Shown: piece by piece, positions 1 to 64,000 of the stretch
Layout: each line of letters begins with the position of its first letter
Position numbering within the stretch: position 1 is the stretch's first letter
From: a virus
Length of the DNA: 64,000 bases
Virus record (IMG/VR): IMGVR_UViG_3300043313_001352
Span: 1 to 64,000 of that record
Strand: one strand, 5' to 3'
The notes under the pieces: model-generated
Databases searched by the model: none
Seen by the model: only the letters and a program-made list of their open reading frames with translations
What the model was told of the DNA's origin: nothing
Position numbers and translations under genes: made by a program

Positions 1-826
1 CCTCGATCGGGGGCTCGGGTTCGCCGACCATCGCGGGGTCGGGCTCGGCGGGCATCGCCGAGGCGGAGAGGCCATCAGGGATGAACATGGCGCCCGCGTT
101 CAGCCGGGACTGGGCGGTGGCCCGCGCGGCGTGGCTGAACAGCAGCAGATCCTCACAGGGCTGCAGCACGCCGATCATCGAGGAGTCGGCCTGCTGGCTC
201 CAGCGGGGGTGACTGCGCCAGATCCGACCGACAAACGCGGTCGGCGGCAGTTCGATGTACTCGTGCTGGCGGGCGTCCATCCGCTGCTTGAGCCGGACCT
301 TGCCGTCCGGGGAGACGATCACCTCGTCCACGCTCTTGATGTCCCAGGTTTCCGGCTCCCCACTGCCGAGCCGCTCGGGTACCTGGACCAAGTAGCACTC
401 CCCGGCCACGCACAGGTTCAACGCTGCGTCGCGGAGCAAGGTGGCCTGGCTGCCGGTGGTGCTGATGATCCGGTTGAGCACCGCTCGGCAGTCGTCAACG
501 TACTCCTGCGGCAGGGTCCCGTCCTCGATCAGGTTCTCCAGCTGGACCGGGGGCTGGTGCGGGTCGACGACGAACGCGGGGTAGAGCCGAGCGCGGCCGG
601 TGACGTTGCCGAGCAGCCCGAAGGCGTACTTGATCTCGGCGATGATGTCGAAGTACTCCCAGGCCCGACGCTGCCAGACCACTTCGCTGCGACGACGCAG
701 CTGCTCGACGTCACGGGGCTCGTTGAGCTTGACCCGCTGGGCGGACGCCTGGAGCGCGCGGGGCGCGTTGAAGGGGATGATCTTGGCAGCTTCAACGGGA
801 GCGGACTCCCGGACGAAAATGCCCAC
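1..826 (-). CDS. Phage portal protein (runs off window edge)
   Basis: Not in ORF track; hand-translated from GTG at 826 (GAGGAG upstream): MGIFVRE...WQRRAWEYFDIIAEIKYAFGLLGNV...LNLCVAGECYLV...GRIWRSHPRW...RATAQSRLNAGAMFIPDGL, resembling actinophage portals; downstream of terminase. Confidence 0.75.
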   Translation of the reverse strand, partial: MGIFVRESAPVEAAKIIPFNAPRALQASAQRVKLNEPRDVEQLRRRSEVVWQRRAWEYFDIIAEIKYAFGLLGNVTGRARLYPAFVVDPHQPPVQLENLIEDGTLPQEYVDDCRAVLNRIISTTGSQATLLRDAALNLCVAGECYLVQVPERLGSGEPETWDIKSVDEVIVSPDGKVRLKQRMDARQHEYIELPPTAFVGRIWRSHPRWSQQADSSMIGVLQPCEDLLLFSHAARATAQSRLNAGAMFIPDGLSASAMPAEPDPAMVGEPEPPIE

Positions 827-954
827 GACCGCTCCTCTCAGGTCCAGGCGTCATGCGACGTAGGCCAGAGGCCCCAGCGGGTGTCCGTGAACTGTACCTC
901 TAAACAGTGTCGAACGCGCATTGTAAACACGACCGAGCAGGGACGATCAGATGA

Positions 955-1236
955 TCAGAGGTTCTCGGCAGCCAGCCCGGTAAGGGCGGAGAACGCGAGC
1001 GCAGAGGCCGCCACGTTCCAGGTGCGAGGGGCCAGCTCACGGGCCAGCGCGACCGCGCCACCGGCGTAGATCGAGACGCACCACGGGCAGGTGATCAGGT
1101 AGCCGATCTTGGTGTCCTCTGGCGGGTACCGATCCAGCAGCTTGTCCCGGACGTCGCCAAGGATCTCGTCGTCGTTGACCAGCTTGGTCAGCCGGAAGAC
1201 CGCCAGCGCGTCGACGAGCAGGCCCAGTGGCGTCAC
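955..1236 (-). CDS. DUF1360-like membrane protein
   Basis: LAVFRLTKLVNDDEI...YLITCPWCVSIY motif; GTG start overlaps upstream stop. Confidence 0.7.
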   Translation of the reverse strand: MTPLGLLVDALAVFRLTKLVNDDEILGDVRDKLLDRYPPEDTKIGYLITCPWCVSIYAGGAVALARELAPRTWNVAASALAFSALTGLAAENL

Positions 1237-1583
1237 CGGGACGCCATCCGCAGCGATCGGCTGAAGGGTCGGTAGCTGCGCAGGGAGGACCCGCAACCAC
1301 ACCCGCCCGCCCGGCTGATGGTGATCTGGCCATCGGCGGTGGTGGCCACGATCTGACGCCGATCCCCGACGAGATCCTCCAGCTTCTCGTCGTAGAGCAC
1401 CCCGGCGCCGCGAGCGCCGTTCTCGACCAGGACGAGCAGCCGGTCCGCGGTGACGATGGCTCGCGCGCGGTTGTAGGGGTTGACCCCGAAGGAGAAGGTC
1501 ACCTTGGCCGGGTAGACGTCGTTGCGCACCTTGACCGGACCCTCGATCACCTCGTGGGGGTAGGGAGTTTCATTCAGCATCAC
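1233..1583 (-). CDS. Hypothetical phage protein
   Basis: Coupled ORF in packaging operon, C-terminal GCGCG. Confidence 0.65.
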   Translation of the reverse strand: MMLNETPYPHEVIEGPVKVRNDVYPAKVTFSFGVNPYNRARAIVTADRLLVLVENGARGAGVLYDEKLEDLVGDRRQIVATTADGQITISRAGGCGCGSSLRSYRPFSRSLRMASR

Positions 1584-2193
1584 CCGACCTGCTTCCTTCC
1601 GTGGTTAGCGGAACAAGTACCGCATCCACCATCGCACGGGGCAGGTACACCGCGGGAGGAACGCGCAGTCGGGTCGCCGTGGCCGAGGAGTCTCCAGCGG
1701 GTGGGGTGTCGCTTTCAGACTCCAGCCAGTCCAGGACGGTCCGGCGCTCCTCCAGCAACGGGATGCTCGGGATCATCGAGAGGTAGGCCGGACCGGCGTC
1801 CTCGGGTGGGTCGAAGACGTGCAGCCGTCGGTGCACTCCGGCGTCGGCCACCAGGGCCACGCCGGGGACCGGCTCGGTCAGCTTGGGCGCCCCGTTGAGC
1901 GAGGCCGGTGGCTTGGCCCGTTTCGGGCGACCAGTACGCGAAGTCTCCGTGGTGCTGCGCACCCGGACCCGGACGGCCTGATGGCTCAGGCCGACGATGT
2001 CGGCCAGCATGTGCAGCGGCACACCGCGGCGGTGCAGTTGTTGGAGGCGCTCTGAAAGATCGGCCGAGACTTTCCGGATCGGGCTGTGCGCGGGGACAGA
2101 CTTGTGCACTCTGCGTACCGAACGACGCAGCTCGGCGAGTTGCTCGACCTCTTCCGGCAGCACCGTGGGAATCGCAATCATGGGCTTCGGCAT
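1570..2193 (-). CDS. Putative HTH DNA-binding protein
   Basis: RGVPLHMLADIVGLSHQAVRVRV is HTH-like. Confidence 0.55.
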   Translation of the reverse strand: MPKPMIAIPTVLPEEVEQLAELRRSVRRVHKSVPAHSPIRKVSADLSERLQQLHRRGVPLHMLADIVGLSHQAVRVRVRSTTETSRTGRPKRAKPPASLNGAPKLTEPVPGVALVADAGVHRRLHVFDPPEDAGPAYLSMIPSIPLLEERRTVLDWLESESDTPPAGDSSATATRLRVPPAVYLPRAMVDAVLVPLTTEGSRSGDAE

Positions 2194-2247
2194 GGGGTCT
2201 GTGTGGTCCTCACCTTGGGCTACGGCGAGTGTACAGAGTGGGGATGG

Positions 2248-2559
2248 TTAGGGGTCCACTTCCGGCACCGGAGATTTCGTACGAGCGACGTCAGCCAGAC
2301 AGGCTGCGTAGCCTGCCACATCGAGTGCCGAATCGTAATGGCTCGGGTTGTTCGTCAACCGGGCGATCTTGAGCAGGATCATCATCTGGGCGACGTCGGC
2401 TGAGGTGATCTCCGGGGTGCGCTTGGCCGCGAGGTAGGCGTTCCAGAACCGGGCGATGTTGGCGAAGGAGTCCTCGGGCTCCTCATACGTGGTGGCCCGG
2501 TCCTTGGTGACGATCGTGGCCGCCTCCTCCAGGAGCTGTCGGCGCAGGTCAGCGTTCAT
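2248..2559 (-). CDS. DUF6378-like phage protein
   Basis: LLEEAATIVTKDRATTYEEPEDSFANIARFWNAYL...DVAQMMILLKIAR...DSALDVAGYAAC; start overlaps terminase stop. Confidence 0.8.
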   Translation of the reverse strand: MNADLRRQLLEEAATIVTKDRATTYEEPEDSFANIARFWNAYLAAKRTPEITSADVAQMMILLKIARLTNNPSHYDSALDVAGYAACLADVARTKSPVPEVDP

Positions 2560-4061
2560 AGTGGGCGGTTCACCACCGTGAATCCGGGGCTGCGGGTACC
2601 GCGGCCGAACCGTCCGTGCACGGTGCTGCGGCGAGCGGGGATCGCCGAGGGCGTCGGCCGCGGCGGGATCCGCAGCGCGGCGGGTGAGTGAGCACGGATC
2701 GAGTTGAGGTAGAGGCCATCGGGGGGCTTGATCATCAGTGCGGTGGCGCCCCAGACCATCGCGTCGAGCCGGTCCGGAGACTTGCGGTCCATCGGGGTCC
2801 ACGAGGTCAGCTGGGACTCCAGGTCCGGCCACCAGCCGAGCAGGTGGCCACGGTGCTGCTCGAAGGCCAGAGACACGGGCTCCGCCCGTGTCTGCTTGCC
2901 GTAGCGCGCCCGGACGTCGAGCACCTTGATGTTCGGGTCGATGTTGACCAGCGCCGAGCGGACCAGCGCGCCGCCCTGGTTGATCTCGGCCACCACCGGG
3001 CAGCCGTACTCGCGGGCCTTGAGCACCACCTGGGAGGCCCAGATGTTCGGGCTGCCGAGCACCGAGGCATCCTCGACGACGTAGAACTGGCGCCGGTAGA
3101 GATCCTGCTCGGTGGTCGAGGCGCAGACCAGGATGCCGCACTCGTCGGTGGGCTCCTCGGCGACGGACGGGTCGACCGCGATGACGTAGACCAGTGGAAC
3201 GTAGGGAAGGCGCTCCACCCGGTCCACGTCGAGGATCAGCTGGGTCCACAGCGCGCCCTCGACGTCTTCGAGCATCTGCCCGTCCAGCTCCTGCTTGGAG
3301 AGCCGGGTCCCGCCGAAGAGGCCGTAGATCATCCGCAGGTACTCGGGGTCGAGGTTTCCGGCGTTGGCCGCGGTGGTGTCCCGGCGCAGCACCACCGCCG
3401 GGTTCTCCTCGACCAGCTCCAGCAGCTTCTTCATCACCGGGGTGCGCTTGGGGGTGGTCAGCGCCATGATCTGCGGGCGCTGCCGGTCCTTGCCGTAGCC
3501 CCAGGGCAGACGGGCGCCAATCCGGACGTGGTCCCAGGTGGTCAGGCCCGAGGCGTCCGGAGCCTGGCGCCAGGTGGCGATCTCGTCGCACAGCGCCCAG
3601 TGCCCCTGGGGACCACGCAGCACGTCGGGCTCCTCGGCGGTGAACAAGGTGGCCTGGGAGCCGTTGGGCCAGGTGACCCGGCGCTTGGAGGACTCGTAGT
3701 GGGCGCGCTCACCGGGGCGCCCGACCTTGAGCAGGCCGGAGTCACCTTCGACCAGGACGTCACGGGTGTCGGCCGCGGTACGGGCGACCAGCAGCCCGCG
3801 CGAGCCCGGCATCGTGATCGCCTTCTCGTGCGCCCACTCGGTGCCGGTGCGGGTCTTGCCCGCACCACGACCGGCCATCATCAGCCCGATCCACCAGTTG
3901 GCTTCCTCGCGGCTGGGGAAGGTCTGGCTGGGCCGTCGCCAGAACTTCCAGTCGTACTGCAGGTCGTCGAGGTCCAGCCCCTCCAGCGCGGCCTCGCGCC
4001 CCTTGTCGTCCAGCAGCGAGATCTGCTGGGCCAGAGACATCTCTTCGGGGGCGATTGTCAC
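2556..4061 (-). CDS. terL: Terminase large subunit
   Basis: Walker A AGRGAGKT, LRGPQ..ALCDE Walker B, TTP coupling motif, RNase H-like IAVDP and SPDRLDAMVW. Confidence 0.95.
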   Translation of the reverse strand: MTIAPEEMSLAQQISLLDDKGREAALEGLDLDDLQYDWKFWRRPSQTFPSREEANWWIGLMMAGRGAGKTRTGTEWAHEKAITMPGSRGLLVARTAADTRDVLVEGDSGLLKVGRPGERAHYESSKRRVTWPNGSQATLFTAEEPDVLRGPQGHWALCDEIATWRQAPDASGLTTWDHVRIGARLPWGYGKDRQRPQIMALTTPKRTPVMKKLLELVEENPAVVLRRDTTAANAGNLDPEYLRMIYGLFGGTRLSKQELDGQMLEDVEGALWTQLILDVDRVERLPYVPLVYVIAVDPSVAEEPTDECGILVCASTTEQDLYRRQFYVVEDASVLGSPNIWASQVVLKAREYGCPVVAEINQGGALVRSALVNIDPNIKVLDVRARYGKQTRAEPVSLAFEQHRGHLLGWWPDLESQLTSWTPMDRKSPDRLDAMVWGATALMIKPPDGLYLNSIRAHSPAALRIPPRPTPSAIPARRSTVHGRFGRGTRSPGFTVVNRPL

Positions 4062-4175
4062 CGGGCGAGCGTACCTCTAACCACTGGCCCGTTTGACACT
4101 GGTGATAAGATGGTGTGAACAGATGTTGAAGATGGACGTCGGGCACAACAGCAGAGATGGAGAGACGAACAGACC

Positions 4176-4664
4176 ATGTACGAGTCTGAAACAGAGGTCG
4201 CGATGCCCTGGGTTTACAACGATGCGGGGTACCCCGGACGCACCACCAAGCGCGGTCGGCACATCCCCGGCAACCAGGTGGTCACCGCGCTGGCGATCGC
4301 CAGCGGCCAGAAGTACTGGGACGTCCTTCACGCGATCCAGCGTCGGCAGATCAACTACGTGCGCGGCCTGCGGCACGGCCGGATCAAGGAGGCGGGCTCC
4401 GCGATCAGCGATGTCGGGGTGTGGCCCGAGGTGAGCAAGGGGTACCTGCGCGAGCTGGGCTGGACCTGGACGCCGACCATGTCGGTCGGCTCCGGGGTGA
4501 CGGTGCATCTCGCCTACGACGAGCTACCGGACGAGCCGGTGCTGGTGTGCAGCGTCAGCAAGAGCCTGGTCACGGTGTTCCACGGCGTGGTCCAGGCGCC
4601 CCACGACCCAAGCCGCGACGGGACCCGCGCGGTCTACGGCTACTGGACACCGCCGCGGGGATGA
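4176..4664 (+). CDS. Conserved hypothetical phage protein
   Basis: WTWTPTM..GSG..VHL...DPSRDGTRAVYGYW; start may be 4203. Confidence 0.65.
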   Translation: MYESETEVAMPWVYNDAGYPGRTTKRGRHIPGNQVVTALAIASGQKYWDVLHAIQRRQINYVRGLRHGRIKEAGSAISDVGVWPEVSKGYLRELGWTWTPTMSVGSGVTVHLAYDELPDEPVLVCSVSKSLVTVFHGVVQAPHDPSRDGTRAVYGYWTPPRG

Positions 4665-4737
4665 CGTGCCTTCCACAGTGGTGTTAGATCAGACCTCACA
4701 GGTAATGACGAAGCGACCGCGGACGGTGGGACAGCAG

Positions 4738-5040
4738 GTGAGTGACCGGGCAGTGCTGAAGTGGCCGGTGGCTGTCGACGATCGGGTGCACCGGGTCGGT
4801 GGCGGGCCGGTGGTGCACGTGGACTGCCAGAACCCGCACGACCCGAGCGTGGTCACGATCTGGACGATCGAGCCCCGCTACGCCCAGCCCGAACCCAAGC
4901 GTCGGGTACAGGTCTTCGGTACCGGACAACCGCTGCCGTTCTTCGCCGAGCACCTCGGCACCGCGGTGGCCGCTGATGGGCAACTGGTCTGGCACGCGTT
5001 CCAGCTGCCGGACCCCAGGAAAGACGACGAGAGTGAGTGA
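4738..5040 (+). CDS. Hypothetical phage protein
   Basis: VFGTGQP...HLGT....GQLVWH motif typical of small phage proteins. Confidence 0.6.
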   Translation: MSDRAVLKWPVAVDDRVHRVGGGPVVHVDCQNPHDPSVVTIWTIEPRYAQPEPKRRVQVFGTGQPLPFFAEHLGTAVAADGQLVWHAFQLPDPRKDDESE

Positions 5041-5341
5041 CCTGATGATGAAGAGCATCGACAAGCGCGAGGAACTGCTCGCCGCAGCCGCGGTGGGCCT
5101 CGGTGTGATGGCGCAGGGCCTGGTGAAGCTCAGCGACGTCACCCAGCACGCCGCGGTGGTGCTGGCGAAGGTGGCCGAGTCGCTGGAGGAGCAGCAGCGC
5201 GAGCAGACCGAGTCGGAGGCGCCCCCCACTCCATCCGACGGGTCGGGAACGGCATCGCCCGGCCCGTCGGGTGCTACCGGCCCCTACCCCGGCCCCACGT
5301 CGCAGCGGGCGCCGTGGGACCGGCCGACACCGCCGGTCTGA
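5033..5341 (+). CDS. Hypothetical protein
   Basis: Coupled ORF, GC3-rich. Confidence 0.55.
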   Translation: MSDLMMKSIDKREELLAAAAVGLGVMAQGLVKLSDVTQHAAVVLAKVAESLEEQQREQTESEAPPTPSDGSGTASPGPSGATGPYPGPTSQRAPWDRPTPPV

Positions 5342-5667
5342 TGGAGTCGGAGTACCGGGGGCGCTCGCTGGCCTTCATCCGGAACCTGCTGGAGTGCCCG
5401 GCCCGGTGGGGCTCGGCCAAGGACGCGGCCGAGGCCATGGCCGAGCAGCGCCGCACCGGGTACCCGATGGTGCTCGGCGCGGTCTGCTTCTACGACATGG
5501 AGCCGTGGGGTGACATCGGCCTGCACGTCGGGAACGGCGAGGTGCTGCGGATCATCCAGGGGCGCCCGCAGCTGGTGCCGGTGATGCGCGACCTGAACTA
5601 CATCGGCTGGGTCACCACCGGGGAGTTCCGGGAGGCCAGCGGCGCTGAGGCACCGGTTGTGCGCTGA
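5341..5667 (+). CDS. NlpC/P60/CHAP-like protein with substituted catalytic residues
   Basis: GRSLAFIR...GSAKDA...GAVCFY...WGDIGLHVGNGEV...YIGW matches the CHAP-like layout with Cys>Ser and His>Asp. Confidence 0.5.
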   Translation: MESEYRGRSLAFIRNLLECPARWGSAKDAAEAMAEQRRTGYPMVLGAVCFYDMEPWGDIGLHVGNGEVLRIIQGRPQLVPVMRDLNYIGWVTTGEFREASGAEAPVVR

Positions 5668-5675
5668 CGAAGTGA

Positions 5676-5728
5676 TGTGCTAACGTTTACGTTGAAGGTA
5701 AACCAACGACGTAGAGACGAGGCAGCAC
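5676..5728 (+). promoter_or_regulatory. Extended -10 promoter with overlapping inverted repeat and AACGACG leader
   Basis: TGTGC-TAACGT, GTTTAC-n7-GTAAAC, CAACGACG. Confidence 0.55.
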
Positions 5729-6529
5729 ATGTACCACAAGGGCATCGACGAGCCGGACACCGAGCCGCGCCGCAACCGGTACTGCGATCAGAAGCGGAAG
5801 ACCGCGTTCACCGAGGAGGTCGCCGAGACCGTCGTCGACGGTGACCTGTACTTCTCCCAGCGCAGCCCCGCGCACGCGCGGTTCTACGTGCCGATCGAGG
5901 CCGGTGAGCACGGGATGACCGAGGCCGGGCTGCTCTGCGTGACGCACAAGTTCGAGAAGCCGTTCCCCGATCTCAAGGGTCGCTGGAAGCCCTACGACGG
6001 CGGCGGCAACCTGGTGATCAAGCTCAACAAGGCCGACGGCGACATCACCTTCGCCGCGCTGCGCGCGATCGAGGGGGCGCTGTACGCCACGCCGCTGGGC
6101 CGCGCCGTCGGCCGCGACACCCTGCGCGGGATGGCCGAGTCGCTGTGCACCACCTTCGGCATCAACATCGACCTCGACGAGGAGCGCTCCACCTTCACCG
6201 TGGACCCGGACACCGAGAAGCGGGCCAAGGACGCCCTGCGCGACCTGCTCCGCTACGCCCCCGAGGGCGGCTACGACGAGCGCCTCGGTGAGATCGGCGC
6301 CGACGCCGACGGGGTCGGCTTCGCCGCCGACGCGGGCGAGTACACCCAGCTGATCAACGGGCACACCGACGGCTTCGGCAACGCCGACGCCGGGCAGGGC
6401 AACCCGCTGCCGTTCCTGTGCCAGCCGGTGTTCTACGCGGTGCTCGGCTACAAGGGCAACGGCCGGTCCCTCCAGGCCCGGATCAACGCGCTGATGGAGG
6501 CCGTCGGCCTCACGGACGAGGAAATCTGA
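5729..6529 (+). CDS. Hypothetical phage protein (266 aa)
   Basis: Long ORF, strong codon bias, own promoter. Confidence 0.75.
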   Translation: MYHKGIDEPDTEPRRNRYCDQKRKTAFTEEVAETVVDGDLYFSQRSPAHARFYVPIEAGEHGMTEAGLLCVTHKFEKPFPDLKGRWKPYDGGGNLVIKLNKADGDITFAALRAIEGALYATPLGRAVGRDTLRGMAESLCTTFGINIDLDEERSTFTVDPDTEKRAKDALRDLLRYAPEGGYDERLGEIGADADGVGFAADAGEYTQLINGHTDGFGNADAGQGNPLPFLCQPVFYAVLGYKGNGRSLQARINALMEAVGLTDEEI

Positions 6530-6798
6530 TGGGCGACTACCAGATCTACTTCCAGCAGACCGCCAACGAGCGCTACGACACCGACATGAACCAGCGGGTG
6601 CGCAGCCTGATCGAGGGTGCGGGAATCCCCATCGTCGAGGAGTTCGGCGGCACCGCGCTGAACGTGCCCGCCGACCAGCTGGGCTCCGAGTGCGGGTTCG
6701 TGGTGCGCACCCAGCTGGCCACGGTCACGACGATCACGGCGTCCATCACCGAGGTGCTCAACGGGCGCCCCGTCGAGTTCATGGAGGTAGACCAATGA
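6529..6798 (+). CDS. Hypothetical protein
   Basis: TGATG coupling. Confidence 0.65.
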   Translation: MGDYQIYFQQTANERYDTDMNQRVRSLIEGAGIPIVEEFGGTALNVPADQLGSECGFVVRTQLATVTTITASITEVLNGRPVEFMEVDQ

Positions 6799-7313
6799 GC
6801 GGGTTCCAGGTACTGCAGGCATCGCTGCCGATGTGGGTTCGGATGGAGCGGCACACCGGCGACGCCGTGGTCAGCCAGCGCGAGGTCAACGGCATCGCCG
6901 TCACCGAGGTGATGGGTTACCCCGAGTCCCCGGCCGACACCGAGCCGGGCACCTTCGGTGACACGCCGCCGGACCGGGTGCGCGCCAACGTGCACTTCGT
7001 GGAGATCGCCCCGAACCCGGAGTTCCCGGACCGCGAGGAGCTGATCAGCGCGGTGCGCGACGCACTCGGGGAGGGCGAGTTCGGCGTCTCCATGGGCGCC
7101 GACGACCTCGCCGGTGGCCCGTCCTTCATCGCGCTGGGCGGCTGGCTCGGCTCGCAGGATCTGGCGCTGATGCTGATCGGTGCCGTGGAGCTGGCCGGGA
7201 TCGCCCCGGCGATCACTCCGGCGGCACTGGGCATCAGCGGTGAGGGCGCGGACAACCTGGCCGGGAACGGTCTGGTCATGCTCGGTCCCTCGAAGGTCTG
7301 GGGCGAGTCGTGA
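6795..7313 (+). CDS. Hypothetical phage protein
   Basis: ATGA coupling, GGAGG upstream. Confidence 0.65.
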   Translation: MSGFQVLQASLPMWVRMERHTGDAVVSQREVNGIAVTEVMGYPESPADTEPGTFGDTPPDRVRANVHFVEIAPNPEFPDREELISAVRDALGEGEFGVSMGADDLAGGPSFIALGGWLGSQDLALMLIGAVELAGIAPAITPAALGISGEGADNLAGNGLVMLGPSKVWGES

Positions 7314-7636
7314 CCGGCTTCACCGAGGTGCTGGACACCATCAACCAGCTGACCAAGGAGATCGACGAGCTGGACAACCAGCGCTCCGGGCTGACCGGGC
7401 AGCTGGAGTACCTGGCGCACCGCTGGGACGAGCGCTACCCGCAGCCGATGATGACACCCGGTCACGAGCACCGGCTGGTCTGCAGCCGGTGCCACTTCCG
7501 CTACATGGACACCACCGAGACTTCTGTCCGCTTCGGCACCGACTGCAGCTGGTGCGGCCGAGACGCCGGGAGGGGCGTGGAGATCCAGCGCACCTGGTTC
7601 GAGCGGCAACTGCAGGACGACAAGGCGACGACGTGA
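7310..7636 (+). CDS. Hypothetical protein, coiled coil plus two CxxC
   Basis: GTGA coupling; CSRC...CSWC. Confidence 0.6.
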   Translation: MTGFTEVLDTINQLTKEIDELDNQRSGLTGQLEYLAHRWDERYPQPMMTPGHEHRLVCSRCHFRYMDTTETSVRFGTDCSWCGRDAGRGVEIQRTWFERQLQDDKATT

Positions 7637-7974
7637 CCGAGGAGCTGCCGGAGAAAAAGTACCCCGGCGAGGGTGACTGGGTGCTGGTGTGGGGACAGAT
7701 CCTGCGCCGCAAGACCCATCCCGAGGACGTGTGCGTCGAGTTCTTCAGCCACAACGAGCAGTACCACTGCGACGTGCGGATCGACCGGGTCCGGATCGTG
7801 GACGAGCAGCCGGACTTCATCACCACGTGCACCGCACTGTTCCGGTTCGCCGGAGGCGCCAACGGGCTCATCGTCCGGTGCGCGCGGCACGACCAGCACG
7901 GCGGCAAGCACCGGGACTCCGGCGGGACGCTCTACGACGACTCGCAGGTCATCGGCTACATCGAGGAGGCGTGA
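7633..7974 (+). CDS. Hypothetical protein
   Basis: GTGA coupling. Confidence 0.6.
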   Translation: MTEELPEKKYPGEGDWVLVWGQILRRKTHPEDVCVEFFSHNEQYHCDVRIDRVRIVDEQPDFITTCTALFRFAGGANGLIVRCARHDQHGGKHRDSGGTLYDDSQVIGYIEEA

Positions 7975-8189
7975 TGCCGGAGTCCAGGCTTGCGGAGGGT
8001 CAGGCGGTTCGGGCGTTCCTGCTCGGCTCCTTCCTCGGTGTGATCAACCGAGGGGACGTCCCGGTGAAGATCCGTCGCTCGGAGGAGTGGTTCGACGAGG
8101 ACGAGATCATCCAGGCGTTCTCGGTGATCACCGAGTCGGGACTCAAGTTCCGGATCAGCGTCGAGTTCGAGGGAGAGGAACCCGCATGA
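7974..8189 (+). CDS. Hypothetical protein
   Basis: TGATG coupling, GAGGAGG RBS. Confidence 0.6.
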   Translation: MPESRLAEGQAVRAFLLGSFLGVINRGDVPVKIRRSEEWFDEDEIIQAFSVITESGLKFRISVEFEGEEPA

Positions 8190-8668
8190 GCTACACAGAG
8201 GGCGTCACCGTGCTGGCAATGCGCGACGGTGACAGCGAGAAGCTGTTCGTCTACGGCGAGGGCGTCTACGTGGGTGACCGGGTGATGCCGGGGACGCCGA
8301 CCGAGGGCGTGCCGCCGGACGACTACGAGGCGATCCTTGCGGTGATGGAGGAGGACGACATCGTCCCGATCGAGGAGCACCGGTTCGTGACCTGGTACGA
8401 CGAGTTCGTCCGCGACGGGCGCCCAGTGACCAAGACCCGCGAGCAGGTGATCGCCGACATCGAGGCCCAGCGTGTTCGGCCGATGGCCGACCGGATCCGC
8501 GAGCTGTACCTGGCCAGCCGGATGAACCCGTGCATCTACCTGGACTCCGGCGACGTCGTCTACGGCTACCAGTCATGGTGGGGGCCGCTCGACCGTGTCA
8601 GCCAGCGGTTCCCCCACGCCGAGCGGATCCTGGTGCCGGTGCCCGAGGGCAACGGGAGGTGGAAGTAG
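8186..8668 (+). CDS. Hypothetical phage protein
   Basis: GEGVYVGD...NPCIYLDSGDVVYGYQSWWGP. Confidence 0.65.
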   Translation: MSYTEGVTVLAMRDGDSEKLFVYGEGVYVGDRVMPGTPTEGVPPDDYEAILAVMEEDDIVPIEEHRFVTWYDEFVRDGRPVTKTREQVIADIEAQRVRPMADRIRELYLASRMNPCIYLDSGDVVYGYQSWWGPLDRVSQRFPHAERILVPVPEGNGRWK

Positions 8669-8868
8669 TGGAGGAGATCGAGAGGCTCCAGCCCGAGCCG
8701 ACGCGGGAGGTCCCAGCGCTGCACCGGTGCCGGTGTCTGATCCCGCCGTACGACCGGTGCCCGGCGATGGTCTCGCTGGACCAGCCGGTCTGTAACGACT
8801 GCGAGCACGATCACTTCGGGGAGAACCGCGTCAGGGACGGCCACCTGGTGCCGCTGGGGCAGCCATGA
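8668..8868 (+). CDS. Small Cys-rich hypothetical protein
   Basis: Fills gap between coupled genes. Confidence 0.45.
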   Translation: MEEIERLQPEPTREVPALHRCRCLIPPYDRCPAMVSLDQPVCNDCEHDHFGENRVRDGHLVPLGQP

Positions 8869-9131
8869 CCGAGGAGATCCGGCGGGAGGCGATGGCGTGG
8901 GTGAACTCGGTGATCGCCTCGGACGAGGCCGAGGCGTGGGAGAACGCCGAGCAGTTCGTGACGCTGACCACCAACGCCGAGACCAAGAGCATCCACATCA
9001 ACGGCACCTTCGACGACGCAGTCGACGCACTGGTCTGGGCCGACGCGCACGAGAAAGACCTGAACAAGGGGATGGCCCCCGACGAGGACCCGTTCGTGGT
9101 CACCGTGCACCCGGTCGTCCCGATCACCTGA
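8865..9131 (+). CDS. Hypothetical protein
   Basis: ATGA coupling. Confidence 0.6.
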   Translation: MTEEIRREAMAWVNSVIASDEAEAWENAEQFVTLTTNAETKSIHINGTFDDAVDALVWADAHEKDLNKGMAPDEDPFVVTVHPVVPIT

Positions 9132-9160
9132 ACACCCAACGACGAGAGCAGAGCATCACC

Positions 9161-9460
9161 ATGAACATGCCGCACACACCCGAGCTGGAGAAGCAGAGCG
9201 AGATCGTGCGCTCCGGCAAGGCCCAGCTGATCCAGGAGTTCTACGACTGGCTGCACCAGGAGAAGGGCTGGGTACTGGCCCGCTGGGTGCCCACCGAGGA
9301 GCGATTCTCCGGTGACGGGATCTACGGGGAGCAGCCGGTGCCGGTCTACGTCCAGCCGGAGCAGCTGATGGCCGACTTCTTCGGCATCGACCGGGACAAG
9401 ATCGAGACCGAGCGCCGGGCGCTGCTAGAGGCCGTGCGGGAGGCGAACACCAGTGGCTGA
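9161..9460 (+). CDS. Hypothetical phage protein
   Basis: EQLMADFFGIDRDKIETERRALLE; preceded by CAACGACG leader. Confidence 0.65.
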   Translation: MNMPHTPELEKQSEIVRSGKAQLIQEFYDWLHQEKGWVLARWVPTEERFSGDGIYGEQPVPVYVQPEQLMADFFGIDRDKIETERRALLEAVREANTSG

Positions 9461-9905
9461 GATGGAGATGGACCCGAAGGTCTACCGGGTGGTCTCGCGG
9501 AAGATCTGCTGGCCGAACCCGGACGCCACCTGCCTGCACGGCGGGTGCAGCTGGTGCGAGGACGGTGGCCGGTGGAAGACGCTGGATCAGATCATGCGCT
9601 ACGCCCGTGGTGCCGGAGTACTGCCGCATCGGGGGCGTGGGGAGCAGGACGCCGTCGAGGCGTTCAGCTACGGGGTGCGGAACGGCTTCTTCGGGAAGGT
9701 GCCGCTGCGCACCTCGAAGCAGGCGCTGAGCAAGTGGACGGTGATCCTGCCTGCGCTGGCGCTGAAGAAGATGGCCGAGGGGATGCCGTACCGGCACGAG
9801 TCCAACAAGGCGGAGATCGCGGCCTGGATGCTGCAGTACCGGCGCGACATCTTGGAGGAGTCCTACCGGAAGTCGGCGCGGACGATCCTGGTGGAGGTGG
9901 AGTGA
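9453..9905 (+). CDS. Hypothetical protein
   Basis: Coupled ORF. Confidence 0.6.
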   Translation: MAEMEMDPKVYRVVSRKICWPNPDATCLHGGCSWCEDGGRWKTLDQIMRYARGAGVLPHRGRGEQDAVEAFSYGVRNGFFGKVPLRTSKQALSKWTVILPALALKKMAEGMPYRHESNKAEIAAWMLQYRRDILEESYRKSARTILVEVE

Positions 9906-10132
9906 TGGGCGCGGCAGTGACGTCAATCGAGGGCTACCTCCTGATCGAGTGCAAGTTCGACTACGACGAGGACTGGAGGCTGTACCAGAAGCTTCCCGAG
10001 AGCATGTCGATCGAGCAGGCTCGGCCCGTGGTCGAAGAGCTTGAGAAGACGGTTGCCAAGTCCCCGGACTTCGAGGAGATGAAGTTTCGTCTCGTCTACG
10101 TCCGGGTCGAGACCACGAAGGAGGTGCTCTGA
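9905..10132 (+). CDS. Hypothetical protein
   Basis: TGATG coupling at both ends. Confidence 0.55.
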   Translation: MGAAVTSIEGYLLIECKFDYDEDWRLYQKLPESMSIEQARPVVEELEKTVAKSPDFEEMKFRLVYVRVETTKEVL

Positions 10133-10611
10133 TGGAGAACCCAGCATCGTGGAGCGAGGCCGAGCGGGCCGTGCAGGAAGTGCTGCTCGCGGACGCCCAG
10201 GACAAGGCCCAGAGCAAGGGCGAGATCCGGATGGGTCTCTCCCTAGCCCGCCGGATCACCAACGCGCTGCGCTCCCGGCGGCTGCTGATCGAGGGGGACC
10301 TGAAGGTCCAGGAGCTGAAGAACTGTGGCAACCACGCCGGGCTGTTCCGGACCGTCGAGGCGGCGATGGTCGCGGCCCAGAAGACGCTGGATGAGTACCA
10401 CGAGATGTACGCCGAGGCTGCGGCCGACCCGGACGACGACGGGACCAGCTACGAGCCGCTGACCACCACGCTGCTGCATTGGCGGATGGAGCGGATCGAC
10501 CACCACGGGGTGCTCACCGACCACCCCGACCTGGGTTGGCCCAGACTGACCGCGCGCTACTCCAAGCAGAACGGCTACTTCACCATCCACGAACAGGAGG
10601 TCGGATCCTGA
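10132..10611 (+). CDS. Hypothetical protein
   Basis: AAGGAGG RBS, coupled. Confidence 0.65.
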   Translation: MENPASWSEAERAVQEVLLADAQDKAQSKGEIRMGLSLARRITNALRSRRLLIEGDLKVQELKNCGNHAGLFRTVEAAMVAAQKTLDEYHEMYAEAAADPDDDGTSYEPLTTTLLHWRMERIDHHGVLTDHPDLGWPRLTARYSKQNGYFTIHEQEVGS

Positions 10612-10847
10612 TGGACGCCGAGACCCGAGAGATGCACCTGACCGCAGGCGAGCACTACGGCCGCAAGGCGACCTGCGGTCTCAAGGTCGACTACAAGTCC
10701 GAGGAGTCGGCCAACAAGGCGGTGGCGGCGATGGGTGCCAAGGGCTCCAAGGTGATGGAGGCGTACCCGTGCTTCTGGTGCGACGGCTGGCACATCGGCC
10801 GGGCGATGACCGAGGCCGAAGTGTCCAGGTTCAGCAATGGTCGGTGA
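10611..10847 (+). CDS. Small Zn-binding phage protein
   Basis: C..KVDY.SEE.A...AYPCFWCDGWHIG. Confidence 0.65.
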   Translation: MDAETREMHLTAGEHYGRKATCGLKVDYKSEESANKAVAAMGAKGSKVMEAYPCFWCDGWHIGRAMTEAEVSRFSNGR

Positions 10848-11172
10848 GGAGGCCGAGCGCAAGGCGCGCGAGGACCACACCACCCAGTGCGAGGACGTCA
10901 ACTGCCGCGCACACGGGCCGTTCCTGCGCCGGATCCGGGTGCTGGAGATGGCCCTGGACCGGGAGCGGCAGTTCAGCCGCAAGCGGCTGGCTGTGGCGTG
11001 GAGCGCCTTCCTGGACCTGGCGCTGCAAGACACCTTGGAGGACGGCACCCCGGTGCTGGCCTACGTGCTGCTGGCCAACCCCGACCTGCGGCTGCGTCTC
11101 TCGGAGGCGCTGAACCCACCGAACCCAACGACGAAAGAGACGACTGATGAGCTACCCGACCAAGCCCGGTGA
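10837..11172 (+). CDS. Hypothetical protein
   Basis: Overlapping ORF chain. Confidence 0.55.
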   Translation: MVGEEAERKAREDHTTQCEDVNCRAHGPFLRRIRVLEMALDRERQFSRKRLAVAWSAFLDLALQDTLEDGTPVLAYVLLANPDLRLRLSEALNPPNPTTKETTDELPDQAR

Positions 11173-11683
11173 CACCTACACCGCGAAGGTGATCGGCACC
11201 TTCCCTGAACTGCCCGAGTTCCCCTTCGACACGAAGGAGGCGAACCCGACGTTCTACTTCGAGAAGGACTTCGACGAGGCGGGCAACCAGACGATGCGCT
11301 TCGGTGGCCCGAAGGGCGAGGTGGTGGTCACCCTGCGCGACGGGGTGTTCACCCACGCCCGCCCGGACGGCACCGTGCTGCGCCGCGCGGTGTGGAACGC
11401 CACGAACACCTGCTGGGACATCGAGACCCAGGCGTCCACGCTGGCCGCCCACGACGTCTACACCCACCGCGACGGCGTGACCTGCATCCTGCTGGAGGAC
11501 GGCACCTGGTTCGTGCCCTACGACGCCGGGGGCGAAGGCGTCACCTGCGAGCGCGAGCACGGACCGAGCCAGCGCGACGACCGGGCACTGGGCTGGGACC
11601 GGGCGCACACGATGCTGTGCCACGACGTCTACCCGAAGTGCCGACACCGCAACCCCTGGATGAGAACCCGAGCAACGACATGA
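11147..11683 (+). CDS. Hypothetical protein
   Basis: ORF preceded by CAACGACGAAAGAGAC leader. Confidence 0.65.
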   Translation: MSYPTKPGDTYTAKVIGTFPELPEFPFDTKEANPTFYFEKDFDEAGNQTMRFGGPKGEVVVTLRDGVFTHARPDGTVLRRAVWNATNTCWDIETQASTLAAHDVYTHRDGVTCILLEDGTWFVPYDAGGEGVTCEREHGPSQRDDRALGWDRAHTMLCHDVYPKCRHRNPWMRTRATT

Positions 11684-12207
11684 GTGAGGACTGGAGCGAC
11701 ATGAGCGACGACAACGAGAACGGAACGCAGGGCGAGCAGGGCGAGGAGCAGAAGCCTGAGCCGAGCCCCTACCTGAGCAGGTCCACGATGCTGCCCGTCG
11801 AGGGTGTCGTGTACTGCCTGGAGCACACCGTGGTGCACGCAGACACCGAGAACCCGTACGGCGAGGGACCGGAGAGCTGGTGCAAGAAGGACGAGCACCG
11901 GTCGATCTACTACCGCGGCCACAAGGGCGACCTCGACGAGCGCGTGGAGACCGAGCCCAACGGTGCACCCCGCCCGCGGATCGCCGCAGCGACCAGCAAC
12001 AACAGCAGGCTCACCAAGGCCGAGCGCGGGCTGGTGCTCCGGCTGACCCGGACGCTGCACACCACCCTGAGCAACACCCGCGAGACGCTGAGCCAGATCC
12101 TCGGCAAGGACGCTGTGGAGGGGCGTGAGAGCGACCCGCTGCTGAAGCTGACCGAGTCGATCCTGGACAAGCTCGGGGACGAGGGCGGTGAGCCCGATGG
12201 ATCATGA
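11680..12207 (+). CDS. Hypothetical protein
   Basis: ATGA coupling. Confidence 0.6.
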   Translation: MSEDWSDMSDDNENGTQGEQGEEQKPEPSPYLSRSTMLPVEGVVYCLEHTVVHADTENPYGEGPESWCKKDEHRSIYYRGHKGDLDERVETEPNGAPRPRIAAATSNNSRLTKAERGLVLRLTRTLHTTLSNTRETLSQILGKDAVEGRESDPLLKLTESILDKLGDEGGEPDGS

Positions 12208-12323
12208 CGTTCTCATGCTGTGGGGAGTGCGGCTCCTGGCCGTGGGCTTGACTGTCCTCTTCGTGCACCTGCTGCTCTTGATCGTCCGGGAGTTCCGAGG
12301 CCCACGTCGGGAGCGGGTGCGCG

Positions 12324-12698
12324 ATGAGTAGGCCGACGATCCCGGTCGAGCCGGTCCGGGTCGGGGACCGCTACGAGCGCTCGGACGGCGCCAAGGTCAC
12401 CATCACCGGGGTCGAGCTGCACCGCGCCGACTACTCGGTGCTCACCGAGGAGGGCACCATCTGGTCCTCCTACACCCCACTGCCAGTGCCGGAGACCTGG
12501 ACCAAGATCGCCTCCGGGCCAGTGCCGGAACGGCAGAAGAACTACTGCGTCACGCACCCGCTGCGCGAGGCCGAGCCGGGCCAGATCTTCTGCCCGGACT
12601 GCATCGACCAGGTGGCCGGGAGCTGGTCGAAGTACGCGCCGGACGAGGCCGCGGACCTGGTCGAGCACATGCTCTCGGAGCAGAAGGGGAAGTCGTGA
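12324..12698 (+). CDS. Hypothetical protein
   Basis: ORF with CVTH...CPDC. Confidence 0.6.
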   Translation: MSRPTIPVEPVRVGDRYERSDGAKVTITGVELHRADYSVLTEEGTIWSSYTPLPVPETWTKIASGPVPERQKNYCVTHPLREAEPGQIFCPDCIDQVAGSWSKYAPDEAADLVEHMLSEQKGKS

Positions 12699-13177
12699 GC
12701 AAGATGGAGGACGTGACGGAGAAGGTGGTCAAGAAGGGCGACCGGTTCGCCGCGATGGGGGCGGTGGCCGAGGTGCTGCGGGCCGGGAAGAAGTGGGCCG
12801 ACATCGAGGTGCGGCAAACGGGCGGCGCGACCTGGCGCAAGCGGCAGCCGCTGCCGCTGCCCTCGGACTGGCGACGGCTGGCGCCGCGCCAGGAGGTGGC
12901 GATCTGGGAGCCGCAGTGGACCATCCATCCCGGCGTGCACTGGCGCGAGATCATCGAGGAGTCCGGGAGGTCCCAGGCGAAGGTGGCCGAGGAGATGGGC
13001 GTCTCGGAGAAGCACCTGTCCCAGATCCTGACCTGCACGGTGATGCCCGGCGTGGAGGCGACGATGAAGTTCGCCTCGGTGATGGAGGTCTCGCCGCGGC
13101 TGCTCTGGCGGCTGGCCTGCGACCACAAGCTGGACCTGGCGCTGGGCAAGACCGACCTGACCAAGGATTACCTCTGA
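12695..13177 (+). CDS. HigA-like XRE HTH protein with N-terminal extension
   Basis: IHPGVHWREIIEESGRSQAKVAEEMGVSEKHLSQIL...EVSPRLLWRL matches the HigA HPGE..L / SQ..LA..MGVS..H pattern. Confidence 0.8.
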   Translation: MSKMEDVTEKVVKKGDRFAAMGAVAEVLRAGKKWADIEVRQTGGATWRKRQPLPLPSDWRRLAPRQEVAIWEPQWTIHPGVHWREIIEESGRSQAKVAEEMGVSEKHLSQILTCTVMPGVEATMKFASVMEVSPRLLWRLACDHKLDLALGKTDLTKDYL

Positions 13178-13273
13178 GGTAAAGGTATAAAAATACCAGT
13201 CAGGGACAGTGTGGTAGACTGTGATCGTACCGCTCGTGATGAGAGACAGACCGAGACCGAGGATGCAGGAACG

Positions 13274-13471
13274 ATGGACGACACTGAGCAGGAGAGGCCG
13301 CAGCGAGAGACCTGCGTCTACTGCAAGAGGGCCATCTACCTGGGCATCGTGGTCAAGGACGAGTGGGCGCACGCGTCCGGCTCTCGCTGGTGCCAGACCC
13401 CGAACGGCTTCACCGCCACGCCGCTGCGCGCGGCAACACCCACCTACCACGGAAACGAGGACGTGTTGTGA
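13274..13471 (+). CDS. Small hypothetical protein
   Basis: Downstream of TGTGG-TAGACT at 13210-13220. Confidence 0.45.
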   Translation: MDDTEQERPQRETCVYCKRAIYLGIVVKDEWAHASGSRWCQTPNGFTATPLRAATPTYHGNEDVL

Positions 13472-13800
13472 CCGACTTCCCGACCCACACCATCACGGTC
13501 ACGAAGGTCTCCTACGAGGAGCCACGCGGCAACCACCTGACCGAGCTGCCGGTGTGCGAGTACGAGATCGACCACGGGGTCTGCGAGGTGCGCGGCGAGG
13601 AGTGCATCGTCGAGGGCCACGTGCAGGAGTTGGGGCTGCACGCCGCGCTGTACGGGGTCTGGGACAGCTGGGACCAGAACAACCGGCTGGAGGCCGGACG
13701 CGAGTACCGGGTCCGCGGCTGGGTCTCGAAGTACGACATCCCCGGCGAGCCGATCGAATACGACGCCGGGATCGAGGAAGTAGGAGATGACGATGAGTGA
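13468..13800 (+). CDS. Hypothetical protein
   Basis: GTGA coupling. Confidence 0.6.
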   Translation: MTDFPTHTITVTKVSYEEPRGNHLTELPVCEYEIDHGVCEVRGEECIVEGHVQELGLHAALYGVWDSWDQNNRLEAGREYRVRGWVSKYDIPGEPIEYDAGIEEVGDDDE

Positions 13801-14188
13801 CATAGCGACCACGCACGGAACGGCGCTGGAGGAGCTGATGGCGGGGTGGATGCGCAACGAGGAGCGGTCCGCGGACTACCAGGACGCGCTCGCTGACGCC
13901 GCCGAGCAGCTGCGGGCGGTGCTGGAGGGCGAGCCCGGCACCGAGGTCGACGTCGAGGAGACCGTGCACTGGGGCTGCCAACTGCTACACGAGGACGGCA
14001 CGGTCTACCTGACCCGCTGGGACCCCGGCTACGGCTCGGGGATGTACATCCCCTACACCGAGGAGCAGGCCCGCTACGACGTCAACAGTGACGACCGGGA
14101 CTGGCCCTCCTCGCGCAAGCAACTGGTCACCCGGACCGAGACCGTCACCACGGTGACGACTCCCTGGAAGGTGAGCACCGATGCCTAG
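13793..14188 (+). CDS. Hypothetical protein
   Basis: AGGAG RBS. Confidence 0.6.
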   Translation: MSDIATTHGTALEELMAGWMRNEERSADYQDALADAAEQLRAVLEGEPGTEVDVEETVHWGCQLLHEDGTVYLTRWDPGYGSGMYIPYTEEQARYDVNSDDRDWPSSRKQLVTRTETVTTVTTPWKVSTDA

Positions 14189-14618
14189 CCAGCAGTCCTA
14201 CTGCTTCGGGCACTACCTCGACGAGGACGGTGAGGTGCAGCACTGCCTGGGTCCGTTCGAGCACTGGGGGGACCACGACAAGGACTGGCCCCGGAGCGAG
14301 CCGAAGCGTGCGAAGCCGGTGCCGGAGCCGGAGGACACCCAGGTCTCGGGCCGGATCCGCGAGCTGACCGAGTCCGTGGTCGGCGGGGCGCCGGTGGAGA
14401 TCGGCAAGCGCTACTGGCACCCCGAAGACGGGCTGATCGAGATCACCTCGGGGCAGTACTGGGGCACCCACGGGCTGTCCAACTTCTGGTACTGGACGGT
14501 GGTCGAGACCGGGGAGGAGAAGAACGGCTACGGCGGGGAGTGGGAGCGGGACTTCCCGTGCGCGCAGGGCTGCAAGCCGTCAGAGGGCAACGTGTGCGGC
14601 GGGCCGCGGTGCACCTGA
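14181..14618 (+). CDS. Hypothetical protein
   Basis: ITSGQYWGTHGLSNFWYW. Confidence 0.6.
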   Translation: MPSQQSYCFGHYLDEDGEVQHCLGPFEHWGDHDKDWPRSEPKRAKPVPEPEDTQVSGRIRELTESVVGGAPVEIGKRYWHPEDGLIEITSGQYWGTHGLSNFWYWTVVETGEEKNGYGGEWERDFPCAQGCKPSEGNVCGGPRCT

Positions 14619-14630
14619 CCTGTTTACCTA

Positions 14631-14684
14631 TGTGGTAAAGTTCTGCCAACGACGAAACGACGCAGGACGAGAGAAGGACAAGTC
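14631..14684 (+). promoter_or_regulatory. Extended -10 promoter plus AACGACG/AAGGACA leader
   Basis: TGTGG-TAAAGT...CAACGACG...GAAGGACA. Confidence 0.6.
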
Positions 14685-15716
14685 ATGGGAGCGATTGACG
14701 CATTCCACGTGAAGCAGGTGATCTGGGAGACGCTGCACACCGCGCACTTCCACCGGTTCGCCGACATCTACAGCGCCTCGCTGCGCGGCGAGGCCCTGGT
14801 CGAGGAGACCGTGCCGATGGCCGAGATCCCGGACTTCGTGCGCAGCGGCGACGCCGCAGTGGCCCGCGAGGTGCGGGTGGCCCGGATGAGCGAGACGTTC
14901 TACGTGGCGCCGCTGATGTCGCGGCTGGTCACCGCCGCGGCCGAGTCCTGGCCCGAGGACGAGCCGGTGCTGGCCGAGGACTGGCCGACCACGCACGGGT
15001 TCATGTACATCCCCGGCGGGGTCTCCACCGTCGACGTGCGCGGACAGGTCAACGTCACCGAGATCTTCACCTGGGAGGTCCGCGGGTCCCAGACCGAGGT
15101 GGTCTGGTGGACCAACAAGAAGTACGACGCGCCGGTGATGCGCGAGCGGATCGGTTGGTCCGAGATCCCGCAGTACACGCCCTGGCACATCGTCGTGCTC
15201 AAGCACGGGCGGGCGCTGCCCCAGGCGATGGTGATGGGCACCGTGATCCCGCCCGAGGTCGGCCGGGAGATGCGCTGGATCACCGGTCCGAACGGGGAGC
15301 GCTCGCTGTACTTCCCGCAGGGCTGGACCCCGGAGCAGCTGCACCCGCACATCGGGGTGGACCGGGTCAGTGCCTGGCTGGTCTCAGCCTTGCGGATCAT
15401 GCAGCAGCCGCTGGCTGCCGTGGAGCGGAAGGGGATGCCCGCCAACCTGCGCAAGTCGCTGATGCGGCACCCGGTCCGGCTCAAGCAGAAGGCGGTCACG
15501 GTGATCGACTTCCGGCGACGGGTGGGCGACTTCGAGCACGTCGGGGAGCGGGAGTACTCGCATCGGTTCCTGCGCCGTGGGCACTGGAGACGTCAGCAGT
15601 ACAAGCGCGACGACGGGGAGTGGGATCGCCGCCGAATCTGGATCCATTCCACGATCGTGGGCGACCCCAGCAAGCCGCTGATCCTGCGCGAGCACGTGAA
15701 TGCGCTGACGCGATGA
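14685..15716 (+). CDS. Conserved phage protein with C-terminal RRGHWR motif
   Basis: HRFLRRGHWRRQ...RRIWIHSTIVGDP. Confidence 0.75.
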   Translation: MGAIDAFHVKQVIWETLHTAHFHRFADIYSASLRGEALVEETVPMAEIPDFVRSGDAAVAREVRVARMSETFYVAPLMSRLVTAAAESWPEDEPVLAEDWPTTHGFMYIPGGVSTVDVRGQVNVTEIFTWEVRGSQTEVVWWTNKKYDAPVMRERIGWSEIPQYTPWHIVVLKHGRALPQAMVMGTVIPPEVGREMRWITGPNGERSLYFPQGWTPEQLHPHIGVDRVSAWLVSALRIMQQPLAAVERKGMPANLRKSLMRHPVRLKQKAVTVIDFRRRVGDFEHVGEREYSHRFLRRGHWRRQQYKRDDGEWDRRRIWIHSTIVGDPSKPLILREHVNALTR

Positions 15717-16267
15717 CTGGCGCGCTCACCACCAGCGATCTCGTACTCATCGACCGGCTGACCAGCTGGACGGACTGGCACCACCTCATCAACCTTCCGC
15801 CCCGAGGACAGCATGTCGTGCGCCATGACCCAGGCGTCTACATGTTCCGGTTCGACTACGAGCCTGACGTCGTCGGCTACATCGGCAAGTCCCGCGACAT
15901 CCGGTCCCGCATGGGTCAGTACCGTCGCGGCGACAACCTGTTGCGGCCACCCTGCTACCAGGTGATCGACGCCGCCCGAGTCACGGGATCCGACGAGTGG
16001 CTCACGGGACCTGACGACCGGCCTGTCAGCAACAGGGTCCGGATGCGTCTGATGCGCCCTCCAGAGGATGTTTCGCCGTGGCTCGCGCTTGAAGCCTATC
16101 GTGAGGCGCTGCCCTGGTCGGGGCTCCAGGTCAAGATCGGGTACGCCCACGAGGACCAGATCCTGACCCTGGAGCGGCTGCTGATCCACCTCTACGACCC
16201 GCCGTGGAACCACCCGACCTACAGCAGGCAGCGCCATATTTTCGACGCGCCTGCATCCAGCCGCTAG
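15713..16267 (+). CDS. GIY-YIG nuclease family protein
   Basis: PGVYMF...YIGKSRDIRSRMGQY...LERLLIHLYDPPWN. Confidence 0.75.
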   Translation: MTGALTTSDLVLIDRLTSWTDWHHLINLPPRGQHVVRHDPGVYMFRFDYEPDVVGYIGKSRDIRSRMGQYRRGDNLLRPPCYQVIDAARVTGSDEWLTGPDDRPVSNRVRMRLMRPPEDVSPWLALEAYREALPWSGLQVKIGYAHEDQILTLERLLIHLYDPPWNHPTYSRQRHIFDAPASSR

Positions 16268-16275
16268 GAGGAGCG

Positions 16276-16506
16276 ATGAAGTACCCCGGCAACATCAGCG
16301 GCGAGGCGTACGCCGCGATGGAGGAGGGCTACGACCAGGGCTACGAGAAAGGGTTCGCCGCCGCGCAGGGCGCGTTGGAGGAGAAGTGGCGGCACACCCT
16401 GCAGTACGCCGCCACCGCGTTGGAGGCCAGCTCGGACAACGGCGACCGGTACTGCGCCGCACAGATCCGTGCTCGACTCGCCGCAGACGGGGCCGCATCA
16501 GGTTAG
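16276..16506 (+). CDS. Hypothetical protein
   Basis: AGGAGG RBS. Confidence 0.6.
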   Translation: MKYPGNISGEAYAAMEEGYDQGYEKGFAAAQGALEEKWRHTLQYAATALEASSDNGDRYCAAQIRARLAADGAASG

Positions 16507-16541
16507 GGTTGGCGAAGTTGAAGTGAGACAAGGACGTAGCG

Positions 16542-17099
16542 ATGACGGTTGACCCTCCAGAGGGGTACGAGCCGGACCCGGACGAGCCCGGCTACTCACC
16601 GGAGCCGGTCGGCAGCCGGTCGATCCCGGACCCTCCTCCAGGGCTGGACGTGCCGTTGGGCGAGGTCCGGGACTGGCTGCGTGGTCGTGTCGAGAAAGGG
16701 GTGCACTGCCCCGCGTGCGAGCAGTTCGCGAAGGTCTACCGACGGCAGATCTACGCCGGGATGGTCCGGGCGCTGGTGCTGATGTGGCGCGAAGGGGACT
16801 TCGGCAAGCGGCTGTACGTGCACGTCCCCTCGATCGACCCGGCCCGCGGTGGCGACGTCGCCAAGCTGGAGTTCTGGGGACTGATCGAGGAGGAGCGGGC
16901 CTCGCGGGTGGACGGGGGCCGGGCCGGGTTCTGGCGGGTCACCCGGCGCGGTGAGGACTTTCTGCAGCGCAAGACGACGGTGCCCAAGTACGCCCGGATC
17001 TACGACGGGCGGCTGCTCTCGCTGACCGGGCCGCTGGTGGGTGTTGACGACGCGCTGCGAGGTGCGTTCCGGTTGGACGAGCTGATGGAAGGGATCTGA
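16542..17099 (+). CDS. Conserved phage protein (Zn ribbon plus winged-helix-like)
   Basis: CPACEQFAKVYRR...AKLEFWGLIE...GFWRVTRRGEDF. Confidence 0.7.
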   Translation: MTVDPPEGYEPDPDEPGYSPEPVGSRSIPDPPPGLDVPLGEVRDWLRGRVEKGVHCPACEQFAKVYRRQIYAGMVRALVLMWREGDFGKRLYVHVPSIDPARGGDVAKLEFWGLIEEERASRVDGGRAGFWRVTRRGEDFLQRKTTVPKYARIYDGRLLSLTGPLVGVDDALRGAFRLDELMEGI

Positions 17100-17104
17100 A
17101 CGAG

Positions 17105-17296
17105 ATGACCGAGGACGAACGGGCCGAGCTGCAGGAGACGGCGAAGCAGAAACGCGACGAGGGGATGCGACGGCTCGTCGAGGCCGACCAGTACGAGACG
17201 GTCATGCCGAAGGGCGTGGCGAAGCGCGTCCCTCGCGGCGTGTGCCGGTGCCCGGTGCTGGACGTGGGTGACTTCTGCCCGGTGCACGGAGGATGA
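17105..17296 (+). CDS. Small hypothetical protein
   Basis: C-terminal CRC...CPVHG. Confidence 0.55.
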   Translation: MTEDERAELQETAKQKRDEGMRRLVEADQYETVMPKGVAKRVPRGVCRCPVLDVGDFCPVHGG

Positions 17297-17349
17297 CGGG
17301 CTGACGAACTGACCGAAGACCTGATGGGGGAGGAGCGAGGGAGTGACGC

Positions 17350-17565
17350 ATGACGAAGCGCCAACAGCGCAAGACACCAGGAGCGGACGAGGGAGAGCGG
17401 ACCTACACCCGGCGGCAGTGGCTGACCCGACGGGCGATCATGAACGGCGCCCCGGTGGTGATGGCGGTGGAGGCGGTCGCCTCGGTAGCGATCGAGCACG
17501 ACTGGGACATGGACACCGAGCGCAAGACGATGGCCGAGTGGGACATGATGGAGCATCCTCAATGA
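17350..17565 (+). CDS. Small hypothetical protein
   Basis: RBS, coupled to next gene. Confidence 0.55.
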   Translation: MTKRQQRKTPGADEGERTYTRRQWLTRRAIMNGAPVVMAVEAVASVAIEHDWDMDTERKTMAEWDMMEHPQ

Positions 17566-17843
17566 CCCCAGCGACACAGACGACACACAGAACTCGGGAC
17601 CTGCACGTGCCTACTCAGCGAGAACCCTCGGAGCCTTCGCGCCCCGACCCCAGGACCAGCCCCCGCTCCCGTCCGGTGCTGCCGCCGGACCCCGACGCCG
17701 GGCCGCAGCGCTCGGTCGTGTGGGGCTACCGCACCCCCAAGCCGATCGCCGAGCAGCGCGCCGTGGCGCGCCGCAAGAAGGCCCAGGTGAAGCCCACCCA
17801 CCGTCGTCGGACGTGGTGGGACAAGCTGTGGGGGCGTCGCTGA
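17562..17843 (+). CDS. Hypothetical basic protein
   Basis: Coupled at both ends. Confidence 0.5.
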   Translation: MTPATQTTHRTRDLHVPTQREPSEPSRPDPRTSPRSRPVLPPDPDAGPQRSVVWGYRTPKPIAEQRAVARRKKAQVKPTHRRRTWWDKLWGRR

Positions 17844-18523
17844 TGCCCGCCATCGGTGAGATGAAGGTCTACACCGGAGCCGGATGGATGCGGCTGGCGC
17901 CGGGGTCAGTGGTGGACCCGGAGACCGTCGGCTGGCCGCCCGCGATGCCCAAGCCGATGAAGTGGGACCCGGCCGCGCACGGGGAACGGGAGCCGGAGCC
18001 GGACGAGGATGGCGGGGTCGATGACCCGGTGATCTCGGAGCTGCTGGAGGTGCTGCTGTGCCCCAACTGCGACATGGAGCTGAGCGCTGCAGCGTGCACC
18101 CCGCAGCACGCCTACCTGGCCGACAACCCGATGGAGCACCGGCTGCTGGTGGGCCTGCTGACGCCGTACCTCAAGCAACTGCGCTTCGAGGAGGGGCGGC
18201 TGTGCTCCTCGTGCACGTTCGCGGCCGAGCACGACGTCGTGCTGGCGAGTGAGGAGTGCAACCACGTCGACGCCCGCGGGGACCAGGTGCTGATCAGCAC
18301 GGTGCAGTGGGCGGCGCTGGCCGTGGTGGTTGCCGACGCCCGCGGCGCGCTGGCTGGGATCGAGGACCGGCTGACCGACCAGGAGGAGTCGCTCGGGGAC
18401 CTGCTGATCTGGCACTACGAGCACCGCGACGTCGAGATCGCCCACCTGGGCGCGCACGCGTACTGGCGCAGAGTGGCGGGCACCGTGCTCGCCGTGTTGA
18501 CCAAGAGACTGGAGACGACATGA
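17843..18523 (+). CDS. Hypothetical protein
   Basis: TGATG coupling; Cys motifs. Confidence 0.6.
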   Translation: MPAIGEMKVYTGAGWMRLAPGSVVDPETVGWPPAMPKPMKWDPAAHGEREPEPDEDGGVDDPVISELLEVLLCPNCDMELSAAACTPQHAYLADNPMEHRLLVGLLTPYLKQLRFEEGRLCSSCTFAAEHDVVLASEECNHVDARGDQVLISTVQWAALAVVVADARGALAGIEDRLTDQEESLGDLLIWHYEHRDVEIAHLGAHAYWRRVAGTVLAVLTKRLETT

Positions 18524-18996
18524 GCGACAAGAGCGACAGCAACGGGTCGGCACCGGCCCCGATGACACCGGTGCAGTACACCGAGTACCTGCAGAAGCGC
18601 GCCCAGACGCTGCTGGACGACGTCACCGGCGGTGGGGTGTCGCCGGAGGTGAGCAGGACGTTCCTGGAGCGGCTGGAGTCGATCATCGACGAACGCCGCG
18701 ACATCGAGATGTGGCACCAGGTCGGTCTCGGCGGCGCGCACTGGGTGGCGAGCTACCCGGACGCCGAGAAAGCGGCCGAGGCGGTGCAGTACCTGGCCAC
18801 GGACGGCCACGGGCACCACTTCGCGGTGCTCAACGAGGGGCTCAGCCTCTCGGTCTCCAAGATGGGCGTCGAGTGCCTGCGCAACTACCACCTGAAGGAG
18901 CGGGAACGCGCTGAGCGGCTGGAGAGGCGGCGCGGACCGGACCTGGGCGACGACCCGGACGGTGACGTCGAGGGAGCGGACTGGGGGTCGCCGTGA
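18520..18996 (+). CDS. Hypothetical protein
   Basis: ATGA coupling. Confidence 0.6.
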   Translation: MSDKSDSNGSAPAPMTPVQYTEYLQKRAQTLLDDVTGGGVSPEVSRTFLERLESIIDERRDIEMWHQVGLGGAHWVASYPDAEKAAEAVQYLATDGHGHHFAVLNEGLSLSVSKMGVECLRNYHLKERERAERLERRRGPDLGDDPDGDVEGADWGSP

Positions 18997-19198
18997 TCGG
19001 GTTCTTCATCACCGTCGGGGTGGTCGTGTGGCTGGTCTGGCTGGCGAACTCGTGGTCTAGCTCGTGATCTGGTGGCACGAGCGGGTGCTGCGGCACACGC
19101 TGCGCCGGAACACGATGATCTCGGTGCCGATGTGGGACCGGGCGGCCAAGGGCGTGCTGGTGTCGTGCTCGTGCGGGAAGACGTGGGCTCGGTGAACG

Positions 19199-19570
19199 GT
19201 GAGTGAGGTGGTCAGGGTGAGTGAGCCGGGTGAGCGGGAGAACTTCCGCACCTTCGACGACGTGCTGACCTGCTCGACCCCGGATTCGGTCGATGAAGGA
19301 AATCCGGCGTCGCTGGAGGCGTGGAAACGCCAGGCGGTCGGGATCGCCAAGCAGTACGTCTGGAAGCAGTACCGAGTACCGCCCTATGAGCTGCTGTTCG
19401 GCCGCGCGGACGTGCTGGTGACCGGCGATCCGGTCGCCGCGGCGGCGTTCCAGCCCGGTGATGCCTGCGAGACGTGCCGCGAGGGCACCGAGATCGCGGT
19501 GAAGTACCTGCGTGAGCACCCCGAGGCGTCGGTGACCCAGGTGAACATCGCGGTGACCGAAATCTGGTAG
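19199..19570 (+). CDS. Hypothetical protein
   Basis: ORF with coding-like bias. Confidence 0.55.
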   Translation: MSEVVRVSEPGERENFRTFDDVLTCSTPDSVDEGNPASLEAWKRQAVGIAKQYVWKQYRVPPYELLFGRADVLVTGDPVAAAAFQPGDACETCREGTEIAVKYLREHPEASVTQVNIAVTEIW

Positions 19571-20013
19571 GTGATGTTTGCCTAAACGGGTGGACAGTAG
19601 GGGTAGAGGGATAGAAGTGCAGGGCTCGGGGGAAAGGGGGGAGGGGATGATCCGCCTGTGCAAGCAGATCTTTGTGTGTAGCCGTCGTGGGCACGTGGAA
19701 TGGCCCGAAGGGGCGGTCAACCCGCTGTGCTGGCGCTGCGGGAAGTGGCTGGAAGGGACTGAACCGGCTCCACTGAGCATGAGACGCCTGTAGGAGGGGC
19801 CGGACCGGGTGCGGGAGCGCACACTGGTGGTTATGCAACCACGTCCGCGCAAGCGACTGATCTACGTGGGACTGACCGACCTGGTGCACCGCTACCGTGC
19901 CCGGTTCGGGGTGTGCCGCCGGGAGGGGCACTCGCCGTTCTGGTACGAGGAGTGGGGAATCTTCTGCTACCGATGTCATCGACGGGTAGCTGACGGCTGG
20001 TGGGAGATCAGTA

Positions 20014-20457
20014 GTGGCGGAGGCGGGCGGAGTAGCGAGGCTGGAGGCGGGTGAGCTGGCCTACCTGGCCGGTGTGCTGGACACCCGTGCGATCGTGCGG
20101 ACCCGGCTCGCTCCTGGATCCGGGACGGTGCTGCCGTATGTCGCCATCTCCTGTGGAGATGGCGACCTCCTGCAGTGGCTGGGGGAGATCACCGGAGTGC
20201 GCTCGATCGTGACGCAGCGGTCCTACGACAAGCACCGGTGCCTGGAGCACTGCACCAAGGCGCACGAGCACATCCGGTCGGTCTCGGGGCGCTGGTCGCT
20301 GACCGGGATCCGGGCGACGGTGGTGCTGATCGGGACGCGGGAGTGGGTGCGGTTCCACGAGGAAGCCTGGGACCGGGGGATCGTGGCCGGGCTCGAAGCT
20401 CCGCGCAAGGAGGGGGTGCTGCGAAAGATGGCGGCGCTCGGCTGGCCGGTGCCGTAG
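20014..20457 (+). CDS. LAGLIDADG-like protein with degenerate motif
   Basis: ELAYLAGVLDTRAIV...VAISCGDGDLLQWLGEITG resembles a single LAGLIDADG domain. Confidence 0.55.
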   Translation: MAEAGGVARLEAGELAYLAGVLDTRAIVRTRLAPGSGTVLPYVAISCGDGDLLQWLGEITGVRSIVTQRSYDKHRCLEHCTKAHEHIRSVSGRWSLTGIRATVVLIGTREWVRFHEEAWDRGIVAGLEAPRKEGVLRKMAALGWPVP

Positions 20458-20469
20458 CCTGTTGGCGCA

Positions 20470-21186
20470 ATGACAGCGACGAGACAGACAGATGATGCAG
20501 TGATGAACGAGACCTTCAACTTCGAGGACTGGCGGGTAGGGAACACCTACTGGACCAGCGACTGGCACTGGGGCCACGAGCGGATCATCGAGCTGTGCAA
20601 CCGACCGTTCAAGTCGGTGAGCGAGATGAACCGGGAGATCCTGGACCGGGTGAACTCGGTGGTCACCGGCCGGGACACGCTGGTGATCCTGGGCGACGTG
20701 ATCATGGGCACGTTCGAGGAGACGGTGAAGCTGCTCGCGCAGCTGCGCGCCAAGCGGATCTGGATCATCCCCGGCAACCACGACCGGTTCTCCCGCGCCT
20801 ACTCCCACCGCGGCGGGCCGGAGGCCCAGCAGACGTCGCGCGAGCTGTGGCGGCTGAAGTACGAGGCGGCGCACGGTATCCGGGGACGGCTGATCCGCGC
20901 GGAGCCGGACGTGGTGCCCTCGGTGTGGGGCGGGGTGATCGCCGGGCAGCCGGTGGCGCTCTCGCACTTCCCGTACCAGGGGGACTCCGGCAAGACCGAC
21001 CGGCATCGCTGGCTGCGGCCGACCGATGAGGGGCTGCCGCTGATCCACGGGCACGTGCACACCGCGTGGCGGACCCAAGGGCGTCAGTTCAACGTCGGGG
21101 TCGACGTGAACGACTTCGCGCCGGTCTCGGAGGCGGTGCTGGCCGCGTGGCTGGAGCACCTGCGGATGGCGGAGTACGCGGGCTGA
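20470..21186 (+). CDS. Calcineurin-like metallophosphoesterase
   Basis: SDWHWGH, LGD, PGNHD, SHFP, IHGHVH, NVGVD motifs; start may be 20503. Confidence 0.92.
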   Translation: MTATRQTDDAVMNETFNFEDWRVGNTYWTSDWHWGHERIIELCNRPFKSVSEMNREILDRVNSVVTGRDTLVILGDVIMGTFEETVKLLAQLRAKRIWIIPGNHDRFSRAYSHRGGPEAQQTSRELWRLKYEAAHGIRGRLIRAEPDVVPSVWGGVIAGQPVALSHFPYQGDSGKTDRHRWLRPTDEGLPLIHGHVHTAWRTQGRQFNVGVDVNDFAPVSEAVLAAWLEHLRMAEYAG

Positions 21187-21227
21187 GGGTCTAGCGTTGA
21201 CGTTGGGGAATCCTTATAGTGGCAATC
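21187..21227 (+). promoter_or_regulatory. 41-bp repeated upstream element, copy 1
   Basis: GGGTCTAGCG-n5-GTTGGGGAATCCTTATAGTGGCAATC; see 22159. Confidence 0.55.
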
Positions 21228-21251
21228 CTATTGCTACTCAAAGGGGACCTG

Positions 21252-21749
21252 ATGGACATAACGACGAGAACGGGACGGGCTGGACTCGCGGCGCTGGCGC
21301 TGGTGGGGACGTTGGGAGTGGGTGCGGCAGCGCCTGCCTCGGCCGCCGGGTCGTCGTGCCGGGGCTACGTGAAGGCCGCGCACGACATCCGCTGGAGTTC
21401 GTTCGTCGGGCACCGGGTGGTCGCGGACTTCACGGTCTGCGGCTATCGGCACTACGGCCAGCCGATCGGGCCGGTCCGGTACGGGCTGCGCGGGATGAGC
21501 AAGCCGGTGATCGCGCTGCAGAACCGGATCCCGTTCGCGGGTGGGGAGACGCTGACGGTGATCACGCCGGTGTACCACTACTCGACGACGTCGCGGTACT
21601 TCAAGTACCGCTGGGTGCTGAGTCAGGGGCACGTGGCCACGCCGAAGCTGCACCAGAACTGGCACATGGAGCTGCAGGTCCGGCGGCAAGGCTCGCCGGT
21701 GGCCAGGATGTGCTTCGTGGGGCGCTCGTGCAGTGGCTGGCAGAACTGA
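21252..21749 (+). CDS. Secreted protein
   Basis: Basic N-terminus, hydrophobic core, APASA cleavage site. Confidence 0.7.
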   Translation: MDITTRTGRAGLAALALVGTLGVGAAAPASAAGSSCRGYVKAAHDIRWSSFVGHRVVADFTVCGYRHYGQPIGPVRYGLRGMSKPVIALQNRIPFAGGETLTVITPVYHYSTTSRYFKYRWVLSQGHVATPKLHQNWHMELQVRRQGSPVARMCFVGRSCSGWQN

Positions 21750-21750
21750 G

Positions 21751-21990
21751 ATGGAGAGGGAGATGGAGAGGGTGGAGACGATGGAGCGGACGATGAGAGT
21801 GCGCGTGGCCGCCGCGGCCGGGATCGCGGTGGGGCTGCTGTGCGCGGTGTGGCTGCTCGCGCACCCGGAGTCCCCGGTGCTGGTGTTCGTGGCGATGGTC
21901 GGGTTCGCGCTGTTCCTGGTGCTGGGGTTGGTGATGACGGTGGTCTGGGCGGTGCAGTGGGTCCGGGGGAGGCGGAGAGCCGGGTCGTAG
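21751..21990 (+). CDS. Small two-TM membrane protein
   Basis: Two hydrophobic stretches. Confidence 0.55.
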   Translation: MEREMERVETMERTMRVRVAAAAGIAVGLLCAVWLLAHPESPVLVFVAMVGFALFLVLGLVMTVVWAVQWVRGRRRAGS

Positions 21991-22158
21991 GTTGGGGAAT
22001 GTGTATAGTGACAACGTGCTCGCGCCACTCCGCTCCGGTGGGCGACGTGGGTACGGACCTGGCGGGTCTACTCATGCGGGGGAGACCCGCCGGGGACAGG
22101 GAGAGCCAGGCCGGACCAAGGTGCTCTTGGTCCGGTCTGGTCTATAGGGGTGCGCGCC

Positions 22159-22199
22159 GGGTCTAGCGGTGGGGTTGGAGAATCCCTAGGGTGGCAATC
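22159..22199 (+). promoter_or_regulatory. 41-bp repeated upstream element, copy 2
   Basis: GGGTCTAGCG-n5-GTTGGAGAATCCCTAGGGTGGCAATC. Confidence 0.55.
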
Positions 22200-22230
22200 T
22201 CGCCTTGTCACCTACCTCTGGGGGATCCCC

Positions 22231-22653
22231 ATGCGTGTGCCTAGATCACTCCGCCTGTTCGCTGCTCTTCTGACCGGCTTCCTGCTGGTCCTCGGCACTG
22301 TCGTGGGGGTCGCCCCCGCTCAAGCTGCCAAGCCCTCGTGGCACGGCTCCTACATCCAGGTCACCAAGGTCAGTCCTGACACGGTGACCGCCCGGATCCG
22401 GTGTCCGCTCGACCCCAACCCCAACGGCACCCAGCACTTCTTCCTCACCGCCACCCGTGCCGACGGCACCCACGTCAGCTACAGCGCTGACGTGGTGCAG
22501 TACTGCGACATGCGGCGCCACCACGTCACCCTGCAGCGGACCACCACCGACGCAGCGCTGGTACCTGGTGAGCGAGTCGACCTGTACGGCTCGATCGCCG
22601 GAGACGGTGGCGAGGTCAACGTCTGGTACACCGGCTGGAAGGTGCAACGATGA
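22231..22653 (+). CDS. Secreted protein
   Basis: Signal peptide ending APAQA. Confidence 0.7.
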   Translation: MRVPRSLRLFAALLTGFLLVLGTVVGVAPAQAAKPSWHGSYIQVTKVSPDTVTARIRCPLDPNPNGTQHFFLTATRADGTHVSYSADVVQYCDMRRHHVTLQRTTTDAALVPGERVDLYGSIAGDGGEVNVWYTGWKVQR

Positions 22654-23126
22654 GGCCGCTGCGCGGACTCATCGTGGCTGTGCTGCTGGGGCTCGGTCTG
22701 GTAGCGGTCCCGTCGACCGCGCAGGCTGCACCGGCACCCTCGATCAAGGTCACCAACATCTCCCGCGGGGTGATCGGGGAGACCGACTTCGGGGCAGCGA
22801 CGGTGACGTTCACGATCACGTTCAAGTGCCAGCACACCTCAGATGACGTGTTCCTGCAGATCGAGACCGCGGTGACCCAGGGACCGGGCTCAGGGCACGT
22901 CGGACCGAACGGTGACGCGGCGTTCGGCTTCGGGTCGACCCGCTGCACCGGGTCGGCCCAGCACGCGAAGGTGGTGAACATCTCCGACCCGTTCTACGAG
23001 GACATCGCCTTCGAGCCGGGGACGGCAACCGCACGAGCCACCGTGTACGGCTGCCCGAGTGAGGAAACCGAGTTCTGCAACGGATTCATCAACGAGAAGA
23101 CCACAACGATCAGGCTGGTGAAGTGA
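22650..23126 (+). CDS. Secreted protein
   Basis: Signal peptide ending TAQA. Confidence 0.7.
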   Translation: MRPLRGLIVAVLLGLGLVAVPSTAQAAPAPSIKVTNISRGVIGETDFGAATVTFTITFKCQHTSDDVFLQIETAVTQGPGSGHVGPNGDAAFGFGSTRCTGSAQHAKVVNISDPFYEDIAFEPGTATARATVYGCPSEETEFCNGFINEKTTTIRLVK

Positions 23127-24478
23127 TGAGAAGGAAGAAGCTCGGAATCATCGCAGCGCTCAGTGCGCTGCTGGCGACCTGTCTGGTCGCCGTCGGAACG
23201 GGGACGGCCACCGCGGTGTCGTACCCGACGCTGGAGTCGATCACCTGGTCACCCGAGGCGGTGGTGTTCAGCTCGGATGACACCAAGGTGCACGTCACCG
23301 CCACGCTGCGGGTCACCAACGCCTCCGACAGCGCGTACAAGGTCTTCAAGGAGGCGTACGTCACCGACGCCAACTGCGAGTTCTTCTCCGTGTGCCCGCG
23401 CTACCTGATCGCCGACGCCCAGCCGACGCGAGTCGGTGACGTCGACATCATCAGGCTCTCGGGAGACATCCCGAACACGCACGCGAACGGGTCGCTGATC
23501 AGGTCCGAGGGAGCGGGGCTCTCGTCGGTCCGGGCCAGGTTCGCCTACGGGAACGCCGCCGGGGGCACCTACACCTCCGGCACCGCGGTGCTGCCTGCCT
23601 ACTCCGACCAGCGGATTCGGGTGGACGCCCCGAACACGATCCGGCAGGGCGGGGCGCTCACGGTCAAGGCCGTCGCGGAACGGTTCGACCGAGCCTGGGT
23701 GCCGAACGCGGCGACGCTGCAGCTGCAGTTCGCCCCGGACGGCGGCTCGTACTCCGGTGTGGGGTCGGCGGTGGCCACCGGGCAGGACGGGAACGCGGTC
23801 TTCAACGTGCCCGCCGTCGGGGACGCAGGCAACTGGCGAGTGGTCACCACCGCGCCGCCGGGTGGGCGGACAGTGGCTAGTCCCGCTGTCCATGTGGGCT
23901 TTGCGGCGGCGCCCCCGGCTACGCCGAGTGCACCGCTGGTGACGCTCGCGAACGCCTCGACGACCGCGCTGCTGTTCAACGTCGACGCACCGGCCGTCGG
24001 GGCACCGATCACCTCCTACCGGTGGACCTGGACCGGGGGCGGGCGGACCCGGTCGGCCGTGGTTCCGGCCGGGTCGCAGGGCGCGACCTACCGGATCGGC
24101 GGGCTGCGGCCGGGAACCGTGTACGCGGTCACGGCGCAGGCCGTGAACGCCTCGGGGCCGGGTGAGGTGACCCGGCTCGCCGGACGCACCAAGCGAGTGG
24201 CCCCCGCGGTCAACCCGCCCGGACCGCCGCGGGTGGCGGGCTCGGCAGGCAACCACCGGGTGACCATCCGCTGGACCACGCCGCGTGCTGGGGGAGCCCG
24301 GATCGACCGGTACCAGGTGCACCGCTACCGGGCCAACCGGTTCGTCGGGCCGCGGGTGCACCGGGTGACCTTCGGCGGGCTGGCCAACAACCGGACCTAC
24401 ACGCTGTTCGTCCGGGCGCACAACAAGGCCGGATGGGGCGCCTGGTCCCGCGGGGTGCCGCTGAGGCCGCACCGGTAG
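23123..24478 (+). CDS. Secreted protein with two fibronectin type III domains
   Basis: Signal peptide; GAPITSY...GLRPGTVYAVTAQAVNASG and GARIDRY...GLANNRTYTLFVRAHNKAGWGAWS. Confidence 0.85.
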   Translation: MMRRKKLGIIAALSALLATCLVAVGTGTATAVSYPTLESITWSPEAVVFSSDDTKVHVTATLRVTNASDSAYKVFKEAYVTDANCEFFSVCPRYLIADAQPTRVGDVDIIRLSGDIPNTHANGSLIRSEGAGLSSVRARFAYGNAAGGTYTSGTAVLPAYSDQRIRVDAPNTIRQGGALTVKAVAERFDRAWVPNAATLQLQFAPDGGSYSGVGSAVATGQDGNAVFNVPAVGDAGNWRVVTTAPPGGRTVASPAVHVGFAAAPPATPSAPLVTLANASTTALLFNVDAPAVGAPITSYRWTWTGGGRTRSAVVPAGSQGATYRIGGLRPGTVYAVTAQAVNASGPGEVTRLAGRTKRVAPAVNPPGPPRVAGSAGNHRVTIRWTTPRAGGARIDRYQVHRYRANRFVGPRVHRVTFGGLANNRTYTLFVRAHNKAGWGAWSRGVPLRPHR

Positions 24479-24567
24479 TAGGGGCAGCAGCTGAGCTAGC
24501 TGGCACAACAGGGGCCGCGCCGGACCACCGGGCGCGGTCCCTGTTGCTGTGTCGGGGGTGGGGTGGG

Positions 24568-24996
24568 TCAGGTGATCTCGCGGCGCAGGGCGCGCGCCCG
24601 GTCGGGGGGAACGATGTCGTCTTGGGTGTCGGTGAAGGCGCGAGGGAGGCCACAGGTGAATACCAGAAGCCAGCCCAGGGAGAAGGCGGGGAGCACCCAG
24701 AGGATGGCCCAACCGAGTTGATCGGCGAGGTACAGGGTGGTGCCGACGATGGCGGTGAGGCCCGCGTAGCTGAGGATGACGCGGATCAGGGCTTGGCGCC
24801 GCCGGTGGGCGAGGTATCGGGTGCGGCGGGCGACGACGGTTGGGGCGGTGACGAGCCGGGTGTGGTCGCAGAAGCCCCACCGGGCGGCGTCGAGGATGCA
24901 CTGGTTGGTGTGCTGGGGGAGCGGCCCGAAGGATCGGTGCCGGGAGGGGTCGGAGGGGGAGGGGTCCGGGGGCGGCAGGTGGGGCTCGGGGGTCAT
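24568..24996 (-). CDS. Membrane protein
   Basis: Two TM segments. Confidence 0.55.
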   Translation of the reverse strand: MTPEPHLPPPDPSPSDPSRHRSFGPLPQHTNQCILDAARWGFCDHTRLVTAPTVVARRTRYLAHRRRQALIRVILSYAGLTAIVGTTLYLADQLGWAILWVLPAFSLGWLLVFTCGLPRAFTDTQDDIVPPDRARALRREIT

Positions 24997-25601
24997 CAGT
25001 CGGAGGGGGTGGGGGTCGGGGTGAAGTGGAACAGCCAGTCCTGCTGGGTCGGGGTGTAGGAGGTGATCGAGAGCAGCCCGGAGGCGGATTGGTAGTCACC
25101 TGTTCCTCCGGTGATGGTGAAGGACAGGTCCGCGTCCGGGGGCTCCGCGAGCGCGTCGTTCTCGATCATCGCGCCCGCGAAGGTGATCTGGCCGCGCGGC
25201 GTGAGCGCCGTGCCCGTGCAGATGGTGCGGATGGCCTTGTCCGCGACCGCGGTGCAGTGCAGCGCCGCCTGGCCGGTCGGGGTCAGGCCGCGGGGAGTGT
25301 CGTTGGTCGTCTTCGAGTCGGGGTAGGGGCGGGGGAGTGGTTCGCCCGGCTCGGCGTGGAACAGGTTGGCGGTCAACACGATGTCCTGGGCACGGGCGGG
25401 AAGGGGTGGCTGGGGCGGGATCAGGGCGCGGACCTGGAGGTCGTCGAGGTCGGTCGGGTTGGTGTCGGCGGCCGGGGTGGAGGGGTCGTTGGAGGACGGG
25501 GGCCGGACCAGCAGCACGATCAGGATCACCACGGCGGTGGCGGAGAGGGTGATCAGCAGGGCCAGCAGCAGGGTCCGAGGCGTGATCCGGGTGTGCGACA
25601 T
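24996..25601 (-). CDS. Membrane-anchored protein with dirigent/allene-oxide-cyclase-like barrel
   Basis: N-terminal TM; FTITGGTGDYQSASG motif. Confidence 0.55.
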   Translation of the reverse strand: MSHTRITPRTLLLALLITLSATAVVILIVLLVRPPSSNDPSTPAADTNPTDLDDLQVRALIPPQPPLPARAQDIVLTANLFHAEPGEPLPRPYPDSKTTNDTPRGLTPTGQAALHCTAVADKAIRTICTGTALTPRGQITFAGAMIENDALAEPPDADLSFTITGGTGDYQSASGLLSITSYTPTQQDWLFHFTPTPTPSD

Positions 25602-25849
25602 GGCTCAGTCTCGCATGGAGTGGGGAAGAGTGAGAGTCCAACCGGGGGGATTTGGTGGGGGGCGGGGAGGGGGTGGCGGGGGAAGCGGGGATTGGCGAGA
25701 TCGAGTTCGCCAAGGCGGGGGAGGCGGTGCGAGGGGTGGGAGCTGAAAGTGTGCCTCCTCAGGAACCCCTCAGGATCGTGTTCCGACCTGCGTCAGGGGC
25801 CGCACCCGCTCGCACCGGGCACGACCCCGGCGACGCGTCCCGAGCGTGT

Positions 25850-26220
25850 GTCTCAGCCTCTCAGACGCGCTGCAGCGTGCCTAGGGCGCGCTGGGAGCCT
25901 CGCAGGCGCGCTGGGAGCCTCGCAGGGAGCACTGGGCACGTGCTGAGCACACGAGCGCGTGCACGACGAGCACAGGCACGAGCATGCCGATGCGCTGCAG
26001 CACTGAGCACGAGCATGCCTGTGCTGAGAGAGGCAGAGGCAGAGGCAGGCAAGCACAGGCAGGCACAGGCAGGGAGCAGGTGAGTGCACAGGCCAGCCTC
26101 AGGGAGGGAGCCCTGCCTCGTCAGGCAGGGATAAGGGAGAGGCTGGCCTGTGCTTCCCCTGGTCCTGTGTACCCCTGCCCTGCCTGTTCAGACACTGGGC
26201 TAGCACGATTGGTCAGTGTT
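25850..26220. repeat. Non-coding low-complexity and nested inverted-repeat segment
   Basis: 20-bp tandem repeat 25885-25924; GAGCAC/GGCA reiterations; 15-bp IR 26086-26100/26139-26153. Confidence 0.75.
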
Positions 26221-26227
26221 TGGACGA

Positions 26228-26276
26228 TGGTGTAGGCTGTTCCTAGGAACAGCCCACCACGACGTAAGGACCCACC
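26228..26276 (+). promoter_or_regulatory. First promoter of the array (no upstream box)
   Basis: TGGTG-TAGGCT, palindrome GGCTGTTCCTAGGAACAGCC, CACGACGTAAGGAC. Confidence 0.7.
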
Positions 26277-26555
26277 ATGGCCACCTCCCTCTCCACCATC
26301 GGAGGCATCACTGCCTATCGCGAGACGCGTCCTGTCTGCGCGCACGACGCCTCGACTGCTGCGCGCGTGGGCACCGACACCATCGCCAGCGTCTGGGAGT
26401 GCGACGACTGCGAGCGTCAGGTCCCCTTCACCGGCGAGGACTACGCCTTCTGCAACGCGCAGGCGTGGACGCCTCGCGCACCCGAGGGGATCGCGCGCCT
26501 CGCGTGGACCCTCATGGGTGACGCGGCACGGCGCGCCCACCTGCTCGCAGGCTGA
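26277..26555 (+). CDS. Hypothetical protein
   Basis: Promoter and leader upstream. Confidence 0.65.
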   Translation: MATSLSTIGGITAYRETRPVCAHDASTAARVGTDTIASVWECDDCERQVPFTGEDYAFCNAQAWTPRAPEGIARLAWTLMGDAARRAHLLAG

Positions 26556-26625
26556 CCGCATCCCGCATCTGCCCGGTCCCGACAGGGGCCGGGCAGTGCT
26601 GCGTCCTGGGGTCACCGCATGCCAG

Positions 26626-26722
26626 CTGACGTTTACGCAGCGTCACCGCATCCCGCATCCCCTCTGACTGCACGCTGTGGTAGGCTTACGTCAGTAAGCC
26701 ACCAACGACGTAAGGACTCGCC
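26626..26722 (+). promoter_or_regulatory. Box/promoter/leader module 1
   Basis: CTGACGTTTACGCAG ends 26640; TAGGCT at 26681; GGCTTAC-gtca-GTAAGCC. Confidence 0.8.
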
Positions 26723-27133
26723 ATGACTGCCCCCCTCGCCCCCGGCCACGCCCCCTCCATCCCCTGCCAGACCGAGCGCGAGCGGATGCTCAACTCCCTG
26801 TTCACCACTGCCCTTGAGGGTGGCATCGGCTACTGGTCGCAGTGCACGGAGTACCGGTGGCACGTGGCAGGCACCGACGCAGTCGAGGCTCTCGACTTCA
26901 TCGCGGTGATCATCGAGACCGGAGACGGAGACGGCACCGACCAGTTCGTGATCGACCAGTCGGTGATCAAGCGTGGCATCCGCAAGGCGCACGCGCGCGG
27001 CAACTGGAACGACTACGTCACCGCTGCGCTGCGGGACCTGACGTTCGGCAACTGGGACGAGGTCGACTACGACTCCGACGTGGCCGACATCGTCGTCCAG
27101 TTCGGGCTCTGGGACGAGTACCGCTACGCCTGA
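26723..27133 (+). CDS. Conserved phage hypothetical protein
   Basis: TTALEGGIGYW...DSDVADIVVQFGLWDEYRY. Confidence 0.75.
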   Translation: MTAPLAPGHAPSIPCQTERERMLNSLFTTALEGGIGYWSQCTEYRWHVAGTDAVEALDFIAVIIETGDGDGTDQFVIDQSVIKRGIRKAHARGNWNDYVTAALRDLTFGNWDEVDYDSDVADIVVQFGLWDEYRYA

Positions 27134-27180
27134 CCGGCGAGCCCGGCGCCAGCTGCCTCGGCAGCTGGCGTGCGAGGCGG

Positions 27181-27308
27181 AACGTCAGTGACGTTTACGC
27201 AGCGGCCCGGCGGCCCGGCGCCTGGCCTGGAAGGCGCGCGATGCGCGGGATGGCTGCACGGTGTGGTAGGCTTACGTCAGTAAGCCACAACGACGTAAGG
27301 ACAGAACG
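27181..27308 (+). promoter_or_regulatory. Module 2
   Basis: AACGTCAGTGACGTTTACGCAG ends 27202; TAGGCT at 27267. Confidence 0.8.
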
Positions 27309-27503
27309 ATGCAGGTCGACACGAACTGGAAGCCGGGAGCCTCCGACCGCGAGCGCTCCGCCCGTGAGCACGGCGCATGGGTGGTTCGCCCGCACGGCAC
27401 CCGTGCTCGGGACAACCGCTCGCGTGAGGCTCGCGACTGGCAGGCTGAGGCTCGCGACGAGGTCGAGGCTCTCGGGCTGGCCATGGTCGGGGGTGCCCGA
27501 TGA
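27309..27503 (+). CDS. Small hypothetical protein
   Basis: Leader upstream. Confidence 0.6.
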   Translation: MQVDTNWKPGASDRERSAREHGAWVVRPHGTRARDNRSREARDWQAEARDEVEALGLAMVGGAR

Positions 27504-28003
27504 GCGTCACCTTCTCGATCGAGGCCAACTTCACCGGCGCCTTCACCGCGCACTGCTACGAGGGCGACGTCACCCTCGGGCCGGTCGAGGGCTACGAGGC
27601 GATCGTGCCGCTGCTCGACGCGCACAAGGCGACGTGCGAGGACTGCGCGGCGTACGGGCTGCACTCCCAAGCCGTGCTCGACGTGGACGACACGCTCGAC
27701 CTCAACGTCTCCAACCTCAACGCGCGCACCCTGCTGATCGCGCTCGGGCTGGACGACGGCGACGACCTCTGCGGCACGCTCGACGGCGAGGACTTCCTCG
27801 GCCGGGTGCTGCTCGCGCTGGCCACCGACCGCGACGACTCGGGCGTGCCGTACGCCATCGTCGGTGGCGCGGAGGTCGGCCAGTCCGGCGCGACCGTGAT
27901 CGACTGCGGCCGGTCGGTCGGTTACTTCGCGGACCGGTTCGGCGCGCTGCACGCGCTCGCGCTGGAAGCCGTGCGGCTCGGGCGGGGCGTGGTCTGGTCC
28001 TGA
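27500..28003 (+). CDS. Hypothetical phage protein
   Basis: LNVSNLNARTLLIALG; ATGA coupling. Confidence 0.7.
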   Translation: MSVTFSIEANFTGAFTAHCYEGDVTLGPVEGYEAIVPLLDAHKATCEDCAAYGLHSQAVLDVDDTLDLNVSNLNARTLLIALGLDDGDDLCGTLDGEDFLGRVLLALATDRDDSGVPYAIVGGAEVGQSGATVIDCGRSVGYFADRFGALHALALEAVRLGRGVVWS

Positions 28004-28064
28004 GCGCACCTCAGCGCGCCGTGGCCCCTCGCCGGGCACGGCGCGCTAGGCGCGTCAGCTCGGG

Positions 28065-28271
28065 CTAGAAGTAGCCGGGCGTGTCCTTCTTGGGCGCGTT
28101 CATGTCCTCGCGCGTGTGCTCGCCCTTCTTGACGGGGTCCGCCTCGTCCTGCAGGTAGTACTCCTGCTCGCGGGCGTTGGCGTGCTCGTGCCCCGGCTTC
28201 TGCGTCCGGGTGCCCGGCATGTCGTCCCAGGACTCCGGGTAGGTGCTGGGCTCGTTGCTCGACTGGCTCAT
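28065..28271 (-). CDS. Small hydrophilic protein, antisense to the array
   Basis: GAGAGGA RBS; MSQSSNEPSTYPESW. Confidence 0.5.
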   Translation of the reverse strand: MSQSSNEPSTYPESWDDMPGTRTQKPGHEHANAREQEYYLQDEADPVKKGEHTREDMNAPKKDTPGYF

Positions 28272-28345
28272 CGGACTGATCCTCTCGGGGGTGGTCCTCG
28301 TCCTTGCAGGGTACGCGCTTGCGGCGTGGTTAGCGATACACAAAG

Positions 28346-28551
28346 CACTGACGTTTACGCAGCCCTCCCCCTGCTCGCAGCCCCGACGATCGGGAGCGTG
28401 GGAGCCCGACGATTGGTAGCGGACGCAACGGTGTGGTACGCTTACGTCAGTAAGCGAGACACCCGCTACGGATGCGAAACCGTGGGGTCTGACTGGAATC
28501 TCAGACCGGGGGTCCCGCTCACTCCCCCGACACACGACGTAAGGACACCCG
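28346..28551 (+). promoter_or_regulatory. Module 3, with structured insert in leader
   Basis: Box ends 28362; TACGCT at 28437. Confidence 0.8.
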
Positions 28552-28875
28552 ATGACCGAGACCGTGACCCTCCTCCCGACCGTGCGCATCTGGCGCACCC
28601 GGTTCTTCGAGGCGGACGTCTGGGAGGGCGACTTCCCCCGCGACGACACGCGCAGCGAGGACTTCGACTTCGACGTCGAGGACTGCATCGAGGGCGCCGT
28701 GCGCGTGCTCCAGCGCGAGGGCTTGACCTTCACCGCCACCGGCACGGACTGGGCCGGGAATCCGGACGGCACCGTGATCATCGACTACGGCACCGCGCAG
28801 CGCGAGGAGACCACCGGTCACTTGATCGGCTTCACCGCTGAGCAGACCGCGACGATCATCGAGCGGGTGGGCTGA
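28552..28875 (+). CDS. Acidic hypothetical protein
   Basis: Leader upstream. Confidence 0.7.
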   Translation: MTETVTLLPTVRIWRTRFFEADVWEGDFPRDDTRSEDFDFDVEDCIEGAVRVLQREGLTFTATGTDWAGNPDGTVIIDYGTAQREETTGHLIGFTAEQTATIIERVG

Positions 28876-28876
28876 C

Positions 28877-29158
28877 ATGCGCTTGCTCCCGACGCTGGAC
28901 TTCCCCGAGACCGAGACCGGTACCTTCCTCGCCCGTGCCTACGCCACGCAGGAGGAGGGCTTCCTGGCCGTCGAGCAGGACGAGTCCGGGGACATCGTGG
29001 ACCTGGCCTACTCCTGGGAGACCGCCGAGTCGCTCGCCCTGAACGGATCGCGGGTCACCGTGCTCTGGTCGGACGGCGACTACTGGGACGTCGAGCGGGT
29101 GCAGCGGTTGTGCGATACCTCGCGAGCGGCCTACCGCGACTGCTTCGACGTCGCCTAG
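28877..29158 (+). CDS. Acidic hypothetical protein
   Basis: Adjacent ORF. Confidence 0.6.
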   Translation: MRLLPTLDFPETETGTFLARAYATQEEGFLAVEQDESGDIVDLAYSWETAESLALNGSRVTVLWSDGDYWDVERVQRLCDTSRAAYRDCFDVA

Positions 29159-29168
29159 TCTGGGCGCA

Positions 29169-29301
29169 CGTAGCCGCTACTCTCCCCCGATGACGCGGCT
29201 ACGGGTCCCTCGCGTGGACGGGGCGAGCCCCGGCTGCTGACCCGAGACGGCGCCGGAGGCTTCCCTCCCGGAACGCCCCGCTTCCTCCACGCGAGGGACC
29301 C
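29169..29301. ncRNA. Candidate structured RNA
   Basis: 9-bp hairpin then perfect 16-bp IR 29203-29218/29286-29301 enclosing further stems. Confidence 0.45.
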
Positions 29302-29309
29302 CTCCCCCT

Positions 29310-29426
29310 CACTGACGTTTACGCAGCTGGCTCCCTCGCCGCGGGCCGTGCGTCGACGCGCGGTTTCGACACTGACGGGAGAGTGTGGTATGCTTACGCA
29401 GTAAGCAAACGACGTAAGGACAGATC
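29310..29426 (+). promoter_or_regulatory. Module 4
   Basis: Box ends 29326; TATGCT at 29389. Confidence 0.8.
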
Positions 29427-29885
29427 ATGACCAGCATCCCGACCGGCCCGCGGGCCGACAAGCATGGCAACCTGATCGCCCGCGAGGGTGCCGACCGTTG
29501 CGGCTGCGGTGCGAAATACTGGGAGGACGACAAGTGCGTCGACTGCGGCACGCACGTGCGGCACGCGATCCAGCCGGAACTCCCCGAGGTGCCCGCGAAC
29601 CCGATCATCGCGCTGGTCCGCGAGGACGACGTGGAGCACGACCCGTGGGGCACCGGCATGGCGTGGGCGTTCGCCGTCGCCGAGAACCTGCACTTCCGCG
29701 CGGGGGAGCCCGTGCCGGACTCGCTCGGCTACCGGCCGGGCATGGGCGCGACCGATATCGAGCCGGACGATTTCAACGCGCAGACCATCGCCGAAGAGGG
29801 TTTCGACTCCGGCACGATGACCGAGGCGGCCGAGATCTTGAGCGCTTTCCTCGACGAGTGCAAGCGACTCGGGAAGGACTACTGA
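29427..29885 (+). CDS. Hypothetical protein with N-terminal Zn ribbon
   Basis: CGCGAKYW...CVDCG. Confidence 0.7.
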   Translation: MTSIPTGPRADKHGNLIAREGADRCGCGAKYWEDDKCVDCGTHVRHAIQPELPEVPANPIIALVREDDVEHDPWGTGMAWAFAVAENLHFRAGEPVPDSLGYRPGMGATDIEPDDFNAQTIAEEGFDSGTMTEAAEILSAFLDECKRLGKDY

Positions 29886-30088
29886 TGGCGCGCGTGTGGC
29901 AGCGCGTGGTCACCACGCCCGAGTTCCGCGCGGGTCAGAACGCGGCGTGGGAGGACTTCCGCAAGGATCCGGACTCGACCCCCAACGTCGAGTTGCTCGC
30001 GCGGCTGCGCTCGCGTGAGTTCGCCGCTGGCTACACCGACGAGTGGGAGCACTTCATTGCCCCCGTGCTCGCCCGGCGCCAGGACTAA
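29885..30088 (+). CDS. Small hypothetical protein
   Basis: TGATG coupling. Confidence 0.55.
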   Translation: MARVWQRVVTTPEFRAGQNAAWEDFRKDPDSTPNVELLARLRSREFAAGYTDEWEHFIAPVLARRQD

Positions 30089-30134
30089 AGCGCGCGCCAG
30101 CTGACGGCCCCGGCCGCCAGCTGACGGCGCACGG

Positions 30135-30249
30135 AACGTCACTGACGTTTACGCAGCTCCGGCGGCCTGGCGCCGCGGCCGTGCACTCGGAGCGGCGGGA
30201 CGGTGTGGTATGCTGACGTAGTCAGCACGACACAACGACGGAGGACCGG
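30135..30249 (+). promoter_or_regulatory. Module 5
   Basis: AACGTCACTGACGTTTACGCAG ends 30156; TATGCT at 30209; TGCTGAC-gta-GTCAGCA. Confidence 0.8.
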
Positions 30250-30504
30250 ATGAGCGACGCAGTCGAGTGGATCTTCGAGGGTCCCGACCCCGAGGTGGGC
30301 ATCTTCGGCGACCTGATCGTGCACCCGTGCGCGAAGAACGTGGACGAGGAGCAGGCCGAGGAGGTCGGCACCGTGCACGCCGAGAAGGTGCACACGGTCC
30401 GGATCATCACCCGGTTCCGGTGCCCGGCCTGCGGCGCGGAGACCACCGCGACCGAGGAGCAGCCGCGTGAGCACTTCCTGGAGCCCGGCCGGGGTGGCTG
30501 GTGA
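30250..30504 (+). CDS. Small hypothetical protein
   Basis: Leader upstream. Confidence 0.65.
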   Translation: MSDAVEWIFEGPDPEVGIFGDLIVHPCAKNVDEEQAEEVGTVHAEKVHTVRIITRFRCPACGAETTATEEQPREHFLEPGRGGW

Positions 30505-30872
30505 TGGCCAAGCCCGAGACCAGCACCCGTGAGAACGCAGTGATCGCGCTCGGCGCGGTCCTGCTGATCGTGATGTTCTACGGCGGCGGCGCGATCGGCA
30601 GCAACTACTCCGAGACCACCGGCGTGGGCACGCTGATCGGGCTGCTGGCTGGCACCGGCGCCTGGGCGCTCGTGTTCGGCACGGTGTGCTGGCTGCTGGC
30701 CCCCAAGCCCAAGCCGCTGGAGACCTCGCCGTTCGATGACGACCAGCCCGAGGAGACCGAGCCCGTCGAGGAGGAGGACGACCACGAGGAGCAGGAGCCC
30801 GTGGATCTCGACTACTTCGAGATGGAGCAGGCGCGGCAGGCCGAGGAGTACCCGACGCGCGAGGGCTGGTGA
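30504..30872 (+). CDS. Two-TM protein with acidic tail
   Basis: Hydrophobic segments, D/E-rich C-terminus. Confidence 0.65.
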   Translation: MAKPETSTRENAVIALGAVLLIVMFYGGGAIGSNYSETTGVGTLIGLLAGTGAWALVFGTVCWLLAPKPKPLETSPFDDDQPEETEPVEEEDDHEEQEPVDLDYFEMEQARQAEEYPTREGW

Positions 30873-30876
30873 CGCA

Positions 30877-30917
30877 CGAAACCCCGCTAGATACACGAGG
30901 TGCCTAGCGGGGTTTCG
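30877..30917. terminator. Terminator-like hairpin
   Basis: 14-bp perfect IR CGAAACCCCGCTAG/CTAGCGGGGTTTCG. Confidence 0.65.
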
Positions 30918-30920
30918 CTC

Positions 30921-31030
30921 TGCCTTCACCCACTTTGGTCTGGGCCGAAGCCCGTCTCATCATGGGATCTGACTGCAGCCTTTGCCTTCACGCTCAAGGT
31001 CCCGAAGGACCGAGTGCTCTCCAGCTCTGG
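30921..31030 (-). ncRNA. Candidate minus-strand structured RNA
   Basis: Two cUUCGg hairpins, each followed by GUGAAGGCA. Confidence 0.45.
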
Positions 31031-31052
31031 CAGGTCCCCAACGTAGCCAGGG

Positions 31053-31174
31053 CACTGACGTTTACGCAAGGAGCGACACGCCGCGCGCTGGCGTTTTGGC
31101 AAACAGGTTGGTGATGACGGGACGGTGTGGTACGCTTTCCTTGAAAGCGAACGACAACGACGAAGGGACACCCG
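31053..31174 (+). promoter_or_regulatory. Module 6
   Basis: Box ends 31069; TACGCT at 31131; CGCTTTC-ctt-GAAAGCG. Confidence 0.8.
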
Positions 31175-31531
31175 ATGCGCGAGGACCACTACTCCAACAC
31201 GGTGGAGGACGCCGGTGCGTGGGAGCGCGAGCGTGGCATGGCCGAGGACGTGGACTACGACCGGCCCACCGCCGCCGAGGCGGAGGCTGACCGCTGGTTC
31301 ACCGGTCCGGAGACGGTGATCGGCTACGGCATCCGCTGCGCTCACTGCAAGAACCGCCACGCCACCGTGGCCGACGTCCGCTGGTGCGGGGACGTGCACG
31401 CCGAGGCCAAGGCTGAGGCGCTGGCCGAGGCCGAGGCGGACCGGGCCTTCGCCCGCGACCGCGAGGCGATCGCCGAGCGCGGCACCTGGTTCGGTCCGGT
31501 CACCGAGGCCGACTCGTGGGACGAGCGGTGA
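31175..31531 (+). CDS. Hypothetical protein
   Basis: IRCAHCKNRHATVADVRWC. Confidence 0.7.
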   Translation: MREDHYSNTVEDAGAWERERGMAEDVDYDRPTAAEAEADRWFTGPETVIGYGIRCAHCKNRHATVADVRWCGDVHAEAKAEALAEAEADRAFARDREAIAERGTWFGPVTEADSWDER

Positions 31532-31827
31532 GCGCCCCGCTGGCGAGCGCGTGCGAGCACCACGACGCCGCGGGAGAGTGCGACGAGGAGTGCCTCGCGC
31601 TGGTGCAGGCGATGAACACCGACTTCAGCGAGCCGATGATCTACGGCGACTATCTCGGCGGCACGTCCTCGATCGACTGGTCGGGCTGCCACGCGCCGGA
31701 GCCGCGCGTCGAGCGGATCGCCCGGCTCGACCCCGTCACCCGGCGGATCTACTGGGAGGAGGTGTGCCCCTACGAGGACGAGCACGACGCCACCGACTGC
31801 ACCGCCTGCTCGTATCTGGGGATGTGA
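31528..31827 (+). CDS. Cys-rich acidic hypothetical protein
   Basis: GTGA coupling. Confidence 0.6.
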   Translation: MSAPLASACEHHDAAGECDEECLALVQAMNTDFSEPMIYGDYLGGTSSIDWSGCHAPEPRVERIARLDPVTRRIYWEEVCPYEDEHDATDCTACSYLGM

Positions 31828-31873
31828 GCCCCCGCTCGTCCGGCCGCCCCAAGGAGGCGGCCGGGCGGGTCGG

Positions 31874-31996
31874 AACGTCACTGACGTTTACGCAGCCAGC
31901 TCGCCTGGCCGCCGGGGTACGACTCCCGCGTCGCGAGAGGTTCGACTGGACAGTGTGGTATGCTTTCCTTGAAAGCAAACGACGAAGGGACACACC
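31874..31996 (+). promoter_or_regulatory. Module 7
   Basis: Box ends 31895; TATGCT at 31959. Confidence 0.8.
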
Positions 31997-32458
31997 ATGA
32001 GGATCCACTCCGACTCGGTCGACACGCTCGACATCCGCAAGGCCGCGACGCTCGCCGCCGTGGACTTCACCCGCTTCGACCTCAAGGGCAGCCGCTCACG
32101 CGCGCAAGCCTTCGACGTCATCTTGACCGGTGACTCCGGGCGCCAGCAGAACGGCGGCGGCGATGAGGCGGCGTCCTGGGACCAGTGGGGGATCTTCCTG
32201 GGCCACCTGTTCCGGCTGGACCAGCACCTCAAGACGCCCTACTACGTCGACGGGGAGCACTTCGTCTGGGTCACCGGCAACCGGTTCACCCCCGACTTCA
32301 CCCCCGGTGACTGCCACCGCCGCCACCGGTGGGGGATGGGTCACCCCGCGATCACCGGGACCTACTCGGTCGCCGAGTGCGAAGAGGGCAAGGACCCGTG
32401 CGGCGCGGTTCAGCGCTGGATGCTGCACGGGCGCACGTTCGCCGACCTCAACCGCTAG
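31997..32458 (+). CDS. Conserved actinophage hypothetical protein
   Basis: GSRSRAQAFDV...AASWDQWGIFLGHLF. Confidence 0.75.
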   Translation: MRIHSDSVDTLDIRKAATLAAVDFTRFDLKGSRSRAQAFDVILTGDSGRQQNGGGDEAASWDQWGIFLGHLFRLDQHLKTPYYVDGEHFVWVTGNRFTPDFTPGDCHRRHRWGMGHPAITGTYSVAECEEGKDPCGAVQRWMLHGRTFADLNR

Positions 32459-32477
32459 CGGAGCGGCGGCACCGGTG

Positions 32478-32621
32478 CTAGTAGTACCGGTGCCGGGTGC
32501 CGCCGACGGGCACGAACCAGAGCACCAGGCCGACGATGATCAGGATCGCGCCGATGATCGTCAGCCAGTAGATGCCGAGCACCAGGCCGAGCACCAGAAG
32601 GATGAGCCCGAGGATGACCAT
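32478..32621 (-). CDS. DUF6131-like small membrane protein
   Basis: MVILGLILLVLG...IGAILIIVGLVLW..PVGGTRHRYY. Confidence 0.7.
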   Translation of the reverse strand: MVILGLILLVLGLVLGIYWLTIIGAILIIVGLVLWFVPVGGTRHRYY

Positions 32622-32637
32622 GGGCTCAGGGTACGCC

Positions 32638-32764
32638 CACTGACGTTTACGCAGCTTTCCCACTCTGGAGCGGCCCGCTGGTCTAGTCCCGATTCGCGTG
32701 TGTCCGGACACTGGTGTATTGTTCTTCTTGTAAGAACAACGACGCACCGACCGAAGGACACCCC
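32638..32764 (+). promoter_or_regulatory. Module 8
   Basis: Box ends 32654; TATTGT at 32717; TTGTTCTT-cttgt-AAGAACAA. Confidence 0.75.
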
Positions 32765-33205
32765 ATGATCACTGCCGAGTACCTCGCCCTTGTCGAGGGT
32801 GGCACCGACCACTTCACCGTGGAGTTCCACAGCGACACGAAGCCTGCGGCCAAGCACGCGAGCAAGCGGCTCCGCAAGGTCGTCACGGCGGTCGTCATGA
32901 CCGGCGCGTCGTACGCGAACCTCCGCGTCAACAAGGGCGTCGAGACCGGCCCGCTGCCGTGGGGTTCGTGGATGGACGGTGCCGAGCCGTTCGTGATCCA
33001 GCACAAGGGTCAGGACTACGCCCGCCTGTACTGCATCGAGCACGGCGTGCGGGCGATCTACACCGTGGACGGCGAGGTCGTCACGCGGGACGAGTACGAG
33101 TCCTACCTGACGCCCAGCCAGCGCTCCGCGCCCCGGCCCAACGGCGGCTGCATCACGGTCAAGATGAGCGGCGTGCGGCTCGTCGGCGAACCGGCGTTCG
33201 CATGA
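32765..33205 (+). CDS. Hypothetical phage protein
   Basis: LPWGSW...IQHKGQDYARLY. Confidence 0.7.
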   Translation: MITAEYLALVEGGTDHFTVEFHSDTKPAAKHASKRLRKVVTAVVMTGASYANLRVNKGVETGPLPWGSWMDGAEPFVIQHKGQDYARLYCIEHGVRAIYTVDGEVVTRDEYESYLTPSQRSAPRPNGGCITVKMSGVRLVGEPAFA

Positions 33206-33618
33206 CCACGGTCCGCGTCCGCGTCCGCGTTCGTTGTGGCACCTGCGCCGACTGCACAGCCGCCGCTGCCCCGGCCAAGGTGGCCAAGATCGAAGCCCGC
33301 CCGGCTCGTCCGGCTCGTCGGAACGCCTGCGTGTACTGCACCACGCCGGGGTGCGCCGGGGACTGCCCGCGCGCCGTGGCAGCCAAGCGCAAGGCCGAGG
33401 TGCCCTTCTCATGGACGTCGTGGGAGTGGCTGGTGCCGTGGCTGGACTGGTGGCTGACACGGCTGTCCGCCACCAAGCCCCGCACCGCCTCGGCGATCGT
33501 CTACATCGGCCTCGGTCTGGTGATCCTCGCGATCGTCGCCGCCGTGCTTGCCTACTTGGCAGCGATGCTCCTGATGGTCCCGTTCGTGATCATCGGCTTC
33601 CTCATCTTGGTCGACTGA
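33202..33618 (+). CDS. Cys-rich membrane protein
   Basis: ATGA coupling; C-terminal TM segments. Confidence 0.6.
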   Translation: MTTVRVRVRVRCGTCADCTAAAAPAKVAKIEARPARPARRNACVYCTTPGCAGDCPRAVAAKRKAEVPFSWTSWEWLVPWLDWWLTRLSATKPRTASAIVYIGLGLVILAIVAAVLAYLAAMLLMVPFVIIGFLILVD

Positions 33619-33676
33619 CCCACTGCCCGCCACGCGACCCGGCCCCGAAGAGGGGCCGGGAAGGAGGCCGCGAGCT

Positions 33677-33784
33677 ACTGACGTTTACGCAGGGCGGCGC
33701 CTGGGCCGCGGGCGCGCCTGGTTGGGGTCTGTCGGGACAGTGTGATATGCTTACGCAGTAAGCAAACGACGAAGGGACACCCCC
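33677..33784 (+). promoter_or_regulatory. Module 9
   Basis: Box ends 33692; TATGCT at 33746. Confidence 0.8.
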
Positions 33785-34315
33785 ATGGCACACACCGCCA
33801 CCCGCACCAACCGCTACGCCGCCGCCTGCGCCGACTGCCGCGGCTGGGTGCACGCCGACGCAGGCGTGCTCACCAAGTCCGCCGCTGGCAAGTGGGAGAC
33901 CCGGCACATGGGCGCGTGCCCCGCGCCCAAGGCACCGGCGAAGAACGCCGAGCCCGGCTACTACGTCCGCCCCGCCGACGGCCGCGCGGTCGTCGTGGTC
34001 GCGGGCAAGCGCCACCCCGAGCGCACCTACGGCAAGGTGCTCACCTTCCCGGCCGACGGCAGCCGCCCGTCGTGGGACTACGTGCGCGGCGCGGGCTACT
34101 CGGTCGCCGACCTGCGGCCGATGACCGCCGCCGACGCGGCCGAGATGGGCTTGAGCCATGGCTACTGCATCCGCTGCTGCGCACCGCTGGGCGGCGAGAC
34201 CCTGTCCGCCGCCGTGTCCGCGCTGGTCGGCTACGGCGAGACCTGCGCCAAGCGGATGGGGTGGGCCTACCCGAAGGGCGTCGCGGCCCAGCGCGCTCGC
34301 CTCGCGGAGGGCTGA
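33785..34315 (+). CDS. Zn-binding protein with DUF6011-like C-terminus
   Basis: NRYAAACADC; GYCIRCCAPL...SALVGYGETCA. Confidence 0.7.
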   Translation: MAHTATRTNRYAAACADCRGWVHADAGVLTKSAAGKWETRHMGACPAPKAPAKNAEPGYYVRPADGRAVVVVAGKRHPERTYGKVLTFPADGSRPSWDYVRGAGYSVADLRPMTAADAAEMGLSHGYCIRCCAPLGGETLSAAVSALVGYGETCAKRMGWAYPKGVAAQRARLAEG

Positions 34316-34360
34316 GCCCCGCGCACGAAGACCCCCGACCCGTGAGGGCCGGGGGTCTTC

Positions 34361-34425
34361 CCATGCCGTGCCATGCCCAACCAAGCCCCGCCTGACCGAG
34401 CCAGACCCCGCCATGCCTCGCCGCG
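34361..34425. repeat. Period-5 tract, 13 x CCNNR
   Basis: ccatg ccgtg ccatg cccaa ccaag ccccg cctga ccgag ccaga ccccg ccatg cctcg ccgcg. Confidence 0.8.
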
Positions 34426-34474
34426 TACTCGGCTCCAGGCTAGCGCCAGCTGAAGGCCAGCTGGGCCGCCGCGG

Positions 34475-34606
34475 AACGTCACTGACGTTTACGCAGGCGG
34501 CCAACCCTCCAGCTGGGCTTCAGCGTTGCGCACTGTTGCGATGGCGGGACGGTGTGGTATGCTTACTTCAGTAAGCGACACAGAGACACAACGAAGGGAC
34601 ACCCCC
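34475..34606 (+). promoter_or_regulatory. Module 10
   Basis: Box ends 34496; TATGCT at 34558. Confidence 0.8.
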
Positions 34607-35458
34607 ATGACCGCCAAGTCCGACGCCCGCGAGGCCCGCCTCGAAGCCATGCACGAGGTGCTGGTTGCCAAGACGGCCGAACTCGCCACGAGCGAGGGCT
34701 GGATGCAGTACTTGGAGTTCGCCTCCAAGTTCCGCCAGTACAGCCTCAACAACACGCTGCTGATCCTCTGCCAGCGCCCCGACGCGACGCACGTCGCCTC
34801 GTACAAGAAGTGGGGCGAGATGGGGCGTCAGGTCCGCAAGGGCGAGCGCTCCATGTCGATCTTCGCTCCGATGATGCGCAAGCGCGAGGACGAGAAGACC
34901 GGCGAGGAGAAGCGCTACATCTCCGGCTTCCGGCTGGTCCCGGTCTTCGACGTCGCGCAGACCGACGGCGACCCGATCCCCGAGCCCGTGCTCCCCGTGC
35001 TGCTCGACGGCGAGGCCCCCGAGGGTCTGTGGGATTCGCTGCTGACGATCGTGGACGCCTCCGGCTACCACGTCGAGCGCGGCGACTGCCACGGGGCGAA
35101 CGGGTTCACCCGCCCGAGCGAGCGGCTGATCATGGTCCGCGAGGACGTGAGCGACGCGCAGGCCGTCAAGACGCTGGTGCACGAGGTCGCGCACATGCTG
35201 CTGCACTGTGGCGAGGAGGGCGGGCTCACCGCCGATGCGATGCTGCACCGCTCAGTCGCTGAGGTCGAGGCCGAGTCGGTCGCGCACATCGTCGCCAACG
35301 TGCACGGGCTGCCGACCGAGACCTACTCGCTGCCCTACATCGCGGGCTGGTCCAACGGCAAGCCCGAGCAGGTCGCAGCGACTGCGGACCGCGTGCTCAA
35401 GACCGCGAAGCAGATCCTCGCGATCACCGAGCCCGCTGAGGAGGAGGTCGCGGCCTGA
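34607..35458 (+). CDS. ArdC-like protein (ssDNA-binding N-domain plus zincin-like domain)
   Basis: FRQYSLNNTLLI..QRPDATHVASYKKW..MGRQVRKGE...VFDVAQTDG; TLVHEVAH...EVEAESVA. Confidence 0.9.
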   Translation: MTAKSDAREARLEAMHEVLVAKTAELATSEGWMQYLEFASKFRQYSLNNTLLILCQRPDATHVASYKKWGEMGRQVRKGERSMSIFAPMMRKREDEKTGEEKRYISGFRLVPVFDVAQTDGDPIPEPVLPVLLDGEAPEGLWDSLLTIVDASGYHVERGDCHGANGFTRPSERLIMVREDVSDAQAVKTLVHEVAHMLLHCGEEGGLTADAMLHRSVAEVEAESVAHIVANVHGLPTETYSLPYIAGWSNGKPEQVAATADRVLKTAKQILAITEPAEEEVAA

Positions 35459-35465
35459 GCGTGAG

Positions 35466-35493
35466 AGCCCGCCCCGAGAGGGGCGGGCTTTCT
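35466..35493 (+). terminator. Intrinsic terminator-like hairpin
   Basis: AGCCCGCCCC-gaga-GGGGCGGGCT followed by TTCT, right after stop. Confidence 0.65.
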
Positions 35494-35506
35494 CGCGCCA
35501 GAACAG

Positions 35507-35617
35507 CACTGACGTTTACGCAGCTCGGCTCTCCTTCAGGGGCCTGGGGCGGTGCGAGGTGCCGCGACAGTGTGGTATGCTTACATCTGTAAGCAGGAAA
35601 CGACGAAAGGACACCCT
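35507..35617 (+). promoter_or_regulatory. Module 11
   Basis: Box ends 35523; TATGCT at 35576. Confidence 0.8.
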
Positions 35618-36004
35618 GTGGACATCAACTTCAGCGTCGGTGACGTGGTCGCCTACGAGCCCTTCGGTGGCGGCGAGCGCATCGTGGTGGTCACCGACCG
35701 CGAGGTGCACAACGGGCAGGACGCTTTCGACGCCGACCTGATCGGCGCCGACGAGCCCTTCAAGGTCTGGGGCTACGCCGACCAGATCACCCGCAACCTC
35801 GGACCGGCCCGCATCGCGGTGGTCGAGGGGCAGGCCGACAAGGTCGCCACGATCGCCCGGTACCTGCCCAGCAACTACGCCGCGAGCGTCGACGGCGAGA
35901 ACGTGCGGATCTTCGGATTCGACTCGCGCGGGTGGACGCTGGACGACTACGTGATCCCGCGTCTCGCGAGCGGCATGTGGCGCGCCACTGAGGTGACGGC
36001 ATGA
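35618..36004 (+). CDS. Hypothetical actinophage protein
   Basis: YLPSNY...GFDSRGWTLDDYVIPRLASG. Confidence 0.7.
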   Translation: MDINFSVGDVVAYEPFGGGERIVVVTDREVHNGQDAFDADLIGADEPFKVWGYADQITRNLGPARIAVVEGQADKVATIARYLPSNYAASVDGENVRIFGFDSRGWTLDDYVIPRLASGMWRATEVTA

Positions 36005-36204
36005 GCACCGCCACCGTGAGCAAGGCCGCGACAATCATCGCGGGCGCTGACGCGGCGTATGGCCGCGAGGATCAGGCATGGTTCGACGCGCTCCCCACCG
36101 AGTCGCTCACGCTGCTGTGGGGCGTGGCAGTCGCCACCCTCGCCGGGGCGTCATGGGATGACGAGGTGTTCGACGCGCTCGCGTCTCGCGGATGGTTCGA
36201 CTGA
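36001..36204 (+). CDS. Small hypothetical protein
   Basis: Coupled. Confidence 0.6.
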   Translation: MSTATVSKAATIIAGADAAYGREDQAWFDALPTESLTLLWGVAVATLAGASWDDEVFDALASRGWFD

Positions 36205-36500
36205 TGGCCGTGCGACTGATCAGTCAGAGCGAAGCCAAGCGCGCCACGGCGTCCGGCCACTGGTTGGGTTCGGAGATCTTCTACACCGAGGACGAGGACT
36301 TCTACACCGTCCGGTTCCACGCGCGCACCTACGACGGCATCAAGGTCGCGTCCTCCTACACGACCGGGGAGATCCGCCTCACCGGGCAGGGCGGCTTCCT
36401 CAAGTCCGAGGTCGAACGGCTCTTCCACCAGTTCGCCAGCCTCTACATCACCGAGCCCGATCTTGACGCGGTGCGCGAGTCGCGCAAGGACGAGGGCTGA
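36204..36500 (+). CDS. Hypothetical protein
   Basis: TGATG coupling. Confidence 0.6.
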   Translation: MAVRLISQSEAKRATASGHWLGSEIFYTEDEDFYTVRFHARTYDGIKVASSYTTGEIRLTGQGGFLKSEVERLFHQFASLYITEPDLDAVRESRKDEG

Positions 36501-36705
36501 TGGGGCAGAAGTGGTGGCCCACCTCGCCCGGCATCCCGGCGGCAGGACACGTCACCGCCAGCGGGTTCTGGCATCCCGGTGGGGGTCACAACTGCGATCG
36601 CTGCAAGGGCTAGGGTGCGCCGCATGGATCCCCTGATCGCCTACCTCAAGCGTCGCGCCGCCCAGTTCATCACTGGGCGGCGTGTTCGTTTCGCCAGCGC
36701 GAACC

Positions 36706-36842
36706 CACTGACGTTTACGCCGAGCTGCCCCAGGTGCCTGGCCGCGCATCCCTCGAACTCACAGCGTCTGCCGAGGTGATGTGATAAACTGACGGAGTCA
36801 GAGAGACCAAACGACACAACGACGCACGACGAAAGAGACCAC
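36706..36842 (+). promoter_or_regulatory. Module 12
   Basis: CACTGACGTTTACGCCG ends 36722; TAAACT at 36785. Confidence 0.75.
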
Positions 36843-37583
36843 ATGAAGCGCATCACCCTTGCCCTGTTCGCAGGCATCCTGGCCCTGAGTGGGCTGACTG
36901 TCGTCGCAGGCGCTGCCTCGGCCGACACCGCACCGATCCCCGACCCGGTGGGTGGCTCGGTCCGGCTCACCGTGGACGACGTCCGCTACGGGGCCGACGG
37001 CGGCTGCCGCAACGCCCCGGTCCGCATCTCGGTGCAGACTCCGGACGACTACGCCTACATGGAGTACGACTTCGAGTCGACCTATGACGGCCCGACCAGC
37101 CTCGCGGACTGGGTGTCCAGCAGCGGCGAGGGGTTCTCCGGTGTCTTCACCGACTCGTTCGTCGTCTGCCCCGAGTACGACAGCCCCGGCACCTACTACG
37201 GCAGGCTGAACGTCAAGTTCTACGACTACGAGTACAACGTGATCGCCGAGACCGACGCCAGCGATGTCTTCCACGTGCTGCCCCGGCTGCACACCTCCAG
37301 CATCGCGGCCTCGCGTGCCACCTACGGCGCCCACGGCTGGGCGCTCAAGGCAACCGCTCGCTACGACGGGCACGCCTGGCGCAACAAGACCGTGAAGCTT
37401 CAGCGCTACGCCGGGCACAACTCGTGGACCACGCTGCGCAACGTCCGGACCAACCGCTACGGCAAGGCGACGCTGGGCTTCACCCCGGCCAACCGCACCC
37501 TGCGCGGCTACCGAGTCCTGCTGCCCGCCAGCAACGGCGCCCCGAACCACGTGTCCAGCACGCACTGGCTGCGTCGCCGCTGA
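36843..37583 (+). CDS. Secreted protein
   Basis: MKR...AASA signal peptide; acidic N-domain, basic Ig-like C-domain. Confidence 0.75.
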   Translation: MKRITLALFAGILALSGLTVVAGAASADTAPIPDPVGGSVRLTVDDVRYGADGGCRNAPVRISVQTPDDYAYMEYDFESTYDGPTSLADWVSSSGEGFSGVFTDSFVVCPEYDSPGTYYGRLNVKFYDYEYNVIAETDASDVFHVLPRLHTSSIAASRATYGAHGWALKATARYDGHAWRNKTVKLQRYAGHNSWTTLRNVRTNRYGKATLGFTPANRTLRGYRVLLPASNGAPNHVSSTHWLRRR

Positions 37584-37651
37584 TCGACCCGCATCAACTC
37601 AAGGACCCCCGGCGCCACTGGCGTCGGGGGTTCGTGCGTTCGAGGGGCGAG

Positions 37652-37768
37652 ACGTCACTGACGTTTACGCAGCTCGCCTGCACGGCCGCACCAGGCTGGG
37701 CTTGAGAACTGACGCGACGGTGTGGTATTCTTACGTCAGTAAGAACAACGACGAAGGGACACACCGAC
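37652..37768 (+). promoter_or_regulatory. Module 13
   Basis: Box ends 37672; TATTCT at 37726. Confidence 0.8.
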
Positions 37769-38089
37769 ATGAGTTTCTCCATCCCGCGCCCCGACTGGGT
37801 GACCGACCAGTCGATCGGCCGCCGCGGCGAGTACGCCCAGTTCCAGATGTTCACGCGTGAGGCCAACGACGCCGTAGCCACCATGGTGCTGGCGATCCTG
37901 AGCGACGCGGTGCGTCTGGGTCCGCCGCGCACCGTGGTGATCGAGGCGATCCAGCAGGGCGTCCGCAACCTCACCCGGCGCTTCCCCGAGATCCACGACA
38001 CCGAGCCCGAGTGGGCGATCACCGACGCGGTGAACCACTACCTCGACATGCGTGAACTGCCCAAGACGAGCCGCGAGGAGTTGTTCTGA
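37769..38089 (+). CDS. Hypothetical protein
   Basis: Leader upstream. Confidence 0.7.
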   Translation: MSFSIPRPDWVTDQSIGRRGEYAQFQMFTREANDAVATMVLAILSDAVRLGPPRTVVIEAIQQGVRNLTRRFPEIHDTEPEWAITDAVNHYLDMRELPKTSREELF

Positions 38090-38454
38090 TGAGCGAGCCC
38101 GAGATCCACATCGACGTCGACCCGATGCTGTACCTGGCCGCGTTCATCGAGGACAACCTCGACACGATCGACCACCTCAAGAGCGCGGGCGACATGATGG
38201 GTGCGCCGGAGTTCGCCGGTGCTGTGGCGTCGGTGGGCCACGACGCGATCGCACACGCCCACGAGCAACTGGAGTCGCTGATCGCTGCGGACAAGACCTG
38301 GCAGCCCTGCTACGGGACGTGGTGCGTCATGGTCTACGAGGACACCGATCCCGAGATGGGCGACATCAACCGCTGCACGGTGCACAACTACCTGGTGCTC
38401 GGGGACATCTACGTCTGCGAGGGCTACCAAGCCCCGCCGTACGTCGGGCCATGA
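38089..38454 (+). CDS. Hypothetical protein
   Basis: TGATG coupling. Confidence 0.65.
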   Translation: MSEPEIHIDVDPMLYLAAFIEDNLDTIDHLKSAGDMMGAPEFAGAVASVGHDAIAHAHEQLESLIAADKTWQPCYGTWCVMVYEDTDPEMGDINRCTVHNYLVLGDIYVCEGYQAPPYVGP

Positions 38455-38738
38455 GCCGCACCAACGTCTACCGGGACGGCAAGGTGCACGTGATGGAGGC
38501 CAAGTGCTCCACGTGCATCTACCGGCCCGGCAACCTGATGCACCTCGAACCAGGTCGCAAGGACGCGATGCAGGCCGACGCGATCGCTGACGAGGGTGTG
38601 ATCCCGTGCCACAAGACGATCCACGGTGCGCGCGAGCAGGAGAGCGTCTGCCGGGGGTTCTTCGATGTCGCCAAGCACGAGGGGCTGCTGGCCGTGGCCG
38701 AGCGGATGGACATCATCGAGTTCACGCCCACCGCGTGA
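38451..38738 (+). CDS. Cys-rich actinophage protein
   Basis: CSTCIYRPGNLMHL...CHKT...CRGFFD. Confidence 0.7.
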   Translation: MSRTNVYRDGKVHVMEAKCSTCIYRPGNLMHLEPGRKDAMQADAIADEGVIPCHKTIHGAREQESVCRGFFDVAKHEGLLAVAERMDIIEFTPTA

Positions 38739-38777
38739 GCCGCACGCCGACAGAGTTCTGTCGGTGCTGCGTGGTGG

Positions 38778-38913
38778 ACTGACGTTTATGCAGAGCTGGC
38801 CCGAGGTCCCCCCGCCACCACCTCCCGATCCCATGGCTGGATTGGGCAATCCAGATTCCCCATGTTACGATTACGAGGTAATCGAACATGACCCAGAGAC
38901 GAAGGACGAAGCG
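38778..38913 (+). promoter_or_regulatory. Module 14
   Basis: ACTGACGTTTATGCAG ends 38793; TACGAT at 38866; CGATTAC-gag-GTAATCG. Confidence 0.75.
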
Positions 38914-39279
38914 ATGACCAGCACGATGGAGAAGCCCGCCAAGGGCAAGAAGGGCAAGGGCGCCAAGACGCCGACCACCAAGGACAGCCGCATCGCGGAC
39001 GTCACTGCGGTGCTCGCCAGCGTCGATGCAGGTGAGGCGCTGCGCGACCGGATCAAGGCCATGCAGGCCGAACTCAAGATCCACGAGGACAACGTCAAGG
39101 ACGCGCTGGGCGAGGCCACCACCGGCGTCGATGCCAAGGGCAAGGTCGTGGTGCGCTACCCGTTCCGCAACCGCTCGGGTCTGTCGAAGGAGAAGGTCAA
39201 GGACCGGCTCTCCCCGACCGACTACGCCGAGTGCGAGACGGTCACCGAGTACCGCACCCTGCTCTACGGCGAGGGCTGA
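38914..39279 (+). CDS. Coiled-coil phage protein resembling the C-terminal part of YqaJ-type exonucleases
   Basis: IKAMQAELK...VKDALGEAT.G...GKVVVRY...Y.EC...TEYRTL. Confidence 0.55.
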   Translation: MTSTMEKPAKGKKGKGAKTPTTKDSRIADVTAVLASVDAGEALRDRIKAMQAELKIHEDNVKDALGEATTGVDAKGKVVVRYPFRNRSGLSKEKVKDRLSPTDYAECETVTEYRTLLYGEG

Positions 39280-39284
39280 GCGCC

Positions 39285-39647
39285 ATGTGGATGAACGAGC
39301 ACGAGGTCGAGGAGACCTTCGACCGCCTCGACAGCGCCCACCCGGCAGTGCCGAACCTCGCGGCCGGAGCATCCGTGCTGGACGCGCTGGTCGCCTGGAC
39401 CAACGCCAACTCCGACGGCTGGCCCTACTGGCAGAAGCCGTCCAAGGCTGCCAACAGCCTGATGACGGTGCTGCACAACCGGGACTACGCGATCCGGTTC
39501 GGCCACGACCGTGAGGGCAAGCCGCTGGAGGACATCACCACGGCTGAGCTGGCCCTGGTGCTGCGCCCGATCAAGGCGTTCCTGACCCGGCAGGAGATCG
39601 ACTGGAACGCCGACCTGCCGTGGGCGGCGCTGTTCCCGGCTGCTTGA
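39285..39647 (+). CDS. Conserved actinophage hypothetical protein
   Basis: WTNANSDGWPYWQKPSKAA...LRPIKAFLTR. Confidence 0.7.
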   Translation: MWMNEHEVEETFDRLDSAHPAVPNLAAGASVLDALVAWTNANSDGWPYWQKPSKAANSLMTVLHNRDYAIRFGHDREGKPLEDITTAELALVLRPIKAFLTRQEIDWNADLPWAALFPAA

Positions 39648-39744
39648 GCCTGTCGAGAGGATGGACCTAGCCCGGCTTCCGCTGCAGTCCCCCCACTGCC
39701 GGAAGCCGGGTCTAGGCTGTCCCCAAGCGACGAAGGGACGAACG

Positions 39745-39948
39745 ATGTACGTGCACCGGGACAAGCGAGGCGGGGTCACCCTGACCCCCGACGAGGCAGA
39801 GATCACCGACCTGTTCTTGCTGTTCGTCCTCGAAGGCGAGGACATTCCGGAGGCCGCGCAGTACGCCCTCTCGGCGACTCCGAACCCGGACCCCAAGTTC
39901 GCTGCCTGGCTGCGCCAGGGGATGCTCAGCCACGAGCGAGCTGACTGA
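39745..39948 (+). CDS. Small hypothetical protein
   Basis: GACGAAGGGAC leader; stop overlaps next box. Confidence 0.6.
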   Translation: MYVHRDKRGGVTLTPDEAEITDLFLLFVLEGEDIPEAAQYALSATPNPDPKFAAWLRQGMLSHERAD

Positions 39949-40040
39949 CGTTTACGCAGCCCAGGCGCACCGCACGAAGCGCAGGCTGTCCACGTCCTGT
40001 GGTAAACTGTCCTTAGACAGAACGACGAAAGGACACCCGC
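39944..40040 (+). promoter_or_regulatory. Module 15
   Basis: Box ends 39959; TAAACT at 40003. Confidence 0.8.
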
Positions 40041-40226
40041 ATGGACCCGAACGAGACGCTGCAGATCATCCGCAACACCATCGCGCAGATGCGTGTGGAC
40101 GAGCACCCGGCCATCCGCAAGCAGCACGCTGACGACCTGGCCGAGCACTTCGAGGCGCTCGATGAGTGGCTGTCCAACGAGGGCTTCCTGCCCGGCGCGT
40201 GGGCGATCCCCGGCGAGCGTGGCTGA
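40041..40226 (+). CDS. Small conserved actinophage protein
   Basis: MDPNETL...ALDEWLSNEGFLPGAW. Confidence 0.75.
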   Translation: MDPNETLQIIRNTIAQMRVDEHPAIRKQHADDLAEHFEALDEWLSNEGFLPGAWAIPGERG

Positions 40227-40375
40227 TGGACCCGTACTGCGAGGACTGTGGGCTCAGCCTGCACGCGCAGGCCGAGAAGGCGATCGCCTCCGGTGAGTGG
40301 CAGATGGTCTGGGCCGACGCCGACGGCTCCTGGATCTGCCCGCAGACCGGCAACGAGCACCGGCCGCAGAACTAG
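40226..40375 (+). CDS. Small Zn-binding protein
   Basis: CEDCG...C...EH. Confidence 0.5.
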   Translation: MDPYCEDCGLSLHAQAEKAIASGEWQMVWADADGSWICPQTGNEHRPQN

Positions 40376-40620
40376 GCCGAGGCGCTGCTCTGCATCTTGT
40401 TCAGGCGCTCCTGCAGTTCAGCGATCTGCGACTGGATGTGCTCGGCATCCACGCGACCGCGAGGCTTCGGCTCGACACCCTCCAGCGCAGCCTGCTGGCT
40501 GTAGAGCGTGTCGAACTCGCCCTGGTGCTGGTTGATGAGCAGCTGCGTGGCGCGGTAGCGCGCCCGGTTCGCCGCACGCACCTGGGCCTTGTGCTTGTCG
40601 GGATCTGATCGAGTGACCAT
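40372..40620 (-). CDS. Small basic/coiled-coil protein
   Basis: AAGGAAG RBS; RARYRATQLLINQHQGEFDTLY. Confidence 0.65.
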   Translation of the reverse strand: MVTRSDPDKHKAQVRAANRARYRATQLLINQHQGEFDTLYSQQAALEGVEPKPRGRVDAEHIQSQIAELQERLNKMQSSASA

Positions 40621-40793
40621 GAGAGTTCTTCCTTCGGGTTGTCTTCCGTCGCTGGGCCAGTTGCTAGACCCCAGACAACCGGCTGTGCCGAATACGACCA
40701 GGGTCTAGGGTCGTGATCCTTGTGCGGATCCTGTTCGGTACTGCTGAGTGTACCGCAGTCCACGTCTCGTTCCGCCAAACAGGCCCAGAAGCT

Positions 40794-40875
40794 ACTGACG
40801 TTTATGCAGACAGGGCTGTACCCGCAACCACGCGGGGCAATCATGCGGGCTGTGGCAGGCTCAGCGTGCTGAGCC
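40794..40875 (+). promoter_or_regulatory. Module 16 (non-consensus -10)
   Basis: Box ends 40809; TGTGG-CAGGCT with GGCTCAGC-gt-GCTGAGCC. Confidence 0.6.
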
Positions 40876-41024
40876 GGGACACACCTACTGAGCAGGGCAA
40901 ACGCCGCACGACGTTGTGTCGGTGGGGTGCCCTAGGGTCAGGACCGTTAGCCAACCTCAGTGCTGACCACACATCTAGACCAGCAGCAGACCACCCGCCC
41001 CGCGATTATGGGGTGACGCAATCC

Positions 41025-41078
41025 TGTGGTAGGCTCTGGGTACAGAGCCAGACAGTGAACGACGAAAGGACGCATGAC
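41025..41078 (+). promoter_or_regulatory. Promoter and leader of AAA gene
   Basis: TGTGG-TAGGCT, GGCTCTG-ggta-CAGAGCC, AACGACGAAAGGAC. Confidence 0.75.
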
Positions 41079-42416
41079 GTGAGTACCAAGAGCACCGCCG
41101 TGATGATGCAACTCGCCACGGCCGATGGGGATTCCAAGCAGCAGATGGTGGTCTTCGCCAACAAGGCGGTCTACCGCCGCAGCCTGACCGAGGGCACCCG
41201 CACCCGCTGGCGCTACGCCAGCGTGGGCGACCTGCCGACGTGGGTCGAGGGCTACGTGAACCTCACGCAGGCCGCGCCCACCCCGATGAGCATCAGCCAC
41301 GGCGCCACCCTGATGGAGGTCACCGAGGACGAGGCAACCGAGGCCGAGGGCGGCGCGTTCCCGAGGAACGTGGGGCTGCGCTACTCCCGCGTGATCGACG
41401 CGATGGACGCGGACCCGACCAGCAACGTCCCGACACCGGACGTGAAGCAGTACGTGCAGGACTGGCTGGACGCGCAGGGCCGCGACGACAACGCGTGGAT
41501 CGACACGCACGTGCACTCCGCAGGCACGTGCGTGATCAAGCCCGCCGCACCTGAGCCTGAGCCGGAGGAAGAGCCGGAGGTCACCGTGGCCACCACGACG
41601 GGCGGCTGGACCTACCCCGAGACCAAGGGCGGCTACATCACCCGCCCGAACGGGACCAAGTACAAGGTCCGCACGCTGGACGGCACGCCCGACGTGCAGG
41701 TGATCCGCGAGGCTCGCCCCGACCGCGAGCACGTGTTCCTCTACGGCGAGCCGGGGACCGGCAAGACGGCACTGGTCGACTCCGCATTCGGCACCGATCT
41801 GGTGACCATGCTGGGCACCGAGGACACCGAGGTCGCGGACTTCATCGGCGGCTACACCGTGCGCGGTGGCGGCTCCTACGGCTGGACGGACGGCGCGCTC
41901 ACCGAAGCCATGGAGCGCAAGGTCCCGCTGTTCATCGACGAGATTGGGGTGATCGCTCCCAAGGTGCTCACCACCGTGTTCTCGGTGATGGACGGCCGCG
42001 ACGAGATTCGGATCACCGCGAACCCCGACCGGGGCATCGTGACCGCTGGGCACGGCTTCTTCGTGCTGGCAGCCACGAACCCGCACGCTCCCGGCGTGCG
42101 GCTCTCCGAGGCGCTGCTCTCCCGGTTCGCGATCCACCTTGAGGTCGGCAGCGACTACTCCGTGTGCCGCGAGATGGGGGTGCCGGACGTGCTGGTCACC
42201 GCCGCCGAGAACTTGGACAAGCGCCGCGCCACCGGCGAGATTGGCTGGGCACCGCAGATGCGTGAACTGCTCCGCGCCAAGGCGCAGTGGACCAAGCGCG
42301 GCGACGCGTTCGCGATCCGCAACCTGATCAGCGGCGCACCCGAGGACGACCGCGAGGTCGTGGCCGAGGTCATGGCCCGCACCACCGGGAAGAAGTTGAC
42401 CGGGCTGGTCCTCTGA
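41079..42416 (+). CDS. MoxR-type AAA+ ATPase (CbbQ/NirQ/NorQ-like)
   Basis: GEPGTGKT, LFIDEIG, AATNP, LSEALLSRF, MRELL; GTG start after leader. Confidence 0.9.
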   Translation: MSTKSTAVMMQLATADGDSKQQMVVFANKAVYRRSLTEGTRTRWRYASVGDLPTWVEGYVNLTQAAPTPMSISHGATLMEVTEDEATEAEGGAFPRNVGLRYSRVIDAMDADPTSNVPTPDVKQYVQDWLDAQGRDDNAWIDTHVHSAGTCVIKPAAPEPEPEEEPEVTVATTTGGWTYPETKGGYITRPNGTKYKVRTLDGTPDVQVIREARPDREHVFLYGEPGTGKTALVDSAFGTDLVTMLGTEDTEVADFIGGYTVRGGGSYGWTDGALTEAMERKVPLFIDEIGVIAPKVLTTVFSVMDGRDEIRITANPDRGIVTAGHGFFVLAATNPHAPGVRLSEALLSRFAIHLEVGSDYSVCREMGVPDVLVTAAENLDKRRATGEIGWAPQMRELLRAKAQWTKRGDAFAIRNLISGAPEDDREVVAEVMARTTGKKLTGLVL

Positions 42417-42530
42417 GACTTCCGCCCCGCGTCGTTGCAGGCGCGGGGCGGGGGACCGTTCACAGTGAACGGCTCTGTAGTCGCTGGCGTCAGCTCGCAG
42501 TCGAGCTGGCGCCAGCGCAGCCAGGAACCG

Positions 42531-42687
42531 CACTGACGTTTACGCAGCCAGGCGCGCTGGACACGGCGCAGGCGTGGACAGGGCGAGGGTGCACCAGTTT
42601 GGTAATGACTGGCTCATGGTGTAAACTGAGGTTACGAGGTCAGGGTGACTCCCGGCCACACAGACAGAACGACGAAAGGACAGGGCC
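42531..42687 (+). promoter_or_regulatory. Module 17
   Basis: Box ends 42547; TAAACT at 42622. Confidence 0.75.
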
Positions 42688-44523
42688 ATGGGCCACATCT
42701 TGTACGGCAAGGTCGAGAGCACTGTGAACAAGAGCGACGACGACTGGTACGGCGTCGCGGCGCAGGTCGGCAAGTTCACGAACAAGCGTGCGCACCGCAC
42801 CGATATCACCGCAGTCGTGTCCAGCACTGCTGGCATGGGCGCTCCCGCGTGCTTCATCCCCTCGCTCGCTGAGATGCACATCAACACCGAGGCCGCTCCC
42901 ATGGGTCCTCCCGACAAGGTCAATCTGGACGACCGCATGTGGATGCTCACCTACGCCCCGAGCGTGGGCGCGTGCACCCACGAAGCGGCACACGCCCGCC
43001 ACACGCACTGGGACCCCCGCGACCTGATGGAGAACTACGAGGCCACCCGCAAGATGGTCGACGTGATCACCACGCTGGAAGAGCCGCGCATCGAGGCACA
43101 GGCGCTGCGCTTCCACCCTGACTCGCGTCCCTTCCTGCGGGGCTGCGCGATGGAGATTGTCGGGCGCGACTTCGTGATCCCCGACTCCCGGTACGGCGCT
43201 GCCGCTGCTGCTGGTCTGCTGCTGGCGCGGGTCGATGCCAAGGTGCTCACGCGCCGCGAGGCGTCGACGTTCCGCCGCGATATCGCTGCGGTGCTGGGCG
43301 AGACGCTGGACGTGTTGGAGCCGCTGTGGCAGCGCTTCCTGATGCTGCACGACCACGACTACGCGGGCATGGTGGAGATTGCCGCCGCGTGGCTGGACGC
43401 GCTGGGCGAGGACCCCGAGGACGCCTCCGAGATGGTGGGCGAGTCGATGATGGGCGAGCCGCTTCCCGGCGACCCCGGCGAGGATGACGGCTCTGGCAAG
43501 GGCGAGGGCGGCGAGGGTGAGGGCGACGAGTCCAAGGGTGAGGCGTCCGGCTTCGGCGACAAGATCATGGGCAAGGTGCACATCACCGAGTCCAAGATGG
43601 ACAAGGAGGTCACCGAGGCTCGCGGCGAAGAGCGCGCCGAGCGTGCTCGCGCCGAGCGCCGCACCGACGCCGAGCGCCGCAAGGCTGCCGAGGGTCCGCA
43701 CGCCGAGGCGTTCGCGCACACCGGGCTGCACGGCTACACGCCGGACGGGTTCGCGCACTACGCGGGGTCACGCCCGCCGAGCGCCGACGAGCGCCGTGCG
43801 GCCAAGTCGCTGGCCCGGTCCTTGGAGAAGATCGACTACCGCGACCGTGCGGTGACCAAGGTCCGCAGCGTGGTGCCTCCCGGCCGTCTGGTCGGGCGGG
43901 CTGCGGTGCAGGCCGACGCGATGACCGAGCAGGGCCGGGACGCCTCCGGTGTCGAGGTCTGGTCCGGCAAGCGCCGCAAGCGCGTCGAGTCCACGCCGCT
44001 GACGATCGGGTTCCTCGGGGATATCTCGGGGTCGATGAACGCAGCCATGGAGCCGCTGGCATCGAGCCAGTGGGTCGTGAGCACCGCAGGCGCGCACGTG
44101 GATGCCAAGGTCGCCAGCGTGCACTTCGGTGATCAGGTGCACGGCATCACGCCCGCTGGCGTGCGGGAGAAGGACGTGCGCCTGTTCGCGCCGTACGACG
44201 GCAGCGAGGCGTTCAAGGACGCAGCGCTGGCGATCGACAAGGAACTGAACCTGCTGGACGGGCGGGGTGCTCGCATCCTGTTCATCGCCAGCGACGGGCA
44301 GTACGTGAACGGCACCGATATGGCCTACGCCGCGAAGTGGATTCCGTTGGCCAAGCGCAAGGGTGTTGCGGTGATCTACCTCAACTTCCTCGGGTCGATG
44401 AACCCGACCGGCGTGGCCGGGTCCAAGGTGATCGACTGCGTCCGCAAGTCTCCCGCCGAGGTCGCCGCGCTGTGCGGGAAGATCGCGATCGCGGAGGTCC
44501 GCAAGATCGACCAGCGGGTCTAG
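42688..44523 (+). CDS. VWA-domain protein with N-terminal HExxH domain (CobT/NorD-like partner)
   Basis: HEAAH...LEEPRIE; acidic linker; MIDAS DISGSM and SDG. Confidence 0.88.
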   Translation: MGHILYGKVESTVNKSDDDWYGVAAQVGKFTNKRAHRTDITAVVSSTAGMGAPACFIPSLAEMHINTEAAPMGPPDKVNLDDRMWMLTYAPSVGACTHEAAHARHTHWDPRDLMENYEATRKMVDVITTLEEPRIEAQALRFHPDSRPFLRGCAMEIVGRDFVIPDSRYGAAAAAGLLLARVDAKVLTRREASTFRRDIAAVLGETLDVLEPLWQRFLMLHDHDYAGMVEIAAAWLDALGEDPEDASEMVGESMMGEPLPGDPGEDDGSGKGEGGEGEGDESKGEASGFGDKIMGKVHITESKMDKEVTEARGEERAERARAERRTDAERRKAAEGPHAEAFAHTGLHGYTPDGFAHYAGSRPPSADERRAAKSLARSLEKIDYRDRAVTKVRSVVPPGRLVGRAAVQADAMTEQGRDASGVEVWSGKRRKRVESTPLTIGFLGDISGSMNAAMEPLASSQWVVSTAGAHVDAKVASVHFGDQVHGITPAGVREKDVRLFAPYDGSEAFKDAALAIDKELNLLDGRGARILFIASDGQYVNGTDMAYAAKWIPLAKRKGVAVIYLNFLGSMNPTGVAGSKVIDCVRKSPAEVAALCGKIAIAEVRKIDQRV

Positions 44524-44537
44524 CCCGCACCCAAGCC

Positions 44538-44613
44538 GGGGTCCGGCTCACCGACTCGTCATCGGGCTGCGTGAGGTCGTTACGTCCTTTCGTCCCTCAC
44601 CGAGCCGGACCCC
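44538..44613 (+). ncRNA. Candidate RNA with loop antisense to the shared leader
   Basis: 12-bp closing stem; GTGAGG/CCTCAC stem with loop containing GTCCTTTCGTC. Confidence 0.5.
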
Positions 44614-44654
44614 ACCTAGCACGACAACGACACAACGACAGAACGGAGCACGGC

Positions 44655-44849
44655 ATGTTGAACACAACGATCAAGGACTGGCAGGTGGTCTGCGGGCTGC
44701 GTTGCCGGTGGGGCTTCCGAGCCGCTGACGGCACGGAGGTCTGGCGGCAGCGCGGCATCGCGCTGGCAGTGCTGCGCAAGGACACCACCGTGTTCCTGCT
44801 GCGGGTGCCCTACACGCTGCGCACCTACCCAGGGGTGGTGTGGTCATGA
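44655..44849 (+). CDS. Small hypothetical protein
   Basis: ACAACGAC leader repeats, GGAG RBS. Confidence 0.5.
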   Translation: MLNTTIKDWQVVCGLRCRWGFRAADGTEVWRQRGIALAVLRKDTTVFLLRVPYTLRTYPGVVWS

Positions 44850-45187
44850 GCACCCCTGACTTCCGCAACGAGGACCCGGTCTGGGTCCGGTACGCCGAGA
44901 TGACCAGCGGCGGGCACGACAAGTTCTACGAGCTGACCATCCACCTGCACGACGACGGCCTCTTCTACGTCCAGAAGCGGTGGGGCCGACGCCCCGACGC
45001 GGGCGGCGGGCAGATCAAGGTCGAGTACTACGCGAGCCTGGACTCCGCGCAGGGCATCGCGATCGGCATGCTCCGCGAGAAGTTGGCCAAGGGCTACCGC
45101 GAGGTCGAGCGCCCCTTCGGCGCCGGGCAGCGAGTCCGCCGTGAGCACGGGCCGGACTTCTACGCCGAGGGCACCGAGGCGTTCTAG
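44846..45187 (+). CDS. WGR-domain protein
   Basis: DKFYEL...VQKRWGR...GQ...EKLAKGYRE. Confidence 0.85.
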   Translation: MSTPDFRNEDPVWVRYAEMTSGGHDKFYELTIHLHDDGLFYVQKRWGRRPDAGGGQIKVEYYASLDSAQGIAIGMLREKLAKGYREVERPFGAGQRVRREHGPDFYAEGTEAF

Positions 45188-45235
45188 CCGCATCAACCGG
45201 CCGCCGCCTGGCGGCCGGTTTCGGCAGTGACGTCT

Positions 45236-45346
45236 ACTGACGTTTACGCAGCCTGGCGGCTACCTGGTGGGCTGGCCTGGTTTGCCTGCTGATCTAGATG
45301 GTGTAGACTGTTCTCAACAGCCCAACGACGACAAGGACACACTGAC
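45236..45346 (+). promoter_or_regulatory. Module 18
   Basis: Box ends 45251; TAGACT at 45304; CTGTT-ctc-AACAG. Confidence 0.8.
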
Positions 45347-45709
45347 ATGGCTACTGCTTACAGCCCGCCCGAGGGTTTCGAGCCCCCGCAGATCACGCTG
45401 GAGAACATGCGTGATGGCTCCTACGAGCGCGAGGAGGCTGCCTTCCTCGAACGGCTCGCCGACCGCGCCAAGATGAACGGCACCAGCCCGCTGCTGGGCG
45501 AGGTGGTCCGCTGGTCGCGTGCCGACGGCTACGCGCAGTACATGGTCTGGAACACCAAGCCGCTGCAACTGATCCACCTCAACCTCATCGACGGCTACTC
45601 GATCGAGCCCGCGCTGATCCGGGGCCTCCGGGTCGCCGACATCCGCGACATGGTCGAGAGCGCTGCCCGGCTGCGCGCGCTGTTCAGCCGGAAGCGGGAC
45701 GAGTCATGA
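45347..45709 (+). CDS. Conserved phage hypothetical protein
   Basis: GEVVRWSRADGYAQYMV...LIHL...DGY. Confidence 0.75.
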   Translation: MATAYSPPEGFEPPQITLENMRDGSYEREEAAFLERLADRAKMNGTSPLLGEVVRWSRADGYAQYMVWNTKPLQLIHLNLIDGYSIEPALIRGLRVADIRDMVESAARLRALFSRKRDES

Positions 45710-45975
45710 GCACGATCTCCCGGACCATCTTCACCTTCGAGGTGCTGCACCGCACCGACCAGCCGTGCGTCGAACTGGACGAGGCGCTGGAGCGTGCCTC
45801 GGACGGCCACGCCGTCGGCATGGTCACCTCCGAGAAGACCGTCGAGGTCCCGGACACCGAGGTGCCCGAGACGCTGATCGACTTCGGCAGCGATGGCGAG
45901 TTCTTCGATGACGACCTGGGTGTCGGCACCGAGACCTACACCGTCGTCATCGACGAGAAGAACTGGGACAACTGA
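45706..45975 (+). CDS. Acidic hypothetical protein
   Basis: ATGA coupling. Confidence 0.65.
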   Translation: MSTISRTIFTFEVLHRTDQPCVELDEALERASDGHAVGMVTSEKTVEVPDTEVPETLIDFGSDGEFFDDDLGVGTETYTVVIDEKNWDN

Positions 45976-46214
45976 TGGCCGAGCAGCAGTACACCCAAGA
46001 GCAGGTCAGCGCCGCGCTGAACAAGGCCGCCGACGACATCATCGAGGCCACCGAGGCGGAGGACGAAGGGCTGCGCGACGCGCTGAACCTGATGGTCAAC
46101 GCCGTCGGCTCCTACCTCTGGGACGGCGCTGAGGATCTGGGTGAGGTGGCGGTCAAGAACTACGACGCCGACCTCGACTCGATCGTCGGCTGGATCCAGC
46201 AGGGGACCCGATGA
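45975..46214 (+). CDS. Acidic hypothetical protein
   Basis: TGATG coupling. Confidence 0.65.
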   Translation: MAEQQYTQEQVSAALNKAADDIIEATEAEDEGLRDALNLMVNAVGSYLWDGAEDLGEVAVKNYDADLDSIVGWIQQGTR

Positions 46215-46483
46215 GCGAGGAGCCCCGCGATCGGGTCAAGAACCCCTCGATCAACTTCCCGCAGACGGCGGAGGAGGCGCAGCGCGCCATCGTCCAGCAG
46301 GTCCGCCGGATGCTGTTCGAGGAGCACAGCGCGGGCTACTCGCCGCTGACCAAGACCCGCACCGACGACGCTGGCTTCGGCACCGTCCGCAGGCCGCAGC
46401 AGACCAAGTGGCTCAACGACGCCGCCGACCTGATCGGGGCCGTCATCGGCGACAAGCTGGACGAGATCGAGGCGGTGATCTGA
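46211..46483 (+). CDS. Hypothetical protein
   Basis: Coupled. Confidence 0.6.
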   Translation: MSEEPRDRVKNPSINFPQTAEEAQRAIVQQVRRMLFEEHSAGYSPLTKTRTDDAGFGTVRRPQQTKWLNDAADLIGAVIGDKLDEIEAVI

Positions 46484-46794
46484 TGACCGACGTGAAGCAG
46501 TGGATCGTGATCGGCACCTCGATGATCATCGAGGACGAGCCGGACGCTGAAGCGGCCATCAACCGCGCCCAGGACATGAGCGGCTGGAACTGGGAGGCCA
46601 TCCCGGCGGTGGACCTGAACCCACTGGTGCACTACGCGAACGTGCTGGAGGCCGCCCAGGAGGCCCAGGACGCTGCGCTGGGCGACTCCAACGACACCGA
46701 GATCGAGTTGCTCCGGGACGCGCTGGAGATGGCGCTGAGCGCACTGCACCTCGAACTGCCCGAGCCCCGCGACCCGGACGACGAAGACGCGTAG
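46483..46794 (+). CDS. Acidic hypothetical protein
   Basis: Coupled. Confidence 0.6.
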   Translation: MTDVKQWIVIGTSMIIEDEPDAEAAINRAQDMSGWNWEAIPAVDLNPLVHYANVLEAAQEAQDAALGDSNDTEIELLRDALEMALSALHLELPEPRDPDDEDA

Positions 46795-46805
46795 GTTAGG
46801 TAACC

Positions 46806-47405
46806 ATGGACGGCATCCGGGACGGCTTCGGCGACGACCCCACCGTGGACGAGGTGCTCGCCGAGGAGGAGGAGTTCCTCGTCCGCAACGCCCGCAACGC
46901 GCTGGTCAAGAAACTGGGCCGGGGCTTCCCCGCCGGAGCCGATGAGGACGCTGTCCAGGAGGCCCGCATTGCGGCCTGGCAGTCCTGGGAGAAGAACCAC
47001 AACCGGGCCTACCTGAACATCGCCGCCCGGCAGCGGCTGATGCAGCACGTCTACCGCGACCAGTGGTTCGGCACCAAGCCGACGGCGCACGAGAAGGACC
47101 CGATCCGCCGGGCCAACCGGGACAGCTTCGATGACCCGGACAACGGCATTGACGTTCTGGTCAACTCGGCGACCTGGGTCGACCAGGTGCTGCTCGCCTA
47201 TCACCACGGCGAGATCCACCAGGCGCTGGACGCACTGACGTTTACGCAGCGCGAGTACGTGGTGCTGCGCTTCTGGGGCGGGATGTCGGACACCGAGATC
47301 GCTGCGCACCAGGGGAAGACACGGGGCGGAGTGTCTTCGGTGTGGCACAAGACCATCCGCCCGGCGCTCGCCTCTCAGTTGGAGTTGTTGAGCGACCTGT
47401 GCTAA
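46806..47405 (+). CDS. Sigma-70 family (ECF-like) sigma factor
   Basis: Region 2 EDAVQEARIAAW...AYLNIAAR; region 4 ALDALTFTQREYVVLRFWGGMSDTEIAAHQGKTRGGV. Confidence 0.85.
   Translation: MDGIRDGFGDDPTVDEVLAEEEEFLVRNARNALVKKLGRGFPAGADEDAVQEARIAAWQSWEKNHNRAYLNIAARQRLMQHVYRDQWFGTKPTAHEKDPIRRANRDSFDDPDNGIDVLVNSATWVDQVLLAYHHGEIHQALDALTFTQREYVVLRFWGGMSDTEIAAHQGKTRGGVSSVWHKTIRPALASQLELLSDLC
47233..47249 (+). promoter_or_regulatory. Perfect box inside sigma CDS
   Basis: CACTGACGTTTACGCAG, encodes LTFTQ. Confidence 0.85.
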
Positions 47406-47446
47406 ACTGTTCCTAGGAACAGACCAACGACGAAGGACGAACTGAC
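47398..47446 (+). promoter_or_regulatory. Promoter and leader
   Basis: TGTGC-TAAACT, CTGTTCCTAGGAACAG, AACGACGAAGGAC. Confidence 0.75.
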
Positions 47447-47932
47447 ATGACTGATCTCCCCACCGGCTACCGCTGGGCCACCGCCGAAGAGACCGAGGCG
47501 CACGCCGTCACGGAGAACCCGATGATGGTCGTGGTGCCCCGCACCGTGGACTCCTCGGGTACGCCGTACACCGAGGGCGAGGCTGACCTCGCGCTGCCCA
47601 TCGACCTGCCCCGTGACGAGGACGGTTTCATCGAGACCTCCGCCGTGCACGGCGAGATGTGGATGGTGCACATCCAGTGGACCGAGGACCACGACGGCCG
47701 CGTGATCGACCCGGAGCACGAGGAGTACCCGGAGACCTTCCACGGACCGTTCTTCAGCCAGCAGGAGGCTGCTGACTGGTCCAACGCCTACCCGGAGTTC
47801 ACCGAGATCCACGACATGTACGTCAAGAACCTCAACCTGGTACGGCCCACCGGGCTGCCGACGATCACCGCGAAGACCGTGGCGTACGCCGACGGCATGT
47901 CCGCCGCCCGTGCCGACCTGGGGCTCCGATGA
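47447..47932 (+). CDS. Acidic hypothetical protein
   Basis: Leader upstream. Confidence 0.7.
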   Translation: MTDLPTGYRWATAEETEAHAVTENPMMVVVPRTVDSSGTPYTEGEADLALPIDLPRDEDGFIETSAVHGEMWMVHIQWTEDHDGRVIDPEHEEYPETFHGPFFSQQEAADWSNAYPEFTEIHDMYVKNLNLVRPTGLPTITAKTVAYADGMSAARADLGLR

Positions 47933-48336
47933 GCACGCTGCCTGCCCTGGTCAAGGACGTCTCCGGCCAGTACTACGGCGGAGCGTTCTGGAACAGCGCC
48001 GACTACCGCGTCAAGATCGTGGCGCTCGACGGCACCGGGAAGAACTTCCGGATGACCGTGGAGACCGCCAGCGGCAGTGAGGTCGGCGAGTACGAGTTCG
48101 GCATGGCCGAGGTCGAGGGCATCGCCCGGATGGCCTCCACCGACCACGGGCTCGGCGCCTACCAGGACGACTGGACCATCCCGTTCGGGATGGGCCGGGT
48201 GCTGACCTGGGACCTGCCCACCATCGAGCACCACCTGGTCACCGTGGACGAGGACGTCGTCGAGGAGATCGCCGCGTGGCTGGAGTACGCCACCGGCGAG
48301 AAGGTCTGGGATGGCGGAGAGGACTGGGAGTACTGA
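47929..48336 (+). CDS. Hypothetical protein
   Basis: Coupled. Confidence 0.65.
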   Translation: MSTLPALVKDVSGQYYGGAFWNSADYRVKIVALDGTGKNFRMTVETASGSEVGEYEFGMAEVEGIARMASTDHGLGAYQDDWTIPFGMGRVLTWDLPTIEHHLVTVDEDVVEEIAAWLEYATGEKVWDGGEDWEY

Positions 48337-48569
48337 TGAGCACCTTCATCCGCAGCGCCGAGCACATCATGGCTTCAGTTGCTGACGCCATCGACGCCAT
48401 CGACGACGGCGACATCGACATCCACACGATCAGCCTGGTGCTCAACGGCCAGCACGGGGAGTTCGACCTCCGCATCGAGGCCACCGACGACGACATGGAA
48501 GACCGGCTGTGGACCGGCATCGCACACCGCGGTGGCGGCATCACCGATCTCGGGGAGGTGCTGGACTGA
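48336..48569 (+). CDS. Small acidic protein
   Basis: Coupled. Confidence 0.6.
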   Translation: MSTFIRSAEHIMASVADAIDAIDDGDIDIHTISLVLNGQHGEFDLRIEATDDDMEDRLWTGIAHRGGGITDLGEVLD

Positions 48570-48766
48570 TGGTGCTGCCACTGACGGTCACCGTGGTCGC
48601 CTGCCTGGCCATCATCGTGATGACCAGGCCGACGTTGCAACGCGACGTCGATGGCGTTGTTCAGCCACGCACCGTGGTCGTGCTCGCGAAGCTCTCGATG
48701 CTGGCCGCCATCATCGTCGGCGGCTGGTCGATCTTCGTGCTGATCGCCATCCAACTCACACCCTGA
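48569..48766 (+). CDS. Small two-TM protein
   Basis: Coupled, hydrophobic. Confidence 0.55.
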   Translation: MVLPLTVTVVACLAIIVMTRPTLQRDVDGVVQPRTVVVLAKLSMLAAIIVGGWSIFVLIAIQLTP

Positions 48767-48779
48767 CTGACAACAACCC

Positions 48780-48827
48780 TGTGGTACTCTGTTACCACGC
48801 AACGACGCAACGACAAGGAGAACTGAC
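48780..48827 (+). promoter_or_regulatory. Promoter and leader
   Basis: TGTGG-TACTCT, CAACGACGCAACGACAAGGAG. Confidence 0.65.
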
Positions 48828-49697
48828 ATGGCACGTGTGACCCACGTCCGCAAGGCGCAGCAGCGCTACGAGACCGTCCCCGTCATCGACGAGGCCACCG
48901 GGGAGCCCAAGCGCACCCAGGTGATGAAGAACGGCGAGCCCAAGATGACCCGCGCGAAGGCCGGTCGCCCCGCCCGCCCGGTCTTCATGACCGTCACGGT
49001 GCAGGACAAGACCAAGCCGCTGCCGCCGTACACCTGCGACTCGTGCCACCAGCCCATCGAGGTCGGCACGCCGTACAAGCACATCACCCCGAAGAGCGGT
49101 CCGTACGGCGGGCACAAGCGCACTCGGCACGAGTCCTGCCCGACCTGGCAGGTCTGGGAGTACAGCAACTCCTGGAGCGCTCGGATCGCCCAGGCCACGC
49201 ACGACTTCGACGTCAGCAACGCCGAGTCCACCGATGACGTTCAGAGCGCTCTCGACGACGTGGCGGCTGCCATCAAGGAGCTGGCCGAGGAGTCCCGTGA
49301 GACCGCTGGCAACATCGAGGACGGCTTCGGTCACCCGACGTCGCAGTCGGAGGAGGCCGAGCAGCGTGCCGACGACCTGGACGGCTGGGCCGACGAGATC
49401 AGCGGTGCCGACATCCCGGACCTCCCGGAGCCCGAGCCGCGGTGGTTCGTCACCAACGGCGACGGTGTCGCCTCGGACCTGTTCGAGGAGGACGGCTACG
49501 ACTCGGAGATGGACGCCGAGCAGGCGCTCGCCTCTCACCGTGACGACAACGACGAGGAGCCTGGCGAGGACGGCGAGTTCGACGACGGGTTCGAGATCGA
49601 GGAGATCACCCCGGACGAGCCCACCGAGGAGCAGCTGAACGACTGGCGTGACGAAGTCCTGGACGCTTGCTCGATCGTCGACGAGAGCCCCGTCTGA
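48828..49697 (+). CDS. Phage protein with basic Zn-ribbon N-half and very acidic C-half
   Basis: CDSCHQPIEVGTPY...RHESC; D/E-rich C-terminus. Confidence 0.75.
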   Translation: MARVTHVRKAQQRYETVPVIDEATGEPKRTQVMKNGEPKMTRAKAGRPARPVFMTVTVQDKTKPLPPYTCDSCHQPIEVGTPYKHITPKSGPYGGHKRTRHESCPTWQVWEYSNSWSARIAQATHDFDVSNAESTDDVQSALDDVAAAIKELAEESRETAGNIEDGFGHPTSQSEEAEQRADDLDGWADEISGADIPDLPEPEPRWFVTNGDGVASDLFEEDGYDSEMDAEQALASHRDDNDEEPGEDGEFDDGFEIEEITPDEPTEEQLNDWRDEVLDACSIVDESPV

Positions 49698-49999
49698 TGG
49701 CCGCCGAGGAACTGACGACCTACCAGGTCGAGGTGCTCGTCGAGGTGAAGATGGCCGGTGACGAGAACGCCGCGTACACCGCGGTCGACGAGATCATGCA
49801 GCGTGCCTGGGACACCGATGACGGTCGCAAGTGGGTGCAGCCCAAGTGGCACTTCGAGATGCTGGAGGGCTGCGTCGGTCTGGCCGATGCGCTCCGAGAT
49901 GTCGTCGGCGATGCGTGTGAGTCGCACGCTGAGTTCGAGCCCGGCTGCTCCACCTGCGTGGCACTGAGCCTGCTCGCCACCCGTGAGGTGACGTCATGA
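49697..49999 (+). CDS. Hypothetical protein
   Basis: Coupled. Confidence 0.6.
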   Translation: MAAEELTTYQVEVLVEVKMAGDENAAYTAVDEIMQRAWDTDDGRKWVQPKWHFEMLEGCVGLADALRDVVGDACESHAEFEPGCSTCVALSLLATREVTS

Positions 50000-50349
50000 G
50001 GCAACTGGACCTCACCGTCTTCGAGCCCGGCGACACCGTCGGCACCCTGTCCCAGGACGGCCGGGTCTCACTGTGGACGGTCTCCCCTGAAGGCGGGCTG
50101 ACCCGTGCCGACAACCGGCTGTTCGGAAACGCCACTGGGTTCGACCTGGACACCCCCATCGAGCAGCTCAACCTCCAGGTGCGCACCTTCAACCTGCTCA
50201 AGCGCGAAGACGTCAACACGGTCGGCGACCTGCTGACGTTTACGCACGAGAAGGGCGACGAGGAGATGCTCGCGATCCGCAACATGAGCCAGAAGAACGT
50301 CGACGAGATCAGGAACTGGGCCACCAGGCTGAGGAGCGAACGACCGTGA
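49996..50349 (+). CDS. RNA polymerase alpha-CTD-like protein
   Basis: PIEQLNLQVRTFNLLKREDVNTVGDL...EEMLAIRNMSQKNVDEI parallels RpoA CTD PIE.L.L.VR..N.LKRE...TVG.L...LL.IRN.G.K...E. Confidence 0.85.
   Translation: MRQLDLTVFEPGDTVGTLSQDGRVSLWTVSPEGGLTRADNRLFGNATGFDLDTPIEQLNLQVRTFNLLKREDVNTVGDLLTFTHEKGDEEMLAIRNMSQKNVDEIRNWATRLRSERP
50233..50247 (+). promoter_or_regulatory. Box inside alpha-CTD CDS
   Basis: CTGACGTTTACGCAC, encodes LTFTH. Confidence 0.75.
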
Positions 50350-50567
50350 GCGACGAGAAGCAGCTGCCGCCGGGAGAGAAGCGGTTCATCGCCAAGCCGC
50401 GGACCCAGGGCAAGCACACCACCTGGAACGTCTATGACCGGCAGCGGGCGAGCTTGCCAGCGAGCTTGCCAGGCTTCGGTGTGGTCGCCTCCGGGTTCAC
50501 TGACGAAACCGAGTGCCAGGCTGAAGCTGACCGTCTCGCCGCGTTCGTCGAAGGAGCCACCCAGTGA
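50346..50567 (+). CDS. Small hypothetical protein
   Basis: GTGA coupling. Confidence 0.6.
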   Translation: MSDEKQLPPGEKRFIAKPRTQGKHTTWNVYDRQRASLPASLPGFGVVASGFTDETECQAEADRLAAFVEGATQ

Positions 50568-50872
50568 GCATGCTGCTGAAGACCGCCCTGGTGCTGTACA
50601 TGCTCGCCACCGCAGCGACCGGTGCGTTGTCGGCCTTCGCCATCGCGGTCGACGCCTGGCCGTTGGCGATCGCCATCATCGCGGTCTGGATGTTCGGCTG
50701 GAGCCCGCTGGTGATCGTGGGCTACGCCGAGCTGGAGCGGCGCCTCGACGCAGAAGCTGGAGCTGGCCCGCCTGCGCAAACGTCAGTGGGACGTCATCGG
50801 GCCGACGGCCCAGCTGACCCAGCTGGCGACCAGGTGGAGCGGTTCCATCTCCTTGAGGAGCTGGCCTCGTGA
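50564..50872 (+). CDS. Membrane protein
   Basis: Two TM segments. Confidence 0.55.
   Translation: MSMLLKTALVLYMLATAATGALSAFAIAVDAWPLAIAIIAVWMFGWSPLVIVGYAELERRLDAEAGAGPPAQTSVGRHRADGPADPAGDQVERFHLLEELAS
50772..50788 (-). promoter_or_regulatory. Inverted box variant
   Basis: Reverse complement CACTGACGTTTGCGCAG (1 mismatch). Confidence 0.65.
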
Positions 50873-51192
50873 GCCCGATGCACGGCGCCGACGGTCAGGA
50901 CCCGTCGGTCCCGCCGAACAGCCGGACCGATGATCAAGAGCTGCTCGACACCAAGCACCGTCGGTTGGCCCTGGTCGGTGTCCTGGAGCTGGTGCAACGT
51001 CAACACACCGACGCGGTCGACCTGGTCACCGTCGTCGACATCCTGGGCTTGAGCGATCAGCTCGACGAGCTGGCTGGAGCTGGGCGGTCAGCTCGACGAG
51101 CTGGGGAACGTCATCGACGTTTGGCCGCAGCTCGCCAGGCAGCTGGCCTGGCGGAGGCCCAGCTCGACGGGACCGTCGGGCGGGTGGAATAA
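50869..51192 (+). CDS. Hypothetical protein
   Basis: GAGGAG RBS, coupled. Confidence 0.5.
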   Translation: MSPMHGADGQDPSVPPNSRTDDQELLDTKHRRLALVGVLELVQRQHTDAVDLVTVVDILGLSDQLDELAGAGRSARRAGERHRRLAAARQAAGLAEAQLDGTVGRVE

Positions 51193-51210
51193 CGTCACTG
51201 ACTTTTCCGC
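51191..51210 (+). promoter_or_regulatory. Degenerate box
   Basis: AACGTCACTGACTTTTCCGC. Confidence 0.5.
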
Positions 51211-51331
51211 TGTAGCTAGCACCGTTGCGCCAGCTGAAGCTACCCGTCGGTCGACATCCCGTGGACCGGTCGGTTAGAGTAGTACAAATCAACCATCAAC
51301 ATGAACCATCAACGACATGAAGGACAGCACC

Positions 51332-51865
51332 ATGACCCGATTCATCACCGTGCACGTCGGCTGCGACTGGCCGACCTGCGAGACCGTCGCCCCTGAAGGC
51401 GAAGGCATCGTCATCGAGAAGGTGCTGTCCATCGACGGCAAGCAGGGACGGTCGTTCCTGCTCTGCAAGAAGCACGTCGACGAGTTCGAGTCGGTCGTGC
51501 TGCCGTTGATGCAGGCCGGGGTCAAGGTCGAGCAGCCCAGCTCCAGCTCGCGGTCGCGGTCGAAGTCGGCCGGAACGTCATCGACGTCCGGCAGCTCAAG
51601 CCCAGCTGCGCCGCTGAAGGCCGACGAGGATGGCACCCATCCGTCGCTGGTCTGCAAGGTCGACGGCTGTGAGCGTCACGGTCGCCCGCTGTCCAACCGG
51701 ACCGGGATGGCCCAGCACGCCATCCGTAGCCACGGCTACGCCGATCTCGCCGCCTACGAGGCGGAGTTCGGGCCGGTCGCCACCGTCCCGCGCAAGAACA
51801 CCAAGAACACCTCACCGTCGGTCGAGGGCACGGTTGCCCCGGTCGACGAACCATCCATCAGCTGA
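51332..51865 (+). CDS. Lsr2-like dimerisation domain fused to C2H2-type zinc finger
   Basis: ITVHVGCD...VLSIDGK...LCKKHVDEF..VVLPLMQAGVKV; CKVDGC...LSNRTGMAQHAIRSH. Confidence 0.6.
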   Translation: MTRFITVHVGCDWPTCETVAPEGEGIVIEKVLSIDGKQGRSFLLCKKHVDEFESVVLPLMQAGVKVEQPSSSSRSRSKSAGTSSTSGSSSPAAPLKADEDGTHPSLVCKVDGCERHGRPLSNRTGMAQHAIRSHGYADLAAYEAEFGPVATVPRKNTKNTSPSVEGTVAPVDEPSIS

Positions 51866-51883
51866 AGGTCCCAGGAGGCCACC

Positions 51884-52636
51884 ATGAGTACCCCGACGCA
51901 CTACGAGCGAGCTGCCGCGGTCGCGGATGAGCTGCTGGCTGCGCACGAGCGTGGTGAGTCGGTCTCCGCGATGGCCGAGGAGCACGGTCTCCGTCGCGAG
52001 GCGATCGCCAGCGAGCTGGCCAAGCACGGCATCGGTGAGCCGTCGCCCGCACGGGAGGCGGTCCTGGAGTACGTCCGGGCCAACCCCGGTCTGTCGGTCG
52101 ACGACCTCTCGCTGCGCCTGGACCTGAGCAAGTCATCGGTCTCCCGGTACCTGCGCGGGACGCCGGAGCATCGGTTGGTGGTCAGCCGCAAGGTCTCGCC
52201 GACGCAGCGGTTCACTGATCAGCAGATGGCGGATGCTCTCAAGGCTGCGTTCCGGCAGCTCGACGATCGGTCGAAGGGCCTGTCCCGGAAGCGGTACCGC
52301 GAGATCATGGAGGGCCAGGACGTGCCCGCGGCGGCCACCTACATCCGTCGCTACGGGACCTGGTCGGAGGCGTGTCGGTTGGCCGGGGTCACCGCGGCGA
52401 AGGCCCGGCGGACCAACTACGTCCAGGACTGGAGCAACGACCAGATCGTCGACGCGGTCGCCGAGTTCGTGAACACCACCGGTCAGCTCAGCTACCACGC
52501 TTACGCAGCGTGGGCGCGCGAGCACGACAAGCCGTCGGGTCCCCTCCTCGTCCAGAGGCTCGGCGGTTGGGCCAAGGCGAAGACCCTGGCCATGTCCCAG
52601 TTCGAGACCGACGACCGGACGGTTGCGGTCGCCTAG
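51884..52636 (+). CDS. Multi-HTH protein with two homing-endonuclease-associated repeats
   Basis: NPGLSVDDLSLRLDLSKSSVSRYL; PAAATYIRRYGTWSEACRLAG; PSGPLLVQRLGGWAKAK. Confidence 0.75.
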   Translation: MSTPTHYERAAAVADELLAAHERGESVSAMAEEHGLRREAIASELAKHGIGEPSPAREAVLEYVRANPGLSVDDLSLRLDLSKSSVSRYLRGTPEHRLVVSRKVSPTQRFTDQQMADALKAAFRQLDDRSKGLSRKRYREIMEGQDVPAAATYIRRYGTWSEACRLAGVTAAKARRTNYVQDWSNDQIVDAVAEFVNTTGQLSYHAYAAWAREHDKPSGPLLVQRLGGWAKAKTLAMSQFETDDRTVAVA

Positions 52637-52655
52637 CGCCTCTCCGGTAGAGGAC

Positions 52656-52702
52656 CAGCAGCCCCGTCTCACGGTCGCCATGTCCACTGAGGCGGGGCTG
52701 CT
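52656..52702. terminator. Long hairpin ending the plus-strand block
   Basis: CAGCAGCCCCGTCTCA / TGAGGCGGGGCTGCTG. Confidence 0.6.
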
Positions 52703-52887
52703 GTATGCCCTCTTGGCAAGCGGTTGCCGGTCTAGATAGGCTTAGGTCACCTTGGCCAAGGTGCCGTTGACAAAGCCGGTACCCTCACGCACGGGACGTC
52801 GTCGCGGCGGAAGGGTGCCGAACGGGACGTTCGGTCGCCTCGAATGGTCTGGTACCAGGCCGGTCGCCAGCTGGCGGTCGCCGATCG

Positions 52888-52909
52888 AACGTCACTGACG
52901 TTTATGCAG
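52888..52909 (+). promoter_or_regulatory. Last box copy, no downstream promoter or gene seen
   Basis: AACGTCACTGACGTTTATGCAG. Confidence 0.75.
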
Positions 52910-53099
52910 GGTGGCCCAGCTCACCGTCGCCTGGCGGCCTCTGCTGAGGATCCACCGATATCGCCCGGCAGCTCGGCGAGCTGGCGGCCAGCTGGGCGCC
53001 CCGGTGCGTTTCGTCAATGACGTTGGCGTTCAACGGGCGCCTGGCGGCCCAGCTGGCCGCGGCCCAGCGACCTGGTCGAGGAGCTACCCGTCGGTCGCG

Positions 53100-53127
53100 A
53101 TCGCCGATAAGGGTCATTATGTAAGCC
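53100..53127 (+). other. dif-like XerCD recombination site
   Basis: ATCGCCGATAA-GGGTCA-TTATGTAAGCC: 11-6-11 layout with ATAA/TTATGT inner arms; intergenic. Confidence 0.7.
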
Positions 53128-53193
53128 AGATACCGGATAAGTCGGACACGGTCGACCCGTTGACGACGGAATCAGTTGTACAGCGGTACAGAT

Positions 53194-53838
53194 TCAGCGG
53201 TCGGGCGGGTGCACGGACGTCCGCTTCAGCGCCTCTGAGAAGCCCATAGCGGCCTTGCCGACGGACTGGAAGGACTCCCGCAGGCTCGGGTTGCTCCAGG
53301 CCGCTGCTGCGTGCGCCAGGGCGTCCAGACGGTCGTTCACGGCCGTGCGCCCAGCGGTTGCTTCGGCACGGTCGGCCTCGTCTTCCTCGATCGCCTGGCG
53401 GATCGAGTCCCACTCACCGTCGTGGCGGGGCGCCATCGCCACCTCCAGGCGCACCAGGTAGAGCCCGTGCGGGTCATCGGGCAGGCTCATCTCCCAGGAG
53501 ATGGACTCGCTGGTGTAACCGTTGGCATCCATGTAGCGCTGCGCGGTCGCCACCAGCCGAGCGCGGGCACCGTCGACCATCGCGGGCTCGTGCGCGTGAT
53601 CACGCAGCAGCTGTTCGACGCCGACCCAGCGGTGCGGCTCCGGGCGCAGCGATCGCGGGCGCCGTCGAGGGCTCCCCATCGGTCCGTAGTCGTAGTCGGA
53701 GAACCCGGCCATGACCTCAGCGTAGGGCTCACCGTCGGCCAGGCGGCGCATCGCTGCGAACAGCTCGCGAGCGGTCGGCTCAACCGGTCGGCGCTCGGGG
53801 CGGAGATCCTCCAGGCTGATCAACGGTGTGCTGCACAC
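53194..53838 (-). CDS. Hypothetical protein
   Basis: Long ORF; start uncertain. Confidence 0.5.
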   Translation of the reverse strand: MCSTPLISLEDLRPERRPVEPTARELFAAMRRLADGEPYAEVMAGFSDYDYGPMGSPRRRPRSLRPEPHRWVGVEQLLRDHAHEPAMVDGARARLVATAQRYMDANGYTSESISWEMSLPDDPHGLYLVRLEVAMAPRHDGEWDSIRQAIEEDEADRAEATAGRTAVNDRLDALAHAAAAWSNPSLRESFQSVGKAAMGFSEALKRTSVHPPDR

Positions 53839-54446
53839 CTCAGCTCGGACTGCTCCTCGTCGATGAACACCGGCCACACATCAGCGGTCTCCCGGCACCG
53901 GGAGATCCCGCAGACACGGGCGCCGTCGACCCAGGCGAACCGTCGCTCCAGCTCCTGCTCGGCCCAGGCCGGGTTGCTCAGTGCGGCCCGGCGCTTGGAC
54001 AAATGGGTCGAGAACGCCCTCAACCCGGTCAGGAACGGGTGTCGTCCGTGGTCCTTGCGGTCGATCGGCAGCCGTTGGTTCCAGTAGCGGTTCGGTCGGT
54101 CGATGTCGGCGATCGGCCGGAACTCGACGCACGGACACGTGGGGTGCACCACCGTGGTCTGCGTCTGCGCCTCCCGGTCCATCGACTTGGTCTCGGTCTG
54201 AAAGCCGCGGTCCGGCATCGCACCGACGCAGCCGTCGAGGATGGCACTCACGGTCACCTCCAGGCCGCCGATGTTCCGCGGGAACGGCGCCGGTACGTGA
54301 TACGCACCGCCGATCGACTCGCCGTGATAGCGGTCGAGGTGGCCACACACGCAGATCTTGAACCAGTTGTGGTACCCAGCTCGCTCACGCTTCCTGGTGA
54401 AGAAATCCTGTCCGAAACTGTTCTTGACCTCGTCCGAGATGCCCAC
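53820..54446 (-). CDS. Cys/His-rich hypothetical protein
   Basis: GGAG RBS; CVCGH, CPC, C...C, C..H. Confidence 0.6.
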   Translation of the reverse strand: MGISDEVKNSFGQDFFTRKRERAGYHNWFKICVCGHLDRYHGESIGGAYHVPAPFPRNIGGLEVTVSAILDGCVGAMPDRGFQTETKSMDREAQTQTTVVHPTCPCVEFRPIADIDRPNRYWNQRLPIDRKDHGRHPFLTGLRAFSTHLSKRRAALSNPAWAEQELERRFAWVDGARVCGISRCRETADVWPVFIDEEQSELRCAAHR

Positions 54447-54907
54447 GGTTGTGACTCCTATGTGCCAATCTGTTCAACGGTTGGTGTGATCTTATCATAG
54501 TCAAACCAGGGTCGTACATGCAAACCAGATTCATACCAGTAGATCAAGCAGGAGACGGCCCAGGAGACGGCCCAGCCTGCGCCCAGCCTGAACCATTCAC
54601 GCAACTCATAGAACGGAATGCTTTTTGGGGGTGCCGCGTGACGAGCTGAGGCGACAAGGATCCGCGCCGACACCCTTTTTGGCTGGGCCACCACTGGGCC
54701 GTCCACTGCTTCATCACTGCTTTGATGTCCGTTTCCTCCCTAGTCACCTGTGCCTCCCGACCCCGTCCTCCCCCACCGTCGCTGACCCCTTAGAACCCGC
54801 ACTCCAGATTGCTCGTCTGAACCCTTAGTCCCCACACTTCCAAGTGGTTGTCCCCGTCCACCATCTCTAGGGATTCACCTGTCGGACGATGTGCTACTCA
54901 GATCCCC

Positions 54908-55435
54908 TCAGACCAGCCGCACCCCGACGAACACCCTCGCCTTCCCGTCCCACGTCGCACCCGCCGCCAGCAGGTGCTCGCGCAGCACCTCGCGCTTCAT
55001 CCGCAGACTTCCCGGCAGCTCCCGGAACCTCTCGCGCTCCGTGAACGCCAGCCAGGTCGCGAACGACACCTCCACGTCCCTCGGCGCCACGGTGTCCCCC
55101 TCCGGCCCCGTCCTCCCGGTCACCTCCACGCACGCCTCCCCCCACGCGCGCACCACCGGCTCCACCTCGGCCCGCCACTTCTCCTCGCGCGTCACCGCGC
55201 CGGGCACCGGCACCGTGTCGACGTGCACGTGCGTGATCCGCCACGCCCCCGGTCGCCCCAGCCAGGACTCGCGCTGGGTCTGGCTCATCAGCAGGAACCG
55301 CCCGAGTGCGGCCTGCCACTCCGCCCCGTACCGGGGCTCGGCCTTCCCCTCCGCGACCGCTGCGTCCCAGCACAGCCCCCAGCCCGCCAGCGCCTTGCTC
55401 AACCTCGCCGTCCCCACCATCTCAGCCGTCTCCAT
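54908..55435 (-). CDS. Hypothetical protein, possible primase-C-terminal-like winged helix
   Basis: PVVRAWGEACVEVTG...DVEVSFATW...VFVGVRLV parallels the C-terminus of 62348..64000. Confidence 0.55.
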   Translation of the reverse strand: METAEMVGTARLSKALAGWGLCWDAAVAEGKAEPRYGAEWQAALGRFLLMSQTQRESWLGRPGAWRITHVHVDTVPVPGAVTREEKWRAEVEPVVRAWGEACVEVTGRTGPEGDTVAPRDVEVSFATWLAFTERERFRELPGSLRMKREVLREHLLAAGATWDGKARVFVGVRLV

Positions 55436-55498
55436 CGTCGCTCTCCTCCACGTTGATTGGTGATTCACCTGTTGCCAACCTACCGAGCCCGCCCCGCT

Positions 55499-55871
55499 GG
55501 GCTAGGCTCTCCCCGCCCTCGGCAAGTCGGGGCAAGGCTTGGCTTGGCATGGCAGGGCAGGGCTCCCCCTAGGCCAGGCGCGGTCAGGCAGGGTTCGGCT
55601 CGGTCAGGCAGGGCAGGTTCGGCAGGGCGCGGTGTGCTGAGGTCCGGCGTGGCGAGGTGGGGCAAGGCACGGCAGGCTCGGAGCGGCTCGGCACGGCTAG
55701 GCATGGTGAGGCAGGCACACCCAGGCGGGGTCCGGCAGGGCACGTCAGCATTTGGCAGGGCATGGCAGGTGGGGCAAGGCTCGGTGTGGCCTGGCGGCGT
55801 ACGGCATGGTTGGGTTCGGTTCGGCGTGGCAGGCACGGTTAGGCATGGCAAGGTGAGGCGTGGCGAGGCGC
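55499..55871. repeat. Period-5 GGNNN tract
   Basis: Runs such as ggcaa ggctt ggctt ggcat ggcag ggcag ggctc. Confidence 0.8.
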
Positions 55872-55919
55872 GAGGGAACCCGCTCGCTCGTCGTCAGGGT
55901 GGTGTGTACTCTTCTCCCC

Positions 55920-56324
55920 ATGGGAGGGAACAAGCGCGGGTCGGTATTACGGTCACTGACCTGCCACTACTGCGGTGAGCGGGCCGAGGGCGAAGACCAC
56001 ATCGTGCCGCGAGCCGACCTGCCCAAGCCGCTCTCGAAGCTGCCCTACTGGTTCCGCGCCAACGACGTCGTTCCGGCCTGCCAGCCCTGCAACGGCGACA
56101 AGGCGTGGTTCAGGTCCGACTGCGTCTGCTCGCACTGCACATGGGCTTGGTCCACCGCTCACGCGCTGTTCCTGCCCGAGGGCTACACCGAGCGCGGTTG
56201 GGTCGCCATCCAGCAGAACCCGACCATCGCGATGCCGCTCGCGGTCCCGCGCCCCGACCGGTCCGCCTACCCAGGCACCCGCGAAGGCCGGTCCGACCGC
56301 GAGTCCCAGGCCCTGTCGAACTAG
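55920..56324 (+). CDS. HNH endonuclease
   Basis: CHYCG...DHIVPR...NDVVPACQPCNGDK. Confidence 0.85.
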   Translation: MGGNKRGSVLRSLTCHYCGERAEGEDHIVPRADLPKPLSKLPYWFRANDVVPACQPCNGDKAWFRSDCVCSHCTWAWSTAHALFLPEGYTERGWVAIQQNPTIAMPLAVPRPDRSAYPGTREGRSDRESQALSN

Positions 56325-56462
56325 TCTCCGCCCGCCGCTCCGACTAGCTCGGCAGGGCCGCTCGCGCTCTACCTAGACCACCCCGTCCCCCTGGCGCGAG
56401 CGTTGGTCAAATGAGAGAGTGCCAACTCATTCACCTGTCACTCACCTCCTGGGAGTTCCTCC

Positions 56463-56942
56463 ATGCGCCGTCGACTCGCGCTCCTGCCCACCGTCCTCGC
56501 TGTCGCCTTCACCGGGCTGTTTGCCGCCGCACCAGCTCAAGCCGCACCACCGGTCGACTACACGCACCAGGGACTCAACGACGCGACGGCTCACATCGAG
56601 CTGAAGGGTCCGATCAAGGTCACCGGCAAGACTGCCACCGTCAAGCTCCAGGTCGACTGCACCAAGGGTCGTCAGGCCAGCGTGGGTGGTGGCGTGTACC
56701 TGGACCCAGACAACTCCTGGCCCCCGGTCTACTACTACTACTCGCCCTTGACCAGTGCGTTCACCTGCACGGGTCATCCTCAGAACGTCAGCTTCACCGC
56801 GGTGGCGGGAGCAGGCCCCGCCGAGGGCAATCAGACGCTGGCGCCGACCAAGGGCATCACGCAGTTCTACGCCTATGTCGTCTACGCCAACGAGGACGAC
56901 GTGACCGATGACTTCATCGGAGGCACCGCTCGCCTGGGCTGA
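56463..56942 (+). CDS. Secreted protein
   Basis: MRRR...APAQA signal peptide. Confidence 0.7.
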   Translation: MRRRLALLPTVLAVAFTGLFAAAPAQAAPPVDYTHQGLNDATAHIELKGPIKVTGKTATVKLQVDCTKGRQASVGGGVYLDPDNSWPPVYYYYSPLTSAFTCTGHPQNVSFTAVAGAGPAEGNQTLAPTKGITQFYAYVVYANEDDVTDDFIGGTARLG

Positions 56943-57407
56943 CTACCGCCCACCCCAGGCCCGGTTCACCTCGTCGAGCACCGTCCACGGCGCCCGCCCG
57001 GCCTCGTTCGAGGTGAACCGGACGATCCGCCAGCCCAGCGCCTCGATCTCGCGCTGCCGCTTGTGGTGCTTGGCCCAGGCTTCCTGCGGCCCGTGGAAGG
57101 CCAGCCCGTCGATCTCGATCCCGAGCTTGCGCCCGGCCAGCCCGAAGTCCAGGTAGTAGCGCCCCACGCGCACCTGACGACGCAGCCCGGCCAGTGCAGG
57201 CCACCGGTCCGGCGATGCCGTGTACGCCGCCCACAGCACGTCCTCGGACGGCCCCACCCACGGTCCGCCGACCTTCTTCTCCCCCGCCCCGCCAGCCGTC
57301 CCAGCCACAGTGAACCGGCCGTCCTTGCCCCGCGCCCGCCCCCGCACCGGGGTCCCCCGGACCAGGATCATCCGGGGAGTCCGCACCACCCTGCGCCGCC
57401 GCGCCAT
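56943..57407 (-). CDS. DUF559/Vsr-like endonuclease
   Basis: RQVRVGRYYLDF...KLGIEIDGLAFH...LGWRIVRF. Confidence 0.85.
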   Translation of the reverse strand: MARRRRVVRTPRMILVRGTPVRGRARGKDGRFTVAGTAGGAGEKKVGGPWVGPSEDVLWAAYTASPDRWPALAGLRRQVRVGRYYLDFGLAGRKLGIEIDGLAFHGPQEAWAKHHKRQREIEALGWRIVRFTSNEAGRAPWTVLDEVNRAWGGR

Positions 57408-57475
57408 GTGTCCACGCTACGGGACCTTCGGCGTCACCTGTCGCTCACCTGCCGCAACGGTCTACCATCCTCACT

Positions 57476-57856
57476 ATGCGCGCCACTCTCTCGGGCACCC
57501 TCACTGGAGTCCTCTCAGCCCTGCTCACCGTCTCCGTGTTCGCCGCCCTGTGCCTGCTTGCCGCCCCCGCTCAAGCCGCCGACCACCGCCGCTGTGTCAC
57601 CGTGCGTGAGTACCGCGCCGTACACGTCGGACAGCCCGCCCGCCGTGCGGTCCGGATCCTGGACGGTTACGGCGCCGAGGGTGACCTGGGCCGGGTCTAC
57701 CGGATGTGCCGAGGCGGGCACGCGGTCATCGGGTTCTCCGGTGCCCCGGCGATCGTCACGATGAAGTTCCGCCTCGCCCCCGGCTCCGACCCGTGGGGCC
57801 GGGTCTACCTGCTGCCCAGCCTCAGCCCGGCCGCTCCGCTCTCCCAGCTGCTCTAG
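57476..57856 (+). CDS. Secreted protein
   Basis: Signal peptide ending APAQA; CVTVREYRAV. Confidence 0.6.
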   Translation: MRATLSGTLTGVLSALLTVSVFAALCLLAAPAQAADHRRCVTVREYRAVHVGQPARRAVRILDGYGAEGDLGRVYRMCRGGHAVIGFSGAPAIVTMKFRLAPGSDPWGRVYLLPSLSPAAPLSQLL

Positions 57857-58164
57857 CCGTTCTGGACGACCCGCGCCGCTGCGGCGAGCGCCCGCTGCGC
57901 GCTGGTGTTCCCCGCGGCCTGCCGGGCCATCACGCCCAGCTTGCGGACCAGCCGGGTCCGCAGCCGCGCCTCGCTGCGCAGGACGTGCTGGTCGTAGACC
58001 ATCACCAGCTCGTCGGCCACGTGCGCCTTGAACTCGTTTGCCGCGTCCGACCGGGACTCCCAGGTCCCGCACGAGCAGCGTCCGTGGTAGGGCCGGACCC
58101 ACTGCAGCTCGTGCGCCCGGAGCACCCGCATGATGGCCTTGGTCACCGAGTCCGGCTCCGTCAC
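57853..58164 (-). CDS. Hypothetical protein
   Basis: H...CSCG...HVAD. Confidence 0.55.
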   Translation of the reverse strand: MTEPDSVTKAIMRVLRAHELQWVRPYHGRCSCGTWESRSDAANEFKAHVADELVMVYDQHVLRSEARLRTRLVRKLGVMARQAAGNTSAQRALAAAARVVQNG

Positions 58165-58328
58165 CGCTCAGTCACCTGTGCCTCGGGTCCGCCAGCCGGG
58201 CTCCCCACAGACCGTGCAGACCACCGAGTCGAACGTCGTGATGGGGTACGCCCTGGACCCCCACACCGTCCGCCACCGGTGCGCCCGGTCGAAGCTCTGC
58301 CGCAGCACGTGCTGCCGGATCCAACACC

Positions 58329-58658
58329 TCACTCCACCACTGTCTCTTGGATCTGCTCGATGATGTGCGCCAGCGCACTGAACGCGTCGCGGTAGTTGAT
58401 CTCCCGGAACGCGGGCGGCAGGTGGTTCTGGCCGGTCTTGAAGTCCTCGGGGCGCAGCGCGTCCGCTGCCGCTACCAGCTCGCGCACCCGCTGCAGCTTC
58501 GCCGCGTCCGACGCCTCCGGCTCCTTCGGTGGTGGCGGCGCCTCGCATCCGTCGCACCGGGCCAGGTGGTTGTCGATCACGTCGACCGGCATCGAGGCCA
58601 GCGCCGGGTCGTGGTTCTGCAGCTTGGCCTCGCGCCTCTTGCTCTCCCTGCTCATCAC
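58329..58658 (-). CDS. Hypothetical protein
   Basis: Minus-strand ORF chain. Confidence 0.55.
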   Translation of the reverse strand: MMSRESKRREAKLQNHDPALASMPVDVIDNHLARCDGCEAPPPPKEPEASDAAKLQRVRELVAAADALRPEDFKTGQNHLPPAFREINYRDAFSALAHIIEQIQETVVE

Positions 58659-58659
58659 G

Positions 58660-58941
58660 TCACCGTCCTGGTTCGCTCAGCTCGTGCGGCCGGTCGCACA
58701 CCGTGCGCACCCGCTGCACGGTGGCCCCGTCGTTGTCGGTGTACCAGCAGCCGTTGGCCGGGTTGTACAGGCACAGGGTCCCGTCACCGTGGGAGAACGC
58801 CCGCGACCAGGCCATCGTGGTGCCGTGCTCGTCGGTGCCGTAGTGCCCCTCGATCCCGTGCACCGGACAGTCCGGGGCCGGATTGGACGTCGACAGCGCG
58901 AAGCCAGGACCGCAGGTACACCCAGCCGCCAACGGACTCAC
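58660..58941 (-). CDS. Hypothetical protein
   Basis: CTC...CPVHG. Confidence 0.5.
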   Translation of the reverse strand: MSPLAAGCTCGPGFALSTSNPAPDCPVHGIEGHYGTDEHGTTMAWSRAFSHGDGTLCLYNPANGCWYTDNDGATVQRVRTVCDRPHELSEPGR

Positions 58942-58951
58942 CCCTGCCCTC

Positions 58952-59167
58952 TCACGGGTTCATCAGCTCCCTGGCCAGGTCGAGCACCTTGCCCGACAGC
59001 TCTTGACGGACCCGGACCTCGGCCATGTGCGAGCCCAGGTCAGCAACCACCCCGGTCACGTCCAGCACCCCGCGCAGGTGACCGATCGCCGCCATCAGAG
59101 ACTCGGCGTCGTCCTCACGGATGTCCTTCTCCAGCACGACGGTCAGGGTGTGATACCGGTCCGTCAT
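58952..59167 (-). CDS. Small conserved phage protein
   Basis: MTDRYHTLTVVLEKDIREDDAE. Confidence 0.7.
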   Translation of the reverse strand: MTDRYHTLTVVLEKDIREDDAESLMAAIGHLRGVLDVTGVVADLGSHMAEVRVRQELSGKVLDLARELMNP

Positions 59168-59772
59168 CGCTCACTCCGCGGCGTCCCGATCTTGCGGGCC
59201 GGTGACGCCGGACGTCCCCAGGTCCAGCCGCAGCTGTTGCACCACGGTGAGCGCCCGTCTCGGTGCTGCACCTCGTGGTGGGTCGGGCAGTCCGGCGCCC
59301 GCTCCCGCGCCCTCGTCAGCGCCTCTGACACCTCTGACGCCTCGGGCGCCAGCTCACCCTTGCGCCGCCCCACCGCGAGCGCGTCCCCGTCGTCGGGGTT
59401 GAGGTGGTTCGCCGCGTCCCACAGCGCCGCCCCACGGGCGTCGCCCGAGCCGTGCTCGTCGAAGCGCAGCACCGCCGTGTGCCGCAGCTCACCCGCGGCC
59501 CGGTACAGGATCTCCACCTGCGCCGCCTGCTCGGCCGCGTCCACGATCGAGGCCACCGCCGGAGCCAGCGCCGCCACCTGGTTCAGGTCGGCCGCCACCT
59601 CGGTGACCTCATCGACCTGATCGACCTGCATGCTCCCGGCCACCCCGTCCCACCCGGCGCGCCCGATCAGCAGCAGCACCGCATCCGCGGTCTCCCGCGG
59701 TGTCTCCTCGCGGGTCTTCCCGTCCGCGATCCGGCGCGCGATCAGCCGGGACATCCCCTCGACGCTCGGCAC
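59164..59772 (-). CDS. Hypothetical protein
   Basis: Coupled; C..H.EVQHRDGRSPWC..CG. Confidence 0.6.
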   Translation of the reverse strand: MPSVEGMSRLIARRIADGKTREETPRETADAVLLLIGRAGWDGVAGSMQVDQVDEVTEVAADLNQVAALAPAVASIVDAAEQAAQVEILYRAAGELRHTAVLRFDEHGSGDARGAALWDAANHLNPDDGDALAVGRRKGELAPEASEVSEALTRARERAPDCPTHHEVQHRDGRSPWCNSCGWTWGRPASPARKIGTPRSER

Positions 59773-60212
59773 TACTGCTCATCCTCCGGCTCGGCCGGTG
59801 CGAGCCCGGCCACCACCGCACGGGCGTAGGAGGCCCAGCGGGCACAGTTGCCGCACTGGTCGGCGGTGTAGCCGTCGCGCTCCATCCAGGAGAACTCGCG
59901 CAGGTGCTCCTCGTGGATCGCCTCCTTGGTCAGCGCCTCGACCACCCGGCCCCGCTCGATCTCCTCGGCGCCCTCGCGGACCGCGGCCAGCCAGCCGGGC
60001 GGGTCCGGGTAGGGCATTTCGGAGCCGTCCAGCCCGCGCAGCACCAGCATCGTCGGCACCCGCGGATCCTCGCGCAGCTCACGCAGCGTCGGCCGGACCG
60101 CCTCGTCCTCGATCGGCGGCACCGAGACCCGCGGTCCGTTCGGGTCCGGGGCCACCTCGTCCACCGGCCCAGGCTCGGGCGCCACCGGCGCCTGCTCGTC
60201 CTGGGTGCTCAC
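59772..60212 (-). CDS. Hypothetical protein
   Basis: Coupled. Confidence 0.55.
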   Translation of the reverse strand: MSTQDEQAPVAPEPGPVDEVAPDPNGPRVSVPPIEDEAVRPTLRELREDPRVPTMLVLRGLDGSEMPYPDPPGWLAAVREGAEEIERGRVVEALTKEAIHEEHLREFSWMERDGYTADQCGNCARWASYARAVVAGLAPAEPEDEQ

Positions 60213-60388
60213 AGCACCATCACCAGCCCGTACACCACAGCAGCCATCCCGTTGATCATCATCGTGTTGTCGGCCTCCAGCCGTTCGGTATCCACGTCAC
60301 CCGGCTCGCGCAGGTGGTGCATCCCGAGCACGTCACCTGCTGCCATCGACCCGAAGAACACCCCGAGGATCATGGTCAGGTAGGGCAT
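60209..60388 (-). CDS. Small membrane protein
   Basis: Two hydrophobic segments. Confidence 0.45.
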   Translation of the reverse strand: MPYLTMILGVFFGSMAAGDVLGMHHLREPGDVDTERLEADNTMMINGMAAVVYGLVMVL

Positions 60389-60426
60389 GCGTGGACAATA
60401 GCGGTTCCCCACTGGAGAATCTGCCA

Positions 60427-60669
60427 ATGTCCGAATCCGAGCCCGAATCCGAGTGCGAGATCTGCCAGCACCCGTTCGACCCGCACGCGATGATCGCCAC
60501 CACCGGCAACCCCCTGGACGGCGGGGTGATGCTGTGCCCGGATCCGGGCTGCATGTGCTTCGCGACCTGGTCAGCACCAGGCAGCGACGGCCGGACCCAG
60601 GTGGTGCTCCCGGACGCCGAGGAGCTGGCCGCGATGCGCGCCTTCATCCAAGGGATGCACCTGAACTAG
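60427..60669 (+). CDS. Small Zn-binding protein
   Basis: CEICQHPFDPH...CPDPGCMC. Confidence 0.55.
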   Translation: MSESEPESECEICQHPFDPHAMIATTGNPLDGGVMLCPDPGCMCFATWSAPGSDGRTQVVLPDAEELAAMRAFIQGMHLN

Positions 60670-61072
60670 CTGCCGTCCTCAGCCAGCCCGGAGACCACCG
60701 CCACCATCTCGTGCCCGAGCCCGTAGGCCACCGCGATCACGAACCCCACCAGCACCAGCACACACCCGGCGAAGAGGGCAGCCTGAAGCAGCCCCCGTGT
60801 CGTGATCTTCATCAGGCGGCAGGATCGCCTGGTTGCCCGCGCAGCGTCTCCACCAGGCAGCGCAGCCGGGTCAGCCGGATCTGCCGCGCCCGGTTGGTCT
60901 CCAGGCGCAGCTCGGCCTGCAGTCCGGCGTCCAGCTCGACCAGCAGCATCGCGGTGTCCGGTGGTGTATGTGAGACGCGCGCGCCCGACGAGACGGACGG
61001 GACGGGTGGGATGTCCATGGTGAGGACCATGCTGCCACCCCCGCCTGAGGCAGCGCTACTGGGCCAACACCC

Positions 61073-61765
61073 CTACGGCAGCGGGGCTCCCGGCTCCACC
61101 ACGACCTCGGCGTCCACCGCTGCCTCGGCCTCAGCCGCTGCATCAGCTTCGGCCGCGGCCTGCGCCTCGGAGAGGATCGAGACCGCCTCGGTGTGCGCGT
61201 CCTTGAGTGCGTCCAGCCGGTCCTTGATCACCGCGGTGATGTCCACTGTGGCGATCTGGGCGTCCACCCGGACGTCGACGCCGCGCACGTAGCCGGTCCG
61301 GTCCAGGATCTCCGAGGCAGCCTTGGCGCGCACCCCCATCGGGGAGTCCTCGTCGTCCATCGCCATCTCCAGCGTGCGGGTCGCCTTGGGCACCAGCCGG
61401 GTCAGGTTGGTCGCGGTCTCCTTGGCCACCGCCTCGGCCAGCTCCGGCGGGGCGTAGTAGTCCACCCCCATCTGCCGGGCGTGGTCCAGGCAGTAGCGGC
61501 TCTTGGTCGGGTCGGCCAGCAGCACCTCGCACTGGATCCGCTTGGCCCCGGAGTAGTAGCCGATCCCGTCCTCGGAGTTGCGGTTGAACATGCACGCCCA
61601 CGGGTTGAAGGTGCGCACCTCCCACGGCAGCCCGGCGTAGTAGTCCAGCTCGCTCTGCAGGAGCGGCTTGGCGGGCAGCCACGGGCGCGGCGCACCGGCG
61701 CTCGTCGTCCCCTCCTCGGGCTCAGGAAACGGCGAGGGCTCCATCCCCAGCGGTTCGCTTGTCAT
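61073..61765 (-). CDS. Possible terminase small subunit-like protein
   Basis: C...C...CLDH then LVPKATRTLEMAM...VRAKAASEILDRTG. Confidence 0.45.
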   Translation of the reverse strand: MTSEPLGMEPSPFPEPEEGTTSAGAPRPWLPAKPLLQSELDYYAGLPWEVRTFNPWACMFNRNSEDGIGYYSGAKRIQCEVLLADPTKSRYCLDHARQMGVDYYAPPELAEAVAKETATNLTRLVPKATRTLEMAMDDEDSPMGVRAKAASEILDRTGYVRGVDVRVDAQIATVDITAVIKDRLDALKDAHTEAVSILSEAQAAAEADAAAEAEAAVDAEVVVEPGAPLP

Positions 61766-61854
61766 AGTCGCAAGATACCAACCTTGGGCTCGATTGCACC
61801 CGTCTCAGTGGTTGCAGTTTTCCACAGGTTGTTGACAAACCTGTGGACTCAGGG

Positions 61855-62031
61855 TCAGCCTGCGCCGCCGCACCGGGACACCGAGTAGAACCAGGACAGC
61901 TCGTGCAGCTCGGTGACCTTGGACTGCGCCGAGGTCACCGCGGCGGTGTCGAACGTCTCGTCACGCTCGCGCGCCGCGAGCACGGCCTCCCAGATCTCGG
62001 CCCGACTCGCGGCGCCGTAACCGTAGGTCAC
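61855..62031 (-). CDS. Small hypothetical protein
   Basis: GTGA coupling. Confidence 0.45.
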   Translation of the reverse strand: MTYGYGAASRAEIWEAVLAARERDETFDTAAVTSAQSKVTELHELSWFYSVSRCGGAG

Positions 62032-62351
62032 GTCTCCCCGTTGCCCTCGTGCTGGCGTGGACCGTCCTCCTCGACGCGCCGGAACGTCACCGGCGTGCCG
62101 AGCAGCTTGTAGATCTCCTGGGCCTTCTCGGCGTCGATCGCCACCCACAGCCACTTGTCCCCCCACGGCGACATCATCTCGATGTGGAAGTCCTCGCCGA
62201 CGATCCCGGCCAGCACGTCGACGGCCTCACCGTCACCGGTGGCCTCCTCCAGCTGCTCCAGCACCTCGGCGTCCAGCTCGGGTTCCTTGCCGTAGTCCTC
62301 GGCGCCCTCCTGGGTGGTCACCATCACCACCGGCTCGTTCATCTCGCTCAT
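62028..62351 (-). CDS. Acidic hypothetical protein
   Basis: GGAGG RBS, coupled to primase. Confidence 0.6.
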   Translation of the reverse strand: MSEMNEPVVMVTTQEGAEDYGKEPELDAEVLEQLEEATGDGEAVDVLAGIVGEDFHIEMMSPWGDKWLWVAIDAEKAQEIYKLLGTPVTFRRVEEDGPRQHEGNGET

Positions 62352-64000
62352 ACCAGCCTCCCGCCAACCATCAGCTTCCTCTTCTTGTCGTAGGTCATCC
62401 GCAGTGTTCGGCAGGTGTTCTCCAGCTCGTCGCGGGTCGCTGCCTTGCTGAGCTTGGGTGCATCCTCACCGGCGAACATCACCCAGGTGTTGAACGAGAC
62501 CACCATGTCGGCGTGGGTGAAGGTGTCCAGCGCACTGCCGGTGACCTCCAGGCAGGCGCCGGACCACTTCGCGAAGATGTTGTGCTTGGCCCGCTCGTCG
62601 GTGGCGGTCTCGGCCCACGCCGAGGTGTCGCCCCAGCCGTGCTCGGCCCACGCCTTGGCACCCTCCAGCATCCAGGCCAGCGCCAGTCGTAGCTCGGCCG
62701 GTTGCCGGGTGATCTGTGACCTCAGGTCGGGGATCACCTCGCGCTCGCTCATCGAGTACTCGAAGGGGAAGAACTTCAGCCGCCGCCAGACCGCCTCGTC
62801 GGGGATCTCCAGCGCGTGGTTGGTGGAGAGCCACAGCGAGCACTCCGGCACGAAGGAGATCTCCTCCTTGCCGTAGGGCAGCCGCCCGGACAGCGAGTCG
62901 CCCCCGGACAGGCTCTTCAGCATCGGCAGGTTGACCTCGGCCTTCATCGGCGGCTCGGAGAAGGTCAGCACCCGCTGGCCCACGATCGCGGCCACCGAGA
63001 AGTCCGGGTTGCCCTTGTCCCCGAACAGCAGGTTGTGGCTCATCGCCTTGCCGTAGGAGCCGACCACCTTGAGCAGGATCTCGCTGAACGTCGACTTGCC
63101 CGAGCGGGTCGGGCCTTTCAGCACGAAGACCGCGTCCACGTCGCCGTCCACACCGCGGCGTCCGTACAGCGAGGCTCCGGCCGCGCGTTGCAGCAGCCGG
63201 AGGTTGTCGGGTCCCATCTGGTGTTCCAGGTCGGTGACGAACTTGTGGAACCAGCGTCCTTGCCCACCCTCGGAGGCCACGTCCCACAGGTGCTTGAACT
63301 CCCCACCTGGCCCGTCGTCGTACGGCGCCCCCAACGCCTTCGAGACCCGCCTGGTCCGGGCGTCCAGCTCGCATTCACCTGTCCGCAGATTCACCAGCCG
63401 CCCGATCCCGGCCGTCACCGGCAGCCCGGCGATCCAGCCCTCGGCGTCCCAGTTCAAGGCCGAGGGCACCAGCACCCGCTCGTCGGACTGCAGGTCGCCC
63501 AGGATCGAGGCGGTGGGTCGCTGCTGGGCCTTGCCCGCCCACTTGAACGCGTCCTTGCTCAGAGTGTCCTTGCCGTCCAGCTTGGACTGCCTGCCCTCGG
63601 CCAGGTGGATGTCGGGCATGTCCATGCAGTAGGACTTCAGCATCGTCTCGCTGCGCTCCGGCCCACCCCAGCCGGACTCGGTCCAGACCCGCCAGGACAA
63701 CCCTGGTGTGTAGAGCATCTTGTCGCCGTGGGTGTCGATCAGCCGCCGTACATCGCCGCGTCGGGTGTAGGTCCGCGGATCCCCGCCCACCAGCGGAGTC
63801 CCAGGACGTGTCCGCCACGGGTCGTCCCGGTCGATCCGGGCGACGTCGTCGACCAGCCCGGCCGCGGTCAGACGCATCATCAGCGCCGAGGTGGCATTGG
63901 TCAGTCCGGCGATCGGGTCGACCAGCACCTTCGAGCCGCCGGACCACTCATAGCCTGCCCTGGGCGCCAGTACCGCGAACGCGCCGTCACCGAGCACCCA
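62348..64000 (-). CDS. D5/P4-type primase-helicase (SF3), 5' end outside window
   Basis: GPTRSGKST Walker A, FSEP, LKSLSGGDSLSGR, STNH, AVWRRLKFFPF. Confidence 0.9.
   Translation of the reverse strand, partial: WVLGDGAFAVLAPRAGYEWSGGSKVLVDPIAGLTNATSALMMRLTAAGLVDDVARIDRDDPWRTRPGTPLVGGDPRTYTRRGDVRRLIDTHGDKMLYTPGLSWRVWTESGWGGPERSETMLKSYCMDMPDIHLAEGRQSKLDGKDTLSKDAFKWAGKAQQRPTASILGDLQSDERVLVPSALNWDAEGWIAGLPVTAGIGRLVNLRTGECELDARTRRVSKALGAPYDDGPGGEFKHLWDVASEGGQGRWFHKFVTDLEHQMGPDNLRLLQRAAGASLYGRRGVDGDVDAVFVLKGPTRSGKSTFSEILLKVVGSYGKAMSHNLLFGDKGNPDFSVAAIVGQRVLTFSEPPMKAEVNLPMLKSLSGGDSLSGRLPYGKEEISFVPECSLWLSTNHALEIPDEAVWRRLKFFPFEYSMSEREVIPDLRSQITRQPAELRLALAWMLEGAKAWAEHGWGDTSAWAETATDERAKHNIFAKWSGACLEVTGSALDTFTHADMVVSFNTWVMFAGEDAPKLSKAATRDELENTCRTLRMTYDKKRKLMVGGRLV

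Follow-up and report, generated by a model that had tools for sequence, protein, structure and literature searches.

The closest known system to the hairpins described here is that of the PeSL (promoter-early stem-loop) cassettes of the T4-type phages RB49/phi1, PST and nt-1 (Arbiol et al., 2010, PMC2839356; Comeau et al., 2014, PMC4122927), which did not figure among the comparisons made in the original prediction. PeSL cassettes are recognized as many conserved intergenic copies of 70–100 bp. In the window analysed here, the 64,000-nt stretch that forms positions 1–64,000 of IMG/VR record IMGVR_UViG_3300043313_001352 and comes from an uncultured soil actinophage, there are about 21 copies (Table 1) of a cassette in which a stem-loop overlaps the -10 element, and 217 distinct cassettes overall, in which we infer a promoter from motif, phasing and relatives. 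There is good support for reading every copy as the stem-loop component of a recurring promoter cassette with the PeSL design. The order of elements is a 17-bp box, a spacer of ~42, 52, 62 or 73 nt, cTGtCGGGAC, TGTGG-TAnnnT, the hairpin, a leader and a start codon; the leader is A/C-rich and contains AACGACGAAGGGAC, the gene that follows is a small orphan, and all 10 of 10 cassette genes are without a Pfam match. Of 22 box matches in the window 21 are on the plus strand, and most of the 19 within the array lie 40–74 nt upstream of a hexamer. By capsid and primase, the nearest named relatives are large phages of Microbacterium, Arthrobacter and an actinomycete.

Eleven of these inverted repeats had been listed originally, with a left arm said to begin within the last 2–4 bases of the -10. 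All 11 are present at the positions assigned to them, and their left arms begin at base 3 (the last four bases) or base 5 (the last two) of TAnnnT. Further left arms start at 5685, 26235, 27269, 28439, 29391, 31961, 33748, 34561 and 35578, and another starts at 40858, where the hexamer lacks TA.

Table 1. Hairpin-bearing promoters and the box array in the window; orthologs named under Remarks are those of the relative G001 or of L231.
Feature	Position	Strand	Hexamer	Left arm / loop / right arm	Start codon	Remarks
Promoter, first of array	26233..26254	+	TAGGCT	GGCTGTTC / ctag / GAACAGCC (8 bp)	26277	No box; -35-like TTGGTC 18 bp upstream of hexamer; L231 ortholog keeps stem, loop changed to tca
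Cassette	26681..26700	+	TAGGCT	GGCTTAC / gtca / GTAAGCC	ATG 26723	
Cassette	27267..27286	+	TAGGCT	GGCTTAC / gtca / GTAAGCC	ATG 27309	
Cassette	28437..28456	+	TACGCT	CGCTTAC / gtca / GTAAGCG		No ribosome site close downstream; leader ~100 nt
Cassette	29389..29407	+	TATGCT	TGCTTAC / gca / GTAAGCA	ATG 29427	
Cassette	30209..30227	+	TATGCT	TGCTGAC / gta / GTCAGCA	ATG 30250	
Cassette	31131..31149	+	TACGCT	CGCTTTC / ctt / GAAAGCG	ATG 31175	
Cassette	31959..31977	+	TATGCT	TGCTTTC / ctt / GAAAGCA	ATG 31997	G001 ortholog has TAAACT and no hairpin
Cassette	32717..32739	+	TATTGT	TTGTTCTT / cttgt / AAGAACAA (8 bp)	ATG 32765	
Cassette	33746..33764	+	TATGCT	TGCTTAC / gca / GTAAGCA	ATG 33785	
Cassette	34558..34576	+	TATGCT	GCTTAC / ttca / GTAAGC	ATG 34607	ArdC-like gene
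Cassette	35576..35595	+	TATGCT	TGCTTAC / atct / GTAAGCA	GTG 35618	
Cassette	36785..36801	+	TAAACT	CTGAC / gga / GTCAG	ATG 36843	Directly after the sole strong terminator-like hairpin (36654-36684); hairpin lost in G001 ortholog
Cassette	37726..37745	+	TATTCT	TTCTTAC / gtca / GTAAGAA	ATG 37769	G001 ortholog has TGCTGAC / gta / GTCAGCA
Cassette	38866..38884	+	TACGAT	CGATTAC / gag / GTAATCG		
Cassette	40003..40020	+	TAAACT	CTGTC / ctta / GACAG	ATG 40041	
Copy without TA	40851..40875	+	CAGGCT (after TGTGG)	GGCTCAG / cgtg / CTGAGCC		Stem also kept in G001 counterpart, loop cctg
Cassette	41030..41049	+	TAGGCT	GGCTCTG / ggta / CAGAGCC	41074	MoxR-type AAA gene
Cassette	45304..45320	+	TAGACT	CTGTT / ctc / AACAG	ATG 45347	Last gene of the operon is the phage sigma gene
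Cassette	47403..47422	+	TAAACT	CTGTTC / ctag / GAACAG	ATG 47447	
Box-less promoter, same type	5681..5703	+	TAACGT	GTTTAC / gttgaag / GTAAAC	ATG 5729	Minus-strand gene directly upstream; conserved in G001 with different loop
Array of 17-bp box (cac)TGACGTTTACGCAG(c)	26627..47250	+				19 box matches in span

To judge from its sequence and setting, the TAnnnT hexamer is very likely a real -10 element. The cassette consensus TGTGGTAnGCT fits the C. glutamicum SigA consensus tgngnTA(c/t)aaTgg; within the hexamer the initial TA and the last T hardly vary, the stem positions adjoining that last T covary, and related phages have TGTTATAAT or TGTATAAT in the hexamer's place before the same leader. The distance from box to hexamer is helically phased, with a best period of 10.5–10.75 (R 0.54, p ~1e-24; R 0.83 for this phage alone). 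The right arm opens with a purine in 172 of 175 cassettes, the seventh base after the hexamer is one in all 79 cassettes with a 3-nt loop, and column 12 or 13 of the consensus is a purine preceded by a pyrimidine. The cassettes thereby have the marks of an actinobacterial SigA extended -10 promoter, namely tgngnTA...T and a purine, the predicted start, 6–8 nt after the hexamer. Transcription should begin at the first purine of the right arm, which would place the left arm at -10/-9 to -4, the right arm at +1/+2 to +7/+8 of the non-template strand and the loop at -3 to +1; as the hexamer is very probably the -10, an RNA started locally would lack the left arm. It had been argued originally that a left arm upstream of +1 makes an mRNA hairpin unlikely; the upstream position is likely to be right, but a read-through RNA has both arms. 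In the complete relative, a search for a T7-like RNA polymerase, a beta subunit or a virion RNA polymerase found none. PF00940 and PF00562 had no match, the PF00940 search being weak by itself as that family went undetected in every control genome; no DxDGD-type motif is present in any of that relative's giant proteins, which comprise a portal fusion, a tail lysin and one with a topoisomerase IB domain.

The claim that arm sequence changes while pairing is kept is borne out both by shuffling and sliding controls and by the 217 cassettes, which come from this phage, a 177-kb relative and ~110 soil-metagenome contigs. For 20 copies in the window, 84.3% of cells pair as compared with 64.7% (sd 2.5) when shuffled, a level that none of 500 shuffles reaches; the covariation score is 0.477 versus 0.174, and pairing is 32–38% when arm partners are slid by 1–3 columns. 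Across all 217 cassettes a perfect stem of at least 5 bp is present in 81%, versus 7–36% in control windows of the same sequences, and the mean number of pairs formed is 5.91 out of 7, versus 4.36 (sd 0.06) after the right arms are dealt among cassettes. Perfect stems are 5–8 bp long with a loop of 3–4 nt and set in at base 3–5 of TAnnnT, as do 169 of the 176 cassettes with a stem of 5 bp or longer. Fully paired 7-bp stems come in 19 distinct forms, although the effective number of independent stems is small because one stem type makes up 105 of 161. Upstream of orthologous genes the stems differ through compensated changes, and the loops vary freely with a spacer of 3 or 4 nt. The covarying arms, the variable spacer and the free loops suggest that the pairing reflects a hairpin and not a protein site. 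An outer helix, TGTGG/AACGACG, performed no better than shuffled or slid controls.

Of 322 pairs in 46 distinct stems 4 are G-T, as against 18 of 238 in the terminator-like RNA hairpins that these phages also have (Fisher p 2e-4), and G-T is the rarest mismatch class. The common pair exchanges, T-A to G-C and A-T to T-A, are double transversions and so pass through no wobble intermediate. The loops show marked strand asymmetry, with pyrimidines at about two thirds of positions and inversion very rare, and chimeric stems (TGCTTAC gca GTCAGCA) are found in at least four gene contexts.

We lean slightly, and with weak commitment (a probability of roughly 0.35), towards the pairing acting in single-stranded DNA at the cassette's own promoter rather than in RNA. 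Once the first 7–8 nt of RNA had been made, the downstream DNA would be pulled in and unwound, and the newly exposed right arm would zip onto the left arm; this would remove -9 to -7, including the invariant T, from sigma, whereupon the polymerase could break away from an extended -10 promoter that had held it tightly. Hairpin-templated copying errors in replication probably help to keep the arms exactly complementary. Our lean rests on the near absence of G-T wobble together with the hairpins kept at divergent-junction promoters: the two box-less promoters, at 5681 and 26233, have a minus-strand gene upstream and keep stems of 6 and 8 bp in diverged orthologs whose loops have changed. The hexamer of this clade, TAnGCT as compared with TATAAT in relatives, suggests that the -10 has been bent to fit the stem. 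The offset of hairpin to hexamer is 2–4 in 159 of 166 cases, while the distance to the start codon is looser, at 15–46 nt. This tighter tie to the hexamer was counted in favour of the DNA level, as were the double transversions among the stem pairs, although the fixed register could simply be inherited, as hairpin and hexamer overlap and leave no room for indels.

Counted against action in DNA are the weakness of the DNA hairpin (mean -4.7 kcal/mol with DNA parameters), the orthologous promoters that keep TAnnnT while losing the hairpin, the 40851 copy with its hairpin but no TA, and the PeSL stem-loops that overlap a -10 and are read as acting in RNA. G-U may also be poorly tolerated by short AU-rich RNA stems, which weakens the DNA-level argument. 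Actinobacterial polymerases are usually limited by the stability of the open complex, not by escape, and we know of no sigma-70-type promoter with such a hairpin. The idea of selection on DNA structure, as first put forward, gains a measure of indirect support from the Watson-Crick-only pairing and from the hairpins downstream of minus-strand genes, and has no known sigma-70-type precedent. It is doubtful, if conceivable, that these cassettes represent a sigma-70-type promoter class with a built-in non-template hairpin, spanning -9 to +8 and zipping up as the first 7–8 nt are transcribed so as to pull the -10 off sigma, in which escape (or re-opening) would be set by DNA structure instead of protein factors.

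Almost as likely as action in DNA, and equally tentative, is that the hairpin, inert at its own promoter, exerts its effect in read-through RNA in the manner of PeSL. It might then be an insulator, a processing mark or a stability element of a polycistronic RNA, the last by shielding the 3' end of the upstream cistron or by blocking exonuclease at the 5' end after cleavage, and the local RNA would simply lack it. About 20 promoters are co-directional with one terminator-like site in 20 kb, so that read-through RNA would hold the whole hairpin; this arrangement had been overlooked originally. In an RNA context of -100 to +80 the hairpin is predicted with a median pair probability of 0.98 and a mean RNA energy of -7.0 kcal/mol, and yet, in a genome of 68% G+C and with 40–75 nt of unconstrained spacer available, the stem is weak and rich in A and T, and its G-U pairs are nearly absent, unlike in the terminators of the same phages. 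What follows the stem is AAACGACG and not a T run, so it is not a standard intrinsic terminator, whereas the stem-loops of RB49/phi1 PeSL, which commonly overlap the -10, include one shown to stop upstream transcription (PMC2839356; PMC4122927). The hairpin persists at 40851 where the hexamer lacks TA, and hairpins are somewhat rarer after upstream terminators (13 of 21 versus 138 of 168, p 0.04, with rows that are not independent), both as expected of a function in read-through RNA; it persists too at 5681 and 26233, where the upstream gene is on the minus strand, and its right arm holds neither a ribosome site nor a start codon and has no alternative downstream partner, which are not.

It seems improbable that the palindrome maintains itself with no present function, as an ancestral feature spread by cassette multiplication and kept perfect by hairpin-templated strand switching (quasi-palindrome correction) and recombination between cassettes. 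Such upkeep would account for a mismatch spectrum without G-T preference, for the double transversions, for chimeric stems of the kind that crossovers within the loop would give, for the homology blocks between two phages that often begin at boxes, and for the dispensability of the hairpin in some orthologs. It is harder to reconcile with retention in 81% of the 217 cassettes, with the 19 distinct perfect stems, with the 16 stem bases of the 26233 promoter that are unchanged in an ortholog with a changed loop and a coding region only 73% identical, with a -10 hexamer that deviates from TATAAT to suit the stem, or with the strand asymmetry of the loops. Far less likely is an ordinary 5' RNA hairpin, with the true start at or before TA, that caps and stabilizes its own mRNA as in the T7 phi10 leader: the arrangement is common in phages and the hairpin lies ~20 nt before the start codon, but TGTGG-TAnnnT could then not be the -10, in conflict with the invariant T-A...T, the TATAAT of relatives, the phasing and the failure to find a phage polymerase in the complete relative, and the upstream positions then needed as a -10 hold little information. 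It is barely credible that a dimeric repressor, of the phage or of its host, has its operator here across the start site, for although the palindrome is centred near +1, most copies have the commonest arms, GCTTAC/GTAAGC, and some contain TTACGCAG or TGACGT, as does the box, the half-sites co-change in many ways within one genome, with a 3- or 4-nt spacer and free loops.

It is through promoter cassettes that large phages express and shuffle their many orphan early genes. Should the hairpins work in read-through RNA, the PeSL-type design would extend from T4-type phages to actinophages and would point to a general solution for tandem promoter arrays; if they work in DNA at their own promoter, this would be the first host-polymerase promoter with kinetics set by a strand hairpin. 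Either way, promoter studies in high-G+C Gram-positive bacteria have at hand a mutational series of over 200 natural variants, in which one conserved promoter frame carries 19 distinct perfect stems.

The original prediction found the hairpins to recall those of N4 and of Frpo while differing from both, and both comparisons fail on defining features (polymerase, hairpin position and stem length). The N4 early promoters P1–P3 have small DNA hairpins, with a 5–7 bp stem and a 3-nt loop, that are read by the virion RNA polymerase. There as here a small hairpin belongs to the promoter, and in N4 it acts as DNA; however, the N4 hairpin has conserved bases and a centre ~12 nt upstream of +1, and its reader is a phage polymerase, whereas that of the actinophage is centred on the start, has a free stem and accompanies a SigA-type -10, and a phage polymerase was not found in the complete relative. 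An N4-type promoter was rejected on these grounds, with no virion RNA polymerase found there, a loop at predicted -3 to +1 and variable stem and loop sequences. An Frpo-type ssDNA promoter, in which a long hairpin rebuilds a duplex -35/-10, was rejected as the stem here is 5–8 bp and takes in only the last 2–4 bases of the -10. An intrinsic terminator was set aside as well, the hairpins being absent from the terminator scan and consisting of a ~7-bp AT-rich stem with AAACGACG after it.

In T4 lysozyme (gene e) and I-TevI the promoter lies within a hairpin, and IS10 and IS50 are subject to fold-back inhibition. They share with the actinophage a start between the arms, so that the local RNA cannot form the hairpin of the read-through RNA. 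In those systems, however, the ribosome site or start codon is part of the 3' arm, which blocks translation of the read-through RNA, whereas the 3' arm of the actinophage does not take in the ribosome site and lacks an alternative partner; fold-back inhibition of the gene e and IS10 kind was rejected because the right arm ends 15–46 nt before the start codon. RfaH reads the ops element in the form of a small DNA hairpin on the non-template strand (Zuber et al., 2018, PMC5995543), a precedent for a functional non-template DNA hairpin on a bacterial RNA polymerase. The ops sequence is a 12-nt conserved element whose tiny hairpin is read by a protein in a paused elongation complex; the actinophage hairpin, by contrast, is 18 nt long, free in sequence and located at a promoter.

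With PeSL the likeness goes further. Both systems have many near-identical intergenic cassettes that combine a host-type early promoter, a stem-loop and a ribosome site and start codon; in both, overlap of the stem-loop with the -10 is frequent, the genes next to the cassettes are small orphans of a variable region, and recombination takes place between cassettes, some of it through crossovers in the loop. Mosaic boundaries of the PeSL kind are seen here too, as several homology blocks shared with G001 begin, by eye, within ~25 bp of a box. The PeSL phages are T4-type myoviruses of Gram-negative hosts, whereas the relatives here are actinobacterial phages, and the actinophage differs in its actinobacterial host, its extended -10 with no standard -35 and its phased upstream box. 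PeSL stems are G-run/C-run, admit G-T pairs and occupy five different positions; that of the actinophage is short, AT-rich, strictly Watson-Crick and without terminator features, and it keeps to a single register with the predicted start at its centre.

The inverted repeats of the original prediction, which placed eleven of them across a -10 element and the predicted start site, are each present at the positions reported. The hairpin forms part of a cassette found in about 21 copies in the window, two of which, with left arms starting at 5685 and 26235, have no upstream box, and the cassette reads, in order, (cac)TGACGTTTACGCAG(c), 40-74 nt of spacer, cTGtCGGGAC(g/a)G-TGTGG-TAnnnT, stem, loop, stem, (A)AACGACGAAGGGAC and a start codon. 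A pattern scan of metagenome contigs recovered the same cassette in ~110 soil contigs and these, together with the complete relative G001, supplied 217 distinct cassettes. When viral contigs were searched with the bare box pattern, only chance single matches were returned. In roughly one box copy out of three, the flanking sequence upstream completes the palindrome AACGTCAnTGACGTT, and the spacers between box and hexamer have no consistent structure.

Among the 217 distinct cassettes, 81% contain a perfect stem of 5 bp or more and 73% one of 6 bp or more, as against 7-36% in control windows from the same sequences; the most frequent form is a 7-bp stem that begins at the third base of the hexamer, with 3 or 4 nt in the loop. 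When right arms were redistributed among the cassettes, the mean number of pairs out of seven fell from 5.91 to 4.36 (sd 0.06). By pair count, the window copies (n=20) are 84% paired, compared with 65% after shuffling (0 of 500 shuffles reached the observed value) and 32-38% with slid partners. There are 19 distinct fully paired 7-bp stems. Where orthologous genes are compared, the stems ahead of them have diverged through compensated changes, and their loops vary freely. Taken together, these results confirm the inverted-repeat observation and greatly extend it. The loops themselves are not special, with GNA triloops in 17/68 on the top strand and 13/68 on the bottom strand. Tolerance of opposite-strand wobble was rejected, as the A-C excess seen in that test was traced to TAGACT hexamers and chimeric stems, and an apparent link between the presence of the hairpin and the quality of TGTGG was confounded by mis-anchored weak sites. 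In the actinophage DSL-LC01 an inverted repeat, GATTCTA/TAGAATC, surrounds the -10, but it shows up in the consensus alone and its arms covary weakly (p 0.06).

Five lines of evidence indicate that the TAnnnT hexamer is a -10 element. TGTGG-TAnnnT fits tgngnTA(c/t)aaTgg, the SigA consensus of Corynebacterium glutamicum (PMC1779776). The T, A and last T of the hexamer are near-invariant, even though the last T sits in the stem among covarying neighbours, and its partner is always A. Homologous cassettes of more distant relatives share the AACGACGAAAGGAC leader, and the place of the hexamer is taken there by a textbook TGTTATAAT (DSL-LC01) or TGTATAAT (G002, a more distant related phage). Distances from box to hexamer cluster at ~42, 52, 62 and 73 nt with a best period of 10.5-10.75 bp (R 0.54, p ~1e-24; R 0.83 within the genome under study alone); phasing to the helical repeat is characteristic of duplex DNA. 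These phased distances put the box centre near -61, -71, -81.5 and -92.5, classic positions of upstream activator sites, and in this the box resembles a class I activator site. Transcription from a sigma-70-type promoter begins 6-8 nt downstream of the hexamer, and each of the 79 cassettes whose loop is 3 nt long has a purine at this predicted start. Of 175 cassettes, 172 have a purine as the first right-arm base, usually with a pyrimidine just before it. RNA from a cassette's own promoter should thus have its 5' end at the right arm and not include the left one.

As the fifth line of evidence for a -10, RNA polymerase was not detected in either the record under study or G001. A sigma factor and a protein like the C-terminal domain of the alpha subunit are encoded in the window, and the box also occurs within both of their genes (see the table). 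The conserved cTGtCGGGAC element occupies columns -16 to -8 before the hexamers (for example at 30192-30203) and ends 11-12 bp before the putative -10, a gap too small for a normal -35. At this short spacing TTTACA is found in G002 and ATTCTAAAG in DSL-LC01, and the arrangement is reminiscent of T4 middle promoters with their MotA box. Readings as an ECF promoter (GGGAC, 15 nt, CGTC) or as LexA, Cheo or DnaA boxes were rejected by eye, the needed bases being not conserved or the spacing wrong. Beyond the window, at 88400-94200 of the record (L010), the repeated CCAGGTGTA was considered as a promoter or regulatory motif and discarded as a coding repeat: its copies, ~200 bp apart, belong to a repeated module of minus-strand coding sequence.

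Features of the cassette region, in window coordinates
Feature	Position	Remarks
G-rich non-coding stretch of ~620 bp with AGGCAG/GGCAGG-type repeats	25605-26230	not conserved in G001; separates minus-strand genes from the array's first promoter
17-bp box (cac)TGACGTTTACGCAG(c)	26627-47250; also 50234 and 52896	helically phased relative to the putative -10
cassette promoter with a ~100-nt leader instead of the usual ribosome site	28437-28552	leader conserved in G001, no Rfam match; possibly a small RNA or a leader with a regulatory role
cassette gene for an ArdC-like anti-restriction protein	34526-35458	metallopeptidase motif
cassette genes for a MoxR-type AAA ATPase, then a 611-aa protein	40713-44523	same pair in DSL-LC01, second gene annotated there as cobalamin biosynthesis protein
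divergent phage sigma factor, regions 2 and 4	46806-47405	encoded within a cassette operon
free protein of 120 aa that matches the C-terminal domain of RNA polymerase alpha	50146-50316	56 bits

Our leading, though tentative, reading is that the hairpin acts at the level of DNA at the promoter, to which we assign a probability of about 0.35. The most physically sensible form of such a role would be scrunching and escape, in which the right arm, exposed by early transcription, would pair with the left arm on the non-template strand and free the -10 from sigma. The position of the hairpin is tied far more tightly to the hexamer than to the start codon, and the clade carries the hexamer TAnGCT where relatives carry TATAAT, both of which favour a DNA-level role. 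However, we know of no precedent for such a hairpin at a sigma-70-type promoter, the DNA hairpin is weak (-4.7 kcal/mol), the stem has been lost and the promoter kept in some orthologs, and the fixed register may be mere inheritance.

The hairpin had been thought unlikely to function in mRNA, and this should hold for locally started RNA, since the left arm is predicted to lie upstream of its start, but not for RNA arriving from elsewhere. The promoters are lined up in one direction, with a single terminator-like site among them in 20 kb, so that a transcript entering from upstream carries both arms; folding of the hairpin in such RNA is predicted with a median pair probability of 0.98. A role within such read-through RNA would accord with this layout and fold, with the precedent of the promoter-early stem-loop (PeSL) cassettes of T4-type phages, and with the copy at 40851, which retains its stem although its hexamer lacks the TA; we rate it only slightly less probable than a DNA-level role. 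Against it, the stem is not followed by a run of T and hence is not a standard terminator, and the right arm leaves the ribosome site untouched and has no alternative downstream partner beyond control. An outer helix suggested by RNA folds, between TGTGGT upstream and AACGACG downstream, scored 61% in the alignment against 62% when shuffled and did no better than slid partners; it is a composition effect of a GU-rich stretch lying opposite an AC-rich one. Across 46 distinct stems only 4 of 322 pairs are G-T, whereas in these phages' terminator-like hairpins 18 of 238 are (p 2e-4); G-T is also the rarest mismatch, the frequent exchanges being double transversions. Finally, the box-less promoters at 5681 and 26233, which have a minus-strand gene upstream, retain stems in diverged orthologs in which the loops have changed, although transcripts coming in from further upstream are possible there.

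Also against a DNA-level role, a mismatch spectrum showing no preference for wobble suits hairpin-templated copying just as well as selection. A self-maintaining palindrome with no present role seems to us unlikely. That the transcription start has been mis-assigned is quite improbable, and that the hairpin is an operator is barely credible.

The record from which the window takes the first 64 kb is 114 kb long with 68% G+C. It is collinear with G001, which shares ~85% identity and is complete at 177 kb with terminal repeats, showing that the record is incomplete. By capsid and primase, both belong with large actinophages, namely DSL-LC01 and ~190-kb Microbacterium and Arthrobacter phages. The sequence is contained in 24 public runs, every one of them soil DNA; near-identical DNA was not found among named phage records, and Rfam and tRNA scans of the window gave no match. 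The part of the G001 genome missing from the record encodes giant proteins, among them one of 2796 aa (L257:6005-14392, minus strand) that has, close to its C-terminus, the catalytic domain of a eukaryotic-type topoisomerase IB (Pfam E 1.5e-12); next to it are a portal fusion protein of 1825 aa and a tail lysin of 1980 aa. DSL-LC01 (L263, OQ999401.1) has ~30 homologous cassettes at 22600-43400, of the form GATTCTAAAG-a-TGTTATAAT-a-GAATCA ... AACGACGAAAGGACAA, many with G+C-rich terminator-like hairpins just before them, and is a named relative in which this promoter family could be studied.

We conclude that this is a real, strongly covarying hairpin embedded in the promoters of a PeSL-like cassette family in an uncultured actinophage clade. 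The design of the cassette is already known, a point that the original prediction overlooked: PeSL cassettes combine a strong early promoter with a stem-loop, most often between the -35 and -10 or over the -10, they lie beside orphan genes and undergo recombination among themselves, even inside the loop, and one of their stem-loops has been shown to stop upstream transcription (PMC2839356; PMC4122927). Like these, the actinophage cassettes carry genes without a Pfam match (10 of 10 examined), several blocks of homology between the record and G001, as judged by eye, start at or close to boxes, and chimeric stems, in which the left arm of one type is joined to the right arm of another, occur in at least four gene contexts.

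Follow-up and report, generated by a model that had tools for sequence, protein, structure and literature searches.

Activators of class I, for example CRP at lac-type promoters, bind to a site near −62, −73, −83 or −93, on one helical face of the DNA. A phage-encoded counterpart is p4 of phi29, which binds near −82 at the late A3 promoter and there contacts the C-terminal domain of the RNA polymerase alpha subunit (alpha-CTD). Alpha-CTD also binds directly to UP elements, which are A/T-rich sequences at −40 to −60. Actinophages can carry conserved repeats, those of phiC31 (conserved inverted repeats, CIR) being comparable to those of the Cluster O mycobacteriophages. In the latter, tens of highly conserved 17-bp repeats are found between genes (PMC4351075). 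Cluster A mycobacteriophages have stoperators (L5 gp71 type), which are short asymmetric sites in more than 20 copies that are oriented with transcription and lie mostly in short intergenic gaps; the protein that binds them does so as a monomer and has two DNA-binding domains (PMC9283540). Finally, in T4-like phages a terminator and a host-type early promoter are repeated before small early genes as the promoter-early stem-loop (PeSL), and these cassettes bound gene replacements between close relatives in a plastic genome region (PMC4122927, PMC2839356).

The sequence considered here, a 17-mer that reads CACTGACGTTTACGCAG (in the following, the box), belongs to an uncultured actinobacterial phage (G000) with a genome of 114,034 bp (about 114 kb). 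In the window, which is the whole stretch of 64,000 nucleotides that was analysed, there are 23 matches with at most 3 mismatches, 22 on the plus strand and one on the minus strand, as compared to an average of 0.11 and a maximum of 1 in shuffled sequences. A previous sequence-only reading of the same DNA had listed 21 plus-strand copies, which is one short. It had rightly confined the box to 26.6–52.9 kb: the copies form one 26-kb block (first start at 26624, last end at 52909), and no copy was found in the remaining approximately 88 kb of the genome. The box is almost invariant over 16–17 bp, with a recurrent C-to-T variant (TTTATGCAG). It is asymmetric and without dyad, only the outer CTG…CAG bases being self-complementary as we read the sequence, and 22 of the 23 copies are on the transcribed-sense strand. 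Like the repeats of Cluster O and phiC31 it is 17 bp long, highly conserved and present in many copies in an actinophage, but those repeats are palindromic, so that their orientation is meaningless, whereas the box has a fixed orientation and phase. It is also not an UP element, since it has 53% G+C and is located at about −53 to −103.

Nineteen boxes, all in the same orientation, are found upstream of near-identical sigma-A-type extended −10 promoters (Table 1). Together they form a cassette, of which the early region contains about 19 copies. It consists, in this order, of a hairpin terminator (strong hairpins precede about 60% of the boxes), the box, a spacer, a promoter of the host sigma-A type (core GGGACnGTGTGG-TAnnnT, weak −35 TTGnnn), a covarying inverted repeat that spans the predicted start site, and a conserved leader with ribosome-binding site (AACGACGAAGGGAC). 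The promoters had been described as mostly TGn-TAnnnT extended −10s lacking a conserved −35. The latter is only approximately true, because a weak −35-like TTGnnn 16–18 bp upstream of the −10 is present in roughly two-thirds of the units as estimated by eye. The core is one with a strong extended −10 and a weak or absent −35. Neither element is overlapped by any copy of the box. The whole unit resembles the PeSL cassettes in that a terminator and a host-type promoter are repeated, and in that gene replacements between the phage and its complete relative G001 are bounded by cassettes: at least nine genes of the box region have no counterpart in G001 although the flanking cassettes are conserved. 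It differs in that PeSL has been described without a separate distal box and without reported helical phasing, and in the actinobacterial host, the conserved leader and the covarying start-site repeat.

Table 1. Boxes, the promoters following them and the phage genes discussed in the text (spacers in bp)
Feature	Position	Strand	Spacer	−10 hexamer	Remarks
Box 1 (AGCTGACGTTTACGCAG)	26624–26640	+	40	TAGGCT 26681–26686	
Box 2	27186–27202	+	64	TAGGCT 27267–27272	
Box 3	28346–28362	+	74	TACGCT 28437–28442	G001 ortholog 62
Box 4	29310–29326	+	62	TATGCT 29389–29394	
Box 5	30140–30156	+	52	TATGCT 30209–30214	G001 ortholog 62
Box 6 (last base A)	31053–31069	+	61	TACGCT 31131–31136	G001 ortholog 39
Box 7	31879–31895	+	63	TATGCT 31959–31964	
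Box 8	32638–32654	+	62	TATTGT 32717–32722	G001 ortholog 52
Box 9	33676–33692	+	53	TATGCT 33746–33751	
Box 10	34480–34496	+	61	TATGCT 34558–34563	
Box 11	35507–35523	+	52	TATGCT 35576–35581	Strong hairpin before box (−36.7 kcal/mol)
Box 12 (…CGCCG)	36706–36722	+	62	TAAACT 36785–36790	
Box 13	37656–37672	+	53	TATTCT 37726–37731	
Box 14 (…TTTATGCAG)	38777–38793	+	72	TACGAT 38866–38871	
Box 15	39943–39959	+	43	TAAACT 40003–40008	
Box 16 (…TTTATGCAG)	40793–40809	+	46	CAGGCT (doubtful)	
Box 17	42531–42547	+	74	TAAACT 42622–42627	
Box 18	45235–45251	+	52	TAGACT 45304–45309	Orthologs 53 and 52
Phage sigma factor gene	46806–47405	+			199 aa; sigma-70 regions 2 and 4; carries box 47233
Perfect box in sigma factor gene	47233–47249	+			In frame (A-LTFTQ); rare codons GCA, TTT; no promoter downstream
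Alpha-CTD-like protein gene	49996–50349	+			117 aa; small N-terminal beta domain, then RNAP alpha C-terminal domain
Box variant in alpha-CTD-like gene	50231–50247	+			In frame (LLTFTH); no promoter downstream
Sole minus-strand box (CACTGACGTTTGCGCAG)	50772–50788	−			Within plus-strand ORFs; G001 copy at equivalent place
Degenerate box (3 mismatches)	51196–51212	+	62	TAGAGT 51275–51280	
Multi-HTH protein gene	51884–52636	+			N-terminal HTH, winged HTH, homing-endonuclease-associated repeat sequence
Terminal box	52893–52909	+			End of plus-strand early block (convergent end); no promoter after

The spacers, counted as the bases between box and −10 hexamer excluding both, fall into the classes 39–43, 52–53, 61–64 and 72–74 bp. 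The 18 distances of the sequence-only reading are each larger by one, the difference being one of counting convention, and 17 of these 18 fall into the four classes that it had proposed. Its claim of a phasing of approximately 10.5 bp is borne out by a circular (Rayleigh) test, in which R = 0.74 at a best period of 10.45 bp, a value not reached by any of 5000 random spacer sets. With a wider set of 30–35 non-redundant spacers from four sources R was 0.65–0.68, which was likewise unmatched in 5000 random sets. Phasing is not without exceptions (28, 45, 46, 47, 89, and 102 bp); for example, the unit of box 17 is not phase-conserved, its spacer being 89 bp in G001 and 102 bp in the related locus L135. 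That the intervening DNA is unrelated, as had been stated before, is also seen: the mean pairwise local alignment score of the spacers is 7.9 versus 7.2 after shuffling. The spacers are therefore not paralogous and their length is not inherited.

The sequence-only reading had staked itself on the phasing not being lost in relatives, and indeed the spacer classes recur in two of them, in G001 (52, 52, 52, 63, 62, 53, 62, 39, 61 bp and further) and in the separate contig L211 (40, 62, 53, and 28 bp). Between orthologous units of the phage and G001 the spacers differ by 12, 9, 10, 22, and 10 bp, with 7 and 15 bp as exceptions; thus, five of seven changes in length are of 9–12 or 22 bp, which keeps the phase. 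At box 8 the two spacers are otherwise homologous, and the difference is a 10-bp deletion in G001. From the phased spacing, the unrelated spacers and the recurrence in relatives we conclude that the box works as DNA and is coupled to the promoter by helical face, and since it lies whole helical turns from the −10, a protein bound to it must point towards RNA polymerase on one and the same face of the helix. With a start site assumed 7 nt downstream of the −10, the centres of the boxes are at −61/−64, −73/−74, −82 to −85, and −93/−95 (overall about −60 to −95), close to the −62, −73, −83, and −94 given earlier. With these predicted start sites the box has class I geometry (near −61.5, −72, −82.5, and −92.5).

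We therefore favor, with a probability of about 45%, the explanation that the box is the double-stranded DNA site of one sequence-specific protein, most likely phage-encoded and with the product of the gene at 51884 as best candidate, that most likely exerts class-I-type stimulation via alpha-CTD, the promoter-less copies being sites of the same protein. About 19 promoters would be stimulated in this way, always from the same helical face. The similarity to CRP and p4 is that the box is on one helical face at the same distances with unrelated DNA between. There are also differences: the box is asymmetric and nearly invariant where a class I site is a degenerate palindrome, and about 19 promoters with a strong extended −10 use all four distance classes, additional copies are located in genes, and the binder is only a candidate. 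It should be noted that the TGn extended −10 together with the frequent weak −35 may make an activator dispensable. Furthermore, if the factor is phage-encoded, the genes behind the boxes could not be the very first to be expressed, unless the virion delivers the protein together with its DNA.

Not all boxes precede a promoter. At least four strongly matching ones do not, namely those in the sigma factor and alpha-CTD-like genes, the minus-strand copy and the terminal box, and conversely four promoters of the same type (13209, 14630, 41024, and 48779) have no box. The copy in the sigma factor gene is conserved in G001, L133, L135, and L156. The one in the alpha-CTD-like gene is conserved at the nucleotide level in loci in which the protein is at least 70% identical; the segment it encodes coincides with a 4-residue insertion, and the LTFT peptide is absent from the most distant alpha-CTD-like proteins of the alignment. 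For these in-frame boxes the phage employs very rare codons: of 680 Phe codons only 13 (1.9%) are TTT, and 7.9% of the Ala codons are GCA. The in-gene copies are under nucleotide-level selection. In L135 the terminal box is present as a tandem pair. Promoter-less boxes are not expected of a pure activator site and, together with the box-less promoters and the strong extended −10, speak against such a reading. Of the activator proposed previously, the non-random, orientation-fixed box, the quantised distance of about 10.5 bp (also in relatives) and the class I positions are thus upheld, whereas the promoter-less boxes and box-less promoters do not fit. In the explanation favored here the promoter-less copies in the two genes and at the block end would also be bound by this protein and would serve feedback or insulation.

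The multi-HTH protein encoded at 51884–52636 is the best candidate for the box binder as judged from its predicted domains. It is predicted to contain several small DNA-binding modules, no nuclease domain was found in it, and its winged-HTH region has a KSSVSRY stretch that is invariant across relatives of 38–92% identity; modules and stretch fit an asymmetric, unvarying site of 16–17 bp. Its gene belongs, with that at 51317–51865, to the last operon, which is headed by the unit of the degenerate box, and the unit of box 18 heads the operon with the sigma factor and alpha-CTD-like genes. The best solved-structure matches of the alpha-CTD-like protein include mycobacterial alpha subunits. While the multi-HTH protein forms at least 100 protein clusters in metagenomes, neither it nor the sigma factor nor the alpha-CTD-like protein was found in named phages, including DSL-LC01, whose cassettes are without the remote box. 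A self-contained version of the class I mechanism, which we regard as rather unlikely, would have the multi-HTH protein recruit polymerase via alpha-CTD at the approximately 19 promoters, with a free alpha-CTD as timed decoy or adaptor; this domain would derive from an actinobacterial rpoA and be produced from the last early operon. It would silence the promoters as polymerase is redirected by the phage sigma factor, and the in-frame boxes in both genes would close a feedback loop.

A possible though less probable alternative to stimulation is negative control, in which a phage protein at the box shuts off or insulates early units, either by an oriented roadblock, stoperator-like, or by looping to half-sites at the start site. 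Indeed, the box shares with stoperators its asymmetry, its many copies and its orientation with transcription, and most boxes occupy short intergenic gaps directly behind hairpin terminators. The promoter-less copies in two regulatory genes and at the convergent block end, doubled in L135, would suit such control. Looping would likewise demand helical phasing, and the box half-sequences ACGTCAGT, CTGACGT or TTACGCAG recur in many of the start-site repeats. A simple roadblock, however, does not need phasing, and it speaks against looping that at least five phased units have start-site repeats without a box-like half-site (e.g., GCTTTCcttGAAAGC). Moreover, Cluster A phages are temperate, and their stoperators are distributed genome-wide, some overlapping promoters as operators, whereas the boxes spare the promoter cores and keep to a single block. 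No tyrosine integrase (PF00589) match was found in the phage or in G001 and no resolvase-family (PF00239) match in the phage, which makes an immunity system unlikely.

It appears improbable that the phage instead carries optimised sites for a host nucleoid protein, bending protein or transcription factor that wraps the upstream DNA onto polymerase. Bend-dependent upstream elements would be phased too, the box has stayed the same in relatives whose proteins share only about 50% identity, and the exact 17-mer is conserved upstream of one gene in four Nocardia species. Yet none of 185,579 species-representative genomes has more than one exact copy, except for a phage-like contig; the Dermatophilaceae MAG holding this contig has no box elsewhere at up to 2 mismatches, and a Nocardia genome has matches at chance level only. 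The absence of a multi-copy box from these species-representative genomes also argues against the hijacked host protein once considered as the binder.

The near-invariance of the box is unusual for an activator regulon, and recombination-driven concerted evolution could contribute to it. That the box is nothing but a recombination-homogenised linker, requiring no trans-acting factor and serving mainly to shuffle early-gene modules between related phages, has a precedent in PeSL (PMC4122927, PMC2839356) and agrees with the many genes replaced between conserved cassettes, but is very improbable, since nothing in a linker would call for whole-turn distances from the −10 over unrelated DNA or for in-frame boxes with the rarest codons in two regulatory genes. 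An RNA element is the least probable reading: although the box could fold into a small hairpin (CUG-A-CG-UUUA-CG-CAG; bulged A, tetraloop) that an RNA-binding protein would recognise in coding or read-through RNA, its C-to-T variant retains a G-U pair by our reading of the matches and two in-gene copies are on the sense strand, other variants break the stem, compensatory changes were not seen, most boxes are downstream of terminators, the phasing would be left unexplained, and in-gene boxes are conserved in both orientations, antisense included, which indicates a DNA rather than an RNA element.

Two places deserve mention. Near the terminal box there is a second, strongly degenerate copy (53015–53031). 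Box 16 is followed by about 200 nt of conserved non-coding DNA and then by a good box-less promoter, the nearest to it, about 220 bp downstream (−10 at 41030–41035).

When up to three mismatches are allowed, the 17-mer box is found 23 times in the window (22 copies on the plus strand and one on the minus strand) versus 0.11 copies expected, and a scan of the whole 114,034-bp metagenomic source record, of which the window is the first 64 kb, found no copy outside these 23. Positions 2–17 of the box (ACTGACGTTTACGCAG) are near-invariant, and in about half of the copies the box follows GGAACGT. A reading of the box as an ECF-type promoter was rejected because, in the extended box, GGAAC and CGT stand, by eye, far too close together. 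Downstream of 19 copies there is a promoter-like block made up of a weak TTGnnn, a gap of 16–18 bp and the extended −10 (GGGAC)nGTGTGG-TAnnnT. The spacer between box and −10 clusters at lengths of 39–43, 52–53, 61–64 and 72–74 bp (Rayleigh R = 0.74 at a best period of 10.45 bp), a value as high being reached by 0 of 5000 random spacer sets. The 18 distances counted by hand in the sequence-only reading were reproduced once a one-base difference in counting convention was removed, and the periodicity proposed there is borne out by this circular test. The intervening DNA is indeed unrelated, as had also been claimed: local alignments of spacer against spacer score about as high as shuffled sequence. 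The spacers are not paralogues and, therefore, the length classes were not inherited from a duplicated cassette.

Strong G+C-rich hairpins are predicted by folding to end 8–20 nt upstream of about 60% of the boxes; a simple scan for T-rich intrinsic terminators remained at chance level. Each promoter carries an inverted repeat that starts inside the last two or three bases of the −10 and spans about −9 to +7. Its arms covary (GCTTAC/GTAAGC, GCTGAC/GTCAGC, GCTTTC/GAAAGC), and its last loop base is a purine 6–8 nt past the −10, where the sigma-A start site is expected. The leader AACGACGAAGGGAC and then the start codon follow downstream. Box 40793, whose −10 is doubtful, is separated from promoter 41030 by about 200 non-coding nucleotides that may be a small RNA; the consensus fold of this stretch is weak (−18 kcal/mol and five covarying pairs, from three sequences). 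Neither a tRNA nor a known RNA family was found in the window. The A/T-rich palindrome before the box-less promoter 13209, which is unusual for a genome of 68% G+C, may be an UP-like element.

Coordinates of the features discussed (window numbering unless another sequence is named)
Feature	Position	Strand	Observation
A/T-rich palindrome	13180–13210		GGTATAAAAATACC, before promoter 13209
Inverted repeats (examples)	26684–26699, 30212–30226		straddle −10 end and predicted start site
Leader (example)	31156–31169		downstream of inverted repeat
Non-coding stretch	40810–41025 (also 28443–28550)		blocks conserved in related genome G001 and soil contig L135
Phage sigma factor gene	46806–47405		perfect box at 47233, in frame, region 4, no promoter
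Alpha-CTD-like protein gene	49996–50349		close box variant at 50231, in frame, no promoter
Candidate box binder (51884 protein)	51884–52636		
Terminal box	52893		
Decayed second copy	53015		
Relatively A/T-rich element	53095–53140		GATAAGGGTCATTATGTAAGCC…, past terminal boxes, conserved in L134 and L135
4129-aa single ORF	genome 82384–94773 (L174:384–12773)	−	collagen repeats and tail-fibre family matches
TROVE (Ro-like) domain protein	genome 112467–114005 (L129:8467–10005)	−	
Exact 17-mer, Nocardia ninae	L212 4179–4195		
Early cassettes of DSL-LC01	L164 22600–43320		about 30
Leaders of DSL-LC01	L164 24012–43360		AACGACGAAAGGAC

That the spacing keeps to whole turns across unrelated DNA requires a protein bound to the box to face the polymerase; its predicted positions are near −62, −73, −83 and −94. 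These are positions at which class I activators such as CRP and phi29 p4 are found, and stimulation through alpha-CTD is therefore favoured. We give a probability of about 0.45 to the reading that the box-bound protein stimulates the promoters in this way. Counted against stimulation are the extended −10, which is already strong in the box promoters, and the occurrence both of box-less promoters of the same type and of boxes without a promoter. A serious, albeit unlikely, rival is a repressor that binds the box and either forms a roadblock or makes a DNA loop with the box-like half-sites found at the start site. Looping would be in line with the box halves of 7–8 nt (ACGTCAGT, CTGACGT or TTACGCAG) inside many of the start-site inverted repeats, several of which are without them; the class I-like positions speak for stimulation.

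As to what binds the box, a phage protein or a hijacked host protein had been proposed. No bacterial species representative contains more than one exact copy per genome, the phage-like contig L211 excepted; the MAG holding this contig has no box elsewhere, and the Nocardia genome checked has chance-level matches only. This speaks against a regulon already present in the host and in favour of a candidate binder encoded by the phage, so that the phage half of the proposal is preferred to the host half. It is likewise improbable that a host architectural factor binds these phased boxes. The exact 17-mer is present as a single copy per genome in four Nocardia species (L212, L178, L216 and L223), where it is intergenic and about 10 nt upstream of an ATG. 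L211 (JBIOUP010000255.1; 4.6 kb, five boxes) was placed by binning in a Dermatophilaceae MAG, which hints weakly at the host family.

The 51884 protein is composed of an N-terminal HTH, a winged HTH and a homing-endonuclease-associated repeat sequence; a domain search found no nuclease domain. Its relatives form at least 100 clusters in metagenomes, and KSSVSRY in its winged-HTH region is invariant across relatives at 38–92% identity. A monomer of several small DNA-reading modules would fit a long, asymmetric and invariant site. The alpha-CTD-like protein has an N-terminal three-stranded beta domain followed by a confident alpha-CTD fold, with mycobacterial alpha subunits among its best solved-structure matches, and is apparently a free-standing alpha-CTD captured from actinobacterial rpoA. 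It retains an arginine, an asparagine and a lysine of alpha-CTD, which we take to correspond to the DNA-contacting R265, N268 and K298 of E. coli alpha, and has a four-residue insertion exactly at the box-encoded segment. Metagenomes contain about 20 clusters of related proteins; among named phage records, the protein matched only short or unannotated entries that are probably bacterial rpoA. In named phages, no match was found for either the sigma factor or the 51884 protein. By inspection, nothing obvious as a late-promoter motif for the phage sigma was seen in the minus-strand upstream regions.

The phasing, from which an activator had been proposed, is not lost in relatives: for 30–35 pooled non-redundant spacers R is 0.65–0.68 at 10–10.5 bp, matched by 0 of 5000 random sets. 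The search of the viral collection for further relatives recovered only G001 (176,996 bp with terminal repeats), and metagenomes yielded short related contigs. On its plus strand G001 has 22 boxes, whose map positions agree with those in the window; its proteins are 44–100% identical to those of the window, and its spacers belong to the same length classes. In orthologous units of the two genomes the spacer lengths differ by 12, 9, 10, 22 and 10 bp, with two exceptions of 7 and 15 bp. The four measurable spacers of L211 are 40, 62, 53 and 28 bp long, and those of L135 are 52 and 102 bp. Many early genes between the cassettes have been replaced in G001; in T4-like phages, repeated terminator-promoter cassettes (PeSLs) bound exchangeable early genes (PMC4122927). 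With the spacers kept in their length classes, it is distinctly improbable that the box is a pure recombination linker.

The two in-frame boxes are both translated as LTFT, with TTT as the Phe codon (13 of 680 Phe codons), and the one in the sigma gene also uses GCA (7.9% of Ala codons). In relatives they are kept at the nucleotide level while flanking codons drift, and the most distant alpha-CTD-like proteins of the alignment have other residues at the box-encoded position. Relatives have extra in-gene boxes on the antisense strand, adjoining the alpha-CTD-like gene. The terminal box and its decayed second copy lie where plus- and minus-strand transcription converge, a site at which L135 holds two copies. 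Promoter-less copies show that the box works at the DNA level and does not always require a promoter to function; that it is an RNA hairpin is highly improbable.

Stoperators are multi-copy, asymmetric, oriented sites (PMC9283540), and 17-bp repeats are known from Cluster O phages (PMC4351075). New, as far as can be read from the sequence, are a separate distal box in helical phase with about 19 promoters in four distance classes, the presence in the same phage lineage of genes for a sigma factor and for an apparently captured alpha-CTD, and in-frame copies of the site within both genes. If stimulation through alpha-CTD is true, the cassettes would be a natural many-promoter test set for the reach and helical face of an upstream-bound protein on actinobacterial RNA polymerase. 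For actinobacteria, control of the class I type is far less well documented than for E. coli. The box, spacer rule, extended −10 promoter and leader would then also make up a small, transferable set of parts for high-G+C hosts, and the capture of an alpha C-terminal domain and the in-frame regulatory site in two transcription genes could be explained jointly.

In its large terminase the virus shares 55% identity with the Actinomycetia phage DSL-LC01 (OQ999401.1), a more distant relative, and 43–47% with the Gordonia phages GMA2 and Sixama. The early cassettes of DSL-LC01, of the form GATTCTAAAGaTGTTATAAT(a/t)GAATCA, have a similar extended −10 promoter, an inverted repeat that flanks the −10, and no remote box, and DSL-LC01 is without the sigma factor, the alpha-CTD-like protein and the 51884 protein. 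The leader is common to both phages despite the terminase identity of only 55% and a G+C content of 55% in DSL-LC01, and is thus a deeply conserved 5′ UTR.

The virus is probably a lytic actinophage relying on the host polymerase. Family searches gave no match to integrase or resolvase families in the 114-kb genome and none to tyrosine integrase in the complete relative G001. A promoter with a 5′ hairpin for a phage-encoded RNA polymerase was rejected: there is no match to PF00940 (T7-type polymerase) in either genome, a search for which control genomes were uninformative, and the TA…T conservation, TGn and weak TTG at 17–18 bp fit sigma-A instead. Since the phage is known from metagenomes alone and its host is uncertain, everything said here has been drawn from sequence. 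The G+C content of the window is 66–72%. The region from 4 to 53 kb is packed with small plus-strand genes, and the remainder consists of minus-strand genes, including the 4129-aa ORF, which was rejected as a virion polymerase and is a collagen-like tail fibre, and a gene for a TROVE domain protein.

Follow-up and report, generated by a model that had tools for sequence, protein, structure and literature searches.

We conclude, from sequence, predicted folding, and comparison with relatives, that nucleotides 44538-44613 of the DNA analyzed here (the window, the first 64 kb of a 114,034-bp IMG/VR virus record; GC ~68%) very probably specify a conserved, single-copy, plus-strand structured RNA, which carries in its apical loop the complement of a leader (the anti-leader) that the same phage places before 14 of its genes. 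The function we favor, about which we are evenly poised between belief and doubt, is antisense action of this loop on the Shine-Dalgarno (SD) leader, with feedback on its own operon as the conserved core. The features on which the argument rests are collected in Table 1. A near-identical search of a phage collection with the window gave no match, and thus no close relative among deposited phages.

Table 1. Coordinates of the element, its operon, the leader copies, and the comparable hairpins of two Cluster K phages
Feature	Position	Strand	Remarks
Structured RNA element	44538-44613	+	76 nt, predicted three-way junction, one copy per genome; RNA fold and covariance model
Closing stem	GGGGTCCGGCTC 44538-44549 / GAGCCGGACCCC 44602-44613	+	perfect 12 bp
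Hairpin 1	CCGA/TCGG 44551-44554/44562-44565	+	loop CTCGTCA; RNA fold
Hairpin 2	GTGAGG/CCTCAC 44571-44576/44595-44600	+	18-nt loop 44577-44594
Anti-leader GTCCTTTCGTC	44584-44594	+	3' end of hairpin-2 loop; reverse complement of leader GACGAAAGGAC
Spacer after element	44614-44654	+	C/A-rich, ACGAC repeats, weak SD ACGGAG of next gene
AAA_5/MoxR ATPase gene	41079-42416	+	upstream of vWA gene
vWA promoter and 5' UTR	42618-42687	+	-10 TAAACT 42622-42627; exact leader 42671-42681
vWA-type gene, 611 aa	42688-44523	+	stop codon 44521-44523, 14 nt 5' of element
Downstream cistrons	64-aa gene 44655-44849; WGR-domain gene 44846-45187	+	ORF list
Terminator-like hairpin, 11 bp	45195-45220	+	fold; closes vWA unit; box and next promoter after it
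Leader copies (14)	26261, 26707, 27292, 28536, 29411, 31159, 31981, 33768, 35602, 37750, 39729, 40024, 41061, 42671	+	motif starts
Anaya anti-SAS hairpin	JF704106 59849-59901 (L131 44850-44902)		
Adephagia anti-SAS hairpin	JF704105 58662-58714 (L150 2163-2215)		gene 92-93 gap

The leader family and the element in its operon

The motif GACGWARGGAC is found 14 times on the plus strand of the window, between 26261 and 42671, and once on the minus strand, at the anti-leader. Shuffled sequence is expected to hold 0.18 matches and never reached 15, and the remaining 50 kb of the 114-kb record (64-114 kb) contains no more copies. Each plus-strand copy lies 5 to 8 nt 5' of an ATG or GTG start codon. 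An earlier note on this DNA had sorted the leaders into three classes by their fit to the loop, and the classes and their start codons are as it described: the exact leader stands before four genes (35618, 40041, 41079, and 42688), a second form, GACGAAGGGAC, before five (31175, 31997, 33785, 37769, and 39745), with one G.U pair to the loop, and a third, GACGTAAGGAC, before another five (26277, 26723, 27309, 28552, and 29427), with one U.U mismatch.

Most of the leader copies have an extended -10 sequence (TGnTANNNT) and an inverted repeat just 5'. Within the region 26200-42690, the last three to four bases of the -10 hexamer are also the 5' arm of the inverted repeat (for example at 26232-26257, 40000-40020, and 41030-41055), and the predicted transcription start of the leader units would lie within the repeat; its arms vary by unit yet stay complementary (GCTTAC/GTAAGC, GCTTTCC/GGAAAGC, GGCTCTG/CAGAGCC, and others). 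Units 3' of the element carry variant leaders before the genes at 45347, 47447, and 48828. At 45323-45349, 47426-47449, and 48806-48830 we see a second leader class, which reads ...ACGAC(G)AAGGA(C/G), then (R)AACTGAC before ATG; an antisense copy of this class (RAACTGACATG) was looked for in the window, and none was found.

All parts of the fold proposed in the earlier note are present, both in the sequence and in the predicted RNA fold, at the coordinates it gave. The fold z-score of the element on the plus strand is modest (-2.4), so the case for a real RNA rests on conservation and covariation in relatives. The anti-leader has a mean unpaired probability of 0.63 in the window element, and in two relatives, L019 and L031, an alternative fold is predicted that buries CCUUUC, with an unpaired probability of 0.2 to 0.3. 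No Rfam covariance model matched over 44538-44613, even with E values up to 10.

The element lies directly 3' of the vWA-type gene, whose homologues carry the Pfam domain PF05762 (VWA); phage homologues of the protein, from Microbacterium and Gordonia phages, are ~35% identical and are annotated as AAA-ATPase or as cobalamin biosynthesis protein. Two cistrons follow, and after the WGR-domain gene comes a sigma-70-like gene; among relatives, the gene 3' of the element is either WGR-like or a small gene. Between the stop codon of the vWA gene and the start at 44655, no promoter-like sequence was found. A terminator scan gave nothing at the element, where the stem is followed by ACCTAGCACGAC and no U-tract. 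With the unit ending at 45195-45220, we exclude the element as an intrinsic terminator. Since the two downstream cistrons have no promoter of their own and are closed by the terminator-like hairpin, the element is intercistronic rather than a terminal 3' UTR, and the 3'-UTR origin suggested in the earlier note has to be given up. The element would thus be a segment of a plus-strand vWA-operon transcript running from a promoter at ~42620 through the vWA gene, the element, the 64-aa gene, and the WGR gene to the hairpin at 45195.

Several other features of these transcripts were observed. A box, ACTGACGTTTACGCAGCC, recurs at 42531-42550 and 45226-45244, in each case after the hairpin that ends a unit and before the promoter that follows. 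In four relatives an additional GC-rich hairpin, also without a U-tract, stands between the vWA stop and the element (L026 1129-1154, L032 538-563, L022 1251-1272, and L017 4048-4071), which argues against the element as a mere gene-closing hairpin. A soil metatranscriptome run, X24, yielded one 287-nt contig that matches 42644-42930 exactly, covering the vWA 5' UTR and gene start; it was the only contig, with none over the element, and contigs cannot show absence. This contig starts ~10 to 17 nt after the predicted -10 sequence. We take it as weak evidence of transcription of the vWA unit, DNA carry-over being possible.

Conservation and covariation in relatives

Relatives were collected by a search with the vWA protein, which gave a graded homologue series, and then by a profile-guided scan of metagenome contigs; the loci obtained are 45 to 91% identical. 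One relative, G001, is a 177-kb IMG/VR phage whose vWA protein is 91% identical to that of the window. Its element has an identical hairpin-2 loop and a compensatory A-U to G-C change in hairpin 1 (CCGA/TCGG to CCGG/CCGG), the spacer 3' of the element is far more diverged than the element itself, and the genome has eight forward leader copies and one reverse copy. Covariance model R1 gave one match in G000 and one in G001. The element was also found 3' of the vWA stop in L018, L019, L021/L031, L026/L030/L032, and L020/L022, and L023/L025 have a one-hairpin form that lacks hairpin 1. Its position is constant throughout: one per genome, just 3' of the vWA stop. R1 found nothing in 89 distant loci, where vWA identity is 36% or less, and an exact-pattern scan of IMG/VR with the loop and a hairpin-2 arm returned G001 only. 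Two looser scans gave candidates that we rejected. A promoter-leader pattern hit three other contigs in single copies, judged chance or too fragmentary, and a loose loop pattern hit ten IMG/VR loci in unrelated low-GC phages, none with a model match, which is the chance level for a 17-mer.

Covariation in related phages, which the earlier note had named as a check, is evident. All three helices are 100% paired in nine lineage sequences despite their sequence differences; the closing stem occurs in at least six different sequences, hairpin 1 in five, and hairpin 2 in five, all fully paired, and hairpin-1 stems range from 4 to 10 bp. When arms were exchanged between lineages, pairing was 59% for the closing stem and 66% for hairpin 2. 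MAFFT by itself placed the outer stem wrongly, and hairpin 2 was all that RNAalifold recovered, so we used a model-fitted alignment together with explicit helices for each lineage. In the R1-fitted alignment, which leans toward the model and in which part of the outer stem is still misplaced, 85.8% of cells pair; column shuffling gives 70.6% (0 of 500) and slid partners 39 to 51%, and both sides change in 13 of 22 pairs. Read on the minus strand, six G.U pairs (in L031, L030, L023, and L025) would turn into A.C, which identifies the plus strand, the sense strand of the genes, as the functional one. Element length ranges from 75 to 87 nt, and as the differences are not multiples of three, the element is noncoding.

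The hairpin-2 loop, TCGTTA(0-2 nt)GTCCTTTCGTC, shows no substitutions in seven window-type lineages (vWA proteins 61 to 91% identical to that of the window), only the indel of 0 to 2 nt. Judged from these sequences it is the most conserved part of the element, and the conservation of the loop, on which the earlier note had made its proposal depend, is thus borne out. The hairpin-1 loop keeps U(C/A)GUC in every lineage that has hairpin 1, and UCGUY is common to this loop and to the 5' half of the hairpin-2 loop.

A small hairpin is also predicted in the vWA 5' UTR (42641-42655), with an invariant loop, UGACU (GGTGACTCC at 42644-42652), on a covarying stem; it is seen as well at L019 2700-2720 and L020 3785-3805. 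Lineages with hairpin 1 in the element all have this 5'-UTR hairpin, and L023/L025, whose element lacks hairpin 1, do not. Its loop and that of hairpin 1 share four to five complementary bases in some lineages and three in others. Kissing of the two loops may provide a second contact point between element and leader region, and we keep it as a lead only.

Loop-leader pairing and its possible consequences

The actinobacterial 16S rRNA 3' end is CCUCCUUUCU. The center of the hairpin-2 loop, UCCUUUC, is the heptamer of this tail that reads GAAAGGA (compare the 16S alignments cited in PMC3203893 and PMC7302621). The bases that flank it in the loop (G on the 5' side and GUC on the 3' side, four positions) match the leader, not 16S rRNA. 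The best reading of the sequence is therefore that the loop is an extended anti-SD, which would raise the pairing from ~7 to 11 pairs for the phage's own leader. Predicted duplex energies for the loop with the 14 window leaders range from -14 to -26 kcal/mol. Thermodynamic specificity of the loop for the leaders appears modest, however: a genome-wide duplex scan with the whole 18-nt loop found several non-leader sites at -20 to -24 kcal/mol, and since the leaders rank high but not exclusively, we do not use the scan as proof of specificity.

In relatives the complementarity proposed from the window is kept, including in two lineages in which both partners have changed. The loop of L023/L025 is UCCCGUCCCUU(C), that is, GUCCCUU(C); of 12 leaders in this lineage, 10 end in ...GAAGGGAC (...AAGGGAC), its exact complement. 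The L020/L022 loop is UGACCAGUCCUCU; that of L020 forms eight contiguous pairs with an unusual vWA leader and spacer, AAAGGACUGGACA, at -15.2 kcal/mol, and is predicted to bind the AAA-ATPase leader at -12.1 and the remaining six of eight leaders weakly, at -7.5 to -8.9. A matrix of loops against leaders showed that each variant loop pairs most strongly with its own vWA leader (L020, -15.2 versus -9.0 to -11.5; L023, -18.1 versus -9.3 to -11.9). Wherever both the loop and the vWA leader are known, the two are complementary: the window phage with L009 (WIN/L009), L019, L020, and L023/L025. This test of loop-leader co-variation covers five lineages and rests on two lineage events only.

We propose that the closing stem and the two hairpins keep the 18-nt loop open, and that pairing of the loop with a leader (11 bp) would compete with the 30S subunit (~7 bp for the ribosome) and so lower translation initiation. 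Because the vWA leader is the target kept in every lineage, the core role would most likely be feedback on the MoxR-vWA module, which could act either in cis, by 3'-to-5' pairing inside a single mRNA, or in trans. In the window phage, where 14 genes carry this leader, the RNA could reach all of them. Pairing in the cell and the repression that would follow are what we infer from the structure, conservation, strand, complementarity, and co-variation of the element. Leader pairing accounts neither for UCGUUA, the conserved 5' half of the loop, nor for the loop of hairpin 1.

The earlier note had gone further and proposed regulon-wide shut-off, with the pairing as the explanation for leader conservation. 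The first proposal is partly supported in the window phage, where the leaders are uniform and the loop is predicted to pair with all 14; it does not hold as a conserved property of the family, since six of eight L020 leaders pair weakly and the L020 loop pairs well only with the vWA leader. The second proposal fails. Leaders are conserved in L020, where the loop fits the vWA leader well and the AAA-ATPase leader more weakly, and the AACGAC part of the leader is conserved in L023/L025 though the loop there does not reach it; the RNA does not account for leader conservation.

A stronger form of the shut-off idea, which we consider unlikely, is that a dedicated, stable, trans-acting sRNA is processed from the vWA transcript to bring about timed shut-off of every gene in the leader regulon, with only an incidental match to the vWA leader. 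The reach of the loop over all 14 window leaders would fit, as would pairing with all tested L023/L025 leaders (-10 to -19 kcal/mol), a closing stem that would shield a processed fragment, and the variant leaders carried by the genes 3' of the element. The Adephagia hairpin (Table 1; see below) lies in the gap between genes 92 and 93, where late transcription is reported to start (PMC11373665), and this too would fit a timed switch. The behavior of L020 speaks against it, however, as do the intercistronic position of the element and the lack of a promoter-like site or U-tail there, and since pairing persists with the variant leader at 47426 (-18.2 kcal/mol), the escape of later leaders is not clear.

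Next in rank, and improbable in our view, is a purely structural cis element (a processing site, a barrier to 3' exonucleases, or a partial terminator) whose loop complementarity has no pairing function. A GC-rich 12-bp stem directly 3' of a stop codon is what such an element would look like, stacking of the closing stem on hairpin 2 makes a ~18-bp helix that could suit RNase III, and other units of the region also end in hairpins. Yet a barrier or cleavage site needs no invariant 17- to 19-nt loop amid drifting stems, and on this reading one would not expect the L020 and L023 loops to follow the leader as they do; the four relatives with a separate GC-rich hairpin between vWA stop and element, the missing U-tract, and the empty terminator scan likewise count against it.

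Antisense action on the leader, the reading we prefer, also has to be set against mimicry of the 16S 3' tail, in which UCCUUUC would be a decoy for a protein or nuclease that recognizes the anti-SD (a host toxin or a phage factor, for example) with no mRNA pairing. The loop center is identical to the 16S tail heptamer, and the corresponding loop of phage Anaya has CCUCCU, but the flanking bases follow the leader complement rather than 16S rRNA, and the L023/L025 loop, GUCCCUU, departs from 16S and fits the leaders of its own lineage; we regard mimicry as highly unlikely. Scarcely credible is the reading of the anti-leader as a leader left over on the minus strand, or as a double-stranded DNA site whose protein also binds the leaders: a reverse copy on DNA is the same site, and minus-strand genes of some relatives have the similar leader GACGGAAGGAC, but in no lineage does a start codon follow the minus-strand copy within 5 to 10 nt or a -10 sequence precede it, the place of the motif in a loop on covarying stems indicates a single-stranded form, and the G.U pairs, which become A.C on the other strand, fit the plus strand only, so the remnant that the earlier note had itself raised as an objection can be set aside. 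Relatives with leftward genes under a similar leader, GACGGAAGGAC or GACAGAAGGAC, are L019 (706), L017 (155), L020 (1973), and L027 (578), all on the minus strand, and they indicate that the leader family is not strictly one-stranded in the clade.

Relation to known systems

The closest tested mechanism to the one proposed is that of the icaR mRNA of Staphylococcus aureus, in which an anti-SD motif in the 3' UTR pairs with the SD in the 5' UTR of the same molecule (PMC3868564). In both cases a C/U-rich anti-SD lies 3' of a stop codon and complements the SD of its own mRNA, with reduced initiation as the expected outcome. The window motif differs in being held in a dedicated three-way-junction scaffold, in lying between cistrons and not in a terminal 3' UTR, and in matching 13 further leaders; the window case is known from sequence and predicted pairing. 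There is a likeness as well to trans-acting sRNAs that occlude ribosome-binding sites (RBS), including those derived from 3' UTRs, which present a seed in an exposed loop complementary to the RBS of several mRNAs. The element has such an accessible seed for several targets; it differs in showing no promoter-like site or terminator U-tail of its own, and in that its seed would target a common leader made by the phage rather than diverse natural RBS regions.

The leaders themselves resemble the start-associated sequences (SAS) catalogued in actinophages since 2011 (PMC3203893), which occur together with an extended SAS (ESAS) in Cluster K mycobacteriophages (Pope et al. 2011, PMC3203893) and Cluster EF Microbacterium phages (PMC7302621). 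SAS and the window leaders are alike in having a short asymmetric motif with an SD core, conserved beyond what pairing with 16S rRNA needs, 3 to 9 nt before starts, in 10 to 19 copies of one orientation among non-structural genes, and with a promoter and inverted repeat before many copies. The window shows all of these: a motif with an SD core, one orientation with a single reverse copy, a non-structural region, and an upstream promoter and repeat. The differences lie in the motif sequence and the phage lineage, and in the inverted repeats, which covary in the window phage without a shared consensus. GACGWARGGAC fits neither the Cluster K consensus (GGGATAGGAGCCC) nor that of Cluster EF (GGGAAAGGACCCC), with GAAAGGAC alone in common with EF. 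The role of SAS was still called ill-defined in 2024-2025 (PMC11373665, PMC12699233), and no antisense RNA partner is described in PMC3203893, PMC7302621, PMC11373665, or PMC12699233. A covarying RNA that displays the exact complement of an SAS-type leader offers a concrete, mutable partner for these unexplained sequences.

Four K1 phages each have one reverse SAS that is unlinked to a gene start (Pope et al. 2011, PMC3203893). In Anaya it lies in the 385-bp gap between gp96 and gp97, where it forms the loop of GCGCGG-CCUCCUAUCC-CCGCGC within an 11-bp outer stem (z = -4.0), and this region is conserved in 138 Cluster K genomes. Among nine representatives the K1 structure is 91.9% paired, versus 33 to 51% with slid partners; the changes are mostly one-sided and to G.U, with one double change only. 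The Adephagia hairpin is in the gene 92-93 gap, in which late transcription appears to initiate (PMC11373665). The K1 hairpin (CCUCCUAUCC) is preceded by an intrinsic terminator and by TAGACT, a -10-like site, and some Cluster K records annotate a hypothetical protein over it.

The Cluster K hairpin is an independent parallel with the same layout as in the window phage, and it counts in favor of the antisense reading. We suggest, as a tentative generalization that we doubt more than we trust, that SAS-bearing actinophages as a rule encode a single structured RNA, with a loop that forms an extended anti-SD against the SAS of the phage itself and is able to out-compete the 16S tail, thereby timing or balancing the expression of non-structural genes; in Cluster K this RNA would be part of the late-transcript leader, and the onset of late transcription would thereby shut off early translation, and in the window phage family it would be embedded in the MoxR-vWA operon. 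If true, this would be a compact way for a phage to tag its own messages with a private ribosome-site mark and to control them all with one RNA, and the same layout in Cluster K phages, which are culturable and genetically tractable, makes the idea testable at the bench.
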